A DNA stretch of 64,000 bases from a virus. The stretch is from the IMG/VR virus record IMGVR_UViG_3300032288_005424. The stretch is one strand, 5' to 3'. A program made the translations under genes and the position numbers. The notes below the pieces were generated by a model that saw only the letters and a program-made list of their open reading frames with translations, made no database searches and was not told the DNA's origin. Positions within the stretch are counted from its first letter, which is position 1. Every line of letters begins with the position of its first letter. Positions 1-64,000 of this stretch are shown piece by piece.

Positions 1-624
1 GTGAGCGTCATCTTCCGAAGGAGATCCGTCTGGGTTAGCTTTGTAATCTAGCATTGATCCCCAAGCTTTATCCTTTTCTCTTGTGCCAGAGGTATTCGAA
101 GATATGTAACCTGCGTATTTTAATAAAGTTCGATAAAGTTTGTAACCTAGGCCGGTTCCTCTAAGGCCGACTGGAATTCCTCCATTAGGAAAGTGGCTTC
201 GCTGGCTGTCAGATGGAGCCTCAGTTCTAAAGTGAATTGCATCGCTGTTATTTGGATAAACATCTCTCCAGTAACCAAAATTGCTAGTAAATCGACTTTC
301 GTCGATTCCCTTTAATTCATTCATTAAGTTGACTATTTCTTGTGGAAATTTGGGATAATAACTTCTAGTGTTCGAAGGTTTTTCCATAGTTATTTGAGTT
401 CTAGGAATTCTCTTTAGAGCCTGTTCCAATTCTGCTGCAACTTGAGTGAACGATCTAGTTGGCGGGCGATTTGCCATTTGTTCTCTTCGTCTAATTGTTT
501 CTTGACGAATTGTTCCCATTTGACTGCCTGAGAGTCTTTCAGGTCGTTTAACACCCATTTCGTCAACTAGCCCGTCTCTGTTTAGATTAGATTCGTTGAC
601 CATGTCAATAAATGAATTTATCAT
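1..624 (-). CDS. hypothetical protein, C-terminal part beyond the left window edge
   Basis: Open frame on the minus strand starting at the ATG whose complement is 622-624 and running off the edge without a stop; LRGTGLGYKLY resembles a GNAT R-G-x-G-x-G motif (weak). Confidence 0.45.
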   Translation of the reverse strand, partial: MINSFIDMVNESNLNRDGLVDEMGVKRPERLSGSQMGTIRQETIRRREQMANRPPTRSFTQVAAELEQALKRIPRTQITMEKPSNTRSYYPKFPQEIVNLMNELKGIDESRFTSNFGYWRDVYPNNSDAIHFRTEAPSDSQRSHFPNGGIPVGLRGTGLGYKLYRTLLKYAGYISSNTSGTREKDKAWGSMLDYKANPDGSPSEDDAH

Positions 625-693
625 GAATATAAAAAATTACTTTGAGTTATTTATTTCCGGAACCGCTGACGGTTCCATAGTAAAAGATCTAGT

Positions 694-1413
694 ATGCAAA
701 AGATAACATTCAATAAGAAATCAATTCTAATCTCATTTTGGGACGAATCTAGTGAAAAATGGATTGATCGAAACATTACTGAATCGGATTTACCAATTTC
801 ATGGTATTTGCCCTACGAGGTGTTTGTGGAGCCGAAAGTCACAATTAGGGATGTACTTGGGCTATTAGAACCCTATTCAGACCAACTGAATTTCATATTC
901 GTCAACTACATGAGAGGCTTGCTCTTTTCCGATCTTACTCAGCTATTGAAATCGGCAAAGTCTGAAAAGTCTAAGCTTAGCATAGACGCAATGTGTCTTA
1001 TTTGGGTGGGTGAAATAAAGTCAACATCAGGAGATGAAGAGGTTATTGACATTTATCCGACTCTAATGGCATTGGAAATTGATGAACTTGATCAGGATGG
1101 AGAAAATGACACATTTTATTCGGTGTTTGACGTTAATACTAAGCAACTTCTTGATTCGGAATTCATTGTTGATGATCTTTTGGAATTATATCGAGAGGAA
1201 GATCCTGATGAAACTGAATTCAGTGGAATAGCCGGCTGGAGCATGTTCGATTTTGTTCGTGGACTTCTTGGTGAATTGGTCATGTACGCGTTCGCAAATA
1301 GAATGATACAGTTGTCCGAACTCTCAAATCTGCCGCCTTTAACCGCTGATGAGCTTTTCAAACACATGGATAATTTAGACAAATTTTTCAAGAACGGCAA
1401 ATCTCGAGACTAA
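694..1413 (+). CDS. hypothetical acidic protein
   Basis: 239-aa ORF, AT-rich codon usage matches neighbours; no recognisable motif. Confidence 0.55.
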   Translation: MQKITFNKKSILISFWDESSEKWIDRNITESDLPISWYLPYEVFVEPKVTIRDVLGLLEPYSDQLNFIFVNYMRGLLFSDLTQLLKSAKSEKSKLSIDAMCLIWVGEIKSTSGDEEVIDIYPTLMALEIDELDQDGENDTFYSVFDVNTKQLLDSEFIVDDLLELYREEDPDETEFSGIAGWSMFDFVRGLLGELVMYAFANRMIQLSELSNLPPLTADELFKHMDNLDKFFKNGKSRD

Positions 1414-1507
1414 CTAAGTATAATATCATTAACTACTAACTACTACACTTTTGATTTCCGATTTGGAGCTATCGACACCGATGGCTCCTTTTTGGTATAA
1501 TATTAAT

Positions 1508-2527
1508 ATGAGAACCCGAAAAATAAAAACTTTTTACGATGACAGACAAGTTTTAGAGCAGGACTCTTACTCGAATTATAGTAAGTCTCCACTAAAGCCT
1601 AAACTGTTATTGGAATACTTTAAAGAAAAGGGTTTATTCAAGCATCTTTCAGTGACTAACGAGTTCAAACCGTACTCTAAAAACGACTTTAAACTGGCTC
1701 ATGAATCAAGTTACATTGAAGAGTTTTTTAATGGAACCGGGAGATGTAGTTCAAATGGCCTTGCTTGGTCAAAACAGTTCGCTGACTCAGTGCGATACAC
1801 AAATGCTTCTTTGCACGCGGCGATTCGAAATTCAATAGTAAATCCTTCAGAAGTAAGTTTCAGTCCAACTAGCGGATTTCACCATGCTAGGCCAAGCGGC
1901 GGAAGTGGATTTTGTACGTTTAGCGGTCAAGTAATTGCTTCTCTAAAGATTTACAGGGAGTTTGGAGCAAGCGGCGCATACCTTGACCTAGATGGCCACT
2001 TCGGCAATTCAATAGAGGACAGTCGATCATTTTGCAAAGAATTAAATTTAGCGATTCCTCAGGACTTTAATATCAATCCAATCGGCATTGATTCGGATTA
2101 CTTGGCAGATTTGGCCAAATGGTTAGAGAGGCTGAAGCATGCGATCATTAACGGTAAAATCCAATACGTCGTTTGGTGCCATGGAGCAGATTCACACGCA
2201 GATGATAACCTAGGAAGTCAATGCGAAACTGAATATTGGATAGCGTGTTCAACTCTTTTTTGGAGTTGGGTGAAAGAGATGGATGAATTGCTTGGAAGAC
2301 CTTTACCTGTATCTTGCGCGCTATTCGGAGGATACCGAGATGATGATTATACTTCAGTTTTAAGTTTGCATACTGCTGATTTCGTTGAGTGCTTTACCGA
2401 GTTACTTGGCTTGGACGTTAAATATACTATAGAGGTAAAGCCTCGTCTAAAAATGGGATACTACAATGACGAACTCATTACTGGAAAGAGAAAACGCGCA
2501 CGAAAGAGAATGGATCAAAAAATATAA
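1508..2527 (+). CDS. arginase/deacetylase-superfamily protein (HDAC / acetylpolyamine amidohydrolase-like)
   Basis: SGFHHARPSGGSGFCTFSGQV matches the HDAC PGHHA...GFC..N signature; DLDGHFGNS matches D-x-D-x-H-H-G-D-G; GADSHADDNLG matches G-x-D-x-x-x-D-x-L-G. Start chosen at MRTRKIKTFYDD (ORF track gives 1451). Confidence 0.55.
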   Translation: MRTRKIKTFYDDRQVLEQDSYSNYSKSPLKPKLLLEYFKEKGLFKHLSVTNEFKPYSKNDFKLAHESSYIEEFFNGTGRCSSNGLAWSKQFADSVRYTNASLHAAIRNSIVNPSEVSFSPTSGFHHARPSGGSGFCTFSGQVIASLKIYREFGASGAYLDLDGHFGNSIEDSRSFCKELNLAIPQDFNINPIGIDSDYLADLAKWLERLKHAIINGKIQYVVWCHGADSHADDNLGSQCETEYWIACSTLFWSWVKEMDELLGRPLPVSCALFGGYRDDDYTSVLSLHTADFVECFTELLGLDVKYTIEVKPRLKMGYYNDELITGKRKRARKRMDQKI

Positions 2528-2663
2528 CGACGTCAATAAAAAGGGAATCACCTCAGTTTACTGGAACGAAATCCTGGACATAATAAAATACCTAGAAAGT
2601 AAAGAGGAGTATGAAAAGTGCCAAGACCTCTGGGAATACTATCAATCAATTACCGGCCATTAA
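2466..2663 (+). CDS. small hypothetical protein (EEYEKCQDL motif)
   Basis: 65-aa ORF overlapping the end of the deacetylase gene in another frame; shares an E-E-[YF]-E-K-C-x-D-L motif with ORF 17530..17793. Confidence 0.35.
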   Translation: MTNSLLERENAHEREWIKKYNDVNKKGITSVYWNEILDIIKYLESKEEYEKCQDLWEYYQSITGH

Positions 2664-2677
2664 AAAAGTTACAAATT

Positions 2678-3118
2678 ATGAAAGTACTATTTTTAACAAT
2701 TATATTGTTCAGCTCTTTCATGGTCCTTGGCCTGAGTCAAATCAAAATCACGGATAGAAACGTCGATTCGTTAATTAAACCTTGGATAGGAAGGCCATAC
2801 CGGTATGGAGGAACGACTAAGGCTGGAATAGACTGTTCAGCATTCACTCAAAAAATTTGGATGGGGCTAGGTGTGCCGATACCAAGGACAGCTAAGTCGC
2901 AATACAAAGCCGCAGTCAAAGTTGATTCATGCGATTTGCAGATTGGAGATCTGCTGTTCTTCATGAGCAGGCAAAGTCCTTCAGGTTGGCACGTTGCATT
3001 CTATCTTGGAAATGGACAATTTGTTCATGCAGCAAATAGAAAAATGGGAGTAATTGTTCAGGAACTTTCCGAAGACGTTAAACGTCGAATTTATTCAATC
3101 GGTAGATTTACCAAATAA
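2678..3118 (+). CDS. secreted NlpC/P60-family cell-wall peptidase
   Basis: Signal peptide MKVLFLTIILFSSFMVLG; catalytic Cys context GIDCSAF, then GDLLFF...HVAFYLGNGQFVHA, typical of NlpC/P60. Confidence 0.6.
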   Translation: MKVLFLTIILFSSFMVLGLSQIKITDRNVDSLIKPWIGRPYRYGGTTKAGIDCSAFTQKIWMGLGVPIPRTAKSQYKAAVKVDSCDLQIGDLLFFMSRQSPSGWHVAFYLGNGQFVHAANRKMGVIVQELSEDVKRRIYSIGRFTK

Positions 3119-3120
3119 AA

Positions 3121-3144
3121 AAACCGCCACTTGGGCGGTTTTCT
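3121..3144. terminator. bidirectional rho-independent terminator
   Basis: AACCGCCacttgGGCGGTT hairpin with an A-run on the left and a T-run on the right, between convergent genes. Confidence 0.6.
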
Positions 3145-3162
3145 CATTCACAGGAAATTCAA

Positions 3163-3477
3163 TTAAGAATTAAGTTGTTCTTCTTCAGGTTTAGCAGCCT
3201 CAGCTTTTTCAGCCTTAGGTTGTTTGCCGTTAATCACATTCTTAACTCCAAGTAGTGCAGCACCAATCGTTGTGAACATCACAGATTGATTGATGATGTC
3301 GATTGACTTGTCTAGAAACATCTTATCGATGCAACCTAACAAGAAGCAAAGACCGCCGATGAAAATGATGTAAACTCCAGACGTTGAAGTCGCGGAGGTT
3401 TTACCATTGTCATTAGAGGTCATTTCACCAAAGGAGAATTTTTTAATGTCTCCGATTTTAGGAAGTGTCATAGCCAT
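3163..3477 (-). CDS. small membrane protein (holin-like candidate)
   Basis: Two predicted TM helices (GVYIIFIGGLCFLLGCI and MFTTIGAALLGV) with a charged C-terminal tail. Confidence 0.45.
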   Translation of the reverse strand: MAMTLPKIGDIKKFSFGEMTSNDNGKTSATSTSGVYIIFIGGLCFLLGCIDKMFLDKSIDIINQSVMFTTIGAALLGVKNVINGKQPKAEKAEAAKPEEEQLNS

Positions 3478-3486
3478 CTAGTTTTT

Positions 3487-4302
3487 TTAATTGACGTACT
3501 CTTTGAGAGATCTCTCAAGCCCGTCGGTGTTCTCAAGTTCTGACGATGATTCGTCATAGTAGTTTTTATAGCGTTCTTCTAAAAGAGCTGAGGCTTTTCC
3601 AAAGCCCAGTTGATCTAGTATTCGAATTGCGAGCCAATCCGCTTCTCTTTCTTGTCTTTCATCGTACTTAGCAAGACGATTCGATTCATGATGATTCAAT
3701 ACTGAGTGAGAAATTTCGTGAGCCTCAATCGCAAGAAGATGATCTTGTGTTAGATTCTGGTGTTCAACCTGGACTCCGTCTATGAATACTGTTTTTGAGT
3801 TTAGGTCAGCGAAGGCTGTTCCCAACCAGTCAAATATCTTGGCAACATTTCCGTAAAGTTCATCTTCTGGCCAGAGTACCAAAATTGTCCAACTTGGGTC
3901 AATCTCACTTTTCCAAACGGCACTAGGTTCTTGAGAAGTTTCATCTGAGCTCTCAGTTAAATTGTACTTCTTCATTTTTGAAGCCCGTCGACCTGTTAGG
4001 TCTCTCCAAAGTTCTCGAACGTCCGGTTGGGCCAAGGTATCGGCTTGTACCATTGAGTAGAACTGATTATCTGAATTTTGCAACATCGCAAAAAATTCAT
4101 CAAGAGTCGGTTTCTTCGGCAAGGCCTCAATCCTAGGTTTTAGTCTTCTGAACATTGGAAATAGCTCAGTTTCGTACTTGTCTCCAGTATGTGGGTTTCT
4201 TCCGAATTTACGATTAATTCCCAGATCACTAACTTTCTTTAGCGGCCTAGATTGAGCGGCATTTTCAAGTAACCAGTCATTAAATTTAAGTAAAGTCTTC
4301 AT
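3487..4302 (-). CDS. CTS-like N-terminus plus HExxH metallopeptidase-like protein
   Basis: N-terminus MKTLLKFNDWLLENA (family motif); HEISH zinc-binding motif (LAIEAHEISHSVLNHH). Confidence 0.5.
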   Translation of the reverse strand: MKTLLKFNDWLLENAAQSRPLKKVSDLGINRKFGRNPHTGDKYETELFPMFRRLKPRIEALPKKPTLDEFFAMLQNSDNQFYSMVQADTLAQPDVRELWRDLTGRRASKMKKYNLTESSDETSQEPSAVWKSEIDPSWTILVLWPEDELYGNVAKIFDWLGTAFADLNSKTVFIDGVQVEHQNLTQDHLLAIEAHEISHSVLNHHESNRLAKYDERQEREADWLAIRILDQLGFGKASALLEERYKNYYDESSSELENTDGLERSLKEYVN

Positions 4303-4352
4303 CTAGTTTATTTATTCGGGAGTCAGATAAATAACAAAAAAACAAAAAGATA

Positions 4353-4799
4353 ATGATCCATAAGTATCAACAATGGCTTGAAGAATCTGAAAAGGTTGAA
4401 GCGGGAGCAGATGTTCCATCAGAAACTCCTGAAACCTCAACTTCGGATTTGCCAACTGAAGAAACTCCGGCAGCAGACGCGCCAGTAGATGCAAACGCTG
4501 ACGCTCCTGAAATGACAGTCGATTCAGCTGAATCCGAAATCGAACAGTATCGTACGCTAGACACTACGCGCAGAGATGCAATCAAAGCTTTCAAAGCAAA
4601 ACAAGAGGAATTCTTGGAAATCCCAGATGAAACTCGTAAGAATCCAACTGAGGAAGCTGACAAAACTAAGGTTGAAACTCTAAAAACTGAATTGATTGAG
4701 CTCAATAAGACAATGAAAGACGCGATCAAAGCATGGGATTCTTTCAATGCAAAAGCGTTAGGAATTAGTGATGACGCTGATTTAGACGAAGAACCTTAA
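4353..4799 (+). CDS. acidic hypothetical protein, divergent CTS-like N-terminus
   Basis: MIHKYQQWLEESE start; highly acidic, Pro/Ala/Glu-rich. Confidence 0.5.
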   Translation: MIHKYQQWLEESEKVEAGADVPSETPETSTSDLPTEETPAADAPVDANADAPEMTVDSAESEIEQYRTLDTTRRDAIKAFKAKQEEFLEIPDETRKNPTEEADKTKVETLKTELIELNKTMKDAIKAWDSFNAKALGISDDADLDEEP

Positions 4800-4800
4800 T

Positions 4801-5082
4801 ATGGCAGAAAATCAAATCTCTGGATTCGCAGACACATTCTTATCTAAACTTAAAGAACAGTCATTCACAGTTCTTCTCATGGTAGGCGTGATTTGGTATC
4901 AAGGTAGAATGATGGAAGAGCGAGTAGCCTATTGGCAAAAGCTGTATGAGGACAGGGAAGCTTACATTCAACAAACAGCAAAGGAAGACAAACAGATTCT
5001 ATTAGACCGAATAAAGTATCTTCAGGACCAGAGAGACAAATACGTTGATGATGCAATCAACGAATTAAAAGAAACCAAGTAA
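4801..5082 (+). CDS. small membrane/coiled-coil protein
   Basis: One TM helix (FTVLLMVGVIWY) then a charged helical region; start overlaps the upstream stop (TAATATG). Confidence 0.45.
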   Translation: MAENQISGFADTFLSKLKEQSFTVLLMVGVIWYQGRMMEERVAYWQKLYEDREAYIQQTAKEDKQILLDRIKYLQDQRDKYVDDAINELKETK

Positions 5083-5088
5083 AATAGT

Positions 5089-5877
5089 GTGCAGTACTTA
5101 TTAGAATATAGTGACTGGGTCTCACAACGCGAACAGGAAATCAATGAAGATTGGGATCTTGGTGATTGGGCACATTTAACGGCTGATGTGGTTAGTGCGG
5201 TCGCCGATTCAGTTGTGCCAGGTTCAGGAGCAGCACTTGATCTAATTCATGCAGTGAGTTATTGGATTCAATCCGATTTGACCCAAAATCCAATTGAGAA
5301 ACTTTCCCTTAACCTACAGGGTGTTGTTACGTTAGGGTCGGTCGTTGCGATAGGCGCTTTTCAAGCAGCAGCAACCTCTTTTAAATTAGAAATTAAGGCA
5401 ATAACCGATGCATTCAAAAAGGGAGCTAATCCAGCAATGATTAGCCTTGCAAAGAAGTCAGCGTCTGGCGCAGCAAGCCATGCTCAAAAAATTTTAACCT
5501 TAATCACCGAAGTTGCGAAGTGGGTAGGAAGTCAACTTGCAAAGCTTAAGGATTCTACGTTAGGCAGTTGGTTAATTGAGAACTTTGGCTCTTTCAAAGC
5601 CGGTGTTGATAAAATTCTTAATTTCCTAACGGTGAAGGTCCCAAGTTCAATCAAGCAATTCTTGTCTTTATTGGCTAAATTGAATCCAGCGGCAGTCGGT
5701 GCTAATGCAGCAAGCGGTGAAGCTGGAGAACTTGCAATAAAACAAGTTGCCAAAACATACGCTGCGAATCAGAGCGCAAACACGTCAGTCAAATTGATTT
5801 CTCAAACAACTCAGACAACTAACCAGAAAATAGCTCAATTGCAGCAGAAAAAACCTGCAACTCCTAAAACTACTTAG
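5089..5877 (+). CDS. hypothetical protein (Ala-rich)
   Basis: 262-aa ORF; N-terminus MQYLLEYSDWVSQREQE is a divergent form of the family motif. Confidence 0.5.
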   Translation: MQYLLEYSDWVSQREQEINEDWDLGDWAHLTADVVSAVADSVVPGSGAALDLIHAVSYWIQSDLTQNPIEKLSLNLQGVVTLGSVVAIGAFQAAATSFKLEIKAITDAFKKGANPAMISLAKKSASGAASHAQKILTLITEVAKWVGSQLAKLKDSTLGSWLIENFGSFKAGVDKILNFLTVKVPSSIKQFLSLLAKLNPAAVGANAASGEAGELAIKQVAKTYAANQSANTSVKLISQTTQTTNQKIAQLQQKKPATPKTT

Positions 5878-5898
5878 TTGTTTTAATAGACATAATAG

Positions 5899-5925
5899 AA
5901 AAGCCGGAATTCTCCGGCTTTTTTA
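5899..5925. terminator. bidirectional terminator
   Basis: AAGCCGGAgaattcTCCGGCTT hairpin flanked by A- and T-runs between convergent genes. Confidence 0.6.
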
Positions 5926-5936
5926 ATGTGATCATG

Positions 5937-6533
5937 TTAGTATTGGTATACGGCATTGGGCCATAGGCAGGACGGCCGCTCAATCAATTTTAATTTATGA
6001 AGGTGATTTGTCATTCCATGAATAGCTCCCTCAATGTCATCAACCACCAAATAGGTACCCTCTTTGCTTAATGAATCGCAAATTTCCATTTCAATATTGA
6101 TATGATCTTGGTGATGACATCCGTCAATGTGAATCAGATCGTATTGTTTTTGCAGAGTCGGCATGACTTCGATTGAATTTCCTGCATGGTAAGTGATACG
6201 ATTGTTAAAAACAGAATTTAGATACTCAATGCAAGGTTGAGTAAATGCGAATTCATTAATATCATTCGCATCAATTAATAAATCGTCTGATGCCAATAGC
6301 ATTATGAACAGCGAGTGGCCTGCATAGTTACCGACTTCAAGGGCAGTCTTACAGTCTTTAGCTGTTTCGTACAAGAGTTGTTGTTTATCAAACGTTGCCT
6401 CATGGTAATCAAGAGTTTGACCATCCATCATGTAAGAGCCACCGCCGATTGGAAAACCGAAACTTTCAACGATTTTTTGTAGTTCTGTGAAGTGATGAAA
6501 GTTGTCTTTTAGTTTTTGAGAATAATCGCTCAT
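5937..6533 (-). CDS. class I SAM-dependent methyltransferase (O-methyltransferase-like)
   Basis: ALEVGNYAGHS (motif I-like), DLIHIDGCHH and YLVVDD resemble Methyltransf_24 / CmcI-type O-methyltransferases. Confidence 0.55.
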   Translation of the reverse strand: MSDYSQKLKDNFHHFTELQKIVESFGFPIGGGSYMMDGQTLDYHEATFDKQQLLYETAKDCKTALEVGNYAGHSLFIMLLASDDLLIDANDINEFAFTQPCIEYLNSVFNNRITYHAGNSIEVMPTLQKQYDLIHIDGCHHQDHINIEMEICDSLSKEGTYLVVDDIEGAIHGMTNHLHKLKLIERPSCLWPNAVYQY

Positions 6534-6643
6534 TTTAATTTAGGTCATTTTTTATGTGATCTGATTAGATCTAATTTTCAGGTTAGGTTACTATTAACTC
6601 TATAGTTATGGTGTGGCCAGTGTCATCTAGTGTGTGACCTAAA

Positions 6644-7306
6644 CTAGTTAAGTTTGAACTTATAGCCTGTTAATTTTTCAACCTCTTCCTTTTTAACTGC
6701 CCATTTTTCAAGACCAATTGGTTTGGCTGGGGTATTATTAAATATGTAGGCTTCCCAAAGCCCGGTCTTTTTAACGAAGATCACCTTCCAACACTTGGTC
6801 GGAACTGAGGTTGTACCAATTTTTCTTTCGACTCCAACTGAACCGCACCATACCATTACCGAATCGTATTGAGCGGCAAGTTCGCGAGTTCGTACCTCTA
6901 GCTTTTTCCAGTCACCAGCATTTAGTGAATGATATTGTGGAGCCATATTTGAAAAGTAGAAGCACTCCCTTTGCCAGTCAGCATTGCACTGGTTGTCCGC
7001 AGCTGGGCACATGTGTCCCCTGTCCGTGCCTGATCCAACGTAGTCCTTTGCCAAATTCGTTTCAGCCGGCAATAGAGGATCCGGTGCAAACTCGTCCTTG
7101 CGTGGAACCTTTGAGTCCGGGCAAATAAGCCTAGCCTTTGTGTCCCACCATTCAACCTTTAGCGAGTAATGAAGTTCTGGGCTGTAATAGGCAACATAGC
7201 CTTGGTGTTGGAGCTTAACAGTCTTTTCGGTTTTGGGTGGAGCCACAAAGCTCGTGATGAACAGTAACAGGATCGTTGCTACTATTGAGAGTTTAAAAGT
7301 TTTCAT
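6644..7306 (-). CDS. secreted DNA/RNA non-specific endonuclease (Serratia NucA family)
   Basis: Signal peptide; DRGHMCPAADN...FYFSNMAPQ...N matches the Endonuclease_NS active-site DRGH motif. Confidence 0.7.
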   Translation of the reverse strand: MKTFKLSIVATILLLFITSFVAPPKTEKTVKLQHQGYVAYYSPELHYSLKVEWWDTKARLICPDSKVPRKDEFAPDPLLPAETNLAKDYVGSGTDRGHMCPAADNQCNADWQRECFYFSNMAPQYHSLNAGDWKKLEVRTRELAAQYDSVMVWCGSVGVERKIGTTSVPTKCWKVIFVKKTGLWEAYIFNNTPAKPIGLEKWAVKKEEVEKLTGYKFKLN

Positions 7307-7381
7307 ATTTTTTATTTATTTTTGGCCTTTTTTCCTGGGCTTGAGTATATTATATTCATAACCAAATTTAAAAAAGAAGTC

Positions 7382-7753
7382 ATGAAAAAATTAATCATCG
7401 CAATCATCGCAGCAGTAAGCTTCCAAGTTGCAAACGCTCAAGTTAACCCGATCGAACAAAATCGTCAAGCGATTGAATTTCTTAAGGATCGTTGTTTAAC
7501 TTTTAATAAAGGTCAAGTTCCGGTACGAGTTGATAACTTGACTAAGGTGACCGATTCTTTGGACATCAAGAACATCAACTACAGTCGTACCACTTACGTT
7601 TTCTACGGCAGTCAAATCAATGATGAAACTTGCGGAGGCGGATCTAGCGAAGCCGCTACTGGCAGAACAGCAGTACCTTTCATTAAGTACAGAATCTACA
7701 CTCAAGGCGGATTGACCTACTTGGAAGTGGTTGACGGTAACTCTTACTTTTAA
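7382..7753 (+). CDS. small secreted protein
   Basis: Signal peptide MKKLIIAIIAAVSFQVANAQ; class-2 TATATT box at 7346-7351. Confidence 0.5.
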   Translation: MKKLIIAIIAAVSFQVANAQVNPIEQNRQAIEFLKDRCLTFNKGQVPVRVDNLTKVTDSLDIKNINYSRTTYVFYGSQINDETCGGGSSEAATGRTAVPFIKYRIYTQGGLTYLEVVDGNSYF

Positions 7754-7775
7754 TATCGAACCTTGCTAAAATACA

Positions 7776-7803
7776 AAAGGGACTCTATTGAGTCCCTTTT
7801 TTT
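7776..7803. terminator. bidirectional terminator
   Basis: AAAGGGACTCtattGAGTCCCTTTTTTT between convergent genes. Confidence 0.6.
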
Positions 7804-7819
7804 ATGTGTGTTAACCGGA

Positions 7820-9046
7820 TTATCTTCCAACTTGGCCTTCGCCTTGCTTTGCACCGCCGGTACCAGCTCCGCCTGGGCTAGAACTGCCGCTCGTCCAGTT
7901 ATGAACCAGCTGAACGCTATCGAACCAGGTTGAAACGCCGGATTCAGTTGCTTTAGCGATCAATCCGTTCTTGATGATGTCGCCGTATCCAGCAAATACA
8001 TCGGTCGATTCAGCGAATTCTGCCGGTGGTTTAACCGGTGCGATCGCTGTCGCTATTTGGGTGATCGCCTCGATTAGGCGTTTTGTGCCTTCTGGTTTTA
8101 ATTTATACTTCTTATTACGTTCATCGTATTGAACCAGAGCATTCATATCAGCCTTTGTGATTTTCGAAAGAGCTGAGCTTGTGTCCGGCATCTGATCGTT
8201 AACCAGCATTCTGTTACCTTTTACGAAACCTGCAATCTTCGTAGCTGCGGTGGTTGATGCAGCCGCTGAGTCCTTACCTGCAATCCAATCGTAATAACCT
8301 TTGAACACGCCATCCGTTGTTGCAATGTGGTCCTTTAGGCCAAGCAACTCAAGAGCAGCAATTGAAACGGTTGAGATCAGACCGTTTGAGATTGAACCTA
8401 GCGTACCTGGTTTTGCCCAATAGTAAGTGAAACCGCGTGCATCCGCTTCAGCAACAGCTTTACCCAACGTGAATTTAACCGCATAGTTCTTACACATACC
8501 AATGCCGAACTTGAACCTGGTCGTCATGTCAGCAAGGGCATTACCGAATCTGATCAGTGCAAGCATTCCGTTATTGGATGCCTTGATCGTGATTGGGCCG
8601 GTTATTTCTGACTTCTTGATTAGGATCGTGCCGGTTTCATAGATCTTTTTGCCGTTGATCTCTAGCATATCATCACCGGGCTTTGCAACCTTTTCGGTTG
8701 AGTCCAGGTTGATTTTGATCTTACCTGCTGCAGGTTGAACGTTTGGATCTGCCGAGTTTTGATTGCTTTGGCCTCCGAACTTGCTACCGTCAGTGTCGAG
8801 GTACTTTAGTTGGCCCAAATAGGAAAGGGTTATCGTGTAGATAGTATCCTTTTTAAATCCAAATTTGGTTGCATCTCCGAGGTTGCTGGCACTGCACGAG
8901 GCAGAGATGAAAGCAACTCCGTCTGCGGCTTGCTGGCCTTGTGCGGCTGGCTGTTGTTCAACAGCCTCGTTAAGCCAGTTCGAATAGGTCTTGATTATTC
9001 TTGACTTCATTGTAAACTTTTTTTTATTTTTTACGTGTTTGTCCAT
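7820..9046 (-). CDS. large hypothetical protein with CTS-like N-terminus
   Basis: 408-aa ORF; internal start MKSRIIKTYSNWLNEA (would begin at 9010) matches the family motif; Gly-rich C-terminus. Confidence 0.5.
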   Translation of the reverse strand: MDKHVKNKKKFTMKSRIIKTYSNWLNEAVEQQPAAQGQQAADGVAFISASCSASNLGDATKFGFKKDTIYTITLSYLGQLKYLDTDGSKFGGQSNQNSADPNVQPAAGKIKINLDSTEKVAKPGDDMLEINGKKIYETGTILIKKSEITGPITIKASNNGMLALIRFGNALADMTTRFKFGIGMCKNYAVKFTLGKAVAEADARGFTYYWAKPGTLGSISNGLISTVSIAALELLGLKDHIATTDGVFKGYYDWIAGKDSAAASTTAATKIAGFVKGNRMLVNDQMPDTSSALSKITKADMNALVQYDERNKKYKLKPEGTKRLIEAITQIATAIAPVKPPAEFAESTDVFAGYGDIIKNGLIAKATESGVSTWFDSVQLVHNWTSGSSSPGGAGTGGAKQGEGQVGR

Positions 9047-9151
9047 TTAGGATTTGGTCAATCAGGTAGAGTTATTTATTTTAGTCAAGGTCGACCAATT
9101 CGATTTGGGCTGTGGTACAATAACCTTATCTTAAACAAAATTCATTATAAC

Positions 9152-9436
9152 ATGAGCAAATCAAGCAAAAAGGCCGCTACGACAGTTAAAGCAACTGCTG
9201 CGGTAACAAAAACGTCAAGCCGTAAGGGTATGAGCTATGCAAAATTGAGCCAAGATCAAAAACGTGCGATCATCGCTAGCCGTAAAAAGCGTGGTGATGG
9301 TGCAGTGATCGCCGCTAAAATGGGCGTAACAACAACCTATGTGTCTAACGTAATCACTGGTCGTACTGAGAACACCCGAGTGGTTAATCAAATGTACGAC
9401 ATGGTTAGAGGTCGTAAGGTAAGAGCAACAGCTTAA
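9152..9436 (+). CDS. small basic putative DNA-binding protein
   Basis: Lys/Arg-rich; HTH-like segment AVIAAKMGVTTTYVSNVITG. Confidence 0.45.
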   Translation: MSKSSKKAATTVKATAAVTKTSSRKGMSYAKLSQDQKRAIIASRKKRGDGAVIAAKMGVTTTYVSNVITGRTENTRVVNQMYDMVRGRKVRATA

Positions 9437-9461
9437 GCCCCACAACCCCACCGAAACCCCA

Positions 9462-9488
9462 AAGGGAGCCCCGTAAGGCTCCCTTTTT
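9462..9488. terminator. bidirectional terminator
   Basis: AAAGGGAGCCccgtaaGGCTCCCTTTTTT. Confidence 0.6.
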
Positions 9489-9510
9489 TATGTGATTTGG
9501 CCAGAGACCT

Positions 9511-9795
9511 TTATTTCAAGAAGGATAGGGTCAGCAGCGAGTTCAATAGGGTTCTGTCCGCATCGCTTGCGATCGAGTACTTAGAGTCAACCGAACACGC
9601 AACTCCCATGTCGAATGGGCCGCCTTTGGTAATGGACTTGCTGTACTCCTTGAATTGGGCCTTTGCTGCATCGCTTAAGTAGCCCCAATTTTTACAGGCC
9701 TTTTTTAAGAGCTCAGCATCCGCTGGATTTGGAGCAGCCACTGCATCAGCTTCGTGCAGTTCTTTCCATTCATTAAATTTGCCGATAGTTGTCAT
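9511..9795 (-). CDS. hypothetical protein (CTS-like variant N-terminus)
   Basis: MTTIGKFNEWKELHEA. Confidence 0.45.
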   Translation of the reverse strand: MTTIGKFNEWKELHEADAVAAPNPADAELLKKACKNWGYLSDAAKAQFKEYSKSITKGGPFDMGVACSVDSKYSIASDADRTLLNSLLTLSFLK

Positions 9796-9821
9796 TGTTG
9801 TAAACTATTTTTTGTTATTTA

Positions 9822-10214
9822 TTATATCTGGATTTCCGGATTTGGAGTTTCAAATCGGCGCTTGCGCATGATGGTCTTGAAGACCAGATCCTTTTCTGAA
9901 CCGTCCGGGTCCGCAACGACCTTGATCGGCACGTTGAGCCAGGTGGCCAGCTGCTTTAGCACTGCTTCGCTTTCGTCGGGCAGTTTCGCCAGTTTATGAC
10001 CGGCCTTGTCGAATGCTTTGAGTAGCAGGGTCTCAAGCTCATCATAGCTTACCTGGGCCCCATTACGGGCATCATTGACCCGGTCCTTGAAGTGAGAGGT
10101 GAAGACGACATCAAGTCCAATCTCATTGAAGTGATCGTCGGCGAATCGCTCAAGGTCCCTAAAGTCCTGAGCATCAAGCTCCTCATTGAGCCATTGGGTA
10201 AATGTCTTTATCAT
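9822..10214 (-). CDS. hypothetical protein with CTS-like N-terminus (GC-richer)
   Basis: MIKTFTQWLNEE; GC content well above the genome average. Confidence 0.5.
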   Translation of the reverse strand: MIKTFTQWLNEELDAQDFRDLERFADDHFNEIGLDVVFTSHFKDRVNDARNGAQVSYDELETLLLKAFDKAGHKLAKLPDESEAVLKQLATWLNVPIKVVADPDGSEKDLVFKTIMRKRRFETPNPEIQI

Positions 10215-10226
10215 AGAGGTTATCTT

Positions 10227-10565
10227 TTAAACCATGCCCCATGCAGCAACCATCTCAACCGTTGCATGGATGTTGGGCTCTTCACCATGAGAGTATTCCA
10301 TCAGTTGCTCGGCAGCGGCCTGCATCTCGTCCGAGTCATAGAGGTATTTTTGGTCGAACTCCTCGGACAGGGCTCTGAGACGTTGCTCAAGCTTTGTGAT
10401 CAGGTCCTGGACCTCCGGGTCTTGGCTGAAGTGTTCGCTGATCGCATCGAGGATCTCGTCACGGTCGGTCAGTTCAACCTGGTCGGTAAAGCCCATTGAG
10501 GCAAGTTCATCACTTTCCTCGGATTCCTTAATGTACTGGCCAATGCCCTTCACTAGTTGTTTCAT
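10227..10565 (-). CDS. acidic protein; higher-GC paralog of ORF 28764..29096
   Basis: MKQLVKGIGQYIKESEE; ELASMGFTDQVEL / DPEVQDLITKLEQRLRALSEEF align with ELRSMGFSDYSAP / DPEVNAAIDTLKSRFRELFAKH of the AT-rich paralog. Confidence 0.5.
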   Translation of the reverse strand: MKQLVKGIGQYIKESEESDELASMGFTDQVELTDRDEILDAISEHFSQDPEVQDLITKLEQRLRALSEEFDQKYLYDSDEMQAAAEQLMEYSHGEEPNIHATVEMVAAWGMV

Positions 10566-10658
10566 TTGTTATCGTGGTTATTTCAGGGTTTATTTATCAT
10601 CGCGCGCCCGGCCCCGCCTAGGGGGTTTTGTAGGCGGTGCAGGCACGCCCGTTTTTTG

Positions 10659-10672
10659 GGTACATTAAACTT
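10659..10672 (+). promoter_or_regulatory. class-2 -10-like box (TGgTACATT) ending 6 nt before the ATG
   Basis: TTTTTTGGGTACATTAAACTT then ATG; the same architecture recurs at 13709 and 29146. Confidence 0.4.
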
Positions 10673-10846
10673 ATGAAAGGACAGTTTATAATTATAGACC
10701 TCAGAACCATGGACTTCATGAAGAACGAGGAGGGCCGCATGAACTTCTATGATACGCTAGACGATGCTCTGCTTGTATGTGGAATGTATGAATTTGAAAA
10801 TGCATGGGTTGTCCAACTCGTCCATAACCATCAAGAAAGAGATTAG
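10673..10846 (+). CDS. small hypothetical protein
   Basis: 58-aa ORF starting at MKGQFIIIDL, directly after the TACATTAAAC box. Confidence 0.4.
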   Translation: MKGQFIIIDLRTMDFMKNEEGRMNFYDTLDDALLVCGMYEFENAWVVQLVHNHQERD

Positions 10847-10863
10847 AGAGATAAACCTAGAAG

Positions 10864-11283
10864 ATGACATTAGCAGAGCTACACGAACTTTGGCGGATGG
10901 GAATCATTGGAGACCAGGAACTCATCCGTATCCAGATAGACCGCATCATGGGCAAGAGCCAACACGCGGGGACCTGGACCGGCCATGGGCTTGAACTTGT
11001 CGGACTCCGAATAACCGATTCAACCGGCTTAGACTCCGGACTCCGGGTTGAAATGGAAGCCAAGGGACCGACCGCAACCCTGAAGGCCGGGGCATTTGGG
11101 CTCAAGAACAATCGGGTCCGGTGCGATTGTGTGGTTCCAACCTGGATGATGGAGAGTCCGGATACCCTAAAGAGCCTGCTTGAAAACCGGCTCATTGTTC
11201 TTTTTGGGCACTTTACCTCCGGGGGAGAATCTGGCCCCGGTAGAGGGACCGGCAAATACGACCCAATTACTGGCTACGTGTAG
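10864..11283 (+). CDS. hypothetical protein (GC-rich island)
   Basis: 139-aa ORF at ~60% GC; its 3' end overlaps the first copy of a ~40-bp direct repeat. Confidence 0.4.
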   Translation: MTLAELHELWRMGIIGDQELIRIQIDRIMGKSQHAGTWTGHGLELVGLRITDSTGLDSGLRVEMEAKGPTATLKAGAFGLKNNRVRCDCVVPTWMMESPDTLKSLLENRLIVLFGHFTSGGESGPGRGTGKYDPITGYV

Positions 11284-11808
11284 CCCAAGCCCGGGGGAGA
11301 ATCTCTAACCGGTAGAGAGCCGGCCCAAAATTTCAATTTTTAGGTCAATTGCGGAGACCGGGAAACCCTAGGACCCGTAGATACCGAAATTGGTCCGGGA
11401 AGCCTCCTCCTGGCCATGGGGATTTCGGAAAAAAGTAAAGTGCTGCGGCCGTCCTCCTGGAGTACTTTTATTACCTCGGCAAGGTCACTCCCGGGGCACC
11501 GCCAGGCAGCCTGGGGGCCACTACCGGGGTCACCTGGGGGCTACTACCGGAGTCAGCCAGGCACTGCCCTGGGGCTGCTCCTGGGGTCACTGCCCGGGTC
11601 ACAGTTCCCGGTTACCCAGACCGGTCCGGGGCAAGGTCCGCCGGGCCGAAACTTGCAAGCAGCCGGGCAGGCGGAACCTCGCGAGACCCGGCAGGTCTGT
11701 ACAGACCTGTCAGCAGACCTGTCAGACGTTGCGGTTGGCTGAACAGACGTTGCGGTTTGCGGGGTCAGATACCGCGGTCTAGCTCGGTCTCGAGAACCTG
11801 GAACCAGG
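11284..11808. repeat. GC-rich non-coding region with tandem imperfect direct repeats
   Basis: Direct repeat CCGGGGGAGAATCT..CCGGTAGAG.GCCGGC at 11221 and 11291; CTACCGGGGTCACCTGGGGG / CTACCGGAGTCAGCCAGG / CTCCTGGGGTCACTGCCCGGGTCAC; CAGACCTGTCAG x2; CAGACGTTGCGGTT x2. Confidence 0.5.
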
Positions 11809-12156
11809 TTGGAGTATAAGAAGTTATTACTTAAATCCAGAAAAAAGATGTTATTGGAAAGTTTAGTTGCAGAATTCTTCAGGATTCTCGAGCGGTCTGG
11901 TCGGGACTGGCACCGGATCCGTTGGGCAATCCGCGGGCTGGAATCCGAAATCCGGCGTAGTGCTCACGGCCAACCCTGGTCCGAGGAGCTTGAAGAATAC
12001 CTTATCTTCCGGATTGGGGAGGCGCTGACCATTGCCCAAAGGGCGGCTGTTGCAAGGGAGGAGTTTGAATGGGCGCATGAAATTGCGATCAGGCTCCGGG
12101 AACTTGGCCACGATTTAGAAAAAACCTTAATAGACAACAATGCAGAAACAGATTGA
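11809..12156 (+). CDS. hypothetical protein
   Basis: 115-aa ORF with intermediate GC. Confidence 0.4.
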   Translation: MEYKKLLLKSRKKMLLESLVAEFFRILERSGRDWHRIRWAIRGLESEIRRSAHGQPWSEELEEYLIFRIGEALTIAQRAAVAREEFEWAHEIAIRLRELGHDLEKTLIDNNAETD

Positions 12157-12157
12157 C

Positions 12158-12319
12158 ATGATAGACCTCATTCTCGAGCGGGCGCTGGACCGCCATGGTC
12201 TAATAGACTGGACTTGGATAGACCACGAACTCGCAAAGAAGGGAGCAACGGTTGAGAGACGGGTCTTACACAAGCGGGTCAAGGCTCTGCTCGCGACCAG
12301 GGCCAAACGGCGTTGGTAG
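12158..12319 (+). CDS. small basic hypothetical protein
   Basis: 53-aa ORF (MIDLILERALDRHGL...) whose ATG overlaps the upstream stop (TGACATG). Confidence 0.3.
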   Translation: MIDLILERALDRHGLIDWTWIDHELAKKGATVERRVLHKRVKALLATRAKRRW

Positions 12320-12360
12320 AATATAATAACCTATCTCTAAAAAAATAAAAGAAAAAGAAT

Positions 12361-12585
12361 ATGCAAAAACTAACAACCCTACTCGCGGCCCTGCTTCTTG
12401 CGGCTGGCCTTGCCTTTCTTGCCTCGGTAATAATTGCCTTTCCGGTCAAGTGGCTCTGGAACTGGTTGATTCCGGAAATTTTTACCGGCGTCAAACCGAT
12501 CTCGGCTCTACAGGCCTGGGGTCTCGTGTTCCTGCTTAACCTCATGATTCCGAACCGTAATCGGACCGAGAAGAAATCGGATTAA
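12361..12585 (+). CDS. small two-TM membrane protein
   Basis: TATAAT box at 12322-12327; two hydrophobic helices. Confidence 0.5.
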   Translation: MQKLTTLLAALLLAAGLAFLASVIIAFPVKWLWNWLIPEIFTGVKPISALQAWGLVFLLNLMIPNRNRTEKKSD

Positions 12586-12669
12586 CCCTAAAAAATTTAG
12601 GAAAAAAGACCCGGGATTTTTATTTCTCGGGTTTTTTTGTTATATTTGTATCATAAATCCAGTAAAGAT

Positions 12670-12831
12670 ATGTACACGTTAGATTGCAACTATTACCAAA
12701 AGGAATTCCGCACGGTCGCCGAACTCTTAACCGACGTTCTCGAGAGCGGTACCGATCCGAACTACGAAATTCTGCGCAACGGCCAACCGACCGGCGAAAC
12801 CGCATGGGACCTCATCGGCCCCGTTGCCTAG
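12670..12831 (+). CDS. small hypothetical protein
   Basis: Preceded by a hairpin plus T-run (12608-12640) and a TTATATTTG -7 box; start MYTLDCNYYQ. Confidence 0.4.
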   Translation: MYTLDCNYYQKEFRTVAELLTDVLESGTDPNYEILRNGQPTGETAWDLIGPVA

Positions 12832-12846
12832 CAAATTTTTCCTTAG

Positions 12847-12940
12847 CGATCCCAGCCCAAAAAGGTTGGGATTTTTTTTTTAAAAAAAGTGAAAATAAAT
12901 TTTTTTGTTTGAGAAATTTTGGTTATATTTGCTTTATCAA
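12847..12940 (+). promoter_or_regulatory. terminator-promoter cassette A (host sigma-A type)
   Basis: ATCCCAgcccaaaaaggTTGGGAT hairpin plus T-run, then AAAAAGTGAAAATAAATTTTTTTGTTTGAGAAATTTTGGTTATATTTGCTTTATCA (TTTG then TAnnTTTG). Confidence 0.6.
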
Positions 12941-12953
12941 ACTTCAACAAACC

Positions 12954-13427
12954 ATGCTTAATCACACCACATTTCCAGCCGCTCTCCTTGCCGGCAACTC
13001 CCGTCTCACCATCACCAATCCAGCGACCGGTCAATGGATCAAGGTCAAGATGAAGCGTCGCAAGGACCGCGAAACCGGCAAGCCGGGTAATTGCTACTTC
13101 CTGTCGCTTGCGCTCTTGCAGGACGGGGACCTTGGCCACCGCTACGTCGGAGCCTACTTCGCGGATTCGGGCCGATTCAAGCCGGGTCGCGATGCCTCGG
13201 CCAGAGAAGTTCAGATCGCCGAATTCCTGATCCGTGCCGTTCGTAATCCGCAACTGTTGCAGGCTGCAGAGATCGAGCACTGCGGTAAATGTTTTGCCTG
13301 CGGCCGGACCCTAACCGTGCCGGAAAGTATCCGCTCGGGCTGGGGACCTGAATGTTTTACCCGCCAGTTCGGAGACCTCAGCCTCCGACCGCTTGCCGAG
13401 TTCGGATTACTTGACCCAATCGGGTAA
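12954..13427 (+). CDS. hypothetical protein (GC-rich)
   Basis: 157 aa starting MLNHTTFPAALLAG, 14 nt after the -7 box; CxxC pair (HCGKCFACG). Confidence 0.5.
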   Translation: MLNHTTFPAALLAGNSRLTITNPATGQWIKVKMKRRKDRETGKPGNCYFLSLALLQDGDLGHRYVGAYFADSGRFKPGRDASAREVQIAEFLIRAVRNPQLLQAAEIEHCGKCFACGRTLTVPESIRSGWGPECFTRQFGDLSLRPLAEFGLLDPIG

Positions 13428-13708
13428 TCCGGCCCGGCCGGGGCCGGACTCCCTAGTAAAGAGTACAATAATTTCATTAATTAAAACCATAAAATCATGA
13501 AGAAGTTAATTCAAAGATTCCTATTCGGAACCCCAATCCAGGGCGAGACGGTTGACCTAAGCGTTGGCAAGCCCAGAATTCAGAGCACTTGCGAACCTGC
13601 GGAGAAGGCAAGCTTCAATGAGGTATTCCAAAACGTGCACCGCGAATTACAGGCCGCAGCCGCAGAACGACTTGGGGTCAGGGGATAATCCAATCCCTTC
13701 GAGGATTG

Positions 13709-13722
13709 GGTATATTAAACCT
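13709..13722 (+). promoter_or_regulatory. class-2 -10-like box (GGGTATATTAAAC) ending 6 nt before the ATG
   Basis: Same architecture as 10659 and 29146; preceded by hairpin CCAATCCcttcgaGGATTGG. Confidence 0.4.
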
Positions 13723-13980
13723 ATGAATACGCCCAATCAACCCGAAAAAGAAAAGATACTCTATGACCTAACCGGCTTAGCCGCCAGCCTGGTCGCCGGA
13801 GGAATCTCTAGAAATCAGCCCGATATTCTGCTCATAGGTAAGATCTTAACCGTAAGCATCGGAGCCCTGGACTCAGAAGCCGGCAAGGAGAAATTAGAAG
13901 AATTCCTTGTTCAGATTCACAATGCGAGAGAGGAAGAAGAAGAAGTGAGAAAGATGTTAAAAGACCTGGGTATTGGGTAA
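13723..13980 (+). CDS. hypothetical protein
   Basis: 85-aa ORF beginning MNTPNQPEKEK. Confidence 0.45.
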   Translation: MNTPNQPEKEKILYDLTGLAASLVAGGISRNQPDILLIGKILTVSIGALDSEAGKEKLEEFLVQIHNAREEEEEVRKMLKDLGIG

Positions 13981-14230
13981 GATAACAATAATAAAAGATT
14001 ACAACTGGTGGAGGAAGTAACAAGAGTTACCAACTGACTGGAGTAAAGGATTCTACGGGTAAAAAGTCAGAGCCCGCTTGAGAGAATCGTCGGAGCAACA
14101 CCGAACTCCACCGCAAAATGATAAATTGGTTTGGTTGATTGATTCAGCAATGGGAGACTCGCAAGGTCTCCTTTGTTGGTTATTGAGTATATTAGTAATT
14201 ATCATTAACTCCTAAATAAAAAGAACCCTT

Positions 14231-14383
14231 TATGAATCCATTAATTCAAACATTTAAAGTACTATACAACTACGCCAAAGAAGAACCTCGTGATTTCGTA
14301 TTATCAATCGCCTTCATGATATTAATGATATTCATTGTTTGGGCGAGCCTATGGGGTCATGCAATAATTAGCGGCACCGTTTA
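14231..14383 (+). CDS. small membrane protein
   Basis: 50-aa ORF with one TM helix (LSIAFMILMIFIVWASLW); TATATT box at 14187-14192. Confidence 0.3.
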
Positions 14384-14461
14384 AAATTTAGGACATGAAT
14401 AATAAAGACATAGTAATAGATGACGTCTTGATTGGATAGACATTAAATCAATAGATATACC

Positions 14462-14707
14462 ATGGAAAAAATAAGTTGGGAACCGGTAAAGGACAGACAC
14501 TGCCACGGCCGTTGCGAGCTAGGCGAGCTATGGATCCGTTTGGACCGTGAGGGTAAAGTAAGCGGAATATACACGATGTTCGGCGAGACCAAGAAATGGT
14601 GTCCGGAATCCGAGGAAGAAGAAACCCTTGTTGGAGCAAAGGTAATCTGCGAATTACTCTTAGCTGGCGAGATCGCGGCCAGAAAAATAGAGAAAATTAT
14701 TCAATAA
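14462..14707 (+). CDS. small hypothetical protein
   Basis: 81-aa ORF. Confidence 0.4.
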   Translation: MEKISWEPVKDRHCHGRCELGELWIRLDREGKVSGIYTMFGETKKWCPESEEEETLVGAKVICELLLAGEIAARKIEKIIQ

Positions 14708-14746
14708 AAATTGTCAGGTGTCAAGTTTCTGTATTATATTTACAAT

Positions 14747-14887
14747 ATGGAAAATAACAAAGACCTAAAACCAGAACCCAAACAGGAAAAGCCAGAACCT
14801 TGCAAGCACGAACGCTATTACATTGCGGTCCGCCACGTGAGCGGACTTGTTGTAAGAAGGTGTTCAATTTGCGGAGTGAGAGTTTAA
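14747..14887 (+). CDS. small zinc-ribbon-like protein
   Basis: 46-aa ORF (CKHERYY...CSICG) preceded by GTGTCAAGTTTCTGTATTATATTTACAAT promoter; shorter than the ORF-track cutoff. Confidence 0.35.
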   Translation: MENNKDLKPEPKQEKPEPCKHERYYIAVRHVSGLVVRRCSICGVRV

Positions 14888-14908
14888 TTAAGACATTATC
14901 CAAAGAGA

Positions 14909-15020
14909 GCCCGGCCAATGGTCGGGCTTTTTGTTAATAACTATGTTAATAACTTTTTTTAAAAAAAGTGAAAATAAATTTTTTGGTTTGAGAAATTTGT
15001 TTTATATTTGCTCTATCAAT
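14909..15020 (+). promoter_or_regulatory. terminator-promoter cassette B
   Basis: AGCCCGgccaatggtCGGGCT plus T-run, then AAAAAAAGTGAAAATAAATTTTTTGGTTTGAGAAATTTGTTTTATATTTGCTCTATCA. Confidence 0.6.
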
Positions 15021-15049
15021 TATCAATTAACCCTTAAAAAACCAAACTT

Positions 15050-15427
15050 ATGCAAATCCAATTAACCCACCAAGAATCAGAACAGATGTTCCACAACGCT
15101 CTTTGCAACGGCTTAGGCTACATGAGCGGCTACGGTCTAGAATTCGAGTACAGCGACGAGCAGTACAGCGCAGCAAAGACAAAACTTCAGAGCCCATGCT
15201 TCGAGGACGTGCTCATGCAAATCCTACGCGACGGCGGTAGTCTAACTTTCGTAGACGTTGAATGCGACGGCGAATACACTCGCTCGGTCTCGTTAGCTGA
15301 TGTCCACGACAGAGTTCAAAAAACTCCAGCTCGCTTCTTGTTAGACATGATCAATGAGAACGACGATGCTGAGACAGCGGATGTAATTCTACAGACGGTG
15401 TTCTTCGAAGAGATCATCTTCGGATAA
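15050..15427 (+). CDS. hypothetical acidic protein
   Basis: 125-aa ORF followed by a long GC-rich hairpin containing ACTCCCTAGT. Confidence 0.5.
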   Translation: MQIQLTHQESEQMFHNALCNGLGYMSGYGLEFEYSDEQYSAAKTKLQSPCFEDVLMQILRDGGSLTFVDVECDGEYTRSVSLADVHDRVQKTPARFLLDMINENDDAETADVILQTVFFEEIIFG

Positions 15428-15562
15428 TCCACGGCCAGCCGGCCGGGCCAGTAGGCCACTCCCTAGTACGGGTGGTCCGCTGGCCCGGACCTTTAGAGCC
15501 AAAACGGGGTCGGACTCCCTAGTAAAGAATTTAAAATCAATAACCAATTAAATCAAAAGATC

Positions 15563-15769
15563 ATGCAACAAGAAATAATTAAAACCTTAACTGAATTAAA
15601 AAGAAACAAGAAGTACATCGCGCTCTCGCTCCACCCAGCAATCGGTAACTCAACGATTTCCAAGGAGGATAACAGACTCTTCATCAACGAAGGTCGAGGC
15701 GGTAAGTGGGAAGGAGTATCGGAAAGTTTCTACGACGAGATGGTCGCTAAGTTCGATTCACGTAGCTAG
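15563..15769 (+). CDS. small hypothetical protein
   Basis: 68-aa ORF. Confidence 0.4.
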   Translation: MQQEIIKTLTELKRNKKYIALSLHPAIGNSTISKEDNRLFINEGRGGKWEGVSESFYDEMVAKFDSRS

Positions 15770-15780
15770 AAAATATTTTT

Positions 15781-15835
15781 CACAAAAGTGAAAATAAATT
15801 TTTTTGTTTAAGAAAAAAGTGTTATATTTACAATC
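15781..15835 (+). promoter_or_regulatory. promoter C (sigma-A type) for the sigma-factor gene
   Basis: CACAAAAGTGAAAATAAATTTTTTTGTTTAAGAAAAAAGTGTTATATTTACAATC. Confidence 0.55.
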
Positions 15836-15867
15836 TCAATTATTAATCAATCAAAAACCCAACAATT

Positions 15868-16587
15868 ATGTCAAAAAGATTTGAAACAGCGGATGGCCTA
15901 CCGCAATACTTCAAGAGTATTGAATCAGTTGCCAAACCACTAAGCAAGACGGAGGAGCTTGCGCTAGCGGATAGAATCCAAGCGGGAGACGAGCGCGCGC
16001 TCAATGCTCTGGTAACCGCGAATCTAAAGTTCGTCGTAACCCTTGCGAATAAGTTTATCGGTATGGGATTACCGATCGATGACTTGATTCAAGAAGGAAA
16101 CGCTGGTCTAATTGAAGCGGCTCGTAAGTTTACATCAGATAAGGATGTTAAGTTTATTACCTATGCCCAGTTCTGGATTCGCAAGCGCTTGAATCTTGCT
16201 CTTTGCGATTACGGCAGAATCGTTAGGCTTCCGGTAAATCAAGAGTACGACATTTACAAGCGCAAGATGAAGGGAGAAGAAATCAATCTCTCAACCGTAC
16301 AGATCGATAAGCCTGTTGGCGAGGACGGTGACAATACAATCGGCGATATAATGCTTCGTACAGACTTTGCCGATCCGTTCGAGAAGGAAGAAACCAATCG
16401 TGTCTTGACCAGATTACTTTCAAAGTTAAGACCGACCGAAAGGGAGATTGTTGAATTGTTTTACGGTCTCGTGGGAGATGGCCTTTCTACGAAAGAAATC
16501 GCAGAGCAAGTTGGAAAGACCCCAGCTGAAGTTAACCGCGCGTTGAAGGTCGCACGTGCACAAATGAGAAAGGAGGTAAGCAAATGA
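15868..16587 (+). CDS. sigma-70 family RNA polymerase sigma factor (regions 2, 3, 4)
   Basis: Region 2 (NLKFVVTLANKF...DDLIQEGNAGLIEAARKFTSDKDVKFITYAQFWIRKRL) and region 4 (TEREIVELFYGL...LSTKEIAEQVGKTPAEVNRALKVARAQMRK). Confidence 0.7.
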   Translation: MSKRFETADGLPQYFKSIESVAKPLSKTEELALADRIQAGDERALNALVTANLKFVVTLANKFIGMGLPIDDLIQEGNAGLIEAARKFTSDKDVKFITYAQFWIRKRLNLALCDYGRIVRLPVNQEYDIYKRKMKGEEINLSTVQIDKPVGEDGDNTIGDIMLRTDFADPFEKEETNRVLTRLLSKLRPTEREIVELFYGLVGDGLSTKEIAEQVGKTPAEVNRALKVARAQMRKEVSK

Positions 16588-16799
16588 ATACGATAGAACA
16601 CGCAAACACGATGGCTGCCATGGCAGTCGATATCCTCTACTCTGAGGGTGATCCATTCAAGGAGCCAATAGATAAATCAAGACTCCAGTGGGAGATTCGT
16701 CAGGCCACCCTGAAGAAACTTGTGACTGAAGATTCAGACCTATTGGACGAAGACGAATTCCAAGCCTGCGTTAATAACTCTAAAATTCAAAAGGCATGA
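16584..16799 (+). CDS. small hypothetical protein
   Basis: 71-aa ORF whose start overlaps the sigma-gene stop (ATGA). Confidence 0.4.
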   Translation: MNTIEHANTMAAMAVDILYSEGDPFKEPIDKSRLQWEIRQATLKKLVTEDSDLLDEDEFQACVNNSKIQKA

Positions 16800-17092
16800 G
16801 CGTAGTAAGAATAATAAACGATACGGTCCACCTGTTCGAGAATTCGGGTAACCTGATAAGAACCATAACAAGCGGCGCGGTCTCAGCACAGATCTCTCCT
16901 GACGAGAGTCGTATTGTGCTAGTCACGGAGTCAGGGACCGCCCAGCTTTGGGACGTAAGAGGTAATTACCTACAGGATATTACGAGCGGAGCGGTCGATG
17001 CCCGATTCTCAGGAGACCTAATCATCGTTACCAAAGAGTACGGGCCGGATGAAGTTAGGGATGGGCGAGGAAATCTGCTCAGAACAATTTAA
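16796..17092 (+). CDS. repeat-containing small protein
   Basis: Internal repeats GNLIRTITSGAVSAQ / GNYLQDITSGAVDAR / GNLLRTI. Confidence 0.4.
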   Translation: MSVVRIINDTVHLFENSGNLIRTITSGAVSAQISPDESRIVLVTESGTAQLWDVRGNYLQDITSGAVDARFSGDLIIVTKEYGPDEVRDGRGNLLRTI

Positions 17093-17094
17093 CC

Positions 17095-17145
17095 GGTCTA
17101 AAAATAAATTTTTCCGTTTAAGAAAAAAGTATTATATTTACAATC
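17095..17145 (+). promoter_or_regulatory. promoter D (sigma-A type)
   Basis: AAAAATAAATTTTTCCGTTTAAGAAAAAAGTATTATATTTACAATC. Confidence 0.55.
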
Positions 17146-17167
17146 TCAACCCTAAAAATTTAAAATC

Positions 17168-17425
17168 ATGCGCTACAAATTAGGAAACAAATGGTCAGAC
17201 AACTTTGATTACGATGGAATGCTCGAGACCGGAGCACAGGTTACGGAAGAAACCCCGCTTGCAGACCTGCAGAAATTGTTTGACTCTTTCGAAGATGTCA
17301 ATTACCACACGGAATCCGAGCCGCTATGGGAAGCCATACAGGGCAAGAAGGCCGGGCAAGAAGAATACTTCAAGAAGAATCTAGCAGAGTTCAAGGCTCG
17401 CTGCTCAGCCTGCCTAGCAGAGTAA
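17168..17425 (+). CDS. small hypothetical protein
   Basis: 85-aa ORF. Confidence 0.45.
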   Translation: MRYKLGNKWSDNFDYDGMLETGAQVTEETPLADLQKLFDSFEDVNYHTESEPLWEAIQGKKAGQEEYFKKNLAEFKARCSACLAE

Positions 17426-17450
17426 AAGAATCTATCAAGAAAAAACAAAA

Positions 17451-17482
17451 GGGACCGAGGGTTAATCTTTCGGTCCCTTTTT
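17451..17482 (+). terminator. rho-independent terminator
   Basis: GGGACCGAgggttaatctTTCGGTCCC plus T-run, followed by a double TATAAT box (17485-17495). Confidence 0.6.
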
Positions 17483-17529
17483 AGTATAATATAATAGAGC
17501 CTAATTGGGTAAAAATAAATAATCAAACC

Positions 17530-17793
17530 ATGTCAGACCTAAATAAGTATTCCAAAATCCTGCTAGACCTCGTCTATCTTAGACAGACGGACTACGACGC
17601 TTTCATGAATCGCCTGTACGAAGCCTTGACCGGCGAGTTCAAGGATGTAATCAATGATTCAACCCCGGTCGAGGAGAAGTCTCAAGCAATATGGACCATG
17701 ATCAAGCATTTTGAAAAGAACGAAGAATTCGAGAAGTGCGCCGACCTGAAGAAATTAGCGGATCAATTACCTAAATCAAAAGATCATGTGTAA
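17530..17793 (+). CDS. small hypothetical protein (EEFEKCADL motif)
   Basis: 87-aa ORF sharing a motif with 2466..2663. Confidence 0.45.
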   Translation: MSDLNKYSKILLDLVYLRQTDYDAFMNRLYEALTGEFKDVINDSTPVEEKSQAIWTMIKHFEKNEEFEKCADLKKLADQLPKSKDHV

Positions 17794-17864
17794 GGTAATC
17801 CTAATAGTCGCAGCTTTCGTGTTGATTGAAGAATGGATCGTTCGCAAGAAAGCCTAAAACTTTT

Positions 17865-17925
17865 TTTGAAAAAAGTTTAAAATAAATTTTTTGGTTTCGC
17901 GGATTTTTGTTATATTTGCTCTATC
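17865..17925 (+). promoter_or_regulatory. promoter E (sigma-A type)
   Basis: TTTTTTTGAAAAAAGTTTAAAATAAATTTTTTGGTTTCGCGGATTTTTGTTATATTTGCTCTATCA. Confidence 0.55.
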
Positions 17926-17949
17926 ATTAACCAACTAAAATTTTAAATC

Positions 17950-18336
17950 ATGCAGAAATTAATTCTAGTCCGCTTCGGAAATCAACCGAACCCAATCGTC
18001 TCAATGGCTTTAAAACCCCATCTCGTTGGCAACGCGTTCGCCGGTCCAATCCCGGGCGCGATCATGTCGGTCTTTAACACCGAGTCCACGAAAGAGGAGA
18101 TCGCTGAAGACCTCAAAGAAACAGGTGCCTACTTCATGCTAATGCGAGCTGATGAAGCCACAATCAATCTTCCGGAAGAGTTGATGGAAGTAATTGCGCA
18201 AATCGTCGGTGAGGAACCTGGACGCGCGACAGACTCCAGTGAATTGACTATTGATGATATATTGGACCTCATCAACAAGAACGGTATTGAGTCCCTAACG
18301 CCCGAACAGAGACGTATCCTGGATAATCGCCATTAG
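17950..18336 (+). CDS. hypothetical acidic protein
   Basis: 128-aa ORF. Confidence 0.45.
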   Translation: MQKLILVRFGNQPNPIVSMALKPHLVGNAFAGPIPGAIMSVFNTESTKEEIAEDLKETGAYFMLMRADEATINLPEELMEVIAQIVGEEPGRATDSSELTIDDILDLINKNGIESLTPEQRRILDNRH

Positions 18337-18377
18337 GCGATTATCCCACTGTTAAATATAATCTAAACCCCATTTAT

Positions 18378-18593
18378 ATGAAGGAGATTGTAAGACTATA
18401 CTTATACACGGACGGCAAGGAAACTTGTATTAAAGACCCGCAAGAGATGATAAGACTTCTTTCAGACCCGCAGGAAGAAATAGACCTGGATTACCATGAT
18501 GCGAGAGGTTTCGCAAAGGTTGCAACCAGCAAAGACCTGATTGGAGAGACCGTCCAGGTTGGAGAAGTAGAGATTACTATTATTAACCATTAA
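18378..18593 (+). CDS. small protein, tandem paralog 1
   Basis: IRLLSDPQEEIDL...DLIGETVQVGEVEITII. Confidence 0.45.
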   Translation: MKEIVRLYLYTDGKETCIKDPQEMIRLLSDPQEEIDLDYHDARGFAKVATSKDLIGETVQVGEVEITIINH

Positions 18594-18605
18594 TCGAATT
18601 AGACC

Positions 18606-18830
18606 ATGCAAACACCAATAAACATTATAGATTGTATCGAGACCGTGGACAATTGGGGAGGTCAAGAAAAGTATTCAACTCAAGAAACGTTCAGACTCTT
18701 AAGTAATCCGGACGAATGGACAGACGACCAAATCTTTCGCGGCCCTGCTGGCGAGAGGTATTTTATAGACGACCTCATCGGAAAGAAAGTCACAGTCGGT
18801 CCAATGACATTTACCGTTCAAGAAGACTAA
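18606..18830 (+). CDS. small protein, tandem paralog 2
   Basis: FRLLSNPDEWTDD...DLIGKKVTVGPMTFTV, similar to 18378..18593. Confidence 0.45.
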   Translation: MQTPINIIDCIETVDNWGGQEKYSTQETFRLLSNPDEWTDDQIFRGPAGERYFIDDLIGKKVTVGPMTFTVQED

Positions 18831-18867
18831 AGATATTTCGAGAAATCGAGATTGGCGACAGGCTAAG

Positions 18868-18955
18868 GCTGCTCAGAAACGGGCAGCTTTTTTTTTGAAA
18901 AAAGTTTAAAATAAATTTTTTAGTGTCAAGTTTTTGTTGTATATTTGCTCTATCA
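18868..18955 (+). promoter_or_regulatory. terminator-promoter cassette F
   Basis: GCTGCtcagaaacggGCAGC plus T9, then GAAAAAAGTTTAAAATAAATTTTTTAGTGTCAAGTTTTTGTTGTATATTTGCTCTATCA. Confidence 0.6.
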
Positions 18956-18980
18956 TTAACCACCTAAATTATTAATCAAC

Positions 18981-19499
18981 ATGGCAAAGAAAATCCAAAC
19001 CACCGAACGCGCTAGCGGAACCTCATTCCACGGAACAGAATTCAGAGCGAGCGCAAACGAAATTATTGCAATCCTTGGCGAACCAACATACAATGACAAC
19101 AACGGCAGAGATAAGGTAAATCTTGAATGGGTATGCGAGACGGACGAAGGAGACGTCTTTACGATCTACGATTGGAAAGAGTATCGTCAAATCGGAATGG
19201 ACGAAAAGATTGATTGGCATATCGGAGGACACAGCGGCCGAGTAACTAAGAAGGCTGTGATGGAGCTTGAGAAGTTTGGAGTGAAGCCTTTGGAAGATAT
19301 GCTATCATTTAACGAATTTTTAAAAGAATCCAAAAAGCACAAACTAAGTATAGGCGATTTGATTGAATTTGATAACGCCGAAGCTAGAATTTATAATGTT
19401 TATACGACTAGAGGCGGTAAAGCCATGTACACAGTCGGCAGCTCAAAACATGGAACCATTGAGATTGAAGCCGAAGACATAGAAAAACAGATAAGGTAG
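18981..19499 (+). CDS. hypothetical protein
   Basis: 172-aa ORF. Confidence 0.5.
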   Translation: MAKKIQTTERASGTSFHGTEFRASANEIIAILGEPTYNDNNGRDKVNLEWVCETDEGDVFTIYDWKEYRQIGMDEKIDWHIGGHSGRVTKKAVMELEKFGVKPLEDMLSFNEFLKESKKHKLSIGDLIEFDNAEARIYNVYTTRGGKAMYTVGSSKHGTIEIEAEDIEKQIR

Positions 19500-19517
19500 A
19501 TTGATTGGATTACAGAA

Positions 19518-19605
19518 GCTGCTCAGAAATGGGCAGCTTTTTTTTTGAAAAAAGTTTAAAATAAATTTTTTTATTTGAGAAATTTGTTGTATATTTACAC
19601 TGTCA
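19518..19605 (+). promoter_or_regulatory. terminator-promoter cassette G (no ORF directly downstream)
   Basis: GCTGCtcagaaatggGCAGC plus T9, then GAAAAAAGTTTAAAATAAATTTTTTTATTTGAGAAATTTGTTGTATATTTACACTGTCA; about 100 nt follow without an ORF before the next cassette. Confidence 0.5.
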
Positions 19606-19708
19606 ATCAAACACTGACGGGACGGTTCGGAACAAGGAAGCGGGAGGTATACTCCGACCTGCACCAGACCTAGCGAGTTGTTAACAACCGAATGTTAATA
19701 ACTTTTTT

Positions 19709-19765
19709 TAAAAAAAGTGAAAATAAATTTTTTGGTTTGAGAAATTTGTTTTATATTTACAATCT
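19709..19765 (+). promoter_or_regulatory. promoter H (sigma-A type)
   Basis: AAAAAAAGTGAAAATAAATTTTTTGGTTTGAGAAATTTGTTTTATATTTACAATC. Confidence 0.55.
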
Positions 19766-19777
19766 AAATTAATCAAT

Positions 19778-20035
19778 ATGCCAACATCATTTCAACCAAT
19801 CGAAGCCCAAACATTACGGGCACAACTACAGACAGGAATTGTAAAATTCTTTTTTGTAAAAAAGGACGGCTCACTTCGTGAAGTCCAAGGAACCACCAAC
19901 TTACGCCACGTGCCGGCCGACAAACATCCTCAAGGCGTACGTCAAACCCCACCAAGCGTTATCACCTTCTGGGATCTCCTAGCGGGCGATTGGCGCAGTG
20001 CGAAAGTAGAAACTCAATTCTTTATTAACCCCTAA
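19778..20035 (+). CDS. small hypothetical protein
   Basis: 85-aa ORF. Confidence 0.45.
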   Translation: MPTSFQPIEAQTLRAQLQTGIVKFFFVKKDGSLREVQGTTNLRHVPADKHPQGVRQTPPSVITFWDLLAGDWRSAKVETQFFINP

Positions 20036-20047
20036 ACCCCACACATC

Positions 20048-20233
20048 ATGGTAACACAAGAAGCAATAGATGAAGCAATCAAAATATTCGGCGAGGACGT
20101 CGTTTATCAAGCAATGGAAGTCGTAGCAATGTCGGATCCCGATGGAGCCTACGCAATGTTCGAGGACATGGGCCAATTCGAAATGGCTGAAGCTGTAGAG
20201 TTTCTTTATTTCGACGGCTCTGCTGACGACTAA
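20048..20233 (+). CDS. small acidic protein
   Basis: 61-aa ORF. Confidence 0.4.
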   Translation: MVTQEAIDEAIKIFGEDVVYQAMEVVAMSDPDGAYAMFEDMGQFEMAEAVEFLYFDGSADD

Positions 20234-20283
20234 AATAGATAAAACTGTAGTACATTAGTCTTAACAATCAAATCAAAAGTAAT

Positions 20284-21414
20284 ATGCAAGAACGTATCGG
20301 TAAAAAAGAATTAGTAGTAAGAGACTTCTTTGAAGCTCAACACGGTGGTCGCGTGCCGCAACTAACCGTTCAACAATTGTACACCCAATTCATGACGCAG
20401 TCGACGGACGCCTCGGGCATCTCGTACGGTCTCTTCAATGGGGTAATCAAGAAGCTGCGCTTCGAAACGGGAGACTCCCTAGTCCCAGGCCCAGGCCAAA
20501 GCACGATAGCTAGAGCCACGGCTGGAGCACAGGCTGACTCCGTAGTAGAAATCAGCGATGAACCCGAGATCTTCGAGATTGGCTCAATGGAGTTTCCTAA
20601 CTTCCGCAAGTTCAAGACCGGCTCGGTGTTCGATCAATTAATGTCGGATCATGACGAGGCCGGCGGTATTTTCTCGGGCACGGCTAATATTGTAATCGGC
20701 GAGTCAGGTGTAGGTAAGTCAACCGTAACCTTGGACATGCTTGCCAAGATCAAGCAGCAGGACCCAACCGCCAAGATCTTGTACATCTCAAGCGAAATGA
20801 CTCGTAACGATCTATTCTTCTATTACAGAAAGATGCCGATCATCGAGACCATTCCTACTCTCTTGGTAATGGATTACCTAATGGGTCGTTTCGATAAGAC
20901 CTTAGAGAAGGCGATCAACGGCGACTATGACGTTATCCTAATTGACTCTCACCAAGACATTATTGTCAAGCTGAAAGACGTGCTTGGCTGGAAGTCTACC
21001 AAGGCCGAGACATGGTTAACCAACCTGATTATCGAAGCCGCTGACAAGAAAGGTAAAGCAATCTTCGCGATCCAACACATGACTAAGGGCGGTGAGTATG
21101 TCGGTTCAACCTACCTCAAGCACGCCACGACCTCAATGATGGAGATCAAGTTCGACGACGCGGGTCGCAGGTTCGTAGAGTTCTCGAAGAACCGCCGAGG
21201 CGGTAGCCTAGTCGGCAAGCGCTTGTACTACTCCCTAGTCCAAGGTGAGGTACGTTGGGACGAGGCCGCATGGAGACAGGAGACCGTGGTTAGCGAGTTG
21301 GCCGAGCAAGAGTCAGAACGCCGCCAACACTTGGAGGGCCAGTTCAACTCTCTGTTCCTAAGCGTTAAGAGACCCCAAACTGATGCAGAGAACGCTGAAA
21401 CTGCAGCAGAATAG
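20284..21414 (+). CDS. RecA-superfamily ATPase, RadA/Sms-like
   Basis: Walker A VIGESGVGKSTVTL; KNRRGG resembles the RadA KNRFG motif; hydrophobic strand plus D (ILIDSHQD) as Walker B; two GC-rich patches with ACTCCCTAGT. Confidence 0.5.
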   Translation: MQERIGKKELVVRDFFEAQHGGRVPQLTVQQLYTQFMTQSTDASGISYGLFNGVIKKLRFETGDSLVPGPGQSTIARATAGAQADSVVEISDEPEIFEIGSMEFPNFRKFKTGSVFDQLMSDHDEAGGIFSGTANIVIGESGVGKSTVTLDMLAKIKQQDPTAKILYISSEMTRNDLFFYYRKMPIIETIPTLLVMDYLMGRFDKTLEKAINGDYDVILIDSHQDIIVKLKDVLGWKSTKAETWLTNLIIEAADKKGKAIFAIQHMTKGGEYVGSTYLKHATTSMMEIKFDDAGRRFVEFSKNRRGGSLVGKRLYYSLVQGEVRWDEAAWRQETVVSELAEQESERRQHLEGQFNSLFLSVKRPQTDAENAETAAE

Positions 21415-21470
21415 TCGGAAACTTCAGCACATAATTTAGTATATTAACCCAATAAAATAAATCAATAGAC

Positions 21471-22589
21471 ATGATAAGCCAATCAGAATTCAATCAGATC
21501 AAATCAGACCTAAGCGGCAACGACCCCTTGGTAAAGCGAGTGAAGTTGTCAGACATCCAGTTGGACGACAACTCAATCAAACATAACCACATCGAGATCG
21601 AGGGATCACGAGTTCCGGTGTCGGATAAGTTCTTCAATCGTCTGGGCCAGATGGTAAACATCAACACCGGCCTAATCACGAAGATGAATAAGAACTCGGA
21701 CAAGGAGATCGAGACCAAGCTCTTACAGGCGGTTAAGTCCTATTCAGAAACCCGTGATGGTAATAAAGAGTTTCTCTTAATCGGCGACTCTACGAGCCAT
21801 CAGGTAACCAACATCGTGAAGGGAGACAAGTATAACAGATTATCTAATGATACGCTGTTCGCTACCGCAGAGACCATCCTAAACGAGATCCCGGACATGC
21901 ACGTTGAGTCAATCGACCGTGGCGGTCCAGGCGGATTATCCATTAACATGATCCATGGCAGCCAGATAGGTTACGAGAAGATCGGTAAGGACGAGGTATT
22001 CCGTTTCGGTATCTCTCTTGTAAACGGCCAGACAGTAAGCCGAGTTGACGACTTCTTCTATCGCTTGGCCTGTGCCAACGGAGCGGTAGCTCGCAACATG
22101 GACACCGCGTTCCAATTCGGTCAGGGTCAGGACGCCTTCCGCAAGTTGCTCGAGCAGATGCAAGGTTGGGCAAAGAACGGCTTCGTACCTAAGACCTTCC
22201 AAGACAGGTTGGAAAGAGCCATGACCACCAAGGCAAGCTACTCAGAATTGGAGAGAGCCTTGTACTCAGTAACCGGTGCAATCCAAGAGAACGACCCTAA
22301 CTTCAAGGCCCACTTGATCAAGAACGCAGAGTCTCAATTCTTTCCAGAGTTCGATGCAACCACGAAGCGTATCTTCCGTAAGGGTTACAATCCGCTACAG
22401 TTGACAGACGCTCAAAAGAAGTTCATCAAGACAGATGCTACAATCTGGGACGTTGTTAACGAGTTGACATGGATCGGTTCTCACGATACTGTCTTCAACT
22501 TAAAGAACCATAAAGGTTTCAAGGTAGAGGGTGGTAATCTATTCGCTAAGAGCTGGGATCTAGAACACGCAGGTCTAGCTACAATCTAA
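21471..22589 (+). CDS. hypothetical protein
   Basis: 372-aa ORF; TATATT box at 21440-21445. Confidence 0.5.
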   Translation: MISQSEFNQIKSDLSGNDPLVKRVKLSDIQLDDNSIKHNHIEIEGSRVPVSDKFFNRLGQMVNINTGLITKMNKNSDKEIETKLLQAVKSYSETRDGNKEFLLIGDSTSHQVTNIVKGDKYNRLSNDTLFATAETILNEIPDMHVESIDRGGPGGLSINMIHGSQIGYEKIGKDEVFRFGISLVNGQTVSRVDDFFYRLACANGAVARNMDTAFQFGQGQDAFRKLLEQMQGWAKNGFVPKTFQDRLERAMTTKASYSELERALYSVTGAIQENDPNFKAHLIKNAESQFFPEFDATTKRIFRKGYNPLQLTDAQKKFIKTDATIWDVVNELTWIGSHDTVFNLKNHKGFKVEGGNLFAKSWDLEHAGLATI

Positions 22590-22618
22590 GCCTTAAACAA
22601 ACTATCTATAACCGGAAA

Positions 22619-22648
22619 GGGGTCCTCACAAGGGACCCCTTTTTTTTG
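22619..22648 (+). terminator. rho-independent terminator
   Basis: GGGGTCCtcacaaGGGACCCC plus T9. Confidence 0.65.
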
Positions 22649-22761
22649 TGTTTAGTAAAACCTTAAACTCAATCCAAGTATAAGACTACTGTAGCTGATT
22701 AAACAGCTTTTCATTTTTACGACTGATGGATGGGCTTCCTAATAAGGAGCCCATTCGTCGT

Positions 22762-22905
22762 TTAGCCCTGGCCGACATTGCGCTTCACGTAGTTCTTGGA
22801 GCTCTTGTTGTTAGAGGTCTTAGACTTCGCGTGCACGCCGGGCCTGCTCACTTTAGTCTTTAGTCTAAAGGTCGAGGCAGCCGAGGTTTTAGTTGATTTA
22901 GCCAT
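22762..22905 (-). CDS. small Lys-rich basic protein (47 aa)
   Basis: MAKSTKTSAASTFRLKTKVSRPGVHAKSKTSNNKSSKNYVKRNVGQG read from the minus strand inside the GC-rich island; possibly a DNA-binding protein. Confidence 0.3.
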   Translation of the reverse strand: MAKSTKTSAASTFRLKTKVSRPGVHAKSKTSNNKSSKNYVKRNVGQG

Positions 22906-23035
22906 TGAGAGATTATGATTTATTGTTATTTAACCCAAAAACCGTGCCTCCCCCGGTGAGCTCTGGAGTTGAGCCCCCAGGCCATGGGGATTCGGGTCAC
23001 AAGTACCTTCATCGCCCCCAAATAAATAAACCAGT

Positions 23036-23485
23036 ATGACAAAGACACTAGCGCAAAAGGATTTAGACTTCATCAGATTCTGCATAGCAGAATTAGGGAT
23101 AACCACCGCTCCCAACATCAGGGTCGGGGATGACCACTCAAAGGCCCAAGACCGGAGAGCAATGGGTTACTACAGTCCCAAGGATAATTACATTTGGGTG
23201 CTAAGGGGCCAGCGAATCCCGGCTGACTGGTACCGAACCCTAGCCCATGAGCTTGTGCATTGGCGCCAACGCGAAGAGGGTAAGCCATTGGACGGGGCGG
23301 ACGGTAGCGAGATCGAGAATGAAGCTAACTCCAAGGCAGCGGTGCTCCTACGCGAATGGGGCCGCCGTTACGAACACATTTACGTGCTGGACGAGGACGA
23401 GCCCCAGATTCCAGTAGGCACTGACCTGCCTTTCGATGGCGGTGGTAGCCTGGCCGGCGAGCCAATGGTTCCATTCTCTCTCTAA
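23036..23485 (+). CDS. HExxH motif protein (putative Zn peptidase, ImmA/IrrE-like?)
   Basis: LAHELVHW motif; ~58% GC; converges on and overlaps the recombinase gene by 4 nt. Confidence 0.4.
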   Translation: MTKTLAQKDLDFIRFCIAELGITTAPNIRVGDDHSKAQDRRAMGYYSPKDNYIWVLRGQRIPADWYRTLAHELVHWRQREEGKPLDGADGSEIENEANSKAAVLLREWGRRYEHIYVLDEDEPQIPVGTDLPFDGGGSLAGEPMVPFSL

Positions 23486-24105
23486 TCCCCAATCAAGCGG
23501 CGGGACTCCAGGATGAGATCCGCTAGATCCGACTTTAACTCTTCCCGCATCTCTTCAGTTGTTAGGTGCTTGCTAACTACATGCAGCTCGACACCGTGCC
23601 AGGTCAGGAATCTCTCTATGATCTCTTGGCCAGCAAAGCGCGCGATCCTGTCAGGGGTCTCGACGACAATCATTGAGACCTGCTTGCGCAGTACCCCGTC
23701 CATGATCTTGTCCAGGCCGGACCTGCCAGCTAGGGTACCCGCGCGCCCAACATCTTCAATGACCCGGTCGACCCGGACCCCGGCCGCCGCACAGTACTTC
23801 AGGACCCGCTCGGTCTGGGCCGCGAGTCTGGCCTTGGCCCCTTTACCCAACGTGTGGTTTCCCTCGATCGGAGCGGATCGCGTGTAAACCCATACCTCTC
23901 GGGACTGGGGCAGCCTACTCCCTAGTAACTTAAGTAGGTCCTGCTTGTCGTAGTAGGTCCGGCCATTGACCTGATTCTTCCAGTTCTGCAGCCTGCCGTC
24001 GGCGACATAGCGGTCCAGGGTCTTGAGCGAGACCCCCAAGAACTGGGCGGCCTCCTTCTTGTACACGAGCTCCCCGGTCGGGAAGGTTCTAGTTTCTTGT
24101 TCCAT
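23482..24105 (-). CDS. IS607-family-like serine recombinase (N-terminal MerR-like HTH plus resolvase catalytic domain)
   Basis: N-terminal HTH (AAQFLGVSLKTLDRYVADGRL) followed by resolvase motifs VWVYTRSAP...DRVIEDVGRAGTLAGRSGLDKI...VSMIVVETPDRIARF...GVELHVV; HTH-first order as in IS607 TnpA; ~65% GC; start set at MEQETRT (track gives 24270). Confidence 0.55.
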   Translation of the reverse strand: MEQETRTFPTGELVYKKEAAQFLGVSLKTLDRYVADGRLQNWKNQVNGRTYYDKQDLLKLLGSRLPQSREVWVYTRSAPIEGNHTLGKGAKARLAAQTERVLKYCAAAGVRVDRVIEDVGRAGTLAGRSGLDKIMDGVLRKQVSMIVVETPDRIARFAGQEIIERFLTWHGVELHVVSKHLTTEEMREELKSDLADLILESRRLIGD

Positions 24106-24400
24106 GAGATTATTTATCAGGCCGGGTCCGTGGACTCTCGAGACATTCCCGGGCCCGGTGTCCCGCGGTGTCCGTATATGTCCCGAGTCGTGGGGCCCTC
24201 GCGACCCAGGGCAGCAGGTCCCAGGGCCCGGGGCCGGGCTCGCCGTACTCCGTAGTCCCCAGGTCCGCACAGTAGGTACCCCTTGGGCGTGGCTGGCCGG
24301 TTTACTCCCTAGTCCCGGGTAGGACCGCAGAGGGCCGTGGCAGCCCCCGGACCGGTGGTCGGCTGGGGCCCGGCTATCGGGCCCGGCTTGAGCGAGATTG

Positions 24401-24415
24401 GGTATACTAGCCTAT
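24401..24415 (+). promoter_or_regulatory. class-2 box GGTATACTAG 7 nt before a 29-aa membrane peptide ORF
   Basis: GGTATACTAGCCTAT then ATG (24416) MKRAGIRFDWAWPIVLVVVLASIIIFFIA. Confidence 0.35.
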
Positions 24416-24632
24416 ATGAAAAGAGCAGGGATAAGATTTGATTGGGCATGGCCTATAGTGCTGGTGGTAGTGTTGGCTTCTATAATAATCTTTTTTATAG
24501 CATAGGTAGACTGGGTAGGTTTACTAGACTAGGTAGGTTTAGTAGCTAGAGTAATCTCTTTACTTTTGGGTGTAGGGCGCGCCTCGGTGTTTTTGAGCGA
24601 GAAAAGGTCCACGGCCCGGCGAGCTCGGGTCT

Positions 24633-24647
24633 GGGTATAATAGACTC
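24633..24647 (+). promoter_or_regulatory. class-2 box GGGTATAATAG just upstream of the tRNA-like element
   Basis: TATAAT at 24635-24640; a TSS ~7 nt downstream would precede the element at 24651. Confidence 0.4.
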
Positions 24648-24650
24648 TAT

Positions 24651-24772
24651 AGTCAGGTGGCGGAACGGTAGACGCAACAAGTAAGCTAATGGAAAGTGTA
24701 CAATTCCATGAGGCCATTAATTCCGAGATGTAAGAGAAGTACATCGTGCCCGTTCGAATCGGGTCCTGACCA
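24651..24772 (+). ncRNA. tRNA-like element with a ~35-50 nt insertion in the anticodon region (pseudo-tRNA or unusual RNA)
   Basis: 5' AGTCAGG-TG-GCG-GAACGGTAGA-CGC (acceptor, U8, D-arm with GG) and 3' GCCCG-TTCGAAT-CGGGT-CCTGACC-A (T-arm plus acceptor pairing 6/7); the middle is 72 nt instead of 22-39. Confidence 0.3.
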
Positions 24773-24791
24773 CTAATACAAATAGATCAAC

Positions 24792-24977
24792 ATGAAAGAA
24801 CAAAAAGTACTCGTGACCGGCGATCAGGGCTCGCATGAGGTGCAGGCCAAGGTCGATGCCCTACTCGTGGAGGGTTGGCAGGTGGTGTCGGTCACCGCAC
24901 AGCACGTTTCCACAGGTTCAAGCCAGTTCTTTAGGGGCGGTTACTTCATCGTCTTTGAACGGGCGGCCGCCGAATAA
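24792..24977 (+). CDS. small hypothetical protein
   Basis: 61-aa ORF, GC-rich. Confidence 0.4.
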   Translation: MKEQKVLVTGDQGSHEVQAKVDALLVEGWQVVSVTAQHVSTGSSQFFRGGYFIVFERAAAE

Positions 24978-24985
24978 ATAACTCT

Positions 24986-25477
24986 ATGAAGTATATCAAA
25001 CTATTCGAGGAACTTGCCTCTGACCTGCCTACTCTAAGGGACGTGATCGACAATAACCCCGACGATTTCGAAGATTTTAGGTCCGCTGCGGTAGAGACCG
25101 CCTCGGCGCTTGGCCTCAAGCTCTCCGGCGAGGACAGCGAACTACAGGACATGGGGCTCATTGATGACGAGGCCCTGTTCGACCGGCTCGAGTTTGATCG
25201 TGTTAAGCTCGTCTTTAACATTACCGAACTTACCCATGCTGATGCTCCAAGGCTCAGGGCCCTGGTGCAAAAGTTTCCTGGCCTCTTCACGCTTGATTAC
25301 GATGAGATTAGGCCCGCCCGCAAAGCTGTTCCAAACAAGACTATAGACCCTGAGGTTGACCTCGAGCCCGGCGAGCCGGTGGACGTCATCGTGTGGAAGG
25401 ACCAGGCTGGCAATACCGCGGTCCAGTGGGAGAGCTACTACAATAACATGTGGTTCATGCTGGACTCAGCACTTTAA
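24986..25477 (+). CDS. CTS-like N-terminus protein, tandem paralog 1
   Basis: MKYIKLFEELASD; ~52% GC; similar throughout to 25499..26017. Confidence 0.55.
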   Translation: MKYIKLFEELASDLPTLRDVIDNNPDDFEDFRSAAVETASALGLKLSGEDSELQDMGLIDDEALFDRLEFDRVKLVFNITELTHADAPRLRALVQKFPGLFTLDYDEIRPARKAVPNKTIDPEVDLEPGEPVDVIVWKDQAGNTAVQWESYYNNMWFMLDSAL

Positions 25478-25498
25478 AAAAAAGAATAATAAACCCAA

Positions 25499-26017
25499 AT
25501 GAAATACCTTAAGATATTCGAAGAATTCAATAATTCAGAACTTGCAACTCTACAGGACGTGCTCAATCCGGACCATTATAACGGGGATGACGGTCGCCTT
25601 GAGATGTACTCAGAGGCTGCGCTTGAGACCTGTAAGATGCTTGGCGTTGCACTACCTCCGGAGTTCGCAGAGATCAATGATCTTGGTCTCATTGACCAGC
25701 ATGACCTCATGGACAGCTTACCGCTGGACTCTGTGGTTGAGGTCTTTAACATACTGGCTCTCACCCACCAGAACGAGCCGAGAGTTCGTGAATTCTGCCG
25801 CCGCTTTCCTGGTATACTAGCATACGATCCGGACACCGACGAGTATCGTCGACCTGAGAGTTCACGACAGCTTGAAGAGATCTTTATTGACTCGCCGGAA
25901 TACTGGGACGAGGTTAGGGTGGTGCTCTTTGAGGACAAGAACGGGCTGAGAGCGGTTGAATGGGAGGACCAAGACTATCTAGGCTACTTCATGCTTAGAC
26001 GGGACCTTGAAAAATAA
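25499..26017 (+). CDS. CTS-like N-terminus protein, tandem paralog 2
   Basis: MKYLKIFEEFNNSE; shares LGLID...ALTH...FPG with 24986..25477. Confidence 0.55.
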   Translation: MKYLKIFEEFNNSELATLQDVLNPDHYNGDDGRLEMYSEAALETCKMLGVALPPEFAEINDLGLIDQHDLMDSLPLDSVVEVFNILALTHQNEPRVREFCRRFPGILAYDPDTDEYRRPESSRQLEEIFIDSPEYWDEVRVVLFEDKNGLRAVEWEDQDYLGYFMLRRDLEK

Positions 26018-26043
26018 ATAATCTTGTAAAAAAAGAAACTCAC

Positions 26044-26334
26044 ATGAAGAAATTAATTAAAGGATTTCAACAATTCGTCAATGAAGCATCAGTTAATGAG
26101 ACCAAGTTAAAAAAGGACGTTGAAGAGCATTTTCACTATCCGGATGAAGACGCCGCTGATCAAGAGGCTTCTAGCAAAAGACGCAAAATTATGGATGAGC
26201 CGTATTCTGACGACGAAGACTACTCAGGAATGCGTAGTGTTATGAGAAAAAGATACAATAAAGATATGGGCATTTCTGATGATGAAGGCTCTGCTAAATC
26301 ACAAAAGATGACTAACCTCAGAAACCGTCGTTAA
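26044..26334 (+). CDS. CTS-like N-terminus small acidic protein
   Basis: MKKLIKGFQQFVNEASVNE. Confidence 0.5.
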   Translation: MKKLIKGFQQFVNEASVNETKLKKDVEEHFHYPDEDAADQEASSKRRKIMDEPYSDDEDYSGMRSVMRKRYNKDMGISDDEGSAKSQKMTNLRNRR

Positions 26335-26372
26335 TTACACGTATAATTAAAAACACTTTCATTTAATACTTG

Positions 26373-26402
26373 GGACCCGTACTTCACGGGTCTTTTTTTT
26401 TT
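26373..26402 (+). terminator. rho-independent terminator
   Basis: GGGACCCGTacttcACGGGTC plus T11. Confidence 0.65.
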
Positions 26403-26445
26403 GCCCGAACGGCTGGACGATAAATAACAATAAACTGGAATTCCA

Positions 26446-26952
26446 ATGTTCAATAACATTTCAGATATTCTTAAGAGCTTCACGCCCGCCCAGCGAATCA
26501 CGGCGCTGCTCATACTCGTGTTCACCATTGTGCTTATTAGTCTAGGCCCAAGCCTGATCGATCGCCACACGACTGACTGTTCCGAACTTGAGGTCAGGGT
26601 CAAGAGCCAACAGGTGCAGATCATGGAGCTCTCGGCTCAGGTCGAGAAACTCAATCGTGATCTCATCAGCGGCCAGAGCGAGTGCACTGCTAACCTAATT
26701 CAAAAACAGCAAGAGATCATGGGCATTGTCAATGGTATGATCGAGGAGACCCAGCGCAAGGCCGCCCTTGCAGGTCGTCGAGAGCAAATGATGAGGACCA
26801 GACCCGATCGAAGAGACGGTAGCGGAGACGGCAACGGTGAGCTCGCCTATTCAAGAGCTCCAGAGCCCGAACCTGTGCAGGTGATCGATGAGACCCTGCC
26901 CAAGCTTAAGCAGCTCAAGGCTCAAATTCAAAAAACCATGAAATCCAAGTAA
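26446..26952 (+). CDS. membrane-anchored coiled-coil protein
   Basis: N-terminal TM (ITALLILVFTIVLISLG) followed by a heptad-rich region. Confidence 0.45.
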   Translation: MFNNISDILKSFTPAQRITALLILVFTIVLISLGPSLIDRHTTDCSELEVRVKSQQVQIMELSAQVEKLNRDLISGQSECTANLIQKQQEIMGIVNGMIEETQRKAALAGRREQMMRTRPDRRDGSGDGNGELAYSRAPEPEPVQVIDETLPKLKQLKAQIQKTMKSK

Positions 26953-27917
26953 TGCCGAATGTAATAAAGTACAGCGCGAGCACCCAGACCAATGCGCTAA
27001 AAAGCGGTAACTTTTGGGTCGGGATCGGCGATGCTGACAAGGGCCCAACCGGCACCACCGGTTACTGGAACGGAATTAATCCTCCGGTCGGTGGCTACAC
27101 GTTCTATCTCAATAAAGCAGCCAACGGCCCGTCCGTTTATACTGCAGCAAATAGCTCTCAACTCATAAACCTGGTCAAGATTTTTTCTGGCACGACATTC
27201 GGTAGTGCTGCTGCCTGCATTAACTGGGCAAATGATAACCCGGACTACATGATTGTCAATCAAGAGTTTCCAATGACCATAACCGATGGCTTGCAGTTTG
27301 CATTCGATACTGACTACTCAATAAGTCACTCATCCGACGGTACCGATAAGTGGTACGACATGATAGGCGGAGCCTCATACACCAATGGGTCTGGGGCTGA
27401 CCCAGTCTGGATGAATGGAGTTGATGAAATAACCGTCTGCTGCCTGCTGGAAAAGACCGCAAGCACCGTCGGCCAATACGCGTATCATCCAATCAGCAAA
27501 TGGAACTCTGCCTATAATCTGAATGCGTCATTCGTTCTGTACCAGTTCGATGACTATCAGGGAAACGGAAACGATGGCATTCTTGGCTGGTACGGCTACA
27601 CCCAAAATTCAGGCTGGACCAACCTCACCGACCTGTTCATTAGGATGTTTCCCAACCAAACTCTAATGGTCAGCATGACTTACAGCTCCGCTGCCGGAGG
27701 TCAGATGTGGATCAATGACACAAAGGTCGGCAACCTGACCTCAGCCGGTGCCGGAGCGTTGGGCAATACTAATCATCCGACCTCGGTGTTTGGCATGTAC
27801 GGACCCATGCAGGTCGGCCCACTAAGAGTTCGCCAAGCCCTGTTCTACGATCGAGTGCTTAGCGACATGGAAATGTACTACAACTACGCAGCCGTCCAGT
27901 CAAGGCTGGTGTTTTAA
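26952..27917 (+). CDS. LamG / concanavalin-A-like lectin domain protein (tail fibre or receptor-binding candidate)
   Basis: C-terminal ...LRVRQALFYDRVLSDMEMYYNY resembles the LamG_3 ending (vaiYnRALsaaEi); start codon overlaps the upstream stop (TAATG). Confidence 0.45.
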   Translation: MPNVIKYSASTQTNALKSGNFWVGIGDADKGPTGTTGYWNGINPPVGGYTFYLNKAANGPSVYTAANSSQLINLVKIFSGTTFGSAAACINWANDNPDYMIVNQEFPMTITDGLQFAFDTDYSISHSSDGTDKWYDMIGGASYTNGSGADPVWMNGVDEITVCCLLEKTASTVGQYAYHPISKWNSAYNLNASFVLYQFDDYQGNGNDGILGWYGYTQNSGWTNLTDLFIRMFPNQTLMVSMTYSSAAGGQMWINDTKVGNLTSAGAGALGNTNHPTSVFGMYGPMQVGPLRVRQALFYDRVLSDMEMYYNYAAVQSRLVF

Positions 27918-28111
27918 CATAATCAACTAATGATGTACACAATAGAAGAACCCTATGCCAATTCAAGCACCCCACCAAAAGGAACTGTTCCCTTCTTTTT
28001 AGTAAAAGACGAGAACAACACAACCGTTTACACTGGAGTTACCAGAGCGGAGTGCCAGAAGTGGATCGATACTAATACGGCTCCATAATAAATAGAAATA
28101 AATCAAACGAT

Positions 28112-28753
28112 TTGAACGCTAATAATTTGAAATACGTTAAACTATACGAGAACTTCTTTGAGGACATGGAACGTGCAGCGGACCAAGCTCACAAGCCCGT
28201 GCCCTTTAAGAAGCAGGAGAAGAAGCCTAAGCCCGAACCGCAAGCCGAACCTCAAGAGGAGCCAGTTAAGGTTCAAGAACCCGCTGAAACCAGACCAGAA
28301 GAGGACACTACTGAAACGACGACTGAAGCACCAGCGCCTGAGGAACCCAAAACATTCAAGGACTGGCTCACAGGTAAAGTAAAAAAGCTTGTTGAGTTCG
28401 AAGAGACCGATCAGAGCGTGAGGTGCTGGGCAGAGCTTGAGAATGAAACCTCATGCCAATGGTCCATTTCAATGGAGGATTACCCAACGGTCGAGGCAAG
28501 TTTCAAGCTTGGAGCTGACACCGTCTATTTGGACGATGATACCTCTGGCGAGATTGCTCGTGAATACTACACTAAAAAGCGAGAGTACGATCCAAAACCT
28601 TGGACCGAATGCGTGCTACAGGTTGGAGCCCAATTTCCGGAATTCATGAGAAGAATGGAGAAGGAGGCAATCAATCGAGCGACCGATCAAGACATTGAAC
28701 TCTCAAAGATAATTGCAGCCCAATTCGGCACCCAAAAAACAGGCAAAAAATAA
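28112..28753 (+). CDS. CTS-like N-terminus protein with a Pro/Glu-rich linker
   Basis: MNANNLKYVKLYENFFEDME. Confidence 0.5.
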   Translation: MNANNLKYVKLYENFFEDMERAADQAHKPVPFKKQEKKPKPEPQAEPQEEPVKVQEPAETRPEEDTTETTTEAPAPEEPKTFKDWLTGKVKKLVEFEETDQSVRCWAELENETSCQWSISMEDYPTVEASFKLGADTVYLDDDTSGEIAREYYTKKREYDPKPWTECVLQVGAQFPEFMRRMEKEAINRATDQDIELSKIIAAQFGTQKTGKK

Positions 28754-28763
28754 AAGATCATTC

Positions 28764-29096
28764 ATGAAAAATTTAAAAGCATTCAATCAATTCATACATG
28801 AAGAACTCGATAAGGACGAAACTGGCGAGCTTAGAAGCATGGGTTTCTCTGATTACTCAGCTCCTTTCAGAGAACGTTATCAGGCATTAGTCGAAGAATG
28901 GGGTTCTGATCCTGAAGTAAATGCAGCAATCGATACTTTAAAATCCAGGTTCCGCGAACTGTTCGCAAAGCACATAGATTCCGATTCAGATGATGATGCT
29001 GAGGAGATTGAACAACTGAGAACATGGATGTACGATGCCAACGGTATTGACGATATCGGATGGTTCGAGTACATTTTTATCAATGACCTTTACTAA
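28764..29096 (+). CDS. CTS-like N-terminus acidic protein, AT-rich paralog of 10227..10565
   Basis: MKNLKAFNQFIHEE; ELRSMGFSDYSAP...DPEVNAAIDTLKSRFRELFAKH. Confidence 0.5.
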   Translation: MKNLKAFNQFIHEELDKDETGELRSMGFSDYSAPFRERYQALVEEWGSDPEVNAAIDTLKSRFRELFAKHIDSDSDDDAEEIEQLRTWMYDANGIDDIGWFEYIFINDLY

Positions 29097-29120
29097 TAAT
29101 TGATACTTATTTTTATAATT

Positions 29121-29146
29121 GACCGGTCCATGTGACCGGTTTTTTT
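29121..29146 (+). terminator. terminator
   Basis: GACCGGTCcatgtGACCGGT plus T7; followed by TGTACATTAAC box and a 35-aa membrane peptide ORF (29160..29267, MKRLNKWTFWDWAIIFIFSAWIVGMTWILMNAPLN). Confidence 0.55.
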
Positions 29147-29271
29147 GTACATTAACTTCATGAAAAGACTTAATAAATGGACGTTCTGGGATTGGGCAAT
29201 CATATTCATCTTTAGTGCATGGATAGTTGGCATGACCTGGATTCTAATGAACGCTCCGTTAAACTAACGCA

Positions 29272-29877
29272 ATGAAAATAACAGATGACGTAATCGTTAA
29301 ATTTTTTGGGCACGGCCGTGGATTCACAATGACCTCAATTAAAAGATGGGGCGGATTCATAAAGGACGAAGACGATCTTGAGCATGCCCAGTTTCATGCA
29401 ATCCGTAGTGCGGTTTCAGCCAAGGACCGTGAGATTGAATTTGAGAATGAGGTTCACATGGTGAATTACCTAATGAAGAATTGTTATTGGGGTTGGTGTG
29501 AGGCCGTTAAACGTAGGCTTAGATTACCAGTCGTATTGGAAAGTCAGCTGATTCCAGCTGGGGCAGAAGAAGATCGAGCACCTGTCAACAAGCTTGAAGA
29601 GTCGGTTGAGCCCAAGGAAATGGTGCTCGATCCTCACAGGCTACACGGAATCGCAAAACACCTTGTGCTTCAAGAACTCGGTCCAGTATCGGCCAGCATT
29701 TTTGAACTACACTACGTCAATGAATTAATTGTCAAGGATGTTGCAAAAGAGCTTGAACTCAAACCTGAGATCGTTCGAAATAGACTTACCACAATCAAGA
29801 GATTGCTCAATAGAAGGCTCAAGCATTTCGCGAATAATAATTATCAAATAGGCCGAGGCCGGCTTCACGCTTATTAA
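29272..29877 (+). CDS. ECF-like sigma factor / sigma-70 region-4 transcription factor
   Basis: Region-2-like FHAIRSAVSA...NYLMKNCYWGWCEAVKRR and region-4 HTH IFELHYVNELIVKDVAKELELKPEIVRNRLTTIKRLLNRRL. Confidence 0.5.
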   Translation: MKITDDVIVKFFGHGRGFTMTSIKRWGGFIKDEDDLEHAQFHAIRSAVSAKDREIEFENEVHMVNYLMKNCYWGWCEAVKRRLRLPVVLESQLIPAGAEEDRAPVNKLEESVEPKEMVLDPHRLHGIAKHLVLQELGPVSASIFELHYVNELIVKDVAKELELKPEIVRNRLTTIKRLLNRRLKHFANNNYQIGRGRLHAY

Positions 29878-29979
29878 TCCAGGCATACTTATTTTAAAAA
29901 CGGGATCCTTTAGACCCCGTTTTTTTATTTTACGGGAGTCCGGCAAATAAATAACTAGGTAAATAATTAGTAACTCCAA

Positions 29980-30204
29980 ATGAAGCACATCAAACTATTT
30001 GAGCAATTCATAACCGAATTCTACGCGGCTGAGCCGGCTACCAGACCGGCACCTACCATTGCTCCGACCAAGCCTGCTACAAGACCAAAACCGGGCCCAA
30101 TTCCTACAAAGAAACCGTTCAAACAACCTGAGCCAGCAAAAGCTCAAGCTGAAGACGTGTTGGCTCGTCTAAAAGAACTAGAGAATGAGAATGAAATCGT
30201 TTAA
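29980..30204 (+). CDS. CTS-like N-terminus small Pro-rich protein
   Basis: MKHIKLFEQFITEF. Confidence 0.45.
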   Translation: MKHIKLFEQFITEFYAAEPATRPAPTIAPTKPATRPKPGPIPTKKPFKQPEPAKAQAEDVLARLKELENENEIV

Positions 30205-31642
30205 ACAATTCATGAATGAGGCCGATATCAAGGGAAATCCAGCTATTTCGCCAGAGTACTTAGCCTCCCTAAACAAGAGAGCTGAGGCTAGTGCCAGAGA
30301 GATTGAAGAACGATATGGCCGTGAAGTGATGAATCTAATGAAGTTTGCGAAAGAAGTACAGGAAATTCAAAATAAGAAAGACGACACTGATAAATCAGCA
30401 AATGGGCCAACCGATAATGCTTCAAAGATCACTAAACTTGAGGCTTTAACCAAAAGTGTAATAGAACAGTTTTACGGTCCTATCCTTAGAGATACAGAAC
30501 TAGACATTAGAATTCCTACTGACCCACGTGAAATGAAGCAAAAAATGGATCAGGAAAAGTCGGAGGCTGATGAGATGCCGGCCTTCAAAGAAATTGAGGA
30601 CGATGCCACTCGAACAGCGATTCACAAGCGTAAGATCCTAAACATGATTACTCAGGGCGAGGCCATCAATTCAAAGAAAATGCTTTTGAGCGATGTTAAT
30701 AGGGACGGATTAGCCGAAATATTTGGAAAAGCTGATTCTGAAAAAATGATAGAGCTCTTAATTAAGATAACCGATATCTGTAATGCCAGAGACTGGCGTA
30801 TACCCGAGGAAGTTGCAGAATTAATGATCGAACAGGGGCAATCTCTGAGCGGCGTTTCTAAGATTGAATGGAAACCTAACAGGTCAAAACAAGATGACTC
30901 AGCCGATGAACCTGAAAATGATGAAGATTCACCAGCAGATGATCATTCAACCGATACTGCAAAGCTAATCATTTTGGGAATGGATCAAGCAATGCTTTTC
31001 CATGAAGCAGTCAAAGCAATTTACGGCTTAATTAATCAGGGTGGGCTTGCTCATCTTGATGATGAGACCATTGCAAAGGTCTTTATGAACGCTGACACTC
31101 CAAGGGATGAGGTTCAAGATCTTAAGAGAGCTAAGCTAACTGCTGCGGATCTTAGAGATTTCATCAATGATTTCCCAGAGGTTGCGACTATTGAAAACGG
31201 TCGAGAATACGTTTGGGGTAAGATGATTGATGCAAGCATTCTACCCGATGCAAAGTTCCTTGAACTAATGCGATTGATCTTCACAGCAGCTCCTCTTTAC
31301 AGACAGGTTAGTGAGAACGAACCGCCTTACTCAGAAGAGGAAATCTCTGCTGCTCGCGAAGCAATGCCTAAAGCCCAAGCGGTCGTTAACAAGTTGATTC
31401 AGCTAATACAAGACGAGCTCGCTGACTGGGAAGATTCAGTTTCGGGTTCAGAATACGATGATGAAGATTACGGAGACTCTAGCTTCGATAACGCGTTCGA
31501 TAATGGTTTTTTACCAAGAGCAGCCAGAGGCGAAATGAGCCAGTCTGAAATTCAGAGTTTGATTGACCAAGCACTAGATCGCCGAGACTTTGCTGAAGTC
31601 CAAAGACTTTCTAAACTATTGAAAGAGAGTAATTTAAGTTAA
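30191..31642 (+). CDS. CTS-like N-terminus large acidic protein
   Basis: MKSFKQFMNEADIK, near-identical to the T4 internal-protein CTS MKTYQEFIAEA; ~484 aa. Confidence 0.55.
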   Translation: MKSFKQFMNEADIKGNPAISPEYLASLNKRAEASAREIEERYGREVMNLMKFAKEVQEIQNKKDDTDKSANGPTDNASKITKLEALTKSVIEQFYGPILRDTELDIRIPTDPREMKQKMDQEKSEADEMPAFKEIEDDATRTAIHKRKILNMITQGEAINSKKMLLSDVNRDGLAEIFGKADSEKMIELLIKITDICNARDWRIPEEVAELMIEQGQSLSGVSKIEWKPNRSKQDDSADEPENDEDSPADDHSTDTAKLIILGMDQAMLFHEAVKAIYGLINQGGLAHLDDETIAKVFMNADTPRDEVQDLKRAKLTAADLRDFINDFPEVATIENGREYVWGKMIDASILPDAKFLELMRLIFTAAPLYRQVSENEPPYSEEEISAAREAMPKAQAVVNKLIQLIQDELADWEDSVSGSEYDDEDYGDSSFDNAFDNGFLPRAARGEMSQSEIQSLIDQALDRRDFAEVQRLSKLLKESNLS

Positions 31643-32466
31643 TGAAGCATTTAAAACTATTTGAAAGTTGGGTCAATGAGGCTCTAACCGCAGATCAAAT
31701 TGCTGCACAGATTCAAGCAGCAGTCGCCGGCATTGGCACGGACGAGACTGCTCTAACCTCAGCAATCCGATCAATTCCTGACGCAGCTTCTTTAGTTAAA
31801 ATCAACAAGACTTTAAAAGCAGGTCATGAGGATCAGCAGAAAGCATGGGCATATCCAAGCGTTGGTGATGCAATTAATGGAGAGCTTGGATTGTTTGACT
31901 CTGATTACAAGACTCAGATAATGACCCACATCAAGAACATTAGAGCAGAACAGTACCTTAATTCGTTCAAAGCCCCGCCTCCTCCAACCGACCCGGTCAT
32001 TGCATCAATCAAGGATCGCGTAATAAAACATGAAGGCTCAAAGCCTTTCAAATACCTGGATTCCAGAAAGATCCCAACTATTGGAGTAGGTTTTAATCTT
32101 ACTCGAGGGGACGCTTCTCTCCAATTAAAAAAGGTTGGAGCTAATCCTGAAAAGATCAAGTCGGGTAAATCTCCATTGACTCAGGACCAGATAAATGCTC
32201 TGCTTTTTACTGATCTTAAACAGGCAAAGTTAAATGCCCAAGATCTAGTTCCAAACATGGAAACTCTACCCACCCAAGTTCAAGGAGTCTTAACTGAAAT
32301 GGTTTTCAACCTGGGCAAGACTGGGCTTTCTGAGTTCAAGAATTTTCTAGCCCACATAAAACAGAAAAACTTTGATGCTGCCTCAGACGAAATGCTAAAG
32401 TCTACATGGGCAAAACAGGTCGGCGAAAGAGCCATAACCTTAGCAGGTCTCATCAAAGCAGCCTAA
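31642..32466 (+). CDS. CTS-like N-terminus plus GH24 (T4-type) lysozyme domain
   Basis: MKHLKLFESWVNEA; HEGSKPFKYLDSRKIPTIGVGFNL matches the GH24 E-G-x(n)-Y-x-D-x-x-G-x-x-T-I-G-x-G core. Confidence 0.65.
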   Translation: MKHLKLFESWVNEALTADQIAAQIQAAVAGIGTDETALTSAIRSIPDAASLVKINKTLKAGHEDQQKAWAYPSVGDAINGELGLFDSDYKTQIMTHIKNIRAEQYLNSFKAPPPPTDPVIASIKDRVIKHEGSKPFKYLDSRKIPTIGVGFNLTRGDASLQLKKVGANPEKIKSGKSPLTQDQINALLFTDLKQAKLNAQDLVPNMETLPTQVQGVLTEMVFNLGKTGLSEFKNFLAHIKQKNFDAASDEMLKSTWAKQVGERAITLAGLIKAA

Positions 32467-32473
32467 CTTTTTT

Positions 32474-32491
32474 GGTATAATAGGTCTATCT
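32474..32491 (+). promoter_or_regulatory. class-2 box TTTTGGTATAATAGG 10 nt before the sigma-gene ATG
   Basis: TATAAT at 32476-32481. Confidence 0.4.
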
Positions 32492-33037
32492 ATGGACTTA
32501 AATTTACGCTACGTCGATCCAATGGTCGACATGGCCAAAACCGGTGATGATCGTGCTCTTGCAGATTTGTGGAATCAATGGAAGCCTTTAGCCTATAAGA
32601 CGGCTGCTAAATACTTAACCGATCGGGGCGAACTTGATCAAGCTGTAGCTCAGGGACTTGCTAAAGCTCTCATGAATCTAGACAAGTGGAGCGGAACTGG
32701 CCCTTTCGCTGCCTGGTTAGCAAGGGTCGTTTGTAACGAAACTGTTAATTGGATTAGGCAATTCAAGACAAAGGCAAAGGTATTTTCTGACATTGATGGA
32801 ATTGATGTTAAAATCGAAGACGTTCATGCGGACAGGCCGGCTCTAAATTTAATTAGGGGAATCGTTGATAATCTTCCGACTAGACAACAATTTGCATTCA
32901 AGCTTGTTGTCTATGAGGATTTATCGTATGAGGAGGCTGCTGTGCACATGGGCACAACAGCCGGTGCAGTCAAGTCAAACGTGCATGATGCAAAGACTAA
33001 ACTAAGAAAATTGTTGTCTGGGACTGGGCTTCGATAA
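32492..33037 (+). CDS. ECF-type RNA polymerase sigma factor
   Basis: Region 2 (DLWNQWKPLAYKTAAKYL...FAAWLARVVCNETVNWIRQ) and region 4 (LPTRQQFAFKLVVYEDLSYEEAAVHMGTTAGAVKSNVHDAKTKLRKLL). Confidence 0.65.
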   Translation: MDLNLRYVDPMVDMAKTGDDRALADLWNQWKPLAYKTAAKYLTDRGELDQAVAQGLAKALMNLDKWSGTGPFAAWLARVVCNETVNWIRQFKTKAKVFSDIDGIDVKIEDVHADRPALNLIRGIVDNLPTRQQFAFKLVVYEDLSYEEAAVHMGTTAGAVKSNVHDAKTKLRKLLSGTGLR

Positions 33038-33089
33038 TTCTTATGAAGCTCACCTAAAATAAATAAACCTGAAATAAATTACGCAATAA

Positions 33090-33962
33090 ATGCCAAAGTA
33101 CATAAAGCTATTTGAATCTTTCATTGGTGAAGCCGCTGATGACCTGATGACGGTCTTCAACGATACAAGCAAGGTCAAATGGACCGTTTACGCTTCAATA
33201 TTTAAACTTTCCAGCAAGAAACTGGGTAAGATGATGGCGGTTACCGATGCCAATAAGGTTAAGGAATTGGGTTACAACGTGTTAGCCATGTTAACTGTAG
33301 CAGACAATGCAGTCATTACTAAATTAAAGGATGCGGGTGGACTTGCTCTTACTACTCAATCCGGAACTCTAGAACAATTGCCTGGAGGAGAACCTAACTA
33401 CGCATATTCGGCTAGGTTCGGATTCAAAGTAACTGAAAAATTAGGTAGCGCAAAGATAGATTCAATCTCTGATATACTAGATGGACTTGGAACAACCGGT
33501 TCCGCCGGAACAGCCGGTACTTCAGGTTCAGCAGGCAGTGCTGCTGATAAAATGTTCGGAGCAGCTTCAGCCAATTTCGATAAAGCGATGCAAGAGGCTG
33601 GCGTAAAACAGATTGCCGCCTACTTACGAATGATTAACAATCCAGCTCTACAATCAGCAGCCGGTCAAGACCCGTCAATCAAGACTCTTCTTGATGCTCA
33701 AGCAGCGGCGGTTACGCAAGCTGATAAAGATGCAAAGGAGAGAGAAATTGAGCCCAAGGTCAAAGCCGCATTGACTTCAAGGTTGGCTCAAGTTCAAGCC
33801 GACTTCAGCACTACGCAAGATCCTAACCTAAAGAAACAGGCTCAAGATAAAGCTCAACAGCTAGACTCTCTAATAAAAAATTACAAGCCTGAATTTGGAC
33901 CTGCACTTAATGTGGGTTCAGCTGGAACATCAGGTTCAGCTGGAATTTCTGCACAAAAATAA
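33090..33962 (+). CDS. CTS-like N-terminus protein with duplicated GSAGTSGSAG segments
   Basis: MPKYIKLFESFIGEA; internal and C-terminal S/G/A/T repeats. Confidence 0.5.
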   Translation: MPKYIKLFESFIGEAADDLMTVFNDTSKVKWTVYASIFKLSSKKLGKMMAVTDANKVKELGYNVLAMLTVADNAVITKLKDAGGLALTTQSGTLEQLPGGEPNYAYSARFGFKVTEKLGSAKIDSISDILDGLGTTGSAGTAGTSGSAGSAADKMFGAASANFDKAMQEAGVKQIAAYLRMINNPALQSAAGQDPSIKTLLDAQAAAVTQADKDAKEREIEPKVKAALTSRLAQVQADFSTTQDPNLKKQAQDKAQQLDSLIKNYKPEFGPALNVGSAGTSGSAGISAQK

Positions 33963-33971
33963 TGATAGAGT

Positions 33972-34838
33972 TTGAAATACATTAAATTATTTGAAGAGCA
34001 TTCGCTAAATTCACTAAATGCACAAAAGGCCGATTTAGATGGGCTAAAGGACATAGGGATCATTTCTCCAACAGAGTACACAGATAAGATAAAGGACATC
34101 AATCGTCAAATAAAGTCTATGTTAACAACCGGCTCAATGAATACAATGTATTCAAAGAAATGGTTCGATGATATTAGAACTGTACCTGAGTTCAAATGGC
34201 TAGTTGATGTAGTTGATTCTCCTGAATACTCAAACTTGGTTTCAAAGGGAGTTGCTTTATCTTCAAGTTTTACTCAATTAATGAATCATACACTGGTCTT
34301 TTCGAAAAATCAGGAAAGGCGAGTAGAGTCTGATTATGCAATTGGATTCTTTGGAGCTACTAAAACGGTTAGACGAATCGTACCTAAAACTGGGAATCGG
34401 GACATGGACATGATAATAAAGATTTTCAAGTCTCCAACCGAAGATGACTTCTTCAAATCAGCCATGTCGTACATCGCTGACACAATTGACTTTACGACCA
34501 ACTATTTTAGTTCAAAGCGAGCAGTCAAAGCTGAGCTTTTAAAACAAGAAACCGTTGCCGAATTCAAAAAGGTTATGGTCGAATTCATTAAGAAAAAAAT
34601 GCCAGGAGCAGATGATTCGCAAATCCGAAAATTGTCAGACCATCTTCATGCTTTAATTGGATGGAACCTAGCAGAGATCAAACCTGCAACAAAAGCATTG
34701 AAGACTTGGCTAACAACAGATAAGACGGTAAATCTGTCCATATACTCGTATGCTCCACTTGATGGAGAACTTCAACAGCTCCTATTAAACGATCCAAGAT
34801 TAATTGTTCACAATCGAGCTCAACGAAGTTTAACATAA
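33972..34838 (+). CDS. CTS-like N-terminus protein
   Basis: MKYIKLFEEHSLNS. Confidence 0.5.
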   Translation: MKYIKLFEEHSLNSLNAQKADLDGLKDIGIISPTEYTDKIKDINRQIKSMLTTGSMNTMYSKKWFDDIRTVPEFKWLVDVVDSPEYSNLVSKGVALSSSFTQLMNHTLVFSKNQERRVESDYAIGFFGATKTVRRIVPKTGNRDMDMIIKIFKSPTEDDFFKSAMSYIADTIDFTTNYFSSKRAVKAELLKQETVAEFKKVMVEFIKKKMPGADDSQIRKLSDHLHALIGWNLAEIKPATKALKTWLTTDKTVNLSIYSYAPLDGELQQLLLNDPRLIVHNRAQRSLT

Positions 34839-34856
34839 AATGTAAAATTTAATAAA

Positions 34857-36329
34857 ATGAAGTACCTAAGGATATTTGAAAGTTGGATGACCAACGAAGA
34901 TCAGATGATCGATGAAAACATGCAGGCCGCAAAGTCCTTCATGCTAAAAAGACTTGCTGATCGTTTGCGTAAGCCGGTTCAAGAGCTTTCGCCTGAAGAA
35001 CAGACTCAGGCCCTAAGCGATCCAAAGTACAAGGAGATCCTTGCTCTACTTGGAGAAAAGTACAGAGGATACGCTGGATCCTTCGTTAATTTCGTATTCC
35101 TTCAAAGAATAGCAATTCAACAATTACAACTTCTATTGGCTGAGATTGAAGCGAATCGTGAATTCATCAGCTCACTACCTCATACGATTGAGGCCTATTC
35201 AAAAGGTAATCCAGACCAAACCTCTAGAATTTCAGGATTTGAGGCATTAATGGACCAATTCGCGCAAATTAAGTTTCGTAGAAAAGGTAAATGGATCATT
35301 GACAAATTACCTGGAGTTATAAGAGCCAAAGCAAGAGAGGCGAGTCCTGAAGAACAACAGGCACTATTAAGAATTGGAGCTACTCTTGCGGATCAGGATC
35401 CGGAAATTCAAAAGCGATTAATGAAAAAGGTTAATCGTTTCTTGAGCAAGCCAATTGCAGATTTTATTGCCTATGCTCGTAACTTCGCTGATGCTCAAAA
35501 CACAGAAGGCGCGCCCAAATTGGCTGCACAGGCTGAAGATCTTGCACCGGCGGTTAATGTGTTATACGATGATGAGCGTTACGTAGTAATGTCAATCAGA
35601 ACTGAAGCTGCACAAAAGGCCCTATGTTCCGCTGCTAACTGGTGTATTAACACATGGGCATGGAAGCAGTACGCAACCGGTGCAGTACAGATAAACATCT
35701 TTGATTTTGGAGTTCCTAGCACAGATCCTTTACATATAGTGGGCACAACGATTTACTACAACGGTAAGGTTAGAACCTCACATGACATCAACGACATTGC
35801 TATCAAGAAATCTGACGATCCAGCAGAACACTTTACCAAATTGGGATATCCGACCGATGTTGTTGATTCAATCGTTAAACCGCTTGCAGCCGAATGCGCG
35901 GTCAAGCAAGTGCTAGATGAAGGAGCATCGGCTAAAACCGGCAGAGCGATCATAGACAAGATCATGACGGCAGGTCACAGCTTGCAAATAGCTGATCAAA
36001 CAATGTCGGCCTATGCTGAGCAGGAAATAGCTAATGTGATTGATCAGGAAATGGGTCAACTAATTAAAATGCAGGACGTGATTGACTCATTCAAACAGTA
36101 CGGTGTTGTATCAACGTTTGCCGCAAAGCTATATAATAAATTGATAGTCGGCTCGGCGATTTCACAAAACGACAACGAAGCGATCTTGGCAAAGACCGCA
36201 CGAGGTTTCAAGTTGATGGAGGCTGCAATCGCTGCAGGTACTTTTGAAAAACAGGCGAATACTAAACGTAAGATTGAAGCAATCCTTGCGGTCAAGGACC
36301 AGATTCTGGCCATGATCTCTAACCAGTAA
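34857..36329 (+). CDS. CTS-like N-terminus large protein
   Basis: MKYLRIFESWMTNED; 490 aa. Confidence 0.5.
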   Translation: MKYLRIFESWMTNEDQMIDENMQAAKSFMLKRLADRLRKPVQELSPEEQTQALSDPKYKEILALLGEKYRGYAGSFVNFVFLQRIAIQQLQLLLAEIEANREFISSLPHTIEAYSKGNPDQTSRISGFEALMDQFAQIKFRRKGKWIIDKLPGVIRAKAREASPEEQQALLRIGATLADQDPEIQKRLMKKVNRFLSKPIADFIAYARNFADAQNTEGAPKLAAQAEDLAPAVNVLYDDERYVVMSIRTEAAQKALCSAANWCINTWAWKQYATGAVQINIFDFGVPSTDPLHIVGTTIYYNGKVRTSHDINDIAIKKSDDPAEHFTKLGYPTDVVDSIVKPLAAECAVKQVLDEGASAKTGRAIIDKIMTAGHSLQIADQTMSAYAEQEIANVIDQEMGQLIKMQDVIDSFKQYGVVSTFAAKLYNKLIVGSAISQNDNEAILAKTARGFKLMEAAIAAGTFEKQANTKRKIEAILAVKDQILAMISNQ

Positions 36330-36362
36330 CCTTTTGCCCAATATTTAGTATAATAAGCCAGT

Positions 36363-36965
36363 ATGGTCAACAATACTGAGCAGATCAGATCGATGTTAAG
36401 ATTCGATTCTGAAGATACTTTTTACTTTTTACAAATCTTCAAGAGACGTAAGGACAATCCTGACATGGACAAGGACATGATAGTTCTTGCGAATTACTGT
36501 GTCAAGTCATTAGCTCATTTCGATAAGCTTGTGCCTGATGTAATTAAACAGTGTCAAGACAATAATGCTCGAGCCTATTTCAGGTTTAATCGTAGAAGTT
36601 ATAAAAAGGCCGCTTTAAAAGCTATGAGGTTAACCGCTGAATACATTGAGGCCGGTCAATATAGGTCAGTCCGAAAAGCATTTGATTCTGCGGCCGGCAT
36701 GTATCATGCAGATCCCGACAAGACCTGGATAATCGATATCGATTACAAAGATCTTGAAGGAGACCGCGATCAATCGATCAATGAAATAATCAGCGCCGTT
36801 CAAAATCTAATTTCTGAAACTGATAGAGACGATACGGTTTGGACAATCAACAGCAAGAACGGGATTCACCTGATCTGTCGACCTTTCAATCTCCAGAAAT
36901 TCAAAATCTCTTATCCAAAAATAGACGTTCACAAAGATAATCCAACAATTTTATATGCAAACTAA
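36363..36965 (+). CDS. hypothetical protein
   Basis: TATAAT box at 36349-36354; 200 aa. Confidence 0.5.
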   Translation: MVNNTEQIRSMLRFDSEDTFYFLQIFKRRKDNPDMDKDMIVLANYCVKSLAHFDKLVPDVIKQCQDNNARAYFRFNRRSYKKAALKAMRLTAEYIEAGQYRSVRKAFDSAAGMYHADPDKTWIIDIDYKDLEGDRDQSINEIISAVQNLISETDRDDTVWTINSKNGIHLICRPFNLQKFKISYPKIDVHKDNPTILYAN

Positions 36966-37161
36966 TTTATTACAAGACCTAGCAACATACTTAATCGTGG
37001 GCCTTATTTGGGGAGCCATCATTGAGCACATTGAATCAAAGCAAAAGGATCGCCAGCCTCCAAAAACTATGAAGGCTAGAGTAGTCATCATTCTAACTTG
37101 GCCAATAACGGTCTTTCTCATGCTACTTGGAATGATCCGAAATTTATTAACTGGAAAATAA
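36955..37161 (+). CDS. small membrane protein
   Basis: Two TM helices; overlaps neighbours. Confidence 0.35.
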   Translation: MQTNLLQDLATYLIVGLIWGAIIEHIESKQKDRQPPKTMKARVVIILTWPITVFLMLLGMIRNLLTGK

Positions 37162-37166
37162 GAAAT

Positions 37167-37376
37167 ATGTCAAAAACAATAATCGTACACGAGAGATTTA
37201 GGACCAATGAACTAAGTCTTAAACCCGGCGGATACTCAGTGACCGTCGTTTATTCAAATGGGACTCAAAGAATCTACAATAACGTGAAGAATCCAAAAGC
37301 CTACATCAATTCTATTGCAAAGGACGAGACAATCGTTAAGACTCTAGTAGACGGTGAAGTTTACTGGACTCGATAA
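37167..37376 (+). CDS. small hypothetical protein
   Basis: Start set at MSKTIIVHERF to avoid the frame overlap; the track ORF starts at 37098. Confidence 0.4.
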   Translation: MSKTIIVHERFRTNELSLKPGGYSVTVVYSNGTQRIYNNVKNPKAYINSIAKDETIVKTLVDGEVYWTR

Positions 37377-37397
37377 ATAAAATAAAGATTTTAATTA

Positions 37398-38090
37398 ATG
37401 AAAATTGCTGGAATGCAAAGGCTTTCTCAAGTCGATGAACACAAGATCGGACTTGATCTGATAAAATATTCAATAAATCACATCTCTCAATTCTGTTCTC
37501 ATCTGTATTTTTTACAGATAGGAGATATTAATGAAGAGACTCTATCTCATATTGAATCATTGGGAAAGCCCTATAAGATCGTAAGAACTCAAGTTGATTA
37601 CGGAAGGGGCTGGAACTTCAAGAACAATGAAAGCCTAGACGAGATGTACAGATTAATAGACGATGAGCAATTCGATTGGGTCGTGTATCCTGATATGGAC
37701 AATCTACTTCCTGCAAACATGATTGAGCTACTAGAACAAGCGGATGAAATTGCAGCAGAGACCGTTAGGCTACATATAATTGAATGTTTTGGAGGAGTTG
37801 ACGAAATAATCGAGGTAAAACCGGGATTTCCAATAGGACCTCACTTCATTGCAGTCAAGCACGCTAAAGATATTACGTTCGTAGGGTCTGACGGTTTTTG
37901 TGAGGCTCGTAAACTCGATCGTAAGCTTGTTAGACATGAAACTCCTTACTGTGCTCGTCACATGAGATACGTTGGAGCTTCTCAAATTGAGAATCGTAAA
38001 AGCATGAACTACTTTCAAGAATACTTTTTACAGGATCATGCAACAATTAAATATTTGGAAAATCAAAAAATAGACTACTACAAAAGATGA
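37398..38090 (+). CDS. hypothetical protein (possible glycosyltransferase partner)
   Basis: 230 aa; DxD-like YPDMDNLLP; translationally coupled to the GT2 gene downstream (ATGA overlap). Confidence 0.4.
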   Translation: MKIAGMQRLSQVDEHKIGLDLIKYSINHISQFCSHLYFLQIGDINEETLSHIESLGKPYKIVRTQVDYGRGWNFKNNESLDEMYRLIDDEQFDWVVYPDMDNLLPANMIELLEQADEIAAETVRLHIIECFGGVDEIIEVKPGFPIGPHFIAVKHAKDITFVGSDGFCEARKLDRKLVRHETPYCARHMRYVGASQIENRKSMNYFQEYFLQDHATIKYLENQKIDYYKR

Positions 38091-38905
38091 CAGTAAGTTT
38101 CGTTTGCACGACGTACCGTAGATACAGATGCGTTGAGAGAATTATAGAACAGTTCATTCAACAGGATTACCTTCATAAAGAATTAATTATCTTCAATACT
38201 GATGTTGAGAATCCAATGAGCCTTGATCCTGATCTGGCTGATCTGAACATAAAGCTCGTCAACAATGATACTGATTACGTAACTGGCAACTCATACACCA
38301 ATCGTGGAGCGATTTGCAGAGACGCGGTTACTCATGCAACTGGAGAGTACTTCATGCTTGCGGATGATGACGATGCCTATTTGCCATGGCATATTCGCCA
38401 AGCTGTGGATGGAATCTCAGCAAACGGTAAGGACGCTTGGAAACCGGAGAGAAGTATCTTTGCAACCCCTCATAAGGTTGAACTTACTCGAAATACTCTG
38501 GAAGCATCAGTAATAGTAAGGATGAATCGAATCCGAGAAATTGGATTTAGAGATGATATGACTGGATACGAGGGCTTAAGCTGGTACACCAAGCTTAGGG
38601 ACGAAAAGAATCTGGACGAGCACTTTACTCATTACGTTCCGTCTTACTGTTTTAACTGGTCCGATCCTTCTGATATGGCAGGTCACAAGCAGTCAGGCGA
38701 TATTAACAATCCAGCCAATTTCGATAATCATAAGATTGCCTCTACTGATGTTTCAGCAAAACCTTTAAATCGCTGCGGCCAGTCTGTAATAGATCCTTTC
38801 TACAACAGGTTCTATGAATTTTTATCTAATACTAAAAACAATTACGATCCGGAACTATGGGAAAAATACGTAAGCCCTTACGTCCAGGAGAGATTGGAGG
38901 CTTAG
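38087..38905 (+). CDS. family-2 glycosyltransferase
   Basis: VSFVCTTYRRY resembles the GT2 N-terminal signature; acidic DxD-type motif FMLADDDDAY. Confidence 0.5.
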   Translation: MTVSFVCTTYRRYRCVERIIEQFIQQDYLHKELIIFNTDVENPMSLDPDLADLNIKLVNNDTDYVTGNSYTNRGAICRDAVTHATGEYFMLADDDDAYLPWHIRQAVDGISANGKDAWKPERSIFATPHKVELTRNTLEASVIVRMNRIREIGFRDDMTGYEGLSWYTKLRDEKNLDEHFTHYVPSYCFNWSDPSDMAGHKQSGDINNPANFDNHKIASTDVSAKPLNRCGQSVIDPFYNRFYEFLSNTKNNYDPELWEKYVSPYVQERLEA

Positions 38906-38918
38906 ATAAATAATTCTG

Positions 38919-40076
38919 ATGAAACTTTTTAAATTCACCGAATTCATAAATGAGGGCCAATTCTACCAAGATCAATTGAATCCAATGGTCTGGGACGGAG
39001 AAGAGCTTAACCCGGAGATCAGAACCAAGCTTCTACAGATCGCTCATGACTTCTACGAGGACTTAAAAGTTAGTGCTCCAATTGAGGACATTCAACTTAC
39101 AGGTTCCCTAGCTAACTATAACTGGACCGAGTACTCTGACTTTGACGTACACGTCATCATGGATCTTTCTAAGATAAACGACGACGTTGAACTTGTAAAG
39201 ATAGCAATGGAAGGTTTAAAAACTGTATGGAATCAACGCCATCCTGTAAATATTGGAGGATACGATGTTGAGTTGTACGCTCAGGACATGAATCAATTAC
39301 ACCTGGCATCAGGTCTGTACTCTTTACTAAAGGGCGAATGGCTTAGAAAGCCAGATTACAATCCGCCAAGCGTAGATCCAAAGGACGTTCAGATAAAATC
39401 CGACCACTACATTTATGCTATAAAGCAACTCATGAAAGAGATTCAAGGTGCTGGACCTGAAGAGGCTCGTGATATTATGGAAAGAGCTTCTGTTCTAAAG
39501 AAAAAGATCTCAAGGTCAAGGGACGAGCAGCTCGCTCATAAGGGCGGAGAGTTCTCGGTCGAGAATCTAGTATTTAAAAGATTACGTAATGAAGGTTGGA
39601 TCGGTAAATTGATTGACCTAAAATCTCAAGCATATTCACACATCTATTCAGAACCATCGGATGCAGTTGATTCTAAATTCTCAACTGAATCGGATGTAGT
39701 AGACGAATCTGTTTCTTTCGGTAAGGGTAACACAGTCGTTGTAATGGGTCCCGATGTCGAGGGAGGTCGTAGGCTTTTTGTGTTCTACGTCGATTGGGTC
39801 AGAGAAGTTGAAAGAGCTGGCCGTTGGGTAAACATGGTTGGACTCTCTTCTCCGATGATGATTCGTCAGGAGAACGGAAATCTAATCGCAAAGCCAGTAA
39901 TGTTTAATTCTCAAACTCTACAGAAGTACGCGGGTCTTAGCGATTACCAAGTCGTTCTAAATTCAAAAACGAAAACTCCGTTTTGGTTCGAGACAGTTAA
40001 ATTCTCAAACCATATTCCAATGCTTAGAGCATTAAGAAACCAATTAATGGGAATTCCTGGAGTTAAGATACCTTAA
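38919..40076 (+). CDS. CTS-like N-terminus plus pol-beta-superfamily nucleotidyltransferase-like protein
   Basis: MKLFKFTEFINEG; LTGSLANYNWTEYSDFDVHVIMD fits the minimal NTase motif hG[GS]x(9-13)Dh[DE]h. Confidence 0.45.
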   Translation: MKLFKFTEFINEGQFYQDQLNPMVWDGEELNPEIRTKLLQIAHDFYEDLKVSAPIEDIQLTGSLANYNWTEYSDFDVHVIMDLSKINDDVELVKIAMEGLKTVWNQRHPVNIGGYDVELYAQDMNQLHLASGLYSLLKGEWLRKPDYNPPSVDPKDVQIKSDHYIYAIKQLMKEIQGAGPEEARDIMERASVLKKKISRSRDEQLAHKGGEFSVENLVFKRLRNEGWIGKLIDLKSQAYSHIYSEPSDAVDSKFSTESDVVDESVSFGKGNTVVVMGPDVEGGRRLFVFYVDWVREVERAGRWVNMVGLSSPMMIRQENGNLIAKPVMFNSQTLQKYAGLSDYQVVLNSKTKTPFWFETVKFSNHIPMLRALRNQLMGIPGVKIP

Positions 40077-40080
40077 TTTT

Positions 40081-40094
40081 GGTATAATAGCATT
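40081..40094 (+). promoter_or_regulatory. class-2 box GGTATAATAG 6 nt before the ATG
   Basis: TATAAT at 40083-40088, AGCATT, ATG at 40095; a leaderless transcript is predicted. Confidence 0.4.
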
Positions 40095-40553
40095 ATGCGA
40101 AAACTATTTTTAACGCTAATTTTATTGGCAGTAACCGGTGTATCACATGCGCAGATCGTGATTGATCAAGCCGGAGATGACTGGCGTTCCAAAGTAGATT
40201 CAGCAATATCGCTGATCAAAACTTCACCAAGCTTTTATTACGGAGGATTGCTGACCGTGTGCGACACAATATCGTTCTTCAATGCAAGCTTTTCAAGCTG
40301 CGATGGTTCCTTTCAAAAAAAGGGAACCATTTTCGTTTCGGCAAACGACGTTAGGCTCGGCATTCAAAACATTGCAGCAGTCATTGTGCATGAAAGCCTG
40401 CACCTAAACCTGAGAATGCAAGGAATCACAATTCCACCAAGGCAAGAAGAGCACTTGGCATACACTTACGAATGGCAGTTCCTAAAGAATTTACCTGGAG
40501 CAGACCGATCTTTAATCAAATACGCTGAGGAACGCATGAAACAATTTAGGTAA
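40095..40553 (+). CDS. secreted HExxH motif protein
   Basis: Signal peptide MRKLFLTLILLAVTGVSHAQ; HESLH motif. Confidence 0.45.
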   Translation: MRKLFLTLILLAVTGVSHAQIVIDQAGDDWRSKVDSAISLIKTSPSFYYGGLLTVCDTISFFNASFSSCDGSFQKKGTIFVSANDVRLGIQNIAAVIVHESLHLNLRMQGITIPPRQEEHLAYTYEWQFLKNLPGADRSLIKYAEERMKQFR

Positions 40554-40589
40554 AACCTTTTATAAAAAATCGAATACAATACAAACTAT

Positions 40590-42425
40590 ATGGCATCTAC
40601 TAAAGAAATAGGAAAGAAGTACCAACTGCTTGATGAGATTGAGCACGTTCTTAAAAGACCTGGAATGTACATTGGTTCTACTAAACCTCACACGGCAAAT
40701 GAATGGATTCTCGGAGACGGCCTCTATTCAAAAGAGGAATTGACCTACAATCCAGGATTCTTGAAGCTGTTTGATGAAATCATTTCAAATTCGGTCGACG
40801 AACACAAGAGGGCAGGTAAAATCAATACAATAAAGGTATCTGTGACTGCTGACACAATCACAGTATGGGATAACGGAGGAATTCCAGTCGTTCAACATCC
40901 TCAACATAAAGTTTGGATTCCAGAATTAATTTTCTCTAACTTAAGAGCAGGCTCAAATTTCAACGATGAAGAAGGCAGAACCGTTGCAGGAACTAATGGA
41001 GTTGGAGCTTCATTAGTTAATATTTTCTCAAAGCGTTTCGTGATTGACACGGCTGACGGAAAGAATCGTTTCTTACAGACGTTTACTGATAACATGTCAA
41101 AGAGAACGACTCCAAAAACAAGTCGAACGTCTCAAGGCTTTACCGAAATAACTTACGTTCCGGATCTTTTAAGATTTGAAATGAAGAAGATAGATGACGC
41201 TCATTGCAAGATGATGCGTAAACGTGTAATTGATATTGCTGCCGCGAATCCGGGTCTCAAGCTTGAATTTAACGGCGAGAAATATCGATTCAAAACATTC
41301 AAGGAATACGTTGATCTGTATGTAAACGATTCAATTTGGGAAAGATCAAAGGACTGGGAAATATCCTTTGGGGTTTCAAAGGACGGTTTCCAATCAGTAT
41401 CGTTCGTCAATTCAATCCACACAAAGGATGGCGGAACCCATGAGAACTATATCTTAAATCAGGTAATTGAGTATCTCAGAGCCATGATCAAGAAGAAGCA
41501 CAAGGTCGATGTTAAACCATCAGAAATAAAAAACCATGTATTTCTTTTCATAAACTGCACGGTAATAAATCCGGCATTCTCATCTCAGACCAAAGAAAAG
41601 TTAATCACTGAGCCCAAGGATTTCGGTACGAAACACGACGTGACTGAGAAATTCGCAAAGGCCGTATTTGGGTCAGAGGTAATTCAGTCTTTGCTTGATT
41701 GGATCGAGCAGAAAAAGAATGCAGAAGAGAGAGCAGAACTACGTAAGCTTAATAAATCGTTAGCTAGCACTAAAGTGCTTAAGTTAATTGATGCAAAAGG
41801 TAAGGACCGTAATAAATGCGTGCTTGGAATATTTGAAGGTATGTCAGCTCTTTCAGCCGTACGTAAGTTCAGAGATCCGCAAACTTTCGGAGCCTTTCCT
41901 CTGAAGGGTAAATTCCTGAACGTTAGTGAGATGACAAACTCTGGGGTCATCCAGAATGATGAGGTCGTCCAGCTAATGGCTTCATTAGGAATCAAATTAG
42001 GAGAGGAACCGGGTGATCTGAGATATGGCAAGGTGTATATCTATACTGATGCTGATCCGGACGGAGACTCTATTGCAGGTCTGCTAATTAACTTTTTTAA
42101 CAAGTACTGGCCAGAACTATTCGATCAAGGTCGAGTATTCAAAGTCATGACTCCGTTAGTCGTTGCTAAAAAGGGCAAGGAGGTAAAACCGTTCTACTCA
42201 AACGAAGAGTATTCCGAATGGGAAAAGAAGACTGGCGCAAAGGGTTGGGATGTTGAATACAAGAAAGGTCTTGCTGCATTGGAAGACGTTGAGTACCGAG
42301 ACATTATCCACAGCCCAGTTCTCGTTAAGCTGCAGAACGACAAGAATTTCAAGGACAGCTTGAACGATTGGTTTGGATCAGACTCTGAACCTCGCAAGGA
42401 GAAACTACTTAAACTTTCAATATAA
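40590..42425 (+). CDS. type II DNA topoisomerase large subunit (GyrB/ParE-like ATPase plus Toprim; T4 gp39-type)
   Basis: LEHVLKRPGMYIGS (GyrB N-terminal hallmark), GHKL ATPase motifs, Toprim FEGMSA and YTDADPDGDSIAGL. Confidence 0.85.
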   Translation: MASTKEIGKKYQLLDEIEHVLKRPGMYIGSTKPHTANEWILGDGLYSKEELTYNPGFLKLFDEIISNSVDEHKRAGKINTIKVSVTADTITVWDNGGIPVVQHPQHKVWIPELIFSNLRAGSNFNDEEGRTVAGTNGVGASLVNIFSKRFVIDTADGKNRFLQTFTDNMSKRTTPKTSRTSQGFTEITYVPDLLRFEMKKIDDAHCKMMRKRVIDIAAANPGLKLEFNGEKYRFKTFKEYVDLYVNDSIWERSKDWEISFGVSKDGFQSVSFVNSIHTKDGGTHENYILNQVIEYLRAMIKKKHKVDVKPSEIKNHVFLFINCTVINPAFSSQTKEKLITEPKDFGTKHDVTEKFAKAVFGSEVIQSLLDWIEQKKNAEERAELRKLNKSLASTKVLKLIDAKGKDRNKCVLGIFEGMSALSAVRKFRDPQTFGAFPLKGKFLNVSEMTNSGVIQNDEVVQLMASLGIKLGEEPGDLRYGKVYIYTDADPDGDSIAGLLINFFNKYWPELFDQGRVFKVMTPLVVAKKGKEVKPFYSNEEYSEWEKKTGAKGWDVEYKKGLAALEDVEYRDIIHSPVLVKLQNDKNFKDSLNDWFGSDSEPRKEKLLKLSI

Positions 42426-42508
42426 TGAAACGATTTATAAGATTTATAACAAAAATACAGATGTCAATTGATTGGACTCGCGAACGCTCAACATTTCAAA
42501 AATTCTAA

Positions 42509-42889
42509 ATGACAGATAACAAAACCCTAATTCTTGCAGAGTTTGAGAAACTCAAAGGCCAGTTCGTAATCAATGCGTGTTGGGATATCGAAAGACTGAT
42601 TGCGGTCGGCGAAGATGAGATGGATTACTATTGGATAACTTACAACGGCCGTAAACTTAAGTGGAATACTTGCGTCGGCAGACTCATGCCTCTCAAGGGT
42701 CATTTAAGAGATAAGGATTATGCTGAGCTGATTAGACTAGCTAAGCTAAATCATTACGATCAGGTAACTCTTTGGAGTAACAGCGAGCCAGAGAAATTTC
42801 AAGCGGCTCGTGAAGAACATGTCAAAGAGCTTTTGACTCTACCGGAAGATCATCGATTTTTAACACCAGTCTGTTTAGACCTAAATTAG
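42509..42889 (+). CDS. hypothetical protein between the topoisomerase subunit genes
   Basis: 126-aa ORF. Confidence 0.45.
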   Translation: MTDNKTLILAEFEKLKGQFVINACWDIERLIAVGEDEMDYYWITYNGRKLKWNTCVGRLMPLKGHLRDKDYAELIRLAKLNHYDQVTLWSNSEPEKFQAAREEHVKELLTLPEDHRFLTPVCLDLN

Positions 42890-42903
42890 TATATTAATAA
42901 CCC

Positions 42904-44265
42904 ATGATTCAATTAAAGAATAAAACTGTAACAGAATATCTTGATCAGGATTACGCGATGTACGGTATGTACACGCTTGAGAACAGGGCGATTCCATCAG
43001 TCATTGACGGATTCAAACCAACTCAACGCAAGATCATCTTCATTGCTGATAAAGTTTGGCGTTCAGGTAATGAGAAGCCTTTAAAGATATTTCAATTAGG
43101 CGGTAAGATCGCATCTGATGCACACTATCATCACGGTGATGGTTCACTAAATGGTGCAATCATTGGTATGGCTCAATCATTCAAGAACTCATTACCGTTA
43201 CTTGACGAGATTGGCCAATTCGGTTCGTTACGATCTCCTGAGGCAGGCGCTGCTCGTTACATCTCAACCAAGCTCACTGGTAATTTCAGACTCTTATACA
43301 AAGACTTTGAACTATTGGAGAATCAGGTAGAAGAAGGTAATGTGATTGAGCCTAAGTTCTTTTTACCTATCATCCCAACCGTTTTGTTGAATGGTAGTTC
43401 AGGAATTGCTGTGGGATTCGCTACTAATATTTTAAACCGAAATCCTCTTGACCTTGTTGATTCTTGCCTAAGGGTGCTAGATGGAAAGAAGGTCGGTAAG
43501 CTTTTACCTTGGTGGAAGGAATACTCAGGCCCAGTCGAGAATGTTACGGGAACCAACCAGTACATAATGCGCGGAGTCTATGAGATTCAGAATACGACAA
43601 CGGTTAATATCACTGAGCTTCCGCCATCAATGACATTTCAAAAGTACGAGACTCATCTTAACTCCTTACAAGACAGAGGTATCATTTACTCGTATGAGGA
43701 TAACTCAACTGATGGAATCAATTACACCATTAAATTCGCAAGAGCAACTTTAGCTGACTTAATCGCAAAGGGCAAACTGGATCAGACTCTAAAGATGGTT
43801 GAGACTGAGACTGAGAACTTGACATGTTTGAATGAAAAGGGCAAGCTAATCATATTCGAAGACGTTCCGCAAGTGGTGGAATACTTCGTTAACTTTAGAT
43901 TAGGATTCTATTCAAAACGCAAAGCCTTCTTGATTAAGAAGTACGGCGAAGAATTGGTGTACTTATCAAATAGAGCAAAGTTCGTAAAGTTAATCATTGA
44001 CGGTAAACTAAAGATCAATAACGTTCCTCGCAAAGAAATAGTCCTCTACTTACAGACTGCTGGCTTCGATGAGGTTAATGGATCTTACAATTACTTGCTA
44101 AACATGCCAATTCATTCCTTGACTAAGGAAACTTATGAGCAGCTCTTAAAAGAGGTTGCTGAAAAGAAAGCCGAATTGGCTGAGATCAAAAAGAAAGAGC
44201 CGATTGAAATGTACAAGGAGGATCTTGTTGAGCTGAAGAAAAACCTTAAAGCGACACTAAAGTAG
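42904..44265 (+). CDS. type II DNA topoisomerase DNA-cleavage subunit (GyrA N-terminal-like; T4 gp52-type)
   Basis: AMYGMYTLENRAIPSVIDGFKPTQRKIIF matches the GyrA N-terminus; active-site Tyr in GAARYISTKL; TATATT box at 42890-42895. Confidence 0.8.
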   Translation: MIQLKNKTVTEYLDQDYAMYGMYTLENRAIPSVIDGFKPTQRKIIFIADKVWRSGNEKPLKIFQLGGKIASDAHYHHGDGSLNGAIIGMAQSFKNSLPLLDEIGQFGSLRSPEAGAARYISTKLTGNFRLLYKDFELLENQVEEGNVIEPKFFLPIIPTVLLNGSSGIAVGFATNILNRNPLDLVDSCLRVLDGKKVGKLLPWWKEYSGPVENVTGTNQYIMRGVYEIQNTTTVNITELPPSMTFQKYETHLNSLQDRGIIYSYEDNSTDGINYTIKFARATLADLIAKGKLDQTLKMVETETENLTCLNEKGKLIIFEDVPQVVEYFVNFRLGFYSKRKAFLIKKYGEELVYLSNRAKFVKLIIDGKLKINNVPRKEIVLYLQTAGFDEVNGSYNYLLNMPIHSLTKETYEQLLKEVAEKKAELAEIKKKEPIEMYKEDLVELKKNLKATLK

Positions 44266-44295
44266 AATATTTAAGTTAGACTAAATTTTAATACA

Positions 44296-44673
44296 ATGAC
44301 ACTATTTAAAGAAACTGCCAGTAAAATATTAGGCATGAACGGAAGAATGATCTCTGGATCAAAGAGCGGATATTGCAATAAGTATCCAAAAAACATTGCA
44401 GTATTTAATGCAAACGTATGTACCAAGAAAGAAGGAAAGATCTGGTACGGTGATATTGACGTGACATTAAGTCGCGAAGGACTATCTGAACTATCGAGAT
44501 CATTGGAGACTGACGTTTACGTTCTTTTTGAAATGGATGCTAGATTCGAGAACGAAGCCTCTCCTAAATTAGAAAATGCACTAGTCGTATTTAGCCAAGA
44601 CGGCTCATGTAAAGTAGGCGAACGTTACAAAGGCTACCTAGACTCCGAAAGTTTAACCAATAAAAATCGTTAA
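44296..44673 (+). CDS. hypothetical protein
   Basis: 125-aa ORF. Confidence 0.45.
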   Translation: MTLFKETASKILGMNGRMISGSKSGYCNKYPKNIAVFNANVCTKKEGKIWYGDIDVTLSREGLSELSRSLETDVYVLFEMDARFENEASPKLENALVVFSQDGSCKVGERYKGYLDSESLTNKNR

Positions 44674-44676
44674 TCT

Positions 44677-45228
44677 ATGATTAAATCATTCACTCAATTT
44701 ATCGCAGGTCTTTTTGAAAAGAAGGGCGATTCCCATTCCTATGGCTGTGCCATGGTGTATTTCGATTTTCCACAAATGCAAGAATTCCATGCTGAAATAG
44801 AGCCGGAAGACGTTTATACCGAAGATGGTGATCGATCTTTTGGATTAGAGGACGAACCTCATACCACTCTGCTCTACGGTCTTCACTCAAACGAGATTGA
44901 TGATGATACTGTAATCGACATTTGTAAGTCTAGACAAATAGGCCCACTAATGTTAGTTAATGCTTCTCTATTTGAAAATGAGAATTACGATGTACTGAAG
45001 TTCGATGTTCAGAACTCTACTCTATACGATATTAATGCCAAGCTTAGCGAATTACCTCACACAACTAATTTTCCAGACTATCATCCACACGCGACGATCG
45101 GTTACTTAAAACCCGGAATGGGCAAGAAATACGTTGAGAAATTCAAGAACAAAACGTATGAGGTGAATCCAAACAAGATAGTTTACTCAAAACCAGATGG
45201 TGATCGTATAGAAGAATCATGGAACTAA
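44677..45228 (+). CDS. CTS-like N-terminus plus 2H phosphoesterase (LigT / Acb1-like)
   Basis: MIKSFTQFIAGL; two H-x-[TS]-x motifs (HTTLLYGL and HATIGYL) diagnostic of the 2H phosphoesterase superfamily. Confidence 0.55.
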   Translation: MIKSFTQFIAGLFEKKGDSHSYGCAMVYFDFPQMQEFHAEIEPEDVYTEDGDRSFGLEDEPHTTLLYGLHSNEIDDDTVIDICKSRQIGPLMLVNASLFENENYDVLKFDVQNSTLYDINAKLSELPHTTNFPDYHPHATIGYLKPGMGKKYVEKFKNKTYEVNPNKIVYSKPDGDRIEESWN

Positions 45229-45683
45229 TTAGCACCTACATTTGTAAGAAAGGAGATATTGGAGTTCACGATAACATGTTCGGCGGAACAATCCTTTCAA
45301 TAATAGACGATGCCTCAGCCAGTTATGCATCTCAGACCTGCGATACGCAGAGAGTCGTGACCTTGAAAATAGATGAGCTCATCTTTGAAAAACCAGTAAA
45401 GGTCGGTAATATTCTGAAAGTTTACGGCGAAGTTAAGGAATTTGGAACAACATCAGTTACTCTCTACATTGAGGTTCGTAAGCACAATGTTTACACAGGC
45501 CTTCAGACAGTAGTCACTCACACGAATATCAAGTTCGTAAGAATCGACGATGAAGGTACTCCGCTTGCGATTAGCGAAAGAGTCAAGGAGAGATACGCTG
45601 AGCGTATGAAGGAATACGGCAGAGCACTGCTCACGCCAGAGGAAATGATTACAAAGAAAACAAATTCCAAAAAGCAACAATGA
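45219..45683 (+). CDS. hotdog-fold acyl-CoA thioesterase
   Basis: VHDNMFGGTILSIIDDASA resembles the thioesterase HGG...D active-site region. Confidence 0.6.
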   Translation: MELISTYICKKGDIGVHDNMFGGTILSIIDDASASYASQTCDTQRVVTLKIDELIFEKPVKVGNILKVYGEVKEFGTTSVTLYIEVRKHNVYTGLQTVVTHTNIKFVRIDDEGTPLAISERVKERYAERMKEYGRALLTPEEMITKKTNSKKQQ

Positions 45684-46633
45684 ACTATAAAATTTTCTCA
45701 ATCGACGGCTCTAAACTAGCCAAAGACATCGCGATCCAATTGGACGCTGACGATTACGATCAAATCTTAGGCAAATTCAAGGTGGACACCTTTTCGGACG
45801 GAGAGATTAGCCCACAATTCATGGAATCAGTTAGGGACAAGAAAGTTTTCTTGGTCTCAAGCACAACAACTCCTGAAAAAATGCTGACCCTATTGCTCTC
45901 GATTGATGCTGCAAAAAGAGCTTCCGCTTCTGAAGTGATTGTTGTATTGCCGTATTTCGGTTATTCAAGACAGGATCGTAAGGAAGGCATGCGTGGAGCG
46001 ATCGGTGCAAAGTTAATGGCAGATCTTTTACAAACGGCTGGTGCAAGCAGAATCATTTCAATAGATCTACATGCTGAACAGATTCAAGGATTCTTTGATA
46101 TTCCGGTGAACATGATCCCAGGTCATGTAGCATTCGCTCCATTCATTAGGACTCTAACCTCTGCTGAATATTGTATTTGTTCGCCAGATGCAGGTGGAGT
46201 AAAAAGAGCAAGCCGCTTTTATCAAAAATTTCTGTATAAATTTCCGGACACTCACTTTGCAATGTTGTCAAAGTTGAGAGACAAGCCCAATTCAATTGAG
46301 AGAATGGATCTAATTGGAGACGTCAAGGATCGTCACGTGATCTTAGTCGATGATATGATAGACACCGGCGGAACTCTAGTAAATGCTGCTAGACTCCTAA
46401 AGGAGGGCGGCGCAAAGAAGGTAACCGCTGTAATCTCACACGGTGTGTTGTCGGGCCTAGGCCATGAAAGAATTGCTGGATCTACCGATCTTGACAAGTT
46501 GATCATTACCGATTCTATTGAGCAAATCAATAACCCCAAGATCCAGGTGGTAAGCTGTGCTCCAGCGATCGCTGCCGCAATCGAAGCAATCGTTAATTCA
46601 ATATCAATGGACAATCACTTAGAAAAAATATAA
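45680..46633 (+). CDS. prs: ribose-phosphate pyrophosphokinase (PRPP synthetase)
   Basis: FSDGEISPQF, VVLPYFGYSRQDRK, DLHAEQIQGFFDIPV, VDDMIDTGGTL; all canonical Prs motifs. Confidence 0.85.
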   Translation: MNYKIFSIDGSKLAKDIAIQLDADDYDQILGKFKVDTFSDGEISPQFMESVRDKKVFLVSSTTTPEKMLTLLLSIDAAKRASASEVIVVLPYFGYSRQDRKEGMRGAIGAKLMADLLQTAGASRIISIDLHAEQIQGFFDIPVNMIPGHVAFAPFIRTLTSAEYCICSPDAGGVKRASRFYQKFLYKFPDTHFAMLSKLRDKPNSIERMDLIGDVKDRHVILVDDMIDTGGTLVNAARLLKEGGAKKVTAVISHGVLSGLGHERIAGSTDLDKLIITDSIEQINNPKIQVVSCAPAIAAAIEAIVNSISMDNHLEKI

Positions 46634-46814
46634 TCACATGATAACTCAAGAAATCCTAGACTCTTTCGTTTACGAAACTCTTAATGGCGAATTCGAAGTC
46701 ACCGACCCGACCGAATTTGATCAAGTGCTAGTTGGTGGTCCGTTTGAAACAAAAAAAGCAGCCGAAGCTGCTTTCATTGAATTCGTTGAGAAAAACTCAA
46801 TTGAGTTCGAGTAG

Positions 46815-47564
46815 TTAAAACGTCATCTTTAAAATTAATGAAGCGGTTTCCTGAGAAGGACTAACCGCTTTATTTATGTAGTAAGGATAGCCTTGATAAC
46901 TGTAAATGTAGAGAACTCCAACTTCGTAACCCCTTTTGATTTTATAGGTTAAAGTATTCGTACTTCGCATGTTCAAGTTACTTGAGTAATCAACGTTACG
47001 ATCGCTAAAAACCGCAGGTTGATAAAGAGTGGTTGACGACAGTTTAAACAGGCCCGACTCGTATTCTAACTTAAATCTAGTGGAGAGTCTAATCGTGAAG
47101 TTATTCTTTGTCTGATCAATGCTTGACCAATAGTATTCAGGTAAAATGATTTCAGAAATGGATATGTCCCAGCCACCTCCTTCTAAAATATCATGAGCTG
47201 CTCCAAGGCCTAATGAACCTCTGAGCTTAATATTTCGCATGTACGATTTCTCGTCCTCAGTGAATGCGAGTATTTTCCAGGCTCCAAACTTACGAGCGAC
47301 ATTGCCTGTAAGATAAAGTTCATTCTCGTACAGATTCATCTTGGTCTGACCGTACGGTGACTGCTCGCTCCAACGGTATGTTGGAGTCAGGGCCCAAGTA
47401 AATTTACCAGTGTCCTTTTTGATATCAGCCTTGACCGTAACTCCGATTGAACTAAAATTTCCCCTGGAACCGTCGGCTCCAAGGGAAATTGATTTAGAGA
47501 TCGGTTGAGCGTTGCTAATACTAGTGGCCAATATAGCCAATGTAAAAAATAGTAATCCTTTCAT
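46815..47564 (-). CDS. outer-membrane beta-barrel-like protein
   Basis: Signal peptide MKGLLFFTLAILATSISNAQ; alternating amphipathic strands; C-terminal ...LKMTF with terminal Phe. Confidence 0.45.
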   Translation of the reverse strand: MKGLLFFTLAILATSISNAQPISKSISLGADGSRGNFSSIGVTVKADIKKDTGKFTWALTPTYRWSEQSPYGQTKMNLYENELYLTGNVARKFGAWKILAFTEDEKSYMRNIKLRGSLGLGAAHDILEGGGWDISISEIILPEYYWSSIDQTKNNFTIRLSTRFKLEYESGLFKLSSTTLYQPAVFSDRNVDYSSNLNMRSTNTLTYKIKRGYEVGVLYIYSYQGYPYYINKAVSPSQETASLILKMTF

Positions 47565-47570
47565 ACTTTG

Positions 47571-47879
47571 TTAGTCAGCTACAATTCTGCCTACTTGAGA
47601 TGCGACGATGTAGGTAGGCATGTAAGTGCCGTAACCGGCAACGAACGAACCCGGAGAAGTGTCGATCACCTCATCCCTGTATCTAGGTCGACAGTCCGGT
47701 AGAAGTCCAGGCTCGAGTCCATAAATAGAAAGAATTTGCGCGAGCTCAGGGTACTGTTCAACTGAGTAGTATGATCCGTCGCATAGTAGCCAATTAGACT
47801 GCCTCTTGCCCAGCGATTGAAATATATCTCCAACTGCTTTTTTTGGAATCACTCGCCTTGGCGGTATTGGTGCTGGCAT
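47571..47879 (-). CDS. phage tail collar domain protein (MdpB-like)
   Basis: WLLCDGSYYSVEQYPELAQILSIYG matches the Collar domain (W.CDG....Y..L....G). Confidence 0.5.
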   Translation of the reverse strand: MPAPIPPRRVIPKKAVGDIFQSLGKRQSNWLLCDGSYYSVEQYPELAQILSIYGLEPGLLPDCRPRYRDEVIDTSPGSFVAGYGTYMPTYIVASQVGRIVAD

Positions 47880-47889
47880 TAGTTAATGA

Positions 47890-48717
47890 TTATTTTAATA
47901 GAGCGTAGTACTCTTTGAAGTGTTTCAAGCGGTCAGGTAATCCGATTGTTCCACCGTTAACTCTTTTAGTAACTGCGGTCACAGTAGCGTCGTCTGCTCC
48001 CTTATCGCAAATTGCCCAAAGACCATTTGACTGAAAAAAGAATGCAGCAGAAGCCAAAGGATACTTTGTTGCAACTAGATCAGGATTTGAGATAACATCT
48101 TCATCAACAGTTTTGTCGAATCTAGCGTAGTTGTCCTTTCCTGTCAATTGGATGTAACCTCGACCGCGGAATTTGTAACCTTCGCCAGTTGCCTCAGCTC
48201 CATTACCCATACGGTTACCGTAAACTAGGTTAGCAATTTTTTCTGGCTTGCGCTCGTATTCTAGAGCCTTTGCGTCGGTTGGGAAGTACTTAGCGAAAAT
48301 ACCTCTTAGACCTTTCGCTCCGTAATTTAGGTTTTCTTGAACTGCCTTAAACCCGCCAGACTCATGGCCGCATTGTGCCAAGAAGTGAGCAAGTCTCAGT
48401 GGAGTTGTAATACCGAATTTTGCAGCAGTATCGGGGATCTGAGCGATCACTGAATCGGGAACGTGTCCTTTTAGATTAGCTAGTTTAAATTCGCTAGCCG
48501 GGATTGCAACTTGTGCAGCTGCTTGAGCTGGGGCTGCTCCCATTAATTTTGACCAAGAGGCCGGGCCAACAATACCGTCAGCCGTTAAGCCATTCGCGGC
48601 TTGCCATTCTTTTACCTTGGCTTCAGTACCGGGTCCAAATTGACCGTCTGCTGCAAGACCAAGTTTTTCCTGAAGTTGTTTGACTTCAGGGCCGGAAGAT
48701 CCATTCTTTAGTAACAT
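47890..48717 (-). CDS. endolysin: peptidoglycan-binding domain plus GH19 (chitinase-like) lysozyme
   Basis: PG_binding_1 repeats (GSSGPEVKQLQEKLG...DGQFGPGTEAKVKEWQ); GH19 core RLAHFLAQCGHESGGF...GRGYIQLTGKDNY. Confidence 0.7.
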   Translation of the reverse strand: MLLKNGSSGPEVKQLQEKLGLAADGQFGPGTEAKVKEWQAANGLTADGIVGPASWSKLMGAAPAQAAAQVAIPASEFKLANLKGHVPDSVIAQIPDTAAKFGITTPLRLAHFLAQCGHESGGFKAVQENLNYGAKGLRGIFAKYFPTDAKALEYERKPEKIANLVYGNRMGNGAEATGEGYKFRGRGYIQLTGKDNYARFDKTVDEDVISNPDLVATKYPLASAAFFFQSNGLWAICDKGADDATVTAVTKRVNGGTIGLPDRLKHFKEYYALLK

Positions 48718-48783
48718 ACGTGTGATTTTCTTGTTATTTATTCAAATGCAACAGGCTTAAAGAGTCTAATAAATAATACCAGT

Positions 48784-49155
48784 ATGAGTCATCATGTCAA
48801 TCTGAAAAGTGCAAAGTTAATTCTTGGTTGGTGTATTGAAAAATACGGTCCCAGCGAATACGCTAATTTAAAAACTCTAAAGATCAAACTTGATTCTAAT
48901 TTAGAGTACATTGGCCAGTACATGCAATACAACAATACAATTACTCTGAACCCAAGGTATCACAGGTCCTTATTGGGTTGGTGTTCAACCGTCATTCATG
49001 AGTACACGCATTTTCAACAGGACATGAATAAGTACCATGAATATCGGACGAGTTATGAAAATCATCCCTATGAGCTAAGTTCAAATAATCGAAGTAACCG
49101 CGACAAACTTGAGGCCAAACGATTCGTTCTAGGGAAACTTCGATCTAAAAAGTAG
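48784..49155 (+). CDS. HExxH motif small protein
   Basis: VIHEYTHF. Confidence 0.4.
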   Translation: MSHHVNLKSAKLILGWCIEKYGPSEYANLKTLKIKLDSNLEYIGQYMQYNNTITLNPRYHRSLLGWCSTVIHEYTHFQQDMNKYHEYRTSYENHPYELSSNNRSNRDKLEAKRFVLGKLRSKK

Positions 49156-49197
49156 TATAATAATAACTCAATCTTTAACTTAAAAAAACAAACAGAC

Positions 49198-49368
49198 ATG
49201 AAAAATCTATTTTTCGCGATCGCAATGATCTTCGCTGTAGCTTTGACAAGCTGTCAAAATACTGCAACTGAGGCAACATCAACTTGCCAAGACACTACCT
49301 GCGTTGACTCTACTGCAACCGCAGTTGACACGACAAGTGTTAAAGTTGATAGCGTAAACACTAAGTAA
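49198..49368 (+). CDS. small lipoprotein
   Basis: Lipobox LTSC (MKNLFFAIAMIFAVALTSCQN); TATAAT box at 49156-49161. Confidence 0.4.
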   Translation: MKNLFFAIAMIFAVALTSCQNTATEATSTCQDTTCVDSTATAVDTTSVKVDSVNTK

Positions 49369-49394
49369 TCAATTACATATTTTTACGATCTTTT

Positions 49395-49430
49395 CTGCCC
49401 GAGCCTAGGTTCGGGCAGCTTTGTTTTGGA
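49395..49430 (+). terminator. terminator
   Basis: CTGCCCGAgcctaggtTCGGGCAG plus T-rich tail. Confidence 0.55.
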
Positions 49431-49454
49431 TAAATAATAAGAAAGTCGTAAAAA

Positions 49455-51380
49455 ATGAAACAAATCCAAGCTTTATTTCTTGGGGTGTGTCTCTTTCTAA
49501 TAGGAGGCATTTCCAATCAGGTTGCTGCACAAACTTGCCCAGTTGCACCAACCTCAGCAACACCTTACGTCCTGATCGATTCGTCGTACCAGGTAGGAAC
49601 GGTCGCTTCGGGCAAAACCTATGCTAGCTTCTGCTACGCCAATCCAACTTCCACAAAAATTACAGGTCTTCAGTTTAGAGTATGGTATGATAAGACTGCA
49701 TTTGCCGGCGCAAATCCAGTTGTCACCTCAGCCAATACCAGCTGGTCGCAAAGCCTGAATTACGTGGTTAATGCAACTGAAGGTAATATCACAATTACCA
49801 TCGCGTACACAGGTTCTAGTTCAACATTCACCATTCCAGACGGAAGACAATTTACTGTTGAATTTACTCACTCAACTAACTTCCAGACGTACACTTCAAT
49901 TTCAAATCTCGCAATCACTGGAACTACAACCTTTCCAACAAGTTCTGCGAACATTAACGGTTTAGATGACACTTTGGCTCTTTATAGTTATGGTGGAGTC
50001 ATGAAGAACGTTAAGCTTAATTTTCATGGTGAATTCACAAACGTGACTGGTTCTCCAGCAAAGAATCTAACTTTGGCTTTAGAGAAAAAACCTAAGACTG
50101 GTTCTACTTGGACTCAGGTTGCCTCTTACACAACTAACACTCTAGGAAAATTCTCGTTCTCAGAAGATGTTGATACCACTTACTATGATGCACGCATTTA
50201 TGTTAAAGGGGATACTCTTGGTGTGGGTAACATCGTCTCAACTGCGGACGCTCAAAAAATCAATGACTGGATCCTAGGACTAGCTACTCCTACCGGTTTT
50301 GATTACTACACTGGAGACGTTAACGGATCAAACGGAATTACTATCGCTGACGTTTATGGCGCATTCGGAAGAATTGCTGGGCGTTTCAGTGCATGGCCTA
50401 ATTCAGTAATGGACATTCTATTCTTCTCTGCATCAGAATACGCAACGATTAACGGATCATCGACTAACTATCGCTCAACAATTCCAGGTACAACTAATCT
50501 GTACTACACAATTAGCGGAGGAGTTGTAGATTCAGTTAAATTCTATGTTGCTTCTCCTGGTGATGCTAACGGTACAGGTTACAACATGGCACGTTTGACC
50601 CCAATTCCAATCATTAATCCAGCAAATGCTAATAAATACATAATTGATGAAACTGTTGAATACGATAATTTGAATTTATCAGTAATGGAAGTCAATGTTC
50701 CTAAATTATCAGTAGAAGAAGGTAACCTAGTTAATATTCCAGTAAAGGTTTTGACTAACGGTTCAGATCGAGTAGGAGCTCTTCAATTGGCTCTAATGTA
50801 CGATCAAGCCCTATTGGAGTTTAGAGGAATTAACGGAACTGAGAAATCTCAAAAGTGGATGGCCTTCGTTAATCCATCAAACGGTGTAGTTGAATGGGGA
50901 GGATTTGATCCAACTGGCAAAGATAACTTAATGAACAGCGGCGAAGAAGTAGTTACTATTCAATTCGCAGCGCTTAAGCCTCAAGACGAATGGGGTAAAA
51001 GCCCTCTGTATACTACTCGTAAATTCGCAGGAGACGCTTCAGCTAGAGATATGGTAATCACTCCAACCAACGGAATGGTCTCAGTTTTGAGAGTCATGGG
51101 CGGAGGATTTAACATCGGCGATGAAGATTTTGAAATTTATCCTAATCCAACACAGGGAGAAATTCAGGTAGTTTTCAGCGTTAAAGAAGATACTAAAGCC
51201 ACAGTATCAGTTTATACTCTAGACGGTAAAAATGTAATAGAGATAATCAACGAACAAGTGCCCGAAGGAAAATATCGGTACTCAGCAGATCTGGGATTTT
51301 TAACACCTGGAACTTACACAGCAATTTTACAAACAGCTAGTGATAATCGAATCACTGCAAAAAGAATAATCAAAAACTAA
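49455..51380 (+). CDS. secreted protein with a type IX secretion system C-terminal sorting domain
   Basis: Signal peptide MKQIQALFLGVCLFLIGGISNQVAAQ; C-terminal ~80 aa (IYPNPTQGEIQVVF...VYTLDGKNV...GKYRYSADLGFLTPGTYTAILQT...KRIIKN) fits the T9SS CTD (TIGR04183-like); dockerin-like GDVNGSNGITIADV. Confidence 0.6.
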   Translation: MKQIQALFLGVCLFLIGGISNQVAAQTCPVAPTSATPYVLIDSSYQVGTVASGKTYASFCYANPTSTKITGLQFRVWYDKTAFAGANPVVTSANTSWSQSLNYVVNATEGNITITIAYTGSSSTFTIPDGRQFTVEFTHSTNFQTYTSISNLAITGTTTFPTSSANINGLDDTLALYSYGGVMKNVKLNFHGEFTNVTGSPAKNLTLALEKKPKTGSTWTQVASYTTNTLGKFSFSEDVDTTYYDARIYVKGDTLGVGNIVSTADAQKINDWILGLATPTGFDYYTGDVNGSNGITIADVYGAFGRIAGRFSAWPNSVMDILFFSASEYATINGSSTNYRSTIPGTTNLYYTISGGVVDSVKFYVASPGDANGTGYNMARLTPIPIINPANANKYIIDETVEYDNLNLSVMEVNVPKLSVEEGNLVNIPVKVLTNGSDRVGALQLALMYDQALLEFRGINGTEKSQKWMAFVNPSNGVVEWGGFDPTGKDNLMNSGEEVVTIQFAALKPQDEWGKSPLYTTRKFAGDASARDMVITPTNGMVSVLRVMGGGFNIGDEDFEIYPNPTQGEIQVVFSVKEDTKATVSVYTLDGKNVIEIINEQVPEGKYRYSADLGFLTPGTYTAILQTASDNRITAKRIIKN

Positions 51381-51397
51381 AAAAAACGGAAATCTGT

Positions 51398-51736
51398 ATG
51401 TCAGACGAACAAAACGTAGAGACCAATGACGGAACTTGGTCAGGATTAAAGAAAACAATAATTGGCGTTGCAACTACGGCAATTATGGCAGGTGGAACTT
51501 ACTTCACAACCACTCTATTCGGAGGCCACGATAAGGAAGAAACTAAAACTGAGCAAGCTGCACCAGCTGCTGCGCCGGTTATCAATCTAAACGTTGATAA
51601 TTCTTCTAAGAACGTTGCAAACGGTGGAGGAACAACCACCGTGATCAAAGAAAAAACAATCGTTGAAAAACCAGCGGCCGCTAAAGAAGAAAAGAAAGTG
51701 GAAAAGAAGAGCGAAACTGAGGATTCACCTTGGTAA
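51398..51736 (+). CDS. small membrane protein
   Basis: One TM helix (IIGVATTAIMAGGTYFTTTLFGG). Confidence 0.4.
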   Translation: MSDEQNVETNDGTWSGLKKTIIGVATTAIMAGGTYFTTTLFGGHDKEETKTEQAAPAAAPVINLNVDNSSKNVANGGGTTTVIKEKTIVEKPAAAKEEKKVEKKSETEDSPW

Positions 51737-51886
51737 TATGAAATACGTTCTTTTGACGCTTGGCATCGAGGCTGTCCTGTTTTTGACATGGGTTTTCTTT
51801 GAAGCTAAAAGACAAATAAAGGAAGAAGAGTCTGGGCGGTTTTGGCCGCCCGACTTTTTCGACCGTTAAAAAAACAAATCGTAAAA

Positions 51887-52291
51887 ATGAAAAAATGGTT
51901 TTCAGGTAGTAATGAATATGTAAAGGTTGAAGACAAGAACCGATTCTATTATATGCTACAACAAATGCAAGCTAATCGTTGGAGAATTACTGCCATCGTA
52001 TTAGGTTTATTCACATTGATTATTGTTGGCATTAATGCCGGAGTATTCATGGGAGCTACAATCAATGAAGATTGGAAAGAGATGTTGCTAATTCTATTAG
52101 GAGCTTTCGTTGGTAACCTAAATAAAGTGGTTGACTACTGGTTCAACTCTGAAGACAGAGATAAAATGCTGATTCAAAAGGTTGACGAAGAGGATGGTTT
52201 CTCATTATCAAATATTGCAGATCCAAACGCTAACCAAGTAAGTTCTATCAAGGTTGAGTCTGAATTATCGGACGAAGAGCCTCTAGCTTGA
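51887..52291 (+). CDS. membrane protein
   Basis: Start set at MKKWFSG, after the hairpin at 51834-51859; TM RITAIVLGLFTLIIVGINAGVFM. Confidence 0.4.
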   Translation: MKKWFSGSNEYVKVEDKNRFYYMLQQMQANRWRITAIVLGLFTLIIVGINAGVFMGATINEDWKEMLLILLGAFVGNLNKVVDYWFNSEDRDKMLIQKVDEEDGFSLSNIADPNANQVSSIKVESELSDEEPLA

Positions 52292-52344
52292 TTTTTAAAA
52301 AAATAAGGGCGGTCTTTGATCGCCCTTTTTACTATTCACAAATT

Positions 52345-53061
52345 ATGAAAAATATTATATGCTTATTGCTAGGCTTGGCTTTGGCCTTCTCAGCTAAATC
52401 CCAAACGATCGGCAGCATTAAAACCGACAAATACAAGGCAAGTTTTGAAAAAGAAGCCTCGCTTGACTCTATGCCAGAGTACACTGACACTCTTAAAATT
52501 CCAATTCAATTACTAAAGATCGGAATCAATGAAGAGCTTTATGAAATGTATCCGGAATTAAAGGACAAGCGAGTAGGACTTGGCGTTACGAACATTGTGC
52601 TTGAGTATCTTGAAATGACCAACCGTTTTGAATTCACAGAAGACAAAAAGGAAATTAAAGAAAGAATGGTTAATCAATTCAAGGCAAGCGACAAAGGCTT
52701 TACCGAGAATAAAATTGACGGCCGCGGAAAGGTTAAGTTGGCCAAGTACTTTGTCTATATCGAAGTTTACGATTTTTCAGTGTCAGAAGACGAGGTTGTA
52801 AAAGCAAAAGGGCAGGCAAAAGCAACTCAAACGACTAGGCTAGGATTACAGATCAAATTCGTTGATGCTGAATCTGGAGCAATCGTCATGGGTTCTGGAT
52901 TGGGAGAAGCTTCTACTGTCAAGATGTCAACCATATTAGATGACGTTGACGAAATTAAGTTCAACCAGTCGACAATAGGAATTACGACTAAGAAATCTCT
53001 TGAATACGCAACTTATCATGTGGTTCAAAAGCTAATAAAGAAAGGTGTTTTTAAACAATAA
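52345..53061 (+). CDS. CsgG-like lipoprotein (curli secretion-channel family) - tentative
   Basis: Lipoprotein-type signal MKNIICLLLGLALAFSAKSQ; GLGVTNIVLEYLEMTNRFEFTE and LQIKFVDAESGAIVMGSG resemble CsgG core segments (eye alignment only). Confidence 0.35.
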   Translation: MKNIICLLLGLALAFSAKSQTIGSIKTDKYKASFEKEASLDSMPEYTDTLKIPIQLLKIGINEELYEMYPELKDKRVGLGVTNIVLEYLEMTNRFEFTEDKKEIKERMVNQFKASDKGFTENKIDGRGKVKLAKYFVYIEVYDFSVSEDEVVKAKGQAKATQTTRLGLQIKFVDAESGAIVMGSGLGEASTVKMSTILDDVDEIKFNQSTIGITTKKSLEYATYHVVQKLIKKGVFKQ

Positions 53062-54695
53062 TGAAAAGGATACTTGTAACATTAACTGTATTATGCATGG
53101 CTTTGTCAGCAATGGCTCAAAGCTTTACCTACAGCTATGTGAATCCCTGTAATGGAAACATTGAAAAGATAGTGATTCCTTCCGGATCAAATTCGGTTGC
53201 CGTGACTTACTATAATCAAATACGAGTTTTCAGCGAAGCTGATTTCTCAAATGGAACGTTTGACGCATGGGCAAGTTCAGTGTTTAATTCATACAGCCAA
53301 GTTTCTCCATGTGCAGGTATCGGAACAACTACGGTCGTTTCACTGACTCAAAACACAGCAATGACGATGATCTCAATAATGGGATCGTTAACCACAATTA
53401 GCGATGCGTTAGGCAGTGTTAATTCGTTGGGAGGATTAACTGCGTCCGTTACTAGCGGGAGCGGTGGGTCAGATGGATCTAAAGGAAGTAACAACTCTAA
53501 AAAGACTAAATCAAATGACGCAGGTGGACAAGGAACATCGCAATCAACAGGTTCCTCTAATTCTTCCGGTGGAAGTTCTCAATCTACTGGTTCTACTTCG
53601 ACAAGCGGGCAGGGCTCAAGCGGATCAAGTTCAACTACTGGATCAACTGGAAGCTCAACTCAATCTTCTACAGGAACACCACAATCTCAGAGTGGTTCAA
53701 CTCAAGGAGGAAGTTCGTCGTCTCAGCCGACTCTAAGCGGAGGATCGACTAGCGGTTCTAGTTCAAGCGGTTCAAATTCAGGAAGCTCGACTACTGGTTC
53801 CGGATCTTCAAGTTCAACCAGCGGATCGAGCTCAGGAGGATCAACAAATGGCTCAAGCTCAGGATCCTCAAGTTCAACTGACGGATCAACCAGCGGATCG
53901 GGCTCAGGAGGATCAAGCACTGGCTCAGGATCTTCTAGTGGAGGTTCAACTAAAACAGAAGCAGCGGCTGAAGACAAAAAAACCGATGCACTAAGCGGTT
54001 CAAATAATGCAGTTAGATCAACACCCACTAACGGAACTGGAAATTCAAAGAATGGATTAAGGCCGATGGTTGTCGCAGGTAGCGATTTAGCCGGATTTAA
54101 TTTTAAAGACGGGGATGTTGCGTTCGGTGGAAAGATTAACGGCAACTACACGTCAGTTAGATACGATCAACGCCGATCTCATGGATTGTTATTTGACTAC
54201 ACAACCGCGATCAAAGGACCTAACATTACCGGTTTTTACGCATGGATGAAACCGAAAAGAATCACATTACTTTCAAATACATTGACTATCGGATTTGAAG
54301 GCAAGGGCTCAATTTATAATAGCGTTGCATTCGGACAGATGAGAGATATTGGAAAATCTAAAAGACTAAAGCTTGTTTACATGGCATCCGCTTCCGTTGG
54401 CGAAGTGTATGACGAAGCTTTTTTAGGAACCGCTCTAATTGCTGGAGGAATGTACGACTGGAGAGTCAGCAAAAAGCTAGATCTTAAACTTATGGCTCTT
54501 GGAGTTTACGCTCCATACGTGAGCTACTACAACGATATTTTACTACAGTCTCCTTATGTTATTTTGCCAAGCATTGGAACTAATATTAAGGTGACAAAGA
54601 ATTTTAGATTCAACATAAACTGGGGAGGAGCGTGGGCCATAAATCAAAATGTGTTGAACTACACGATAACAATTGGAACAAGACTTGTGCTTTAA
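53061..54695 (+). CDS. secreted protein with a long S/G/T-rich low-complexity linker and a C-terminal beta-rich domain
   Basis: Signal peptide MKRILVTLTVLCMALSAMAQ; ~180 aa of SGS/TGS repeats; C-terminal ~200 aa with alternating hydrophobic strands. Confidence 0.5.
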   Translation: MKRILVTLTVLCMALSAMAQSFTYSYVNPCNGNIEKIVIPSGSNSVAVTYYNQIRVFSEADFSNGTFDAWASSVFNSYSQVSPCAGIGTTTVVSLTQNTAMTMISIMGSLTTISDALGSVNSLGGLTASVTSGSGGSDGSKGSNNSKKTKSNDAGGQGTSQSTGSSNSSGGSSQSTGSTSTSGQGSSGSSSTTGSTGSSTQSSTGTPQSQSGSTQGGSSSSQPTLSGGSTSGSSSSGSNSGSSTTGSGSSSSTSGSSSGGSTNGSSSGSSSSTDGSTSGSGSGGSSTGSGSSSGGSTKTEAAAEDKKTDALSGSNNAVRSTPTNGTGNSKNGLRPMVVAGSDLAGFNFKDGDVAFGGKINGNYTSVRYDQRRSHGLLFDYTTAIKGPNITGFYAWMKPKRITLLSNTLTIGFEGKGSIYNSVAFGQMRDIGKSKRLKLVYMASASVGEVYDEAFLGTALIAGGMYDWRVSKKLDLKLMALGVYAPYVSYYNDILLQSPYVILPSIGTNIKVTKNFRFNINWGGAWAINQNVLNYTITIGTRLVL

Positions 54696-54697
54696 AT

Positions 54698-56998
54698 ATG
54701 AAAAATATTATTCTAATAATACTTGCATTCGCTCTACTATTCCCTAAATTAGCGGAGGCTCAAGCGACCTCAGTTAATTTAGGGACTTCGAGTACCTCAG
54801 CCCTGTCCGCTACTTATAATACTTGGACAAAGGTTGACCCTAATATTACAATAACTGCAAATGGAACCATCTCTGGATTCAGGGTTCAAATTTCGCAAAC
54901 CTATACAAGCGGAGATCAATTACGATCTACTGGGACTCTACCTTCTGGAGTTAGCTCTTCTTTTAATACGACCACCGGTATACTTGCATTTAGCGGAACA
55001 GCATCCGCTTCTGACTGGCAAACGGTATTGAGAGGAGTCGAGTTTAGATCGACCACTACTACGTGCTATGCACTACAGAGGAGAGTAACGTTCGTAGCTG
55101 GAGCAGTTTTCTATAATCCTCTTACTGAACATTTTTATGAATATGTATCTGGCTCAATAACCTTTACAAACTCAGTAACCTCTGCTCAAGCTCGATCTTA
55201 TTTTGGTAGAGCAGGATATTTAGCAACAATGTCATCAGAGGCTGAAAATAATTTTGTTTGGAGACTAATGGCCAGCGATTGCTGGTTCGGTGCATCTGAC
55301 GAAGTTGGCTTGGTAAATTCAGCAAAGGGAACCACTGCATTCGCTAGTCAAGCTGCGGTTGAGGGTAAATGGCACTGGATCTCAGGTCCCGAAAAAGGGA
55401 TCAATTTTTCAAATGGTAATGCAGGAGCTGGCCCAACTACCGTATCTGGACAATACGCTAAATGGGCGCCTGGCGAACCCAACAACTCAGGTGGCGAGCA
55501 TTACGGTCAATTCTATTCAGCCAATCTAGGCCAGTGGAATGACTTACCTAATACGAATCTCGGAGGATACCTTTGCGAGTATGGGGACATGCCCGGAGAT
55601 ATTACGAGCAGCGTTACCATACTGACTAGGGATATTGAAATTAGTAATTCTTCAAGTGGCTATATCACTGGTGGAAACATCAATGTGTGTTCTGGCTCAA
55701 ACAGTACAACTCTAACTCTAACCAATTTAACAGGGTCAGTTGTACGTTGGGAATCTTCGCTTGATAATTTCTTTACGGCTGGAACAACGATTTCAAGTAC
55801 CTCATCGACCTTAACTATTACTAACTTAACTAGGACCACTTACTATAGAGCAATCGTAAATTCAACGAGTCCAGTCTCGTGCACAGGATTAGCGACGTCA
55901 AGCGTATTTCTATCAGTCAAACCGACCAGAGCCGGCACAGTATTCGCTGCGAACAATTCAATATGTTCAGGCGGCCTAGCTGAATTGACCCTGTCCGGAC
56001 AACAGGGTAACGTGAATAAGTGGCAACGTTCGATCAACAACATAAATTGGACGGATATTACAAACACTAGCACGAGCTTGACTGAAACCATTAATACAGC
56101 TGGAACTTATTACTATCGAGTTGAGGTGCAGACTCCAAGCTGCGGAAGTGCAGTATTTTCAGATTCAAAAATAATTACTGTGACTTCTGGAACTCCACCG
56201 ACCGGTGGATCAGTTTCGTCGGCAGTTCATCCAACCTCGACAAACTCAGGAACGTTGACGTTAAGCGGCCATACTGGAACAATTGTTAAATGGCAAAGAT
56301 CAACAAATTCCGGCGTAACATGGACAGACATCGCAAATACTGGAACGACTAACTCATACTCAAATCAGACTGACGGTACCATGTTCAGAGCTCAATTGAC
56401 TAGCGGTACCTGCGGAAACGCATTCTCTTCTGCTGGCACAATCACAGTTGCTCCATTCACTCACTCCGGTTCTGTGTACAACGCTGAGAATACTGGAATT
56501 CAAAACGTCGTTGTCAATCTACTTCATAAATTAAAAACTGATTTAGTTTACAGTGCATTGAGCTCTTCAACCACCGCTGCAAACGGCAGTTACTCGTTCT
56601 CCACATCATTGAGCGTTAACAAATACGATTTCATAATCAGCATTAACTCAGCAGCTGTTGATTCGCCGACGTCGGCTGACGCTGAGTCTTTTAATCAAAA
56701 GGTACTTTACCAATCGTTCGTCTCGAAAGACTATTATCGAATGGACGCTAATTCAAATGGAAAGTTATCAATCACTGATGTATTCTTAGTGTATGCTAAA
56801 AAGAGTGGATTAATTTCCACGTGGCCTTACTCTACCCCAAATTACAGGATATTTACAGCATCGCAATGGTCGGCGATAAACTCAAGCGCGAGTAATTTAG
56901 TTGCAACATATCCTGGGACTCAGGCGCTAACCACACCAACCTTGACTTCCGGTGGAACTACTAATTTCTATATCGTTAAAACCGGCTTAATAAAATAA
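54698..56998 (+). CDS. large secreted protein with a C-type lectin domain and repeated beta-rich (Ig-like) modules
   Basis: Signal peptide MKNIILIILAFALLFPKLAEAQ; WHWISGPEKG...YAKWAPGEPNNSGGEHYGQFYSANLGQWNDLPN...YLCEY matches the CTLD WIGL/EPN/WND motifs. Confidence 0.55.
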   Translation: MKNIILIILAFALLFPKLAEAQATSVNLGTSSTSALSATYNTWTKVDPNITITANGTISGFRVQISQTYTSGDQLRSTGTLPSGVSSSFNTTTGILAFSGTASASDWQTVLRGVEFRSTTTTCYALQRRVTFVAGAVFYNPLTEHFYEYVSGSITFTNSVTSAQARSYFGRAGYLATMSSEAENNFVWRLMASDCWFGASDEVGLVNSAKGTTAFASQAAVEGKWHWISGPEKGINFSNGNAGAGPTTVSGQYAKWAPGEPNNSGGEHYGQFYSANLGQWNDLPNTNLGGYLCEYGDMPGDITSSVTILTRDIEISNSSSGYITGGNINVCSGSNSTTLTLTNLTGSVVRWESSLDNFFTAGTTISSTSSTLTITNLTRTTYYRAIVNSTSPVSCTGLATSSVFLSVKPTRAGTVFAANNSICSGGLAELTLSGQQGNVNKWQRSINNINWTDITNTSTSLTETINTAGTYYYRVEVQTPSCGSAVFSDSKIITVTSGTPPTGGSVSSAVHPTSTNSGTLTLSGHTGTIVKWQRSTNSGVTWTDIANTGTTNSYSNQTDGTMFRAQLTSGTCGNAFSSAGTITVAPFTHSGSVYNAENTGIQNVVVNLLHKLKTDLVYSALSSSTTAANGSYSFSTSLSVNKYDFIISINSAAVDSPTSADAESFNQKVLYQSFVSKDYYRMDANSNGKLSITDVFLVYAKKSGLISTWPYSTPNYRIFTASQWSAINSSASNLVATYPGTQALTTPTLTSGGTTNFYIVKTGLIK

Positions 56999-57010
56999 AA
57001 ACAATAACAC

Positions 57011-57493
57011 ATGAAACAGCTTATTTTCTTTTTAGTTCTCATACTTGGAGTGCAGCTTCAAGCATTCAGTCAAAACTGCGTCAAGGTCGATACAGTCTAC
57101 ACAACCGCTAAGATAAAGGAATTAAAGAATCGCAGGATCACATTCGGGATTCGCCAGATCGCAGAAGAAGAACTTTCCAATAAGTACCAAATCTGCCAGG
57201 AAGGTGAGCCCATAGGGATCGAGGTTGCCTATGTTGGAACTCCAAAAAAGAGCTTCACGTTTGGCGGAGTAGGCGGAGCTGTTCAAACTACTGAGGTTCT
57301 TGTTAAGCTTCACATGGCCGGTCTTGTGTATGACGGTAATGGAGCAGAAGAAACTTCCGCACAAATGATGTTCATTCAATTGAATGACGATCAGATTCCA
57401 TTCGACAAGACGACTCTATCTACTGCTCTAAAGAGAGCGATCGCCGATGCAGTAAAAAAGATGACCACGGTTAAACCAATTGAGGGAAATTGA
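57011..57493 (+). CDS. secreted hypothetical protein
   Basis: Signal peptide MKQLIFFLVLILGVQLQAFSQ. Confidence 0.45.
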   Translation: MKQLIFFLVLILGVQLQAFSQNCVKVDTVYTTAKIKELKNRRITFGIRQIAEEELSNKYQICQEGEPIGIEVAYVGTPKKSFTFGGVGGAVQTTEVLVKLHMAGLVYDGNGAEETSAQMMFIQLNDDQIPFDKTTLSTALKRAIADAVKKMTTVKPIEGN

Positions 57494-57517
57494 GTAGAAT
57501 AGTCTAAAATTCTATTC

Positions 57518-57736
57518 ATGGATCAATCTAACATTAAGGTTGGCTTGGAAAACTCAACAGCAATTGTATGTGACGAGTGCGGCAGCCAAACATTCAAGGA
57601 GGTTACTTACCTTAGACGTATTTCTCGATTATTGACCGGTGCTCCGGAAGACATGATCGTGCCAATTCCTGCGTTTGCATGCTCGAGCTGCAATCACGTA
57701 AACGAACAATTCCAATTAAAGGATCAAAAAAAGTAA
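57518..57736 (+). CDS. zinc-ribbon small protein
   Basis: CDECG...CSSCNH. Confidence 0.4.
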   Translation: MDQSNIKVGLENSTAIVCDECGSQTFKEVTYLRRISRLLTGAPEDMIVPIPAFACSSCNHVNEQFQLKDQKK

Positions 57737-57742
57737 ATTAAG

Positions 57743-58018
57743 ATGATAACAGTAACTGACTACTGGGCTCCATGGTGCGGCCCTTGTAAAATGATGATGC
57801 CTACTATTGAAAAACTGGCAGAGGAATACAACGTTCCGGATAGCAAAGTTCAAATAAAAAAGGTAAACGTTGATGAAGACTCCGAAACTGCAGCTAAACT
57901 TGGAATCCGTTCCATTCCTACTCTAGTATTTGAAAAGAACGGAGATGAGGTTGATCGTAAAAGCGGATCTTTACCCTATGAGAAAATTAAAGAAATAATT
58001 GAAAATCTGAAAGGCTAA
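57743..58018 (+). CDS. thioredoxin
   Basis: WAPWCGPCK active-site motif. Confidence 0.75.
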   Translation: MITVTDYWAPWCGPCKMMMPTIEKLAEEYNVPDSKVQIKKVNVDEDSETAAKLGIRSIPTLVFEKNGDEVDRKSGSLPYEKIKEIIENLKG

Positions 58019-58701
58019 TGGAAATAACTTTCATATCTGATACTCACTGGTTGGTGAGAGATGCACAAGACTGCAGAGACATGAATGATCTTTTACCGGG
58101 TGGTCCAATTTTGGTGCATGCTGGCGACGTGAGTGGCCGAGGCACTGAGTCAGAAATTCGAAAGTTTCTTGACTGGTTTAGTAAGTTGCCTTACACGCAT
58201 AAGATACTAATCTCAGGAAATCATGATTTCTTTTTTGAAGTGGCCAAGCCTGATGAGGTTGAGGCCTTGATCGCAGAGTATCCTGGAATTACTTATTTGA
58301 ACGATAATGGAGTAACGATTGAGGGCATAAAGTTTTGGGGTAGTCCAGTCACGCCGTTCTTTCATAATTGGGCATTCAATAGATGGCCGAACGAAATTAA
58401 ACCTCATTGGGACCTGATTCCCGAAGGAATTGATGTTTTGATAACTCACGGCCCTCCAAGGGGAATATTGGACTTCACAGAATACGATCGTGACCATGTC
58501 GGCTGTCCGACCCTACTTGATAAGGTTAAGCAGATAAAACCAAAGGTTCACGTGTTCGGCCACATTCATGAGGCTAGGGGAAAGAAGGAAATTGACGGAA
58601 CCGTTTTTATCAATGCGTCAATGGTTACCTTAAGATACGAACTCCGATACGAAACTCCATACACTGTGGACGTTGAACCAAATTCTCAAACTTTAGTATA
58701 A
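58018..58701 (+). CDS. calcineurin-like metallophosphoesterase
   Basis: Metal-ligand motifs ISDTH, GD (VHAGDVSGRG), GNHD (ILISGNHDF), THGP and GH (VFGHIHEARG) in the canonical order. Confidence 0.65.
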   Translation: MEITFISDTHWLVRDAQDCRDMNDLLPGGPILVHAGDVSGRGTESEIRKFLDWFSKLPYTHKILISGNHDFFFEVAKPDEVEALIAEYPGITYLNDNGVTIEGIKFWGSPVTPFFHNWAFNRWPNEIKPHWDLIPEGIDVLITHGPPRGILDFTEYDRDHVGCPTLLDKVKQIKPKVHVFGHIHEARGKKEIDGTVFINASMVTLRYELRYETPYTVDVEPNSQTLV

Positions 58702-58708
58702 TAACCGT

Positions 58709-58939
58709 ATGAAAAATAAATTAAAACAAATCGCAATATTCGTCCTGTGCTTAGCGATAGGTTTCGAATCAATACATTTGGCTTTCTGGCTAATGAACAT
58801 GCCTAGCACTCCGCTATTTTGGCTTGGAATCCTGGTCCTTACGGCAATTGCCTTTATCTCAGGAACCTATGTTTGGCAAAAGGTTGGAGCTTGGATCGAA
58901 AAAAAGTTCGAAGAAACTGAGAATTCTAATCATCATTAA
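58709..58939 (+). CDS. small two-TM membrane protein
   Basis: Two hydrophobic helices. Confidence 0.4.
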   Translation: MKNKLKQIAIFVLCLAIGFESIHLAFWLMNMPSTPLFWLGILVLTAIAFISGTYVWQKVGAWIEKKFEETENSNHH

Positions 58940-58967
58940 TCATTTCAACAATTTAAAACAACTATAA

Positions 58968-59804
58968 ATGAACAAAGGAAAATTGACACTAGCCGTACTC
59001 GGCTTTTTAATCGCATTGACGTTAATGATTAACTCTTGCGAACGCATTGACGCTGGCCATGTTGGAGTTAAGGTAAATCTCTACGGAACCGGTAAGGGAG
59101 TTGACGATGTTACTGAATGTACTGGACTTGTTTTTTACAATCCGCTTTCAACTAAGATCTATGAGTTTCCAACCTACATCCAACACAAGGAATACACCGA
59201 GGACCAATCATTTGTGATTAACTCAAAGGACGGTTCCGAATTCCATGTAAGTCCAATCGTTAACTATTCAGTACAGCGCGATAAAGTTCCGGCTATATTC
59301 GCAAAGTATCGAAGAAGTTTAGAATCGATTGAGGAAGGTTTCTTAAAGACAACAATATACGATGCCTTTCGTATGACTGCTAATTCCTACACAGCTGAGG
59401 AATTAATTTCGAATCGTCAAACTTTTGAAACCAAGGTACGCGCTAAATTAGACACCGACCTCTTAAGAGAAGGTTTCTTGATTAGCCAATTGACCTCTAA
59501 CTTGGGTTATCCTGAAACATTCAAGAAGGCTATTGAAGCCAAGAATAATGCAGTACAGACCGCATTGACTGCCGAGAATCAAGTCAAAACCGCTGAGGCC
59601 CAGGCTAAAATCAAGGTTGCAACTGCCGAGGGTAATGCTCAAGCAATGCTGACCCAAGCAAAGGCTGAGGCTGAAGCAAACCGTGTAAAACAGTCTACCT
59701 TGACTCCGATGCTACTACAACAAATGTGGATTGAGAAATGGAACGGTGCTTTACCGACGACTCAATTAGGAGCAGGTACAAACATGCTATACAATGTCAA
59801 GTAA
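58968..59804 (+). CDS. SPFH / band-7 (prohibitin/HflKC-like) membrane protein
   Basis: N-terminal TM anchor, then an SPFH-like domain and a long Ala/Glu/Lys/Gln coiled-coil (AEAQAKIKVATAEGNAQAMLTQAKAEAEANR). Confidence 0.6.
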   Translation: MNKGKLTLAVLGFLIALTLMINSCERIDAGHVGVKVNLYGTGKGVDDVTECTGLVFYNPLSTKIYEFPTYIQHKEYTEDQSFVINSKDGSEFHVSPIVNYSVQRDKVPAIFAKYRRSLESIEEGFLKTTIYDAFRMTANSYTAEELISNRQTFETKVRAKLDTDLLREGFLISQLTSNLGYPETFKKAIEAKNNAVQTALTAENQVKTAEAQAKIKVATAEGNAQAMLTQAKAEAEANRVKQSTLTPMLLQQMWIEKWNGALPTTQLGAGTNMLYNVK

Positions 59805-59978
59805 TAACTCAGCAGAAAAAATTGAAATAACTGTATCAATAACTAAGGACGGTCAAACAGTAAAAGCTGTCCTTGGTTATGATCAGATAAAAGAGGTCAA
59901 AGAGTTCCATAATCAGGATCTCATTGAAACAACGATTAACCTTCTTCAACACGAAATCGAAAGAGGAATTTAATCAAA

Positions 59979-60063
59979 GGAGAGGTGGCAGAGCGGTTGA
60001 ACGCGGCGGTCTTGAAAACCGTTTTAGGTAACACTAACGGGGGTTCGAATCCCTCCCTCTCCG
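59979..60063 (+). tRNA. tRNA-Ser (anticodon UGA), type II with long variable arm
   Basis: GGAGAGG acceptor, D-arm GCAGAGCGGTTGAACGC, anticodon loop CTTGAAA, long variable arm, T-arm GGGGGTTCGAATCCCTC, 3' CCTCTCC-G. Confidence 0.8.
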
Positions 60064-60079
60064 CAAAATAACAATACGA

Positions 60080-60352
60080 ATGATTAGAAAAGTATTTGGA
60101 CCTGCTTTATCTATTGTCGCAATAGCAATAGTTGCCTACTTAATCGTGCTTGGTATCAAATGGGAAAGTTCAAGACCTAGAGAAGTGGTTAAGATTGAAA
60201 CTCGAATGCCTAAGCATGTTTCAAGATTACAGGTCGAAAAAATTTCTGAATTGATTCAAGAGTCTGGGCTCTATACTTTAAAGATAGATGACACGGTTAG
60301 CGTGCTGCTCTATAAAGAATCTAATCATTCAACTTTAATTCAAATAAAATAA
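60080..60352 (+). CDS. small membrane protein
   Basis: One TM helix (ALSIVAIAIVAYLIVLGI). Confidence 0.4.
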   Translation: MIRKVFGPALSIVAIAIVAYLIVLGIKWESSRPREVVKIETRMPKHVSRLQVEKISELIQESGLYTLKIDDTVSVLLYKESNHSTLIQIK

Positions 60353-60357
60353 TAGAA

Positions 60358-61047
60358 ATGATTAAAAACACTACGCCCTATTTGGGAAAGATCAGACTTA
60401 AGTTTGAAAAGTTTCCTCACTATTCAGGAAAAGATAAGCTGAATAAAATTCACCTAAACCTTGGATTCACCAAGTTGGTCAGTCGCATAACTCCTTTCAG
60501 AGATGAGAGCGGTTGGGTTGTAAATCCTGAATGCATTGAGTTGATTAAAAAGAATACTGGCCTTAAGGTTGAGACTCACAAGTTTGGACCAAATGACGAG
60601 TACACATTACCGAATTCGTGCATGAATCTTGACGGGCAGTACGTTGGCTCAATCGAAGAAGGTTGGTGGTACTACAATAACGGATTGCGAGCAACTAAGG
60701 GCTCTCATCCGCACACAGCTTGGAGCAAAGAGGCCAAGCAATGGATAGGTTACTCACATAGAGCTGCATGCGCGTTCGGTAAGGGAGACAAACTTTTCGA
60801 TGCAAATTGGGTTCCAAACGATGACGAACTTCTTGCTCTTGAAAAGCACTACGTAAAGCATTTAGGAGAATTTCAAAAGGAATATTCTGAGTGGGTACAA
60901 AGCGGATCTGATCACAAGGAAGAGGAATTCACTCTAAATAAATGGGCAGTAGGCCACATTCCTTTCAAGTTACGTGGAAGTAAAACGATTCATTCTTACG
61001 AAGATGCTTACAAAGCAGCCGTTAACTTTGCTAAATACATAGGTTAA
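60358..61047 (+). CDS. hypothetical protein
   Basis: 229-aa ORF. Confidence 0.5.
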   Translation: MIKNTTPYLGKIRLKFEKFPHYSGKDKLNKIHLNLGFTKLVSRITPFRDESGWVVNPECIELIKKNTGLKVETHKFGPNDEYTLPNSCMNLDGQYVGSIEEGWWYYNNGLRATKGSHPHTAWSKEAKQWIGYSHRAACAFGKGDKLFDANWVPNDDELLALEKHYVKHLGEFQKEYSEWVQSGSDHKEEEFTLNKWAVGHIPFKLRGSKTIHSYEDAYKAAVNFAKYIG

Positions 61048-61385
61048 TGAATTTATTTCTAGGTTTTCTGTATGGTTTCGTAGCTCAAACATTAACATTC
61101 ATTCAGCTACAAGGACCCATGAAGTGGGACTTGTTAAAAAATAACAAGAATTGGCTGGTCCTATTAGGACTGCCAATTTCTTGGCTTTTCATGAATTCTG
61201 TAAAAAATTTCGTGCTAGCATTTGAAGGACTAATTTGGCCAAGCAGATTGATCGGCTTCTCAATTGGGATAACAGTATTCACGATAATGTCCCAATGGAT
61301 GTTCTCTGAGGGTCTTAATCTAAAAACTGTGATTTGTCTTTTGCTAGGACTCACGATACTTGCAATACAATTATTTTGGAAATGA
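61047..61385 (+). CDS. membrane protein (3-4 TM)
   Basis: Hydrophobic throughout. Confidence 0.4.
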   Translation: MNLFLGFLYGFVAQTLTFIQLQGPMKWDLLKNNKNWLVLLGLPISWLFMNSVKNFVLAFEGLIWPSRLIGFSIGITVFTIMSQWMFSEGLNLKTVICLLLGLTILAIQLFWK

Positions 61386-61681
61386 TTAAAGGTTCTGAAC
61401 AAAATCGAAAACAAAGGGACGTTGAACTTGCGCGACTCGTTCAAGAGTTCACTGAGAAGCTAGAACATGATCCTTACCAGCCTGGTGTAGTACACCCTGA
61501 AGTCTATCCTGATGATTTACAGGAGGTAATTGAGGATCTTTTCTTCGTTAGAGGATTTTCCGAGGCAACCATCAAGGTCAGTAAGAATCTGGACGGAATG
61601 TCAATTCAGGTTCAAGTTTTAAACCGGGGCGGAATAAATAATAAAAATTCCTCAACACTGGATGAAACTAAAGAGATTTAA
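61382..61681 (+). CDS. small hypothetical protein
   Basis: Start MIKGSEQNRK overlapping the upstream stop (ATGA). Confidence 0.4.
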   Translation: MIKGSEQNRKQRDVELARLVQEFTEKLEHDPYQPGVVHPEVYPDDLQEVIEDLFFVRGFSEATIKVSKNLDGMSIQVQVLNRGGINNKNSSTLDETKEI

Positions 61682-62234
61682 CGAATTCATAGCGATAAAT
61701 GAATCAATTCACGAATTTACAGTAGACGAGCTACTTGTCTTGATAGATGGTGAAATTTATCAACCTTACGAGTTTGACGTAGACCTGGCCTGGGAGCATG
61801 AACCTGCTGACCCGGAAGTTGGCATACCTAACTCATACTATTATGTTGAAAATTATGAACTATATCAAGTAACCAAAGTTTCTAAATTAGTAGATCCGGA
61901 AATCAAGAATGAACTTATGGATTTACTGTCTCCTCCAAGCGATGAAATCTCAACAGAGCTTGCTGGTTTCGGATTCAGAGAAGAGGCTAGAGAAGACCGT
62001 ATCACTGACATAGCTTTCTCCGGCGATTGGCAACAAAACTGGAAAGACTTGGCCGGTGATGAGCTAAAGGCTTTTTCGAAACAGTTTATTCAACTTTACG
62101 AGACTAACCAGCTTAAGACGATCGTCGGTAACCTTACGGATGCTCTACAAACAGAAGTAAATAATGTTGAATCTGATTACGAGGATCATTCTGACGACGG
62201 TTATGATTACGACGATTATCACGATAGATATTAA
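61662..62234 (+). CDS. CTS-like N-terminus acidic protein
   Basis: MKLKRFNEFIAINES. Confidence 0.5.
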   Translation: MKLKRFNEFIAINESIHEFTVDELLVLIDGEIYQPYEFDVDLAWEHEPADPEVGIPNSYYYVENYELYQVTKVSKLVDPEIKNELMDLLSPPSDEISTELAGFGFREEAREDRITDIAFSGDWQQNWKDLAGDELKAFSKQFIQLYETNQLKTIVGNLTDALQTEVNNVESDYEDHSDDGYDYDDYHDRY

Positions 62235-62273
62235 ATCTGCCCAAATAAATAACCTAAAATTACACGAATCTAC

Positions 62274-62837
62274 ATGAAACTTTTAAAGTTCACAGAATTT
62301 GTTAACGAATCACAAGTTAACGAAGCACAACTAAAGGACAAAGCAATAATTGCTAAGTTGGAAAGAATTCACGAAATCAAAGAAAGATTGAAAGAGCTAA
62401 CTACTGAAACTAAAGCTATTGAAGGAGAGCTAAAGGAGTTCGATGCATCAGTTAAACCCATCTTTGATGCAATGAAAGTTCTTAACGATAAATTGGCAAC
62501 TACTGAGAAGTACGTAATGAAAATTACAAGATACGGTGGAGAAGGAACTGCTGTTGCTTACGGAAAGGCCGTTGAGCAAGCTCTTACTCAAGTTGACGAA
62601 GCTGCTCAAGCAATCATCAATGAATGTGTTAGACAGCATACTAGCATTACTCAAGTTAAACACTCTTTTGAAATTAACAAATTGGACGAGGGCAAATTAA
62701 CTGACAAGGCTAAAGCTGTAATCGCTAAAATTTCAGATAAGATTAAAGCGATAGTTACTAAATTCAAGAGTTTCTTTGACTCTAAGATCTCTAAGATCGA
62801 TGCAGCTAACGAAAAGCTTGCAGCTATCAAAAAATAA
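62274..62837 (+). CDS. CTS-like N-terminus coiled-coil protein
   Basis: MKLLKFTEFVNESQVNEA. Confidence 0.5.
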   Translation: MKLLKFTEFVNESQVNEAQLKDKAIIAKLERIHEIKERLKELTTETKAIEGELKEFDASVKPIFDAMKVLNDKLATTEKYVMKITRYGGEGTAVAYGKAVEQALTQVDEAAQAIINECVRQHTSITQVKHSFEINKLDEGKLTDKAKAVIAKISDKIKAIVTKFKSFFDSKISKIDAANEKLAAIKK

Positions 62838-62845
62838 TTGAACCT

Positions 62846-63325
62846 ATGCTCAAGCCACTAGTTCAGAGCTTCAATGAGTACACTATCAACGAGGCCAAAT
62901 CAAATCATCCAGCTAAATATAAAGCGCCTGAGGGCAGTTCCCGAGACTCTAAGTTAGACAAGGCACAGGCTCTACTGAAGGCCGGTAAAAAGGAGGAGGC
63001 TTATAAGTTGCGTGATGAAATGGAAAAGGCCGAAAGATCTAAACTGGATTGGAAGAACACTCCGCGTAAGGATTCACAAGTTGATGAAGCTAAAAAGGCT
63101 GGTAGAAACTTAAGCAAAGAAACTCTTGCAAAGATCAGAGCGGTTGCAACCAAAAAAGGTTACTCATTCGCCGATCTCAAAAGAGAATACGTCAAGGGCC
63201 TAGGTGCTTTCTACTCTTCCGGTTCAAGACCTGGAATGACGGCTCATCAATGGGCAATGGCAAGAGTAAATTCAGCTTCTCCAAGTAAATCTTGGGCAAA
63301 CGTAAAAAAGGTTGGAAAAAAATAA
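62846..63325 (+). CDS. CTS-like N-terminus basic protein
   Basis: MLKPLVQSFNEYTINEA. Confidence 0.5.
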   Translation: MLKPLVQSFNEYTINEAKSNHPAKYKAPEGSSRDSKLDKAQALLKAGKKEEAYKLRDEMEKAERSKLDWKNTPRKDSQVDEAKKAGRNLSKETLAKIRAVATKKGYSFADLKREYVKGLGAFYSSGSRPGMTAHQWAMARVNSASPSKSWANVKKVGKK

Positions 63326-63340
63326 AACCCTTTTTCAAAA

Positions 63341-63355
63341 AGTAGGTATAATAGC
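63341..63355 (+). promoter_or_regulatory. class-2 box AGTAGGTATAATAGC with no ORF downstream (leader of the tRNA cluster or a small RNA)
   Basis: TATAAT at 63347-63352; ~190 nt without a convincing ORF, then hairpin 63547-63576, then tRNA-Phe. Confidence 0.35.
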
Positions 63356-63546
63356 TTTATAAATAACTAGACAAAAATTCAAAAACTCGTGCAAACACTA
63401 ACGAACATATCAAAAAACACTCAAAACTGGAATCAGTATCCGGCAGGCACATCAATTGTGATGACAGCTGAGATTAAAGATTTTGGGGTTATTCGAGGTT
63501 CAAGTGGACGAAGTTAAAGAAAAATATTAACTATGAAAACAACGAA

Positions 63547-63576
63547 CCTCGAACCTAAAAAATTCGAGGTTTTTTG
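63547..63576 (+). terminator. hairpin plus T-run immediately upstream of tRNA-Phe
   Basis: CCTCGAAcctaaaaaaTTCGAGG plus TTTTTTG. Confidence 0.5.
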
Positions 63577-63583
63577 TTTTATA

Positions 63584-63660
63584 TGGTGCGGTAGCTCAGA
63601 TGGTAGAGCACAGGACTGAAAATCCTGGTGTCGGCAGTTCGATCCTGCCCCGCACCACCA
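63584..63660 (+). tRNA. tRNA-Phe (anticodon GAA), CCA encoded
   Basis: GGTGCGG-TA-GCTCAGATGGTAGAGC-ACAGGACTGAAAATCCTG-GTGTC-GGCAGTTCGATCCTGCC-CCGCACC-A-CCA. Confidence 0.85.
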
Positions 63661-63745
63661 AAAAAAGATTATGAAAATGAAACGATTAGTAATGAAACGA
63701 AAACGATAAGGTCCCGATGACTCTCATTGAGCTGCGGGACAATAA

Positions 63746-63822
63746 GACTTCGTAACTCAGTTGGTTAGAGTACCATACTTTTAATATGGGAGTCACAGGT
63801 TCGAGTCCTGTCGGGGTCACCA
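63746..63822 (+). tRNA. tRNA-Lys (anticodon UUU), CCA encoded
   Basis: Acceptor GACTTCG/CGGGGTC (two G-U pairs), D-arm ACTCAGTTGGTTAGAGT, anticodon arm CCATA-CTTTTAA-TATGG, T-arm ACAGGTTCGAGTCCTGT. Confidence 0.7.
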
Positions 63823-63830
63823 ATAAAAAT

Positions 63831-63904
63831 TGCGGGATGCGTAGAAAAGGCTATCTCGTCAGTCTCATAAGCTGAAGTTCCCGGTTCGAGTCCGGGTCCC
63901 GCAA
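63831..63904 (+). tRNA. putative tRNA-Met or tRNA-Ile2 (anticodon CAU), irregular D-arm
   Basis: Acceptor TGCGGGA/TCCCGCA, anticodon arm TCAGT-CTCATAA-GCTGA, T-arm CCCGGTTCGAGTCCGGG; D-arm spacing is non-canonical. Confidence 0.5.
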
Positions 63905-63915
63905 CTAAAAAATAC

Positions 63916-63989
63916 ACGGGTGTGGTGCAATGGTAGCATTCCGGTCTCCAAAACCGTCGATGGGAGTTCGAATCTCTCCACCCGTGCCA
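63916..63989 (+). tRNA. tRNA-Trp (anticodon CCA), CCA encoded
   Basis: Acceptor ACGGGTG/CACCCGT, D-arm GTGCAATGGTAGCAT, anticodon loop CTCCAAA, T-arm GGGAGTTCGAATCTCTC, discriminator G plus CCA. Confidence 0.75.
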
Positions 63990-64000
63990 AATATTAAGAA

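Follow-up and report, generated by a model that had tools for sequence, protein, structure and literature searches.

Phage sigma cascades are already known from SPO1, SP10, and T4. T4-like phages read their late promoters (TATAAATA in T4) with gp55, which has no sigma-4 domain, together with gp33 and the sliding clamp, and the late-promoter motif is shared widely among T4-like, ViI-like, and rV5-like phages. SPO1 and SP10 carry three sigma factors (PMC9429907). The order in SPO1 is host sigma-A, then gp28 (middle), then gp33/gp34 (late), with a third, sporulation-like sigma in addition (PMC9429907; PMC13401047). Group 2 jumbo phages, a T4-like lineage that includes the Prevotella Lak megaphages and Tenacibaculum PTm1 (Iyer et al. 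2021; PMC7824862), have sigma factors in place of an RNA polymerase, Bacteroidetes megaphages included. For these phages and the Mahaphage clade (Al-Shayeb et al. 2020), no description of promoter classes was found in the searched literature. Here we describe three sigma-like genes, S1, S2, and S3, from an unstudied lineage in which one of the encoded proteins is very divergent.

The DNA analyzed, a 64-kb window of a genome of at least ~140 kb, comes from a large uncultured freshwater phage that is distant kin of the 462- to 642-kb “huge phages.” At the nucleotide level it matches no catalogued phage. The window encodes topoisomerase II subunits of T4 type as well as a phage lysozyme; the medium subunit is 51 to 59% identical to its counterparts in uncultured phages LR745206, LR756502, LR756504, and LR756500 (462 to 642 kb). 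It also encodes a Por_Secre_tail domain protein, five tRNAs, and a Tad6 anti-defence homologue, and an SD-like 4-mer lies within 20 nt upstream of just 4 of 83 genes. Together these features underlie our reading of the window as part of a Bacteroidota phage, and its Bacteroidota-type signals indicate that the host is probably a member of this phylum. Bacteroidetes do not use SD sequences and favor A-rich leaders (PMC6847099), and genomes of >634 kb are predicted to infect Bacteroidetes (Al-Shayeb et al.). No RNA polymerase gene was found in the 64-kb window. The phage resembles the group 2 jumbo and Mahaphage clades in being large, without an RNA polymerase gene of its own in the window, and equipped with sigma factors, an RpoD-like one included. 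It differs from them in having two additional ECF-like sigmas, instead of or besides a “minimal” gp55-type sigma.

Unbiased 7-mer enrichment of upstream regions yielded three motif classes and nothing else (Table 1). The classes are real, tied to gene starts, and conserved in relatives. Class 1, present in eight copies between 12.8 and 19.8 kb (the early region), is a cassette of 80 nt whose -7 box (TATATTTG/A) is of the Bacteroidota type. The box fits the Bacteroidetes -7 consensus TAHHTTTG, and members of this phylum do not express E. coli-type promoters (PMC6847099). Class 2 (TRGTATAWTA; extended form TTT-R-GTATAATA, an exact TGnTATAAT-type element) occurs at 9 sites versus 0.48 expected, all on the + strand and 5 to 39 nt before starts. 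Class 3 (ATAAATAA; extended form R-ATAAATAA), an addition to the initial annotation, is by far the commonest, with 24 sites versus 4.66 expected, 19 of which precede a start on their own strand by ≤45 nt (4.2% background). Its ATAAATA core is identical to the T4 late-promoter core. No -35-like element is conserved with class 2 or class 3, and no bipartite -35/-10 ECF-type motif was found in the window. The three arrangements of sigma gene and motif are kept in relatives down to 37 to 49% protein identity, and the tandem of class 2 and class 3 before ORF 17530 is kept in L019. We infer that the three classes are early, middle, and late promoters, respectively.

Table 1. Sigma-like genes, motif sites, and associated features in the 64-kb window
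Feature	Coordinates	Strand	Context
Class-2 box	1493..1502	+	5 nt before in-frame ATG 1508, deacetylase-like ORF
Divergent class-3 pair	4308..4334	4308-4315 -, 4327-4334 +	ORFs 3487-4302(-), 4353(+)
Class-3 box	7312..7319	-	5 nt before Endonuclease_NS ORF 6644-7306(-)
Class-3 box	9072..9079	-	before ORF 7820-9046(-)
Class-3 box	9815..9822	-	before ORF 9511-9795(-)
Class-3 box	10590..10597	-	24 nt before ORF 10227-10565(-); gene called in L001
Class-1 cassette (TATATTTG)	12872..12951	+	family D1
Class-1 cassette (TATATTTG)	14951..15030	+	before ORF 15050
Class-1 cassette before S1	15771..15850	+	-7 box TATATTTA at 15823-15830, 37 nt before ATG
S1	15868..16587	+	239 aa, sigma-70 family; regions 1.2, 2, 3.2 finger, 4
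Class-1 cassette (TATATTTA)	17081..17160	+	before ORF 17168
Class-2 box	17482..17491	+	before ORF 17530; tandem with class-3 box 17515-17522
Class-1 cassette (TATATTTG)	17859..17938	+	before ORF 17950
Class-1 cassette (TATATTTG)	18888..18967	+	before ORF 18981
Class-1 cassette (TATATTTA)	19538..19617	+	cassette family
Class-1 cassette (TATATTTA)	19700..19779	+	before ORF 19778
Class-2 box	21437..21446	+	before ORF 21471; kept in L019
Class-3 box	23022..23029	+	6 nt before ORF 23036
Class-3 box	24110..24117	-	4 nt before in-frame ATG 24105, serine recombinase ORF
Class-3 box	24974..24981	+	4 nt before ORF 24986
Class-3 box	26014..26021	+	before ORF 26044
Class-3 box	26420..26427	+	before ORF 26446
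Terminator-like hairpin	29122..29146	+	stem ACCGGTC/GACCGGT then T-run; upstream of S2 operon
Degenerate class-2 box TTTTTTTGTACATTA	29140..29154	+	5 nt before small ORF
Small ORF	29160..29268	+	36 aa, predicted membrane (MKRLNKWTFWDWAIIFIFSAWIVGMTWILMNAPLN); precedes S2
S2	29272..29877	+	201 aa; sigma-2-like + sigma-4; very divergent; founds phage-only family
Class-3 box	29947..29954	+	before operon 29980-32466 (74 aa, 485 aa, lysozyme), directly upstream of S3
Class-2 box TGGTATAATA	32473..32482	+	10 nt before S3 ATG
S3	32492..33037	+	181 aa; ECF-type, sigma-2 + sigma-4
Class-3 box	33059..33066	+	before ORF 33090, immediately after S3
Class-2 box	36346..36355	+	8 nt before ORF 36363; orthologous site in L007
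Class-3 box	37373..37380	+	before ORF 37398; orthologous site in L007
Class-3 box	38906..38913	+	5 nt before ORF 38919; orthologous site in L007
Class-2 box	40080..40089	+	6 nt before ORF 40095, then topoisomerase II large subunit
Class-2 box	42887..42896	+	8 nt before topoisomerase II medium subunit gene (42904); orthologous site in L007
Divergent class-3 pair	48734..48776	48734-48741 -, 48769-48776 +	ORFs 47890-48717(-), 48784(+)
Class-2 box	49153..49162	+	before ORF 49198
Class-3 box	49430..49437	+	before cohesin/Por_Secre_tail ORF at 49455
Class-2 box	58694..58703	+	6 nt before ORF 58709
Class-3 box	61634..61641	+	before ORF 61662
Class-3 box	62245..62252	+	before ORF 62274
Tandem class-2 (GTATAATA) + class-3 (ATAAATAA) boxes	63346..63366	+	upstream of tRNA array

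All three sigma-like ORFs were found on the + strand where the initial annotation had placed them; their products belong to the sigma-70 fold family, and each gene lies behind its motif. S1 is a compact protein that matches Sigma70_r2 (49.5 bits, GA 24), Sigma70_r4_2 (33.8, GA 25.7), Sigma70_r4 (29.4, GA 24.1), and Sigma70_r1_2 (22.5, GA 22) in Pfam, TIGR02937 (91.3 bits, cut-off 42.9), and PHROG 351 “RNA polymerase sigma factor” (1.8e-47), and its region 2 is nearest to RpoD/RpoS/SigA. The annotation had given it regions 2, 3, and 4. Regions 2 and 4 were borne out, while region 3 as a full domain was not: the single Sigma70_r3 match (21.8 bits, below GA 25.3) falls at residues 208 to 230, within the region-4 HTH. 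Aligned to S. aureus SigA, S1 displays regions 1.2 to 2.4, a shortened sigma-3 segment, and the finger motif of region 3.2 (VGEDGDNTIGD). The host-type early promoter claimed for S1 is one of the eight class-1 cassettes, and S1 also follows a class-1 -7 box in L001-L005 and in L019, a relative with a 45%-identical S2. The S1 family comprises 639 proteins (E ≤ 1e-20), and S1 is at most ~30% identical to catalogued phage sigmas (30 to 31% to the Lak phage sigma). On one 127-kb relative contig, S1 is 86% identical and S2 45%, a difference that fits S1 being tied to core RNA polymerase as well as to a fixed promoter.

S3 is a clear two-domain sigma, ECF-like as first described, with both region 2 (Sigma70_r2, 32.7 bits) and region 4 (Sigma70_r4_2, 47.4 bits) supported by profiles (TIGR02937, 70.4 bits). 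The class-2 box reported before it is canonical and is kept in L008-L011 and L015, down to a 49%-identical orthologue; in L008-L011, S3 is syntenic with S2. ECF sigmas often autoregulate, so this box could mean that S3 itself reads class 2.

Because the sigma genes lie behind class-1 and class-2 boxes in a conserved arrangement, a cascade is plausible, and on balance we lean toward a stepwise early-to-late program in which the phage's own sigma factors would reprogram the host core RNA polymerase. Of the cascade as originally proposed, phage origin, a Bacteroidota-type host, and a promoter hierarchy were supported. All assignments of a sigma to a motif are predictions. A host sigma of the Bacteroidota sigma-A type (TTTG/TAnnTTTG) would fire the eight early cassettes, one of them driving S1. 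S1, compact and RpoD/RpoS-like, would then direct the core to class-2 promoters, E. coli-style extended -10 elements that are expected to go unread by the host sigma. The -12 position and the extended -10 TG are contacted in E. coli sigma-70 by Q437, T440, R441, H455, and E458. Mapped through S. aureus SigA, a homologue of E. coli sigma-70, the S1 residues at these positions are K, N, L, N, and Y, so reading of TGnTATAAT by S1 is not predictable from sequence. Class 2 would drive the topoisomerase genes, tRNAs, other genes, and S3, and a weakened class-2 box the operon of the small ORF and S2. Finally, class 3 would be directed by S2, by S3, or by both, or else by a gp55-like factor whose gene lies beyond the window. 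Its targets would include the genes for lysozyme and the cell-surface (cohesin/Por_Secre_tail) protein, along with many genes of unknown function. Many class-2 and class-3 boxes end just 4 to 10 nt before ATG, so the mRNAs that start from them may be leaderless or nearly so.

The scheme parallels SPO1 and SP10 in having three sigma genes per genome, in several phage sigma-70 family proteins redirecting the host core stepwise, and in placing the first sigma gene under host-type early promoters and later ones under the preceding class. In contrast to those phages, the sigmas here are not orthologous to theirs, the signals are of Bacteroidota type (another host phylum), the predicted promoters are -10-only boxes 4 to 26 nt from start codons, and the cascade is a predicted one.

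Class 3 might instead be read by T4-type late machinery (a gp55-like sigma, a gp33-like co-activator, and a sliding clamp) encoded elsewhere, a possibility that we regard as real but doubtful. S2 and S3 would then not be late sigmas and would instead control smaller regulons or act under conditions that the window does not represent. ECF-type sigmas normally need a -35 element, and classes 2 and 3 show no conserved one, so S2 and S3 may have other targets. In favor of T4-type machinery, class 3 shares with gp55 promoters the lack of a -35 and the ATAAATA core, the topoisomerase II subunits are of T4 type, the window shows only 64 kb of the genome, and a minimal sigma with gp33 is found in group 2 jumbo phages (PMC7824862). 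However, neither gp55 nor gp45 has a detectable homologue in the 64-kb window, outside which most of the genome lies, and the window shows no further motif class for S2 or S3 to read. Both genes are conserved, syntenic, and behind middle-type boxes, which fits control by the phage transcription program. Other differences from T4 are that the candidate readers here possess a sigma-4 domain and that many class-3 boxes lie just 4 to 7 nt from ATG.

It is unlikely, in our view, that S2 and/or S3 are auxiliary factors that retune host stress or envelope regulons, much like the sporulation-like sigmas that are non-essential in Bacillus phages, with only S1 running the phage program. Dispensable, host-acting phage sigmas are documented (SPO1 gp2.21 and SP10 g120; PMC9429907), and S3 resembles ordinary bacterial ECF sigmas (matches to SigY, SigW, and SigE). 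A tiny membrane ORF beside S2 or S3 in several relatives recalls envelope-sensing ECF/anti-sigma pairs. Yet S2 and S3 belong to narrow families confined to phage-like contigs, both genes sit in phage operons with phage-type boxes, and the nearest bacterial-like relative of S3 is just 30% identical, so there is no sign of recent host capture.

The membrane ORF is apparently co-transcribed with S2 in the window; homologues precede S2 in L008-L011 and L018 and S3 in L015. Like bacterial ECF (group 4) sigma/anti-sigma modules, these loci combine a very small membrane ORF with a sigma-2-linker-sigma-4 protein (S3, and S2 by fold). Unlike those modules, they place the small ORF, of 31 to 36 aa, ahead of the sigma gene, and no anti-sigma domain is detectable in its product; no bipartite promoter motif was found, and S2 fails region 2 sequence models. 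The box before this operon was not part of the initial annotation. Its class-2-like core, GTACATTA at 29147-29154, has a mismatch inside the hexamer in this clade, and L018, a distant relative, has a canonical box, TTTTTTAGTATAATA, at the equivalent position. The hairpin is kept in L008-L011, and L018 has an analogous one.

S2 had been called ECF-like with regions 2 and 4. By sequence, region 4 is below threshold (Sigma70_r4_2, 21.4 bits, GA 25.7; TIGR02937, 26.6 bits, cut-off 42.9), Sigma70_r2 has no match at any threshold in the Pfam search, PHROG gives no match, and INPHARED and PHROGs contain no counterpart. Deeper tests back the region-4 HTH, as Sigma70_r4_2 matches 16 of the 42 family members. 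Region 2, which the sequence models fail to find, is supported by fold and by a collinear hhalign match of the S2 family to the S3 family (Prob 90%, E 1.6e-6, 152 columns, region 2 to region 4). An AlphaFold2 model from the 42-sequence alignment (pLDDT 86) has full-length sigma factors as all of its best 50 Foldseek matches in the PDB, and a ~30-residue acidic, disordered linker (pLDDT 54 to 57 at residues 100 to 120) agrees, as do domain order and size, with ECF architecture. These results support a sigma-2-linker-sigma-4 fold. We think it improbable that S2 is instead an HTH regulator or a sigma-mimicking co-factor (an appropriator, for example, or a gp33-like surrogate for region 4) with a helical N-domain that only resembles sigma-2, even though PDB profiles reach only the C-terminal HTH and the Foldseek matches have weak E values (1e-3 to 0.3) and TM scores of ~0.3. 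S2 is unrelated to gp55. Across the 235 ORFs of the window, the S2-family HMM retrieves just S1 (2e-7) and S3 (8e-5), so the window holds no fourth sigma-like ORF.

It is very unlikely that the class-2 and class-3 boxes, rather than being promoters, are signals for translation initiation or RNA processing (of the A-rich, Kozak-like leader kind that is typical of Bacteroidota) and that the sigma genes are transcribed by read-through: the boxes do lie 4 to 26 nt from start codons, several overlap the preceding gene's stop codon, and A-rich leaders are favored in the SD-less Bacteroidetes (PMC6847099), but compositional preference does not yield near-invariant 8- to 10-mers, the class-2 box is an exact extended -10-type element, terminator hairpins often precede boxes (26446, 29980, 49455, and the S2 operon), divergent box pairs lie between divergent genes (4308/4327 and 48734/48769), and a tandem box precedes the untranslated tRNA array.

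All three ORFs that the initial annotation had read as sigma-factor genes (S1, S2, and S3) are present where it had placed them on the plus strand (see the table). S1, which is 239 aa long, stands far ahead of the other two in conservation and distribution. It contains a sigma-2 domain covering regions 2.1 to 2.4, including the core-binding 2.2 helix (Pfam Sigma70_r2, 49.5 bits versus a gathering score of 24), and a region 4 helix-turn-helix (HTH; Sigma70_r4_2, 33.8 versus 25.7; Sigma70_r4, 29.4 versus 24.1). S1 also exceeds the TIGR02937 cut-off (91.3 versus 42.9 bits) and matches PHROG 351, “RNA polymerase sigma factor” (1.8e-47). Regions 1.2 to 2.4 of Firmicutes, cyanobacterial, and proteobacterial SigA, RpoD, and RpoS proteins align with S1 (best match, 1.2e-29 with Staphylococcus aureus SigA). 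The SigA alignment shows conservation of the region-3.2 finger and of DLIQEGNxGL, the helix that binds the core enzyme; DLIQEGNAGLIEAARKF of S1 pairs with DLIQEGNMGLIKAVEKF of SigA, and ∼20 residues are absent from S1 after region 2.4. Regions 2 and 4 were thus found as annotated, but region 3 was not recovered as a domain: the sole Sigma70_r3 match in S1 is below the gathering score and falls on the region 4 HTH. PF04539 is scored by some close homologs of S1.

Coordinates of the genes, boxes, and repeats discussed in the text
Feature	Position (nt)	Strand	Remark
S1	15868-16587	+	
S2	29272-29877	+	
S3	32492-33037	+	
Small membrane ORF	29160-29268		directly 5' of S2
Class-1 cassettes	between 12872 and 19779		8 copies
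Class-3 box	10590	-	precedes ORF 10227-10565
Class-3 box	24110	-	precedes in-frame ATG at 24105
Tandem class-2/class-3 boxes	17482-17522		before ORF 17530; kept in related contig L019
Tandem class-2/class-3 boxes	63346-63366		before tRNA array
tRNA array	63585-63989		
Cohesin-domain protein	49455-51380		641 aa; class-3 box upstream
Tad6 homolog	60358-61047		
GC-rich island, first	10000-12000		
GC-rich island, second	22000-26000		
Serine recombinase	23482-24270	-	in second island
GC-rich repeat	13446, 15456, 15512, 20472, 20535, 23915	+	
Histone-deacetylase-like auxiliary gene	1451-2527		
PRPP synthetase, auxiliary gene	45680-46633		
SPFH/Band 7 auxiliary gene	58968-59804		
DUF481 outer-membrane-like auxiliary gene	46815-47564	-	

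The JGI product name for S1, “primary sigma factor,” can be rejected. S1 does not reach the equivalog cut-offs for RpoD (RpoD_Cterm, 114 versus 354 bits) or RpoS (121 versus 379 bits), and its N terminus is region 1.2 (Sigma70_r1_2, 22.5 bits, at or above the gathering score), so that it has neither the region 1.1 nor the full-length architecture of group 1. Judged by its sequence, S1 is an unambiguous member of the sigma-70 family, a compact sigma of the alternative type rather than a primary sigma. More than 120 relatives are at least 64% identical to S1, and 639 were found at E ≤ 1e-20 for this gene alone. The phage lineage is abundant in freshwater metagenomes.

S3 (181 aa) consists of sigma-2 and sigma-4 domains only, the architecture of the ECF, or group 4, family. 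All three models score above their cut-offs (TIGR02937, 70.4 versus 42.9 bits; Sigma70_r2, 32.7 versus 24; Sigma70_r4_2, 47.4 versus 25.7), which clearly identifies the predicted protein as an ECF-type sigma, as the initial annotation had proposed. No anti-sigma domain was found in the genes neighboring S3.

S2 (201 aa) had been annotated as an ECF-like protein with region 2 and a region 4 HTH. On its own, S2 scores below the gathering threshold for Sigma70_r4_2 (21.4 versus 25.7 bits) and has no match among the PHROG families searched. Its close family has 12 members, and an exhaustive profile search extended this to 42 representatives, mostly of 220 to 245 aa, that align end to end. Sigma70_r4_2 is matched by 16 of the 42 (E < 0.01; best, 1.1e-7) and Sigma70_r2 by none of them. 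Matches of the family profile in the PDB are to sigma-H, SigF, SigB, and FliA, essentially over the C-terminal half (sigma-H 3mzy, 1.6e-5). Both domains emerge from structure and profile comparisons. The AlphaFold2 model built from the 42-sequence alignment (pLDDT 86) has a confident N-domain (94 to 98) and C-domain (97 to 98) joined by a disordered acidic linker at approximately residues 95 to 121; it supersedes a 13-sequence model with a poor N-domain (pLDDT 62). In a Foldseek search of the PDB, 50 of the 50 top matches to the model are sigma factors, with modest E values. An hhalign comparison of the S2 and S3 families gives a Prob of 90% (E 1.6e-6) over 152 columns, collinear from region 2 to region 4. 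Hence region 4 is subthreshold and region 2 invisible to sequence models, but both folds are present in the right order with a flexible linker. S2, a candidate sigma factor, is therefore quite probably a very divergent sigma-2–linker–sigma-4 protein.

The S2-family HMM matched only S1 (2e-7) and S3 (8e-5) among all 235 ORFs of the window, and no fourth sigma or other paralog was found there with the family HMMs. A relationship of S2 to gp55, the late sigma of phage T4, was ruled out (hhalign Prob of 5% between the families). tblastn searches of INPHARED with S2 and a remote family member, P0041, gave no match even at E values of 1 and 0.01. Remote members of 230 to 240 aa, ∼20 to 25% identical, were found on three unrelated, apparently smaller phage contigs (L013, L014, and L017), where their neighbors are small early genes and genes for recombination (ERF, PDDEXK). 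Because of these members, the S2 family is not confined to the large-phage lineage. Co-occurrence of the remote genes with ATAAATA boxes is weakly hinted at in L013 and not in L017, and our argument makes no use of it.

When 60-nt stretches 5' of 100 ORFs were examined for enriched 7-mers in an unbiased way, only three signals were returned, ATAAATA/TAAATAA (p ∼1e-19), GTATAAT/TATAATA, and TATATTT. No further upstream motif, such as a GC-containing ECF-type element, was found in the window, and no −35-like conservation was found 5' of the class-2 and class-3 boxes. Class 1 is a cassette of ∼80 nt (...AAAAAAGTGAAAATAAATTTTTTGGTTTGAGAAATTTGTTTTATATTTGCTCTATCA) that occurs 8 times and carries a −7 box of the type TATATTTG/A. 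Five copies of TATATTTG are present and four of TATATTTA, in which G-5 is changed to A, the copy before S1 being one of the four; the boxes are 18 to 39 nt from the ATG. The primary sigma of Bacteroidota reads an unusual promoter, TTTG/TAnnTTTG, with the −7 consensus given as TAnnTTTG or TAHHTTTG (PMC6847099). Class 1 has such a −7 box, an AT-rich upstream sequence, and a leader of tens of nucleotides, although the −33 TTTG is not at a clearly canonical distance. By itself, the exact Bacteroides pattern TTTG-N15-21-TAnnTTTG shows no more than weak enrichment (7 versus 2.6 expected), and the cassette alignment is the better evidence.

Class 2, TRGTATAWTA, has 9 sites versus 0.48 expected, all on the plus strand, 5 to 39 nt 5' of starts, and with a T-run upstream. 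It is an Escherichia coli-style extended −10 element, a promoter type reportedly inactive with Bacteroidetes sigma-A (PMC6847099). Class 3, ATAAATAA, has 24 sites versus 4.66 expected, and 19 of these are followed within 45 nt by a start on the same strand (background, 4.2%). With better gene calls, a minus-strand box also precedes an ORF and another the recombinase (see the table). The T4 late promoter is TATAAATA, and its core is the core of class 3. This late promoter motif is widely conserved among T4-like, ViI-like, and rV5-like phages. The distance from class-3 boxes to the ATG is bimodal (4 to 7 and 16 to 26 nt). Window-wide, class-2 and class-3 boxes taken together are also bimodal in distance (4 to 10 and 16 to 39 nt), and the short distances imply leaderless or near-leaderless mRNAs, although most Flavobacterium mRNAs reportedly have leaders. 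At two places, boxes of the two classes stand in tandem, which suggests expression in two temporal classes.

The placement of the sigma genes behind these boxes agrees with the initial annotation, which had put S1 under a host-type early promoter and S3 under the class-2 box. S1 begins 37 nt downstream of a class-1 −7 box, and S3 begins 10 nt downstream of the class-2 box TGGTATAATA, upstream of which no −35 element was found. S2 is preceded by a terminator-like hairpin, the box TTTTTTTGTACATTA, and a small membrane ORF of 36 aa. A related contig, L018, has the same topoisomerase synteny and an S2 ∼37% identical to that of the window, and the order there is hairpin, canonical TTTTTTAGTATAATA, a homologous 31-aa ORF, and S2. 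Because this orthologous site is canonical, TTTTTTTGTACATTA can be read as a class-2 box with one hexamer mismatch, and the mismatched form is conserved as such in contigs L008 to L011. The S2-S3 synteny is kept in four related contigs. The class-2 box of S3 is invariant among relatives, and the coding DNA upstream of it diverges; such a box also precedes a 49%-identical S3 ortholog, with a small ORF in between. On a 127-kb contig with an S2 45% identical and an S1 86% identical to those of the window, S1 again follows a TATATTTA box, and the ortholog of ORF 17530 retains tandem class-2 and class-3 boxes. Boxes are also retained at the orthologs of the genes at 21471, 36363, 37398, 38919, and 42904.

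In this clade and in L018, the conserved ORF directly 5' of S2 encodes a predicted membrane peptide of 31 to 36 aa (MK..K.W.F.DW.I......W..G.; 778-873 in L018). In a single contig, L015, a homolog (2045-2149) lies directly upstream of S3 and not of S2. The peptide may be a minimal, possibly anti-sigma-like, partner of the ECF-like sigmas.

These arrangements bear on the cascade that had been proposed, running from host sigma-A through a phage sigma to a late sigma. The positions of S1 behind class 1 and of S3 and S2 behind class 2 fit it, but the pairing of sigmas with classes is our reading. The simplest reading, toward which we lean with reservations, is a stepwise scheme. Host sigma-A would transcribe class-1 genes, S1 among them; S1 would then read class 2, activating topoisomerase genes, tRNAs, S3, and, weakly, S2; and a later factor would act on class 3, which precedes genes for lysozyme, a surface protein, and many proteins without a known role. 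S1 is the candidate reader of class 2 because it is the sole sigma predicted to be expressed from host-type promoters, because its region 2 is canonical and RpoD-like, and because the host sigma is not expected to recognize class 2, a canonical −10. S2 or S3 would fit as the reader of class 3 by place in the hierarchy. However, the class-3 motif is gp55-like and has no −35 element, and most of the genome lies outside the window. The cascade is therefore partly supported. Within the window, tblastn searches for gp55 and the sliding clamp gp45 gave no match below an E value of 4.5. No relevant gp55-, AsiA-, or MotA-like factor was found with PHROGs among ten candidate ORFs of 160 to 213 aa or with Pfam among ten small early ORFs, including two cotranscribed with S1.

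A more far-reaching proposal seems to us improbable. It holds that the S2 family, which has no counterpart in Pfam region 2 models, in PHROGs, or in any catalogued phage genome, founds a hitherto unrecognized, phage-only branch of the sigma-70 superfamily; that in these large Bacteroidota phages S2 and/or the ECF-type S3 replace gp55 and its coactivator gp33 and recognize R-ATAAATAA boxes as −10-only late promoters, from which leaderless mRNAs arise; and that the conserved 31- to 36-aa membrane peptide is a minimal anti-sigma or timing device.

The concept of a phage sigma cascade is textbook knowledge. Cascades of this kind in SPO1, SP10, and T4 are classical (PMC9429907; PMC13401047). T4-like “group 2” jumbo phages, including Bacteroidetes megaphages, encode sigma factors in place of an RNA polymerase (PMC7824862). 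New here are a Bacteroidota-type phage that combines a single compact RpoD-like sigma with two ECF-like ones, promoter-like classes that are conserved and sharply defined, and a divergent S2 family whose region 2 is unrecognized by current sequence libraries. To our knowledge, almost no transcription programs of Bacteroidota phages are known outside the crAss-like group. With three proteins of the sigma family and three sharply defined promoter-like classes that hold across clades, the lineage provides a testable wiring diagram drawn entirely from sequence. If confirmed, it would supply promoter/sigma pairs that are portable and act orthogonally to the sigma-A of Bacteroidota, allow early, middle, and late genes of uncultured huge phages to be assigned by sequence alone, and add a divergent sigma-like family (S2).

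A nucleotide search with the segment between 15 and 35 kb of the window found no match in 50,697 phage records. The genes of the window are phage-like and comprise a phage lysozyme, the large and medium subunits of a T4-type topoisomerase II, a PRPP synthetase, an RNA-ligase-like protein, Endonuclease_NS, a GH19/PG-binding lysin, a Tad6 homolog, a serine recombinase, and five tRNAs. The topoisomerase medium subunit is 51 to 59% identical to those of four uncultured phages of 462 to 642 kb. Judged by size and accession series, these are presumably huge phages described by Al-Shayeb et al., who predicted that genomes of >634 kb infect Bacteroidetes. Metagenome contigs of up to 141 kb from freshwater and estuaries carry identical or near-identical genes. 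Three observations support a Bacteroidota host: a Por_Secre_tail (type IX secretion) protein, an almost complete lack of Shine-Dalgarno-like sequences (present in 4 of 83 genes), and the class-1 early promoters. The Por_Secre_tail signal is C-terminal in the cohesin-domain protein, which the type IX secretion system of the host apparently exports.

The gene for the homolog of Tad6, an inhibitor of type I Thoeris (Pfam PF25188, 9.3e-22), is an antidefense gene. Two islands reach 52 to 53.5% GC in a genome of 39 to 43% GC. The recombinase in the second (Resolvase plus HTH_17) is also found at the same place in contigs L007 and L008, and this suggests a module that is integrated or mobile. There are 6 copies, versus 0.65 expected, of a GC-rich repeat that ends in GGACTCCCTAGTA. 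In two of them, which follow early ORFs, the likeness covers a nearly identical 24-mer, CGGGGYCGGACTCCCTAGTAAAGA; the repeat could serve in termination, recombination, or processing. SmpB is encoded on the related contig L018.

Follow-up and report, generated by a model that had tools for sequence, protein, structure and literature searches.

Is a serine-recombinase-like gene that lies in a GC-rich stretch of viral DNA, close to a tRNA-like RNA and with no tnpB partner, a working recombinase, the remnant of an insertion sequence, or a gene that the virus has turned to another use? The gene, here called rec, lies in a window of 64,000 nucleotides (the whole stretch of DNA analysed). The original prediction, made from the sequence of the window, described positions 22650–24780 as an island of about 2 kb and 60–65% GC holding a small Lys-rich protein, an HExxH protein, and a 207-aa recombinase, and explained it either as a domesticated recombinase active in integration, inversion, or resolution, or as a decaying IS607 relative that had inserted next to a tRNA. 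The three reading frames are real (47, 149, and 207 aa), and the features around them are as follows.

22762–22905, (−): basic Lys/Ser-rich ORF, 47 aa, on the same strand as rec
23036–23485, (+): HExxH (HELVH) zincin-like protein, 149 aa, from weak zincin/metalloprotease profile matches
23482–24105, (−): rec, 207-aa Ser-less IS607-TnpA-like protein, from Pfam, PDB matches, and the AF2 model
24106–24400, (−): non-coding leader upstream of rec, 70% GC, from composition and motif copies
24416–24505, (+): hydrophobic peptide ORF MKRAGIRFDWAWPIVLVVVLASIIIFFIA, 29 aa, divergent from rec, read from the sequence
24507–24549, (+): 18-bp tandem repeat TAGACTrGGTAGGTTTAs, 2.4 copies
24613–24650, (+): second copy of a promoter-like element, with TATAAT at 24636–24641
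24651–24773, (+): tRNA-like RNA, from ARAGORN

The rec protein and its locus

The rec protein has a Pfam HTH_17 domain at residues 17–61 followed by a Resolvase domain at 91–194; the N-terminus is a winged HTH of the MerR/excisionase type and the C-terminus has the serine-recombinase catalytic-domain fold. This HTH-first order, correctly recognised at the outset, is that of IS607-family TnpA (IS607, IS1535, ISC1926; PDB 6dgb, 6dgc, 3lhk, 3lhf, 3ilx), and is reversed in comparison with the small serine recombinases (resolvase/invertase) and the large serine integrases, where the catalytic domain is N-terminal. The best PDB matches of rec, in sequence as well as fold, are IS607-family TnpA catalytic domains, and Foldseek with the AF2 model (pLDDT 82.6) places 3lhk, 3lhf, 6dgc, 3ilx, and 6dgb at the top. 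At 93.2 bits, rec nevertheless falls below the cutoff of 110 of the NCBIfam IS607 equivalog NF033518; PHROG 6620, “transposase,” matches it at 2e−27. The start codon is set by GATAAATAAnnnnATG, conserved in all relatives, and the extended rec ORFs of some database entries are GC-rich read-through. Megablast of 19000–29000 against INPHARED gave no match; the only matches were at the protein level, to canonical IS607 TnpAs, with 27–31% identity.

A common gene order is found in about 40 related phage loci (L001–L059, L067, and L087–L101), whose contigs reach 271 kb: RadA-like ATPase, p372, (Lys-rich ORF), HExxH, rec. Across them the flanking proteins are 62–99% identical and the position of rec is identical; rec and its neighbours co-diverge, with 55–98% amino acid identity among related loci. 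The dN/dS of rec is 0.05–0.28, that is, the gene is under purifying selection. No empty site for rec was found, and tblastn with two TnpBs (E ≤ 0.1) found nothing resembling TnpB, either in the window or in the related loci, so the predicted lack of a tnpB partner is real and extends to the relatives, and there is no tnpB remnant of the kind that would have indicated an ordinary IS. The neighbourhood is of a replication type, with the RadA-like ATPase, a sigma factor, and topoisomerase II. The PADLOC defence-system models gave only weak HTH and P-loop matches. Because rec keeps one syntenic position in all the related phages found and diverges in step with the genes beside it, it is neither an island nor a decaying IS607 relative, but a fixed, conserved phage gene, inherited vertically within a clade of freshwater jumbo phages whose hosts are probably in the Bacteroidota. 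Outside viral collections the family is very sparse: it occurs in only 2 of approximately 185,000 species genomes, both times on a MAG contig, one of which is of phage size (254 kb).

A phased, oriented motif in a GC-rich leader

The GC content claimed for the block holds for 23100–24400 (61%), with 70% in the leader (24106–24400), and not for the whole of 22650–24780, which has 54.9%; the entire window has 42.9%. All relatives have a corresponding block of 60–73% GC in genomes of 40–47% GC, and since the high GC persists at dS > 1, it is maintained rather than recently imported.

In the leaders of the relatives, two to five phased copies of GGGACTAGGGAGTAC are found at −151, −209, −266, −323, and −383 from the rec ATG; the leader in the window has two. 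The period is 57–58 bp and the positions relative to the ATG are fixed. The spacers between the copies are random with respect to each other (similarity 0.30–0.35, with 0.29–0.32 expected by chance), and are inherited vertically, being homologous between related phages and differing by point substitutions. The motif is also dispersed outside the leader, so that the copies in the window, together with the element at the rec start, are as follows.

24304–24313, (−): distal array copy, ACTAGGGAGT
24247–24256, (−): proximal array copy, ACTACGGAGT, 57 bp from the distal copy
24110–24117, (−): start-proximal motif ATAAATAA, 4 nt before the rec ATG, invariant in the family
23917–23926, (−): copy inside the rec CDS, codons L-G-S of the conserved LLGSRLPQ linker
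21230–21239, (−): copy in the RadA-like ATPase gene, on its antisense strand, at codons Y-S-L-V; position conserved in all relatives
20474–20546, (−): pair (20474–20483 and 20537–20546), 63 bp apart, antisense in the ATPase gene
15458–15523, (−): pair (15458–15467 and 15514–15523), 56 bp apart
13448–13457, (−): copy in a short GC-rich intergenic segment

Exact 10-mers of the motif occur seven times in the 64 kb, where approximately 0.12 would be expected, and at one mismatch or fewer all nine of the nine matches are on one strand. The same one-strand arrangement is found in every relative, read there over ±5–6 kb. Copies reach up to 11 kb from the array, and the short intergenic stretch that holds the pair at 15458–15523, upstream of the phage sigma-factor region, is GC-rich. 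Even the copy within rec is held at the level of the codons: 16 of 24 distinct rec genes have CTA GGG AGT, and the Ser63 codon is AGT in all 24, the sole zero-entropy codon among 52 conserved degenerate columns. The start-proximal ATAAATAA is found 4–7 nt before the ATG of eight ORFs in the window.

Two other readings of the leader were rejected. Coding sequence, either a 19-aa repeat or an N-terminal extension of rec, does not fit, as the period alternates between 57 and 58 nt and the conserved ATG stands behind ATAAATAA. CRISPR-like arrays have repeats of 23–47 nt and spacers that turn over between strains, and here the unit is approximately 16 nt and the spacers are inherited vertically.

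The motif co-occurs with rec-like genes. Five Ser-less relatives with 25–32% identity, on unrelated short contigs, each have two to five copies of ACTA[CG]GGAGT near or inside the gene. Of the 18 stretches with the exact 15-mer among 2.9 million viral contigs, 13 belong to contigs that also have rec, and a 14th neighbours a distant rec-like gene. Motif and protein are thus linked by co-occurrence, and on this basis the phased, oriented motif is probably the binding site of the rec protein.

Alternatively, the motif and its array may be an independent phage signal, such as a sigma-factor promoter or operator, origin iterons, or a packaging or polarity signal, with rec a mere neighbour or a local regulator of something else. 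We consider this unlikely. The locus L099, in which p372 is 62% identical, retains the HExxH gene and six motif copies, including a 58-bp pair, with no rec homolog in the slot, so that persistence of the motif does not require a rec gene in cis. The 134-aa ORF in place of rec has no Pfam match and no homolog in the other loci. The distance of some copies from the array and their presence inside other genes, the strict one-strand polarity typical of polar DNA signals, the replication-type neighbourhood, and the AT-richer repeat segment (24420–24560) beside the GC-rich array, as in many origins, would all fit such a signal. It would not explain, however, why the motif clusters at rec-like genes in six distant contexts without detectable p372 or ATPase homologs, nor why the position of the array is fixed relative to the rec ATG. 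No AT-rich −10-like element is found at a fixed distance from the motif within the array units, and the cumulative GC skew has no switch at the locus, which speaks against an origin without being decisive.

We regard it as improbable that the leader functions as RNA, whether as a structured 5′ UTR, a processed array of repeats and spacers, or a guide, and works with rec in the manner of bridge RNAs with IS110 recombinases. It lies directly 5′ of rec, its conserved 16-nt repeat with unique spacers of constant length resembles a repeat-spacer array, and the rec-sense strand has a weak conserved helix of 4 bp with G-U pairs. That single helix is, however, all that RNAalifold finds in 15 diverse leaders, with a consensus of −0.54 kcal/mol and almost no covariation, and there is no Rfam family in the leader at the gathering threshold or at E ≤ 5. 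A hairpin formed by the motif itself was likewise rejected: only the 3-bp arms ACT/AGT are symmetric, and as the flanks do not covary, there is no hairpin beyond them. Furthermore, the spacers change by substitution and are not replaced, and the motif is conserved within coding regions, on the antisense strand of other genes.

Probable loss of recombinase chemistry

Where canonical enzymes have Y-A-R-V-S, rec has Y74-T-R76-S77-A78, and alignments to the TP901-1 integrase and two canonical IS607 TnpAs put Ala78 at the position of the nucleophilic serine. The replacement is a property of the family: among 52 rec homologs, residue 78 is Ala in 47, Ser in 4, and Arg in 1, and more widely, the nucleophile position is often A, N, K, or D in relatives. 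Ser77, the adjoining residue of the window protein, corresponds to the Val that separates Arg from the nucleophile in canonical enzymes and that packs into the core in resolvase structures; position 77 is Ala in 44/52. No hydroxyl residue is conserved between R76 and R93 in the 52 homologs, two of which have neither Ser nor Thr in that loop. Cys75 was considered as an alternative nucleophile and rejected, since canonical TnpAs have A, C, S, or T at the same position, so that Cys75 is not special.

The second loss is at the C-terminal end. In MAFFT alignments with two canonical TnpAs, rec has an 8-aa loop insertion after the nucleophile position, and the RxYGxR turn and second half of helix E are deleted, so that the protein ends approximately 12 residues past DLADLIL; in the AF2 model, a single helix at 184–205 takes the place of the split helix E. 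In IS607-family TnpA, the split helix E with its β-turn (RxYGxR/GRRG) gives rise to a four-helix bundle needed for cooperative binding of the ends (PMC6188088). Other residues of the catalytic domain are conserved: the Y, R, D-R-x-x-R, and Q of IS607-family TnpA are kept, and R76, D152, R153, and R156, the equivalents of R8, D67, R68, and R71 in γδ resolvase, are invariant. Their role could thus be more than structural, with some phosphate chemistry remaining.

With the serine replaced by alanine, half of helix E deleted, and a score below the NCBIfam cutoff, rec is predicted to be unable to perform recombinase chemistry. The term “domesticated” in the original prediction therefore comes close to the truth, while the functions attached to it, integration, inversion, or resolution, are unlikely, because the loss of the serine is family-wide and half of helix E is missing. 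The same loss had been named beforehand as the sign of a pseudogene; the serine is indeed gone, but the dN/dS values are those of a gene under constraint.

That rec is a still active site-specific recombinase with another nucleophile, and the direct repeats its recombination or accessory sites, we hold to be very improbable. The invariant R76, D152, R153, and R156, the closeness of Ser77 to the canonical position, the Ser78 of four homologs, and the direct repeats beside the gene, which recall IS607 ends, could be read in this way, but the variable loop lacking a conserved hydroxyl, the Ala that most homologs have at the core-packing position 77, the frequent A, N, K, or D in relatives, and the truncated helix E could not; moreover, rec is present as one syntenic copy, and neither a second end nor an inverted or duplicated partner site bounds a segment.

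Neighbouring genes and the tRNA-like RNA

The HExxH gene is convergent with rec, overlapping it by 4 nt at the 3′ ends, and adjoins it in all family loci; a copy with 42% identity is also present on the contig of the distant rec-like gene L071. Its product has weak matches to DUF6782, MPTase-PolyVal, and PHROG 87, and none to the ImmA/IrrE models. The 47-aa ORF is highly basic (9 K, 3 R, 8 S, no D/E) and is conserved in several clades at 55–96% amino acid identity. On the other side of the leader, the 29-aa peptide ORF is preceded by a promoter-like element, GGGTATACTAGCCTAT, and is conserved, with substitutions, in L001 and L017; since 24416–24505 thus encodes a conserved peptide, the “tataat” at 24481–24486 (“ttctataataatc”) is coding sequence. 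This peptide, the phased motif in the GC-rich leader, and the loss of the serine had not been noticed in the original prediction.

The tandem repeats reported at 24500–24550 correspond to the 18-bp repeat, and the TATAAT box reported with them is the one at 24636–24641, within a 38-nt promoter-like element that is duplicated (other copy, 24380–24417) and here lies directly upstream of the tRNA-like gene; gtataatagactctatag likewise precedes tRNA-like genes in L001. A sigma-70 consensus scan of 22400–25000 gave no full promoter. The tRNA-like RNA has good canonical acceptor, D, and T arms, but where a canonical anticodon arm would stand there are approximately 70 nt. ARAGORN needs the intron option to call it, by way of a forced 30-nt “intron” and a weak stem, and the Rfam tRNA model RF00005 has no match there at the gathering score or at E ≤ 5. 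Paralogs with the tRNA scaffold and a variable middle of 8–65 nt are found at the same place in the relatives. The element is accordingly one of a phage family of tRNA-scaffold RNAs, not the neighbour of an insertion that had been proposed.

An ordinary IS607-family IS, or its decaying remnant, landed next to a tRNA gene is scarcely credible and already contradicted: the GC content 15–25 points over that of the genome, the TnpA-like architecture, and the PHROG “transposase” match would suit it, but the identical position in about 40 loci with co-diverging flanks, the purifying selection on rec, the lack of tnpB, of any remnant of it, and of an empty site, the persistence of the high GC at dS > 1, and the membership of the tRNA-like genes in a phage paralog cluster are all against it.

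Proposed function

Being conserved in place and adjoining a phased array that is probably its binding site, rec is not a mobile element but a transposase that has been domesticated. Our preferred reading, which we hold with moderate confidence, is that it is a chemically inactive descendant of an IS607-family TnpA whose likely job would be to bind DNA at the oriented motif (G)ACTA(G/C)GGAGT(A), with bridging or looping by analogy. The protein retains the N-terminal winged-HTH DNA-binding domain and the dimer-forming fold of the catalytic domain. IS607 TnpA dimers are known to load cooperatively on direct repeats and to take hold of a second DNA with their free DNA-binding domains, and by analogy rec may coat the leader array and connect it, by bridging or looping, to the dispersed motif sites. 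The precedent is IS1535 TnpA, whose dimers attach cooperatively to subterminal motifs in direct repeat and capture another DNA (PMC6188088). The targets of such control may be the promoter of rec itself, one or more divergent promoters serving the small peptide and tRNA-like genes, and/or the way in which the early/replication-gene region is locally organised; no DNA would be cut. The product of the convergent HExxH gene may act on the rec protein, by processing it or as an antagonist.

A more far-reaching version is possible but doubtful: rec and its relatives would have arisen in a radiation, confined to phages, of TnpA derivatives whose nucleophile has become Ala, Asn, Lys, or Asp and which have kept the machinery of the paired-end complex but not the chemistry. 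Dimers on the 57–58-bp array would capture motif copies of the same orientation in nearby genes via their free HTHs, and some 10 kb of phage chromosome would fold into a defined looped or wrapped nucleoprotein that times the expression or replication of the early region and the tRNA-scaffold RNA cluster, with the HExxH protease as the off-switch.

Comparison with known systems

The likeness of rec to IS607-family TnpA is in domain order, sequence and fold matches, and conserved catalytic-domain residues. Short direct-repeat motifs, putative binding sites, also lie beside the 5′ end of the gene. The differences are as follows: in addition to the changes at the nucleophile, the loop, and helix E, and the score below the NCBIfam cutoff, rec has no element ends, no mobility, and no tnpB. 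The IS1535 motifs are phased at approximately 10 bp, whereas the repeats at rec are 57–58 bp apart (5.5 helical turns) and are also dispersed over 11 kb.

TldRs, TnpB-like nuclease-dead repressors derived from the other IS605/IS607 gene, are described as transcription factors encoded by phages and bacteria (PMC10705468). The concept is the same, a transposon protein without catalysis that keeps target recognition and is retained by a phage as a regulator, the function of rec being a predicted one. The ancestors differ, a RuvC-type TnpB for TldR and a serine TnpA for rec, and TldR is RNA-guided, whereas no guide RNA is evident for rec.

The MerR-like winged HTHs of BldC (Streptomyces) and RacA (Bacillus) superpose on the N-terminal domain of rec in Foldseek, with TM scores normalised by target of 0.6–0.8. 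BldC forms cooperative head-to-tail multimers on direct repeats, and the targets of RacA are centromere-like, GC-rich, and dispersed. Neither protein has a recombinase-fold domain, and both recognise unrelated motifs, at sites without the 57–58-bp phase. Finally, the ImmR/ImmA-type pairs of mobile elements also join an HTH regulator to an HExxH metalloprotease, and the pairing of rec with a small HExxH protein is kept even with the distant gene L071. Here, however, the two genes are convergent, and the HExxH protein lacks an ImmA/IrrE match.

Significance

Annotation of rec genes as “transposase” or “integrase-resolvase” by HMM gives a wrong hint of mobility or lysogeny in these jumbo phages. 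Cas12 and the TldR regulators are well-documented cases of tnpB domestication from IS605/IS607 elements; for the serine transposase TnpA, the literature searched gave no domestication on a comparable, widespread scale. The rec family would be a natural version of a serine transposase that performs binding and synapsis without chemistry. Its putative cognate DNA signature is a 10–13-bp oriented motif with a frozen 57–58-bp phase, kept even within coding sequences, and the family thereby makes both the poorly understood synaptic architecture of IS607 and the organisation of phage chromosomes directly testable.

Gene content and conservation of the locus

Most of what the original prediction described around the recombinase-like gene (rec) is present: 47-aa, 149-aa HELVH and 207-aa HTH-first/Resolvase-second ORFs, tandem repeats upstream of rec, a TATAAT box and a tRNA-like RNA. 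Along the window, the features are:

22762-22905 (-): basic Lys/Ser-rich ORF, 47 aa
23036-23485 (+): HELVH protein, 149 aa, with weak zincin/metalloprotease profile matches
23482-24105 (-): rec, 207 aa, with an HTH_17/MerR-type domain (residues 17-61), then a Resolvase domain (91-194)
24106-24400 (-): non-coding leader of rec, 295 nt
24400-24415 (+): promoter-like element, GGGTATACTAGCCTAT
24416-24505 (+): conserved hydrophobic peptide ORF, 29 aa, single-TM-like, MKRAGIRFDWAWPIVLVVVLASIIIFFIA, divergent from rec; also in the related loci L001 and L017
24507-24549 (+): 18-bp tandem repeat
24568-24584 (+): terminator-like hairpin
24636-24641 (+): TATAAT, in the second copy of the promoter-like element
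24651-24773 (+): tRNA-like RNA

GC content reaches 70% in the leader, compared with 59% for rec, 55% for the HExxH gene and 43% for the window as a whole. A longer, 262-aa frame of rec was rejected as spurious, being a product of high GC; the start ATG at 24105 is conserved behind ATAAATAA, which stands invariantly 4 nt ahead of it in every relative. The same box is found 4-7 nt ahead of the ATG in at least eight window ORFs (24110-24117 (-); 23022, 24974, 17515, 38906 and 48769 (+); 7319 and 4315 (-)), and resembles a T4-type late promoter box whose mRNAs would be leaderless, or a start-site signal.

About 40 distinct related loci were found in IMG/VR and JGI/ENA metagenomes, the longest contig being 271 kb. 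Each locus that extends far enough keeps the order RadA-like ATPase, p372 (a neighbour gene), (Lys-rich ORF), HExxH, rec. Identity among loci is 55-98% for rec and 62-99% for its neighbours, so rec has evolved at this position in step with its surroundings. Neither TnpB nor a TnpB remnant occurs in the window or any locus searched; the missing tnpB partner, correctly noted before, thus joins gene order and co-divergence in arguing against an inserted island or decaying IS. Among one genome for each of ~185,000 prokaryotic species, the rec family is confined to two MAG contigs.

The supposed insertion beside a tRNA fares no better. Relatives carry one to three tRNA-like genes here on a common scaffold (AGUCAGGUGGCGGAAU...GGUUCGAAUCCUGUCCUGACUA), so the element belongs to a phage-intrinsic paralog family and is not an integration target. 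Paralogs are almost identical in the acceptor, D and T arms; the middle, at the anticodon-arm position, is hypervariable (8-65 nt), and a few copies are near-canonical, with anticodons ACU, UCA (which would be UGA-suppressor-like) and AAU. Each tRNA-like gene checked, in the window and in L001, has gtataatagactctatag ahead of it. One relative, 93% identical, carries in place of window 24618-24751 a 1167-bp segment with a pair each of small ORFs and tRNA-like genes. Paralogs in related loci are:

L001: 4301-4377, 4459-4539
L010: 3930-4035, 4130-4206, 4283-4367
L011: 4177-4302, 4377-4467
L016: 3391-3464, 3624-3735

The window is a segment of a phage genome. Elsewhere it bears genes for a histone-deacetylase-domain protein (1451-2527), a phage sigma factor (15868-16587), the RadA/Sms-like ATPase (20284-21414) and subunits of type II topoisomerase (40590-44265), and tRNAs are clustered towards its 3' end. 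The T9SS sorting tail of a cohesin-domain protein (49455-51380) and a 254-kb related contig (L067) binned with a Bacteroidetes MAG together point to a Bacteroidota host.

Loss of the nucleophile serine and half of helix E

The N-terminal domain of rec is similar to the winged helices of BldC, RacA, Xis and MerR. In three independent alignments (one of the family profile to TP901-1 integrase, and two by MAFFT, to canonical TnpAs from Helicobacter phage KHP30T and from ISCbt4), Ala78 lies opposite the nucleophile serine of Y-x-R-V-S, the window protein reading Y74-T-R76-S77-A78. Residue 78 is Ala in 47 of 52 homologs (49-98% identical), Ser in four and Arg in one, and Ser77 is Ala in 44 of the 52. 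An 8-residue insertion follows this motif throughout the family; the lengthened loop holds no conserved Ser/Thr among the 52, and two members have none there at all. In the family, helix E also lacks the β-turn and its second half (...vfsaRlYGsRs... in canonical proteins); IS1535 TnpA needs this region to bind ends cooperatively and has to remodel it for catalysis (PMC6188088). Against the NCBIfam IS607 transposase model rec scores 93.2 bits, below the cutoff of 110.

Judged from its sequence, rec is IS607-TnpA-like with its chemistry lost, and the loss of both the nucleophile and half of helix E speaks against an active recombinase. The original prediction equated a missing catalytic serine with a pseudogene; the serine is indeed lost, but pairwise dN/dS of 0.05-0.28 and invariant R76, R93, Q97, R100, D113, D152, R153 and R156 show that rec is not a pseudogene. 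Two further proteins, P0081 (623 aa) and P0133 (415 aa), consist of eight and six tandem copies, respectively, of the N-terminal HTH region of rec.

A phased, oriented motif

The 300-400 nt directly upstream of rec have 60-73% GC in all lineages, in genomes of 40-47%. Their rec-sense strand carries GGGACTAGGGAGTAC two to five times at constant distances from the ATG (-151, -209, -266, -323 and -383), the motif recurring every 57 or 58 bp. The 16-nt units of one array are 81-94% identical, whereas likeness of the 41-nt spacers (0.30-0.35) is about that predicted by composition (0.29-0.32); motif and spacing are therefore selected, and spacer sequence is not. Copies in the window are:

24304-24313 and 24247-24256: leader
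23917-23926: inside rec, at the L-G-S codons of its conserved linker LLGSRLPQ
21230, and a pair at 20474/20537: antisense in the ATPase gene
13448, and a pair at 15458/15514: short GC-rich intergenic segments

All nine matches at ≤1 mismatch in the 64 kb lie on the minus strand, within 13.4-24.3 kb, and seven exact 10-mers occur against ~0.12 expected; relatives also obey the one-strand rule. The Ser63 codon is AGT in 24/24 distinct rec genes, the sole column without synonymous variation among 52 conserved degenerate codon columns.

Other readings of the leader were discarded. A period alternating between 57 and 58 argues against coding, and spacers inherited with point substitutions against a CRISPR-like array; as a recognisable RNA it gave no Rfam match, no RNAalifold consensus structure across 15 diverse leaders and no covariation in the motif flanks.

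The intergenic segments 13428-13500 and 15428-15565 (+) share CGGACTCCCTAGTAAAGA, the motif read on the plus strand, preceded by GC-rich hairpins and followed by ~36 AT-rich nt and the ATCATG of the next plus-strand ORF (motif-to-ATG distances of 39 and 41 nt); they resemble reusable cassettes of terminator/promoter type. The left part of the window (10000-27000), which contains every motif copy, is patchily GC-richer (48-65% in blocks; ~41% in 28000-64000), and the high GC of rec and leader is maintained across lineages even at dS>1. A second GC-rich block (11400-11780, ~65%), without a credible ORF, is rich in short direct repeats (two each of CAGACCTGTCAG, CAGACGTTGCGGTT and ACTACCGG(A/G)GT) and may be a further protein-binding array.

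Association of motif and protein

In a profile search covering 1.8 billion cluster representatives, the nearest outgroups of the rec family are further TnpA-like proteins likewise without the serine (A, N, K, D, G or E in its place), their C-termini similarly short; only lower in the list do canonical Y-x-R-V-S-(S/T)-x-x-Q proteins predominate. For five of these distant proteins (25-32% identical), the contigs (L062-L066), short and unrelated, have two to five copies of ACTA[CG]GGAGT each beside or inside the gene, against ~0.01 expected per contig, and a ATAAATAA-type box directly ahead of the ATG (ATAGAAAATAA in L065). The exact 15-mer of the motif occurs in only 18 stretches among 2.9 million viral contigs: 13 lie on rec-bearing contigs, and a fourteenth, in L071, has a distant rec-like gene next to it, on a contig that also bears an HExxH gene (42% identical).

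In the related locus L099 (IMGVR_UViG_3300021131_000790, 3200-4300) the HExxH gene is present and the syntenic slot, without a rec homolog, is filled by an opposite-strand 134-aa ORF that has no homologs; motif copies are retained, among them a pair 58 bp apart, which disfavours an obligatory cis link between motif and rec.

Canonical IS607-family TnpA dimers bind cooperatively to short direct repeats beside tnpA, and a second DNA is captured by their free DNA-binding domains (PMC6188088). On the simplest reading, the motif would be the cognate site of the rec HTH, and the protein would have kept binding and bridging and lost strand exchange. In our view the locus is most aptly seen as a novel variant, restricted to phages, of the IS607 TnpA lineage, its predicted product now a non-catalytic DNA-binding protein with a phased array of putative binding sites, which supports the domesticated recombinase originally proposed, in a stronger form. 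As candidate biological roles, rec may regulate itself, control the divergent genes for the small peptide and the tRNA-scaffold RNAs, or loop the early/replication region.

Follow-up and report, generated by a model that had tools for sequence, protein, structure and literature searches.

The internal proteins of T-even phages are diverse, and the only part that they have in common is the capsid targeting sequence (CTS) (PMC3012670). In the CTS of IPIII, residues 4 and 7 are responsible for targeting and residues 8 and 10 for processing, and the protease gp21 cleaves after L/I-x-E (PMC9026906). As taken from NC_000866, the T4 sequences are MKTYQEFIAE|A and MKTFKEF...ITE|A. In phiKZ-like giant phages, including phiKZ, 201phi2-1, and SPN3US, a gp21-related protease removes the N-terminal propeptides of many proteins inside the head after x-x-Glu, and the N-termini of paralogues are conserved (PMC5694885, PMC9026906). 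Annexins, on the other hand, were not found in any virus in a survey of 2014 (PMC3894181).

The gene described here is located in a 64,000-nucleotide stretch of DNA (IMG/VR record IMGVR_UViG_3300032288_005424), hereafter the window, from a large (jumbo) uncultured phage of Bacteroidota. It encodes a lysozyme whose N-terminal leader resembles the T4 head-loading signal, and the enzyme may therefore be injected together with the DNA, as had been proposed in the initial annotation of the window.

Domain architecture

The ATG-start ORF encodes a protein of 274 aa (about 29.9 kDa), whose calculated mass would be ~28.2 kDa if the leader were cut after E13. Its features are as follows.

31642..32466 (+) whole gene: leader, annexin repeat, Pro-rich linker, and GH24 muramidase
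31642..31680 (+) 13-residue N-terminal leader MKHLKLFESWVNE, a CTS-like tag (pLDDT <50), common to 13 window ORFs
31690..31938 (+) single annexin repeat, residues 17-99, five helices (profile against PDB; Foldseek)
31729..31746 (+) GIGTDE, annexin AB-loop (type II Ca2+ site) motif, residues 30-35
31882..31884 (+) Glu81 in GEL, candidate capping acidic ligand of the annexin Ca2+ site
31939..31992 (+) linker, residues 100-117, with PPPP at 112-115 and low secondary structure in the model
31993..32460 (+) GH24 (T4-lysozyme-type) catalytic domain, residues 118-273
32032-32034, 32059-32061, and 32077-32079 (+) catalytic codons of E131, D140, and T146, respectively

The protein is soluble and composed of three parts, a flexible leader, an annexin repeat, and a GH24 muramidase preceded by a Pro-rich linker, the size of which varies among aligned homologues. 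No signal peptide, SAR domain, or membrane segment was detected in the 274-aa protein; given that it has no hydrophobic segment (maximum 19-residue hydropathy of 0.98), a signal peptide and an SAR domain were ruled out. The initial annotation had placed a GH24 domain behind a shared N-terminal peptide, and both elements stand: the ORF coordinates are exact, and Pfam and the T4 lysozyme profile agree on the catalytic part. It had overlooked, however, the annexin repeat that fills the ~100 residues between them, and this omission matters to any mechanism.

The annexin repeat

When compared with the PDB as a profile, the repeat matches annexin VI (E=2.4e-18), annexin III (8e-12), annexin XII (3.6e-10), and annexin V (~2e-6), and the top matches are annexins only. 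A search of the single lysozyme sequence with Pfam annexin PF00191 gave no match at E<1. The model of the domain has a pLDDT of 85.5, and all of its 50 best PDB Foldseek matches are annexins or giardins, the best with E=0.08 and a probability of 1.0 over ~80 aligned columns; these E-values are modest because the domain is small. Across 57 homologues, G30, G32, T33, and E35, which align to annexin GxGTDE, are invariant or nearly so, and E81, which aligns with annexin 'GEL', is invariant, with a spacing from GxGT to the acidic residue that exceeds the canonical 38 residues. The repeat carries the canonical GxGT...E calcium-site signature, and binding of Ca2+ is predicted on this basis. There is one repeat only, and the four-repeat core of eukaryotic annexins is not present.

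Single-repeat relatives are often fused to cell-wall domains, namely PG_binding_1 (nine cases), Phage_lysozyme (seven cases), TseH, Pesticin, and PG_binding_3. At the orthologous locus of one relative, the tag and the annexin repeat are kept and GH24 is swapped for another C-terminal domain. By eye, the alternative C-terminal domain of P0079/P0131 resembled GH108, an assignment that was abandoned as Pfam, PHROGs, and PDB returned nothing usable. The recurrence of the annexin repeat beside domains that bind or cleave peptidoglycan suggests that it is an unrecognised envelope-binding module for muralytic enzymes. In light of the 2014 survey, the fusion of an annexin to a lysozyme is noteworthy by itself.

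The catalytic domain

Residues 129-271 match Pfam Phage_lysozyme (PF00959) with 44.3 bits (cut-off 22.3; E=2.7e-11), and the family profile matches T4 lysozyme structures at E~1e-19, with E131/D140/T146 aligned to T4L E11/D20/T26. These three residues are invariant or at least 90% conserved in the 57 homologues, and the motif cited in the initial annotation, EGSKPFKYLDSRKIPTIGVGFNL, corresponds to residues 131-153. In the AF2 model, the GH24 domain has a pLDDT >90, and Foldseek pairs it with phage lysozymes and gp5 at a probability of 1.0. The catalytic domain is a member of GH24 with an intact Glu/Asp/Thr triad, for which muramidase activity is predicted. A weak PHROG match of the lysozyme part is phrog_2083, 'internal virion lysozyme motif' (E=2.3e-6).

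Most PHROG and tblastn matches of the GH24 domain belong to baseplate hub lysozymes of the T4 gp5 type, and in a 253-kb relative Collar- and Laminin_G-domain (fibre-like) genes are found 2-5 kb downstream. Both would suit a virion peptidoglycan hydrolase mounted on the tail or baseplate through the leader or the annexin repeat. Such a location is nevertheless improbable, given that the similarity to gp5 is limited to the lysozyme domain, that the leader, annexin repeat, and GH24 domain fill the 274 aa with no OB-fold, beta-helix, or other tail domain, and that the leader is also present on enzymes unlikely to be tail parts. As the gp5-type flanks, an N-terminal OB-fold and a C-terminal beta-helix, are absent from the 274-aa protein, a gp5-like tail spike was ruled out.

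Distribution and conservation of the leader

The leader pattern heads 13 of the 97 window ORFs (about 13%), which encode proteins of unrelated sequence, and 74 of 318 ORFs (23%) in the family loci around the orthologous locus, compared with 4 of 813 (0.5%) in the unrelated phage loci that served as control. Apart from the lysozyme gene, the tagged ORFs of the window are the following.

3487..4302 (-) tagged ORF, MKTLLKFNDWLLENA...
25499..26017 (+) tagged ORF, MKYLKIFEEF...
26044..26334 (+) tagged ORF, MKKLIKGFQQFVNEA...
28127..28753 (+) tagged ORF, MKYVKLYENFFED..., TTG start
28764..29096 (+) tagged ORF, MKNLKAFNQFIHEE...
29980..30204 (+) tagged 74-aa basic Pro/Lys-rich protein (MKHIKLFEQFITE...), first in its unit
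30185..31642 (+) tagged acidic 485-aa protein, stop overlapping the lysozyme ATG (TAATG)
33090..33962 (+) tagged ORF, MPKYIKLFESFIGEA...
33972..34838 (+) tagged ORF, MKYIKLFEEH..., TTG start
34857..36329 (+) tagged 490-aa ORF, MKYLRIFESWMTNE...
38919..40076 (+) tagged nucleotidyltransferase-like ORF, MKLFKFTEFINEG...
62846..63325 (+) tagged DUF5824 ORF, ...SFNEYTINEA...

Leader-bearing proteins include the lysozyme, an NTase-like protein, DUF5824, a flavin amine-oxidase-like enzyme, and many ORFans; sequence searches of Pfam, PHROGs, and PDB with the tagged neighbours (485 aa, 490 aa, 288 aa, and others) came back empty. Homologues of the 38919 ORF in Maribacter phage Molly and in LR745206 have lineage-specific leaders, those of Molly being of the form K(S/T)L(V/I)E(S/T).

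The leader is disordered and unpacked against the fold. It was considered as a piece of the annexin fold and rejected on account of its pLDDT below 50, its position outside the five helices, and its presence on unrelated proteins. In 13 orthologues, synonymous codon changes occur at K2, H3, S9, N12, E13, and A14; F7, E8, N12, and E13 are invariant, and so is W10 except for one TGA, in L010. Likewise, paralogous tags differ in codons and hold the residue pattern. The leader is a portable element under selection at the protein level. It is retained in homologues down to 46% identity and on contigs with GC from 0.29 to 0.45, and the leaders, different as they are between lineages, all end in [LIV]-x-E directly before the folded domain.

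Tagged genes cluster, their gene content varies strongly among relatives, and AT-rich motifs are shared upstream of them, all of which would be expected if the leader were a functionless relic of recombination that spread a common 5' gene end (promoter plus start) within a hyperplastic cluster, the enzyme being a plain soluble lysozyme. We regard this as very unlikely, since the leaders of paralogues conserve the residue pattern and not the nucleotides, since the leader persists over the above range of identity and GC, and since tagged genes are also located far from the cluster (3487-4302, 38919, and 62846). A role in translation initiation is conceivable because the leader residues (K, Y, I, L, F, E, N) have AT-rich codons; the leader may take part in this process in a host without Shine-Dalgarno sites.

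Resemblance of the leader to the T4 capsid targeting sequence

Residues Y4, F7, I8, and E10 of IPIII correspond to F7, W10, V11, and E13 of the leader, with equal spacing and chemistry. F7 and W10 form an aromatic pair three residues apart, and V11-N12-E13 constitutes a putative aliphatic-x-Glu protease site, followed by A14. Applied to 35 kb of T4, the leader regex picks out exactly ipI, ipII, and ipIII. Among the 13 window tags, the T4-like spacing of the determinants is exact in eight, some [LIVM]-x-E is present in all, and the aromatic pair F/Y...F/W is missing only from the 33972 ORF, where His takes the second place. Read from its second ATG (30191), the 485-aa protein begins MKSFKQFMNEA, which comes nearest to T4 MKTYQEFIAEA. 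As a matter of pattern, the leader fits the four mapped T4 CTS determinants in type and spacing. The label 'CTS-like', already used in the initial annotation, is supported by the spacing and chemistry of IPIII, the protein-level selection, the many unrelated carriers, and the presence of the leader on contigs with T4-type gp23 capsid genes, whose products have a propeptide ending in I-N-E. With diverse proteins sharing nothing except the leader, the tagged cluster shows the same pattern as the T-even internal proteins. At the same time, a leader on 13-23% of local genes, including those for housekeeping-looking enzymes, exceeds the T4 precedent and counts against packaging.

Gene neighbourhood and the separate endolysin

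Three further features of the window bear on the role of the lysozyme.

29946..29953 (+) AATAAATA, promoter-like motif heading the unit 29980 -> 30185 -> 31642 (-> 32492)
32492..33037 (+) untagged sigma-70-family (ECF-like) factor directly downstream of the lysozyme gene, position conserved
47890..48717 (-) modular endolysin, PG_binding_1 plus GH19, outside the tagged set (phrog_181, E=1.5e-70; Pfam)

The pairing of the 485-aa gene with the lysozyme gene is conserved in relatives. The lysozyme gene is surrounded by sigma-factor and DNA-metabolism genes and is not part of a structural module, which counts against packaging. AATAAATA occurs at 17 sites versus 4.8 expected, heading tagged units and also lying just upstream of the GH19 endolysin gene; in a relative, 8 kb separate the capsid gene from that of the orthologous endolysin, which follows a comparable ATATATA element. 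TATATAGA, the motif upstream of the capsid genes of relatives, is absent from the window, which also counts against packaging, and was ruled out as the promoter of the tagged genes.

From these observations, the lysozyme could be an accessory or second endolysin, or a late cytoplasmic muramidase, which is not packaged and reaches the wall via holin lesions. The annexin repeat would then be an envelope- or wall-binding module, like PG_binding_1 in the GH19 enzyme, and the leader would serve for contacts with a phage hub protein, as a tag that governs stability or degradation, or as a ramp for translation initiation. Such a role accords with the lack of an export signal, the arrangement of a binding and a catalytic module typical of jumbo-phage endolysins, the recurrent fusion of annexin-like single repeats to PG-binding or PG-hydrolase domains, the sharing of AATAAATA with the GH19 endolysin, the location outside any structural module, and a leader of AT-rich codons carried by ordinary-looking enzymes. 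However, a complete endolysin is already encoded, as the initial annotation had pointed out and as PHROG and Pfam matches of the PG_binding_1 and GH19 modules confirm, and no holin- or spanin-like membrane protein adjoins the lysozyme, the neighbours of which are tagged soluble ORFans and the sigma factor. Nor is codon composition alone sufficient to explain a leader whose order-specific residues are kept through synonymous changes. The leader also fits all four determinants mapped in the T4 CTS, and the different leaders of other lineages all end in [LIV]-x-E just before the folded domain. Taken together, an unpackaged second lysozyme is a possible explanation, although a rather unlikely one.

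Relatives and their head genes

No DNA similarity was found between the window and GenBank phages, and its closest relatives there are LR745206 and LR756502 (topoisomerase II 56% identical). LR745206 encodes a T4-type portal (Portal_T4, E=3e-57) and a Gp23 capsid protein (E=2e-26), along with a putative gp21-like protease-scaffold fusion in T4 gene order, the Peptidase_S77 match of which is weak (16.8 bits versus a cut-off of 27; E=0.11 by tblastn for the protease). The capsid propeptide of relatives carries a conserved ...HSINE|NAY, which parallels the [IVM]-N-E of the tag, and on many contigs a tag of the same type lies no more than 10 kb from a gp23-type capsid gene.

For the window's own family (GC 0.39-0.45), whose contigs span 253-271 kb and include IMGVR_UViG_3300027759_000046 (253,137 bp; JGI Ga0209296_1000013) and IMGVR_UViG_3300034117_002447 (271,290 bp), no head module (protease, scaffold, and capsid protein) was retrieved from viral contigs, genome contigs, or proteins when these were searched with the LR745206 capsid, the L241 capsid, a 15-sequence capsid alignment, and a degenerate DNA pattern. 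These searches returned only gp23-type loci, none of them from lysozyme-bearing contigs, and those checked have a GC of ~0.27-0.36. Similarly, T4 and LR745206 head proteins had no tblastn match in any of the retrieved family loci. The paper on the Maribacter phages Molly and Colly contains no virion proteome.

A possible route into the cell with the DNA

Given the match of the leader to the CTS, the T4-type portal and gp23 of relatives, and the separate GH19 endolysin, it is plausible, at slightly less than an even chance, that the lysozyme is packaged in the head through its leader and ejected with the DNA. The leader would act like the T4 capsid targeting sequence: while the prohead assembles, F7 and W10 would attach the protein to its scaffolding core. 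Cleavage behind V11-N12-E13 by a prohead protease of the gp21 type would then free the mature form, Ala14-Ala274 (~28 kDa), within the head, where other tagged cargo proteins would accompany the lysozyme. At infection, the cargo would exit with the DNA. Once in the periplasm, the annexin repeat may attach, with the help of Ca2+, to anionic lipid of the envelope or to a different envelope ligand and so keep the muramidase at the entry site, such that peptidoglycan is opened locally, and lysis at the end of the cycle would be carried out by the GH19 plus PG-binding enzyme (47890-48717).

On a broader scale, one may envisage a large and widespread uncultured clade of jumbo phages of freshwater Bacteroidota that uses T4-style leaders on at least a tenth of its genes to load a large, rapidly evolving arsenal of injected enzymes. 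Among these would be the first protein with an annexin domain from a virus, a muramidase with a Ca2+/membrane anchor that attacks the wall from the periplasm during DNA entry, and the leaders of each lineage, ending in [LIV]-x-Glu, would have co-evolved with its own protease and scaffold. We put this extended proposal forward tentatively and consider it unlikely to hold in full.

Should the leader be functional in capsid targeting, the injected proteome of a large uncultured jumbo-phage clade would be predictable from a simple sequence rule, a mechanism known mainly from T-even phages would extend to phages of Bacteroidota, and a ready-made tag would be at hand for loading foreign proteins into such phages. 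If it is not, the gene encodes a second lysozyme with an unusual binding domain, a minor result.

Comparison with known systems

Among cultured-phage GH24 enzymes, the identity to any one is only about 30-34%. T4 gpe stands alone, whereas the window lysozyme adds a leader and an annexin repeat, and the lysozyme domain of T4 gp5 is embedded in the baseplate hub, which is not the case here. With podovirus internal virion proteins, such as T7 gp16, the lysozyme would share the concept of a wall-degrading enzyme kept in the head, from which it is ejected before the DNA. Proteins of the T7 gp16 type are, however, core proteins of very large size that have a module for a lytic transglycosylase or lysozyme but no CTS-type leader, and their homology to the window lysozyme is confined to the catalytic domain. 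Modular endolysins of jumbo phages (KZ144-type) have the same layout, a binding module followed by a catalytic module, and also lack a signal peptide, but in the window lysozyme an annexin repeat takes the place of PG_binding_1, and a leader precedes it.

The single-domain bacterial annexins, as in Cytophaga hutchinsonii (PMC3894181), likewise consist of one repeat of five helices that carries GxGTDE and, further along, an acidic residue, and Bacteroidota, the hosts of these phages, are where bacterial annexins were first found. What differs is that here one repeat is fused to a muramidase, and in a phage.

With regard to the leader, the propeptides of phiKZ-like phages mostly span 80-130 residues and have a Ser/Ala/Gly-x-Glu site, whereas the window leader has ~13 residues and an aliphatic P3 as in T4. 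The nearest counterpart is the CTS of T4 IPI, IPII, and IPIII (Mullaney and Black 1996, via PMC9026906, PMC3012670), which is also a short N-terminal peptide on unrelated proteins, and in which, as in the window leader, an aromatic pair is followed by aliphatic-x-Glu and usually Ala. In contrast to the T4 CTS, the window leader is longer by three residues at the N-terminus and is built around a conserved K-L/I-F-E core, and it is borne by far more proteins (13 in 64 kb), enzymes included.

Domain architecture of the annexin-lysozyme

The gene at 31642-32466 (+; ATG start, 274 aa) encodes a leader followed by an annexin repeat and a GH24 muramidase, and its product is named annexin-lysozyme after these domains. 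The GH24 call of the initial annotation, whose quoted motif comprises residues 131-153, is borne out by a Pfam match of residues 129-271 to PF00959 (Phage_lysozyme; 44.3 bits vs a curated cut-off of 22.3, E = 2.7e-11) and by a profile of 57 full-length homologues, which matches T4 lysozyme structures at E ~ 1e-19. In this profile, E131, D140, and T146, invariant or nearly so among the 57 homologues, align to E11, D20, and T26 of T4 lysozyme. The PHROGs matches are to endolysin and baseplate-hub-lysozyme families; attachment to the tail, which the latter might bring to mind, is a less likely fate of the protein. All full-length homologues (46-97% identical) are metagenomic, on contigs of up to 253 and ~271 kb. 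One orthologue (L010 5320-6141; IMGVR_UViG_3300032294_002470) carries TGA in place of the TGG codon for the leader's Trp10, which could be a sequencing error, a sign of a pseudogene, or recoding.

An AlphaFold model from the 57-sequence alignment (mean pLDDT 87.5) divides the protein as follows:

Residues 1-13, leader, pLDDT <50, packing on nothing
Residues 17-99, helical domain of five helices
Residues 100-117, Pro-rich linker
Residues 118-273, lysozyme fold

Profile and model together identify the helical domain as a single annexin repeat. Against the PDB, a profile of residues 1-112 matches annexins only (VI, E = 2.4e-18; III, 8e-12; XII, 3.6e-10; V, ~2e-6), with the annexin GxGTDE loop aligned to GIGTDE (30-35) and the annexin 'GEL' motif to the invariant Glu81. 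When the domain was modelled separately (pLDDT 85.5), the 50 best PDB matches in Foldseek were all annexins and giardins, with E-values that are modest, as expected, because only ~80 residues are aligned. The repeat is divergent, the single sequence falling below the Pfam annexin model. No viral annexins were reported in a 2014 survey of prokaryotic annexins (PMC3894181), and the viral repeat is the most concrete new element of the protein.

Run against 1.84 billion representative proteins, the N-domain profile gave 429 matches. Among the 44 single-repeat proteins scanned from these, PG_binding_1 was found nine times, Phage_lysozyme seven times, and TseH, Pesticin, PG_binding_3, and a beta-lactamase-family domain once each, so cell-wall domains are repeatedly found joined to the annexin repeat. 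This partnership bears on the main rival to packaging in the head, in which the protein would be an accessory lysin that stays outside the virion, with the annexin repeat as its wall- or envelope-binding module and a leader serving another purpose; we regard this reading as somewhat less likely than packaging. In P0131, from the orthologous locus of a relative (L348 456-1406), and in P0079, the leader, repeat, and linker are kept, with a 190-aa C-terminal domain instead of GH24 (EGGYY...GET..GID motif, by eye), for which Pfam, PHROGs, and PDB sequence searches gave no informative match.

A portable leader under selection

The N-terminal peptide behind which the initial annotation had placed GH24 is a recurrent one. 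Counted by a regular expression on the N-terminal pattern, it starts 13 of the 97 window ORFs vs 4 of the 813 ORFs in unrelated phage loci, which served as the control set, and, in relatives, 74 of the 318 ORFs near the lysozyme locus. The tagged proteins are mutually unrelated and include the lysozyme and many ORFans, acidic or basic, among which membrane segments are absent, as well as:

38919, tagged nucleotidyltransferase-like ORF
62846, tagged DUF5824 ORF

In relatives, the tag also occurs on a flavin amine-oxidase-like enzyme, the Rossmann fold of which starts straight after it. Paralogous tags differ in codons, and across 13 lysozyme orthologues synonymous codons are found at K2, H3, S9, N12, E13, and A14, while F7, E8, N12, and E13 are unchanged and W10 is altered only by the TGA of L010. 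Since codons vary while residues stay, selection acts on the leader peptide rather than on the DNA. The leader can thus be described as an N-terminal element that is both portable and selected; that it is a functionless relic is less likely.

Resemblance to the T4 capsid targeting sequence

The T4 internal-protein genes, as read from NC_000866, start with MKTYQEFIAE↓A (IPII and IPIII) or MKTFKEF...ITE↓A (IPI), and in 35 kb of T4 the leader regular expression picks these three genes and no others. In IPIII, the first ten residues are enough for packaging, residues 4 and 7 (Tyr, Phe) determining targeting and residues 8 and 10 (Ile, Glu) processing, and the gp21 protease cuts after L/I-x-E (PMC9026906). 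Phe7, Trp10, Val11, and Glu13 of the annexin-lysozyme match these determinants in chemistry and in 3-1-2 spacing, shifted by three residues, with Ala14 next after Glu13. The exact 3-1-2 fit is found in 8/13 window tags, and the gene immediately upstream of the lysozyme reads MKSFKQFMNEA from its second ATG.

In other phage groups, the annexin-lysozyme and the tagged nucleotidyltransferase have relatives with different leaders (...KLTESDLRxIVKKVIxEQ; MKxLIKKILNES; in Maribacter phage Molly, ...K(S/T)L(V/I)E(S/T)), each of which recurs on many neighbouring genes and ends [LIV]-x-Glu right before the folded part. Uncultured phages add NEDIxRLRQIMSY...LLxEQ and EEEKNRILxLHExATKxxYLxEQ, both likewise ending [LIV]-x-E; clusters with stereotyped leaders lie at L349 846-14117 and with P0339, P0341, P0385, P0395, P0319, P0352, and other members of an alignment of annexin-domain relatives (A5). 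Molly is cultured and has at least seven ORFs with its leader (L351 13131-22383), including a homologue of window ORF 38919; no virion proteome of this phage has been published. Lineage-specific leaders on orthologous proteins are expected if the leader co-evolves with scaffold and protease.

Head genes in relatives

In the uncultured huge phage LR745206 (L095), which also encodes a terminase like T4 gp17 and a sheath protein like gp18, the head genes follow the T4 gene order:

Portal, Portal_T4, E = 2.7e-57
16547-18670 (L095), 707-aa ORF between the portal and capsid genes
Capsid protein, Gp23 family, E = 1.8e-26

The sequence of the 707-aa product suggests a fusion of a gp21-type protease with a scaffold-like region: the N-terminus resembles gp21 weakly (tblastn E = 0.11; Peptidase_S77 16.8 bits, under the cut-off), and a long, scaffold-like stretch of repetitive coiled coil (YSEYLAENLDKNI) comes after it. 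Hundreds of metagenomic contigs encode this capsid protein at 66-80% identity, in every case annotated as PF07068. Near the N-terminus it has the conserved sequence ...EFHSINE↓NAY.... This I-N-E site sits where T4 gp23 has its L-T-E↓A cleavage site and closely resembles the [IVM]-N-E of the tag. ORFs tagged MK(H/Y)(I/L)KLFE.(F/W) lie within 10 kb of the capsid gene on many contigs, so that, in the wider clade, one and the same contig does carry both the tag and T4-type head genes. On L311, a tagged ORF (7890-9194; C-terminus DUF814/NFACT-like by eye) immediately follows the capsid gene. Residues 1-61 of its product (MKYIKPFKIFKE↓DATSSSSTAGMGSV...) align to the capsid cleavage region (...HQINE↓NAYANATTAGMGAV...) at E = 0.001, which suggests that the final Glu of the tag may be equivalent to the capsid maturation site.

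The gp23-type loci that were checked have a GC of ~0.27-0.36 vs 0.39-0.45 in the window and its lysozyme-bearing relatives, and scans for gp23-type head genes returned no head module from the 253- and ~271-kb contigs. T4-type head machinery is thus present in relatives but for the window's phage only inferred.

Gene context and other cell-wall enzymes

The element AATAAATA occurs at 17 sites in the window vs 4.8 expected (for example, 29946, 33058, 26013, 28087, 4309-, and 48735-), almost all on the coding strand and within ~35 nt of a start codon. It stands ahead of two tagged units (29980 → 30185 → 31642 and the next one, from 33090 onward), of three more tagged genes, and of the GH19 endolysin. 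In a relative (L325, on a 227-kb contig), the endolysin, 70.8% identical to that of the window, lies 8 kb upstream of the gp23 gene. An ATATATA element stands before each of these two genes, at the position that AATAAATAA occupies in front of the window's endolysin. These observations are indirectly consistent with AATAAATA possibly being a late promoter like T4 TATAAATA; it could also be part of an A-rich leader. The TATATAGA version that precedes capsid genes in the low-GC relatives does not occur in the window. The window also has sigma-70-family genes, at least three, of which two lie among the tagged genes of the cluster:

15868-16587 (+), sigma-70-family gene
29272-29877 (+), sigma-70-family gene
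32492-33037 (+), sigma-70-family gene downstream of the lysozyme, in a position conserved in relatives

The separate GH19 and PG-binding lysin of the initial annotation holds, a standard endolysin distinct from the annexin-lysozyme. The further cell-wall hydrolases of the window, and the two genes next to the endolysin, are:

47890-48717 (-), endolysin, PG_binding_1 + GH19 in Pfam, phrog_181 E = 1.5e-70
47571-47879 (-), small Phage Tail Collar domain protein adjoining the endolysin
46815-47564 (-), signal-peptide-bearing DUF481/outer-membrane beta-barrel-like protein adjoining the endolysin
2618-3118 (+), NlpC/P60 peptidase, the third cell-wall hydrolase, E = 8e-24

No holin was recognised beside the GH19 endolysin. 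A PG_binding_1 protein lies on source contigs just past the window's left end (L090 2700-3080).

No GenBank phage matches the window at the DNA level. The window encodes T4-type topoisomerase II subunits and an SPFH protein, and the nearest deposited relatives are the uncultured huge phages LR745206 and LR756502 (topoisomerase II 56% identical). Other genes include:

60358-61047 (+), candidate anti-defence gene, homologue of the type I Thoeris inhibitor Tad6 (Pfam E = 9e-22)
49455-51380 (+), 641-aa ORF, cohesin + type IX secretion C-terminal sorting domain (Por_Secre_tail)
1451-2527 (+), histone-deacetylase-family ORF

The sorting domain, an export signal that is host-like and specific to Bacteroidota and here sits on a phage protein, points to a Bacteroidota host. 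GC is ~0.50 at 8001-12000 and 20001-28000 vs ~0.40 in the rest of the window, and a Ro60/TROVE-vWA-like ORF lies on the source contig ~4 kb past the right end (L087 14949-16574).

Proposed function and known systems

Our tentative reading, the best supported of those considered and put at slightly under an even chance, is that the leader is a T4-type capsid targeting sequence (CTS) cleaved after Glu13. The mature annexin-lysozyme would be stored in the head and released together with the DNA, and the annexin repeat would hold the enzyme at the envelope while peptidoglycan is cut locally. The internal proteins of T-even phages are a diverse set with the CTS as their sole common feature (PMC3012670), and the tagged set of the window shows the same pattern, diverse proteins with a leader in common.
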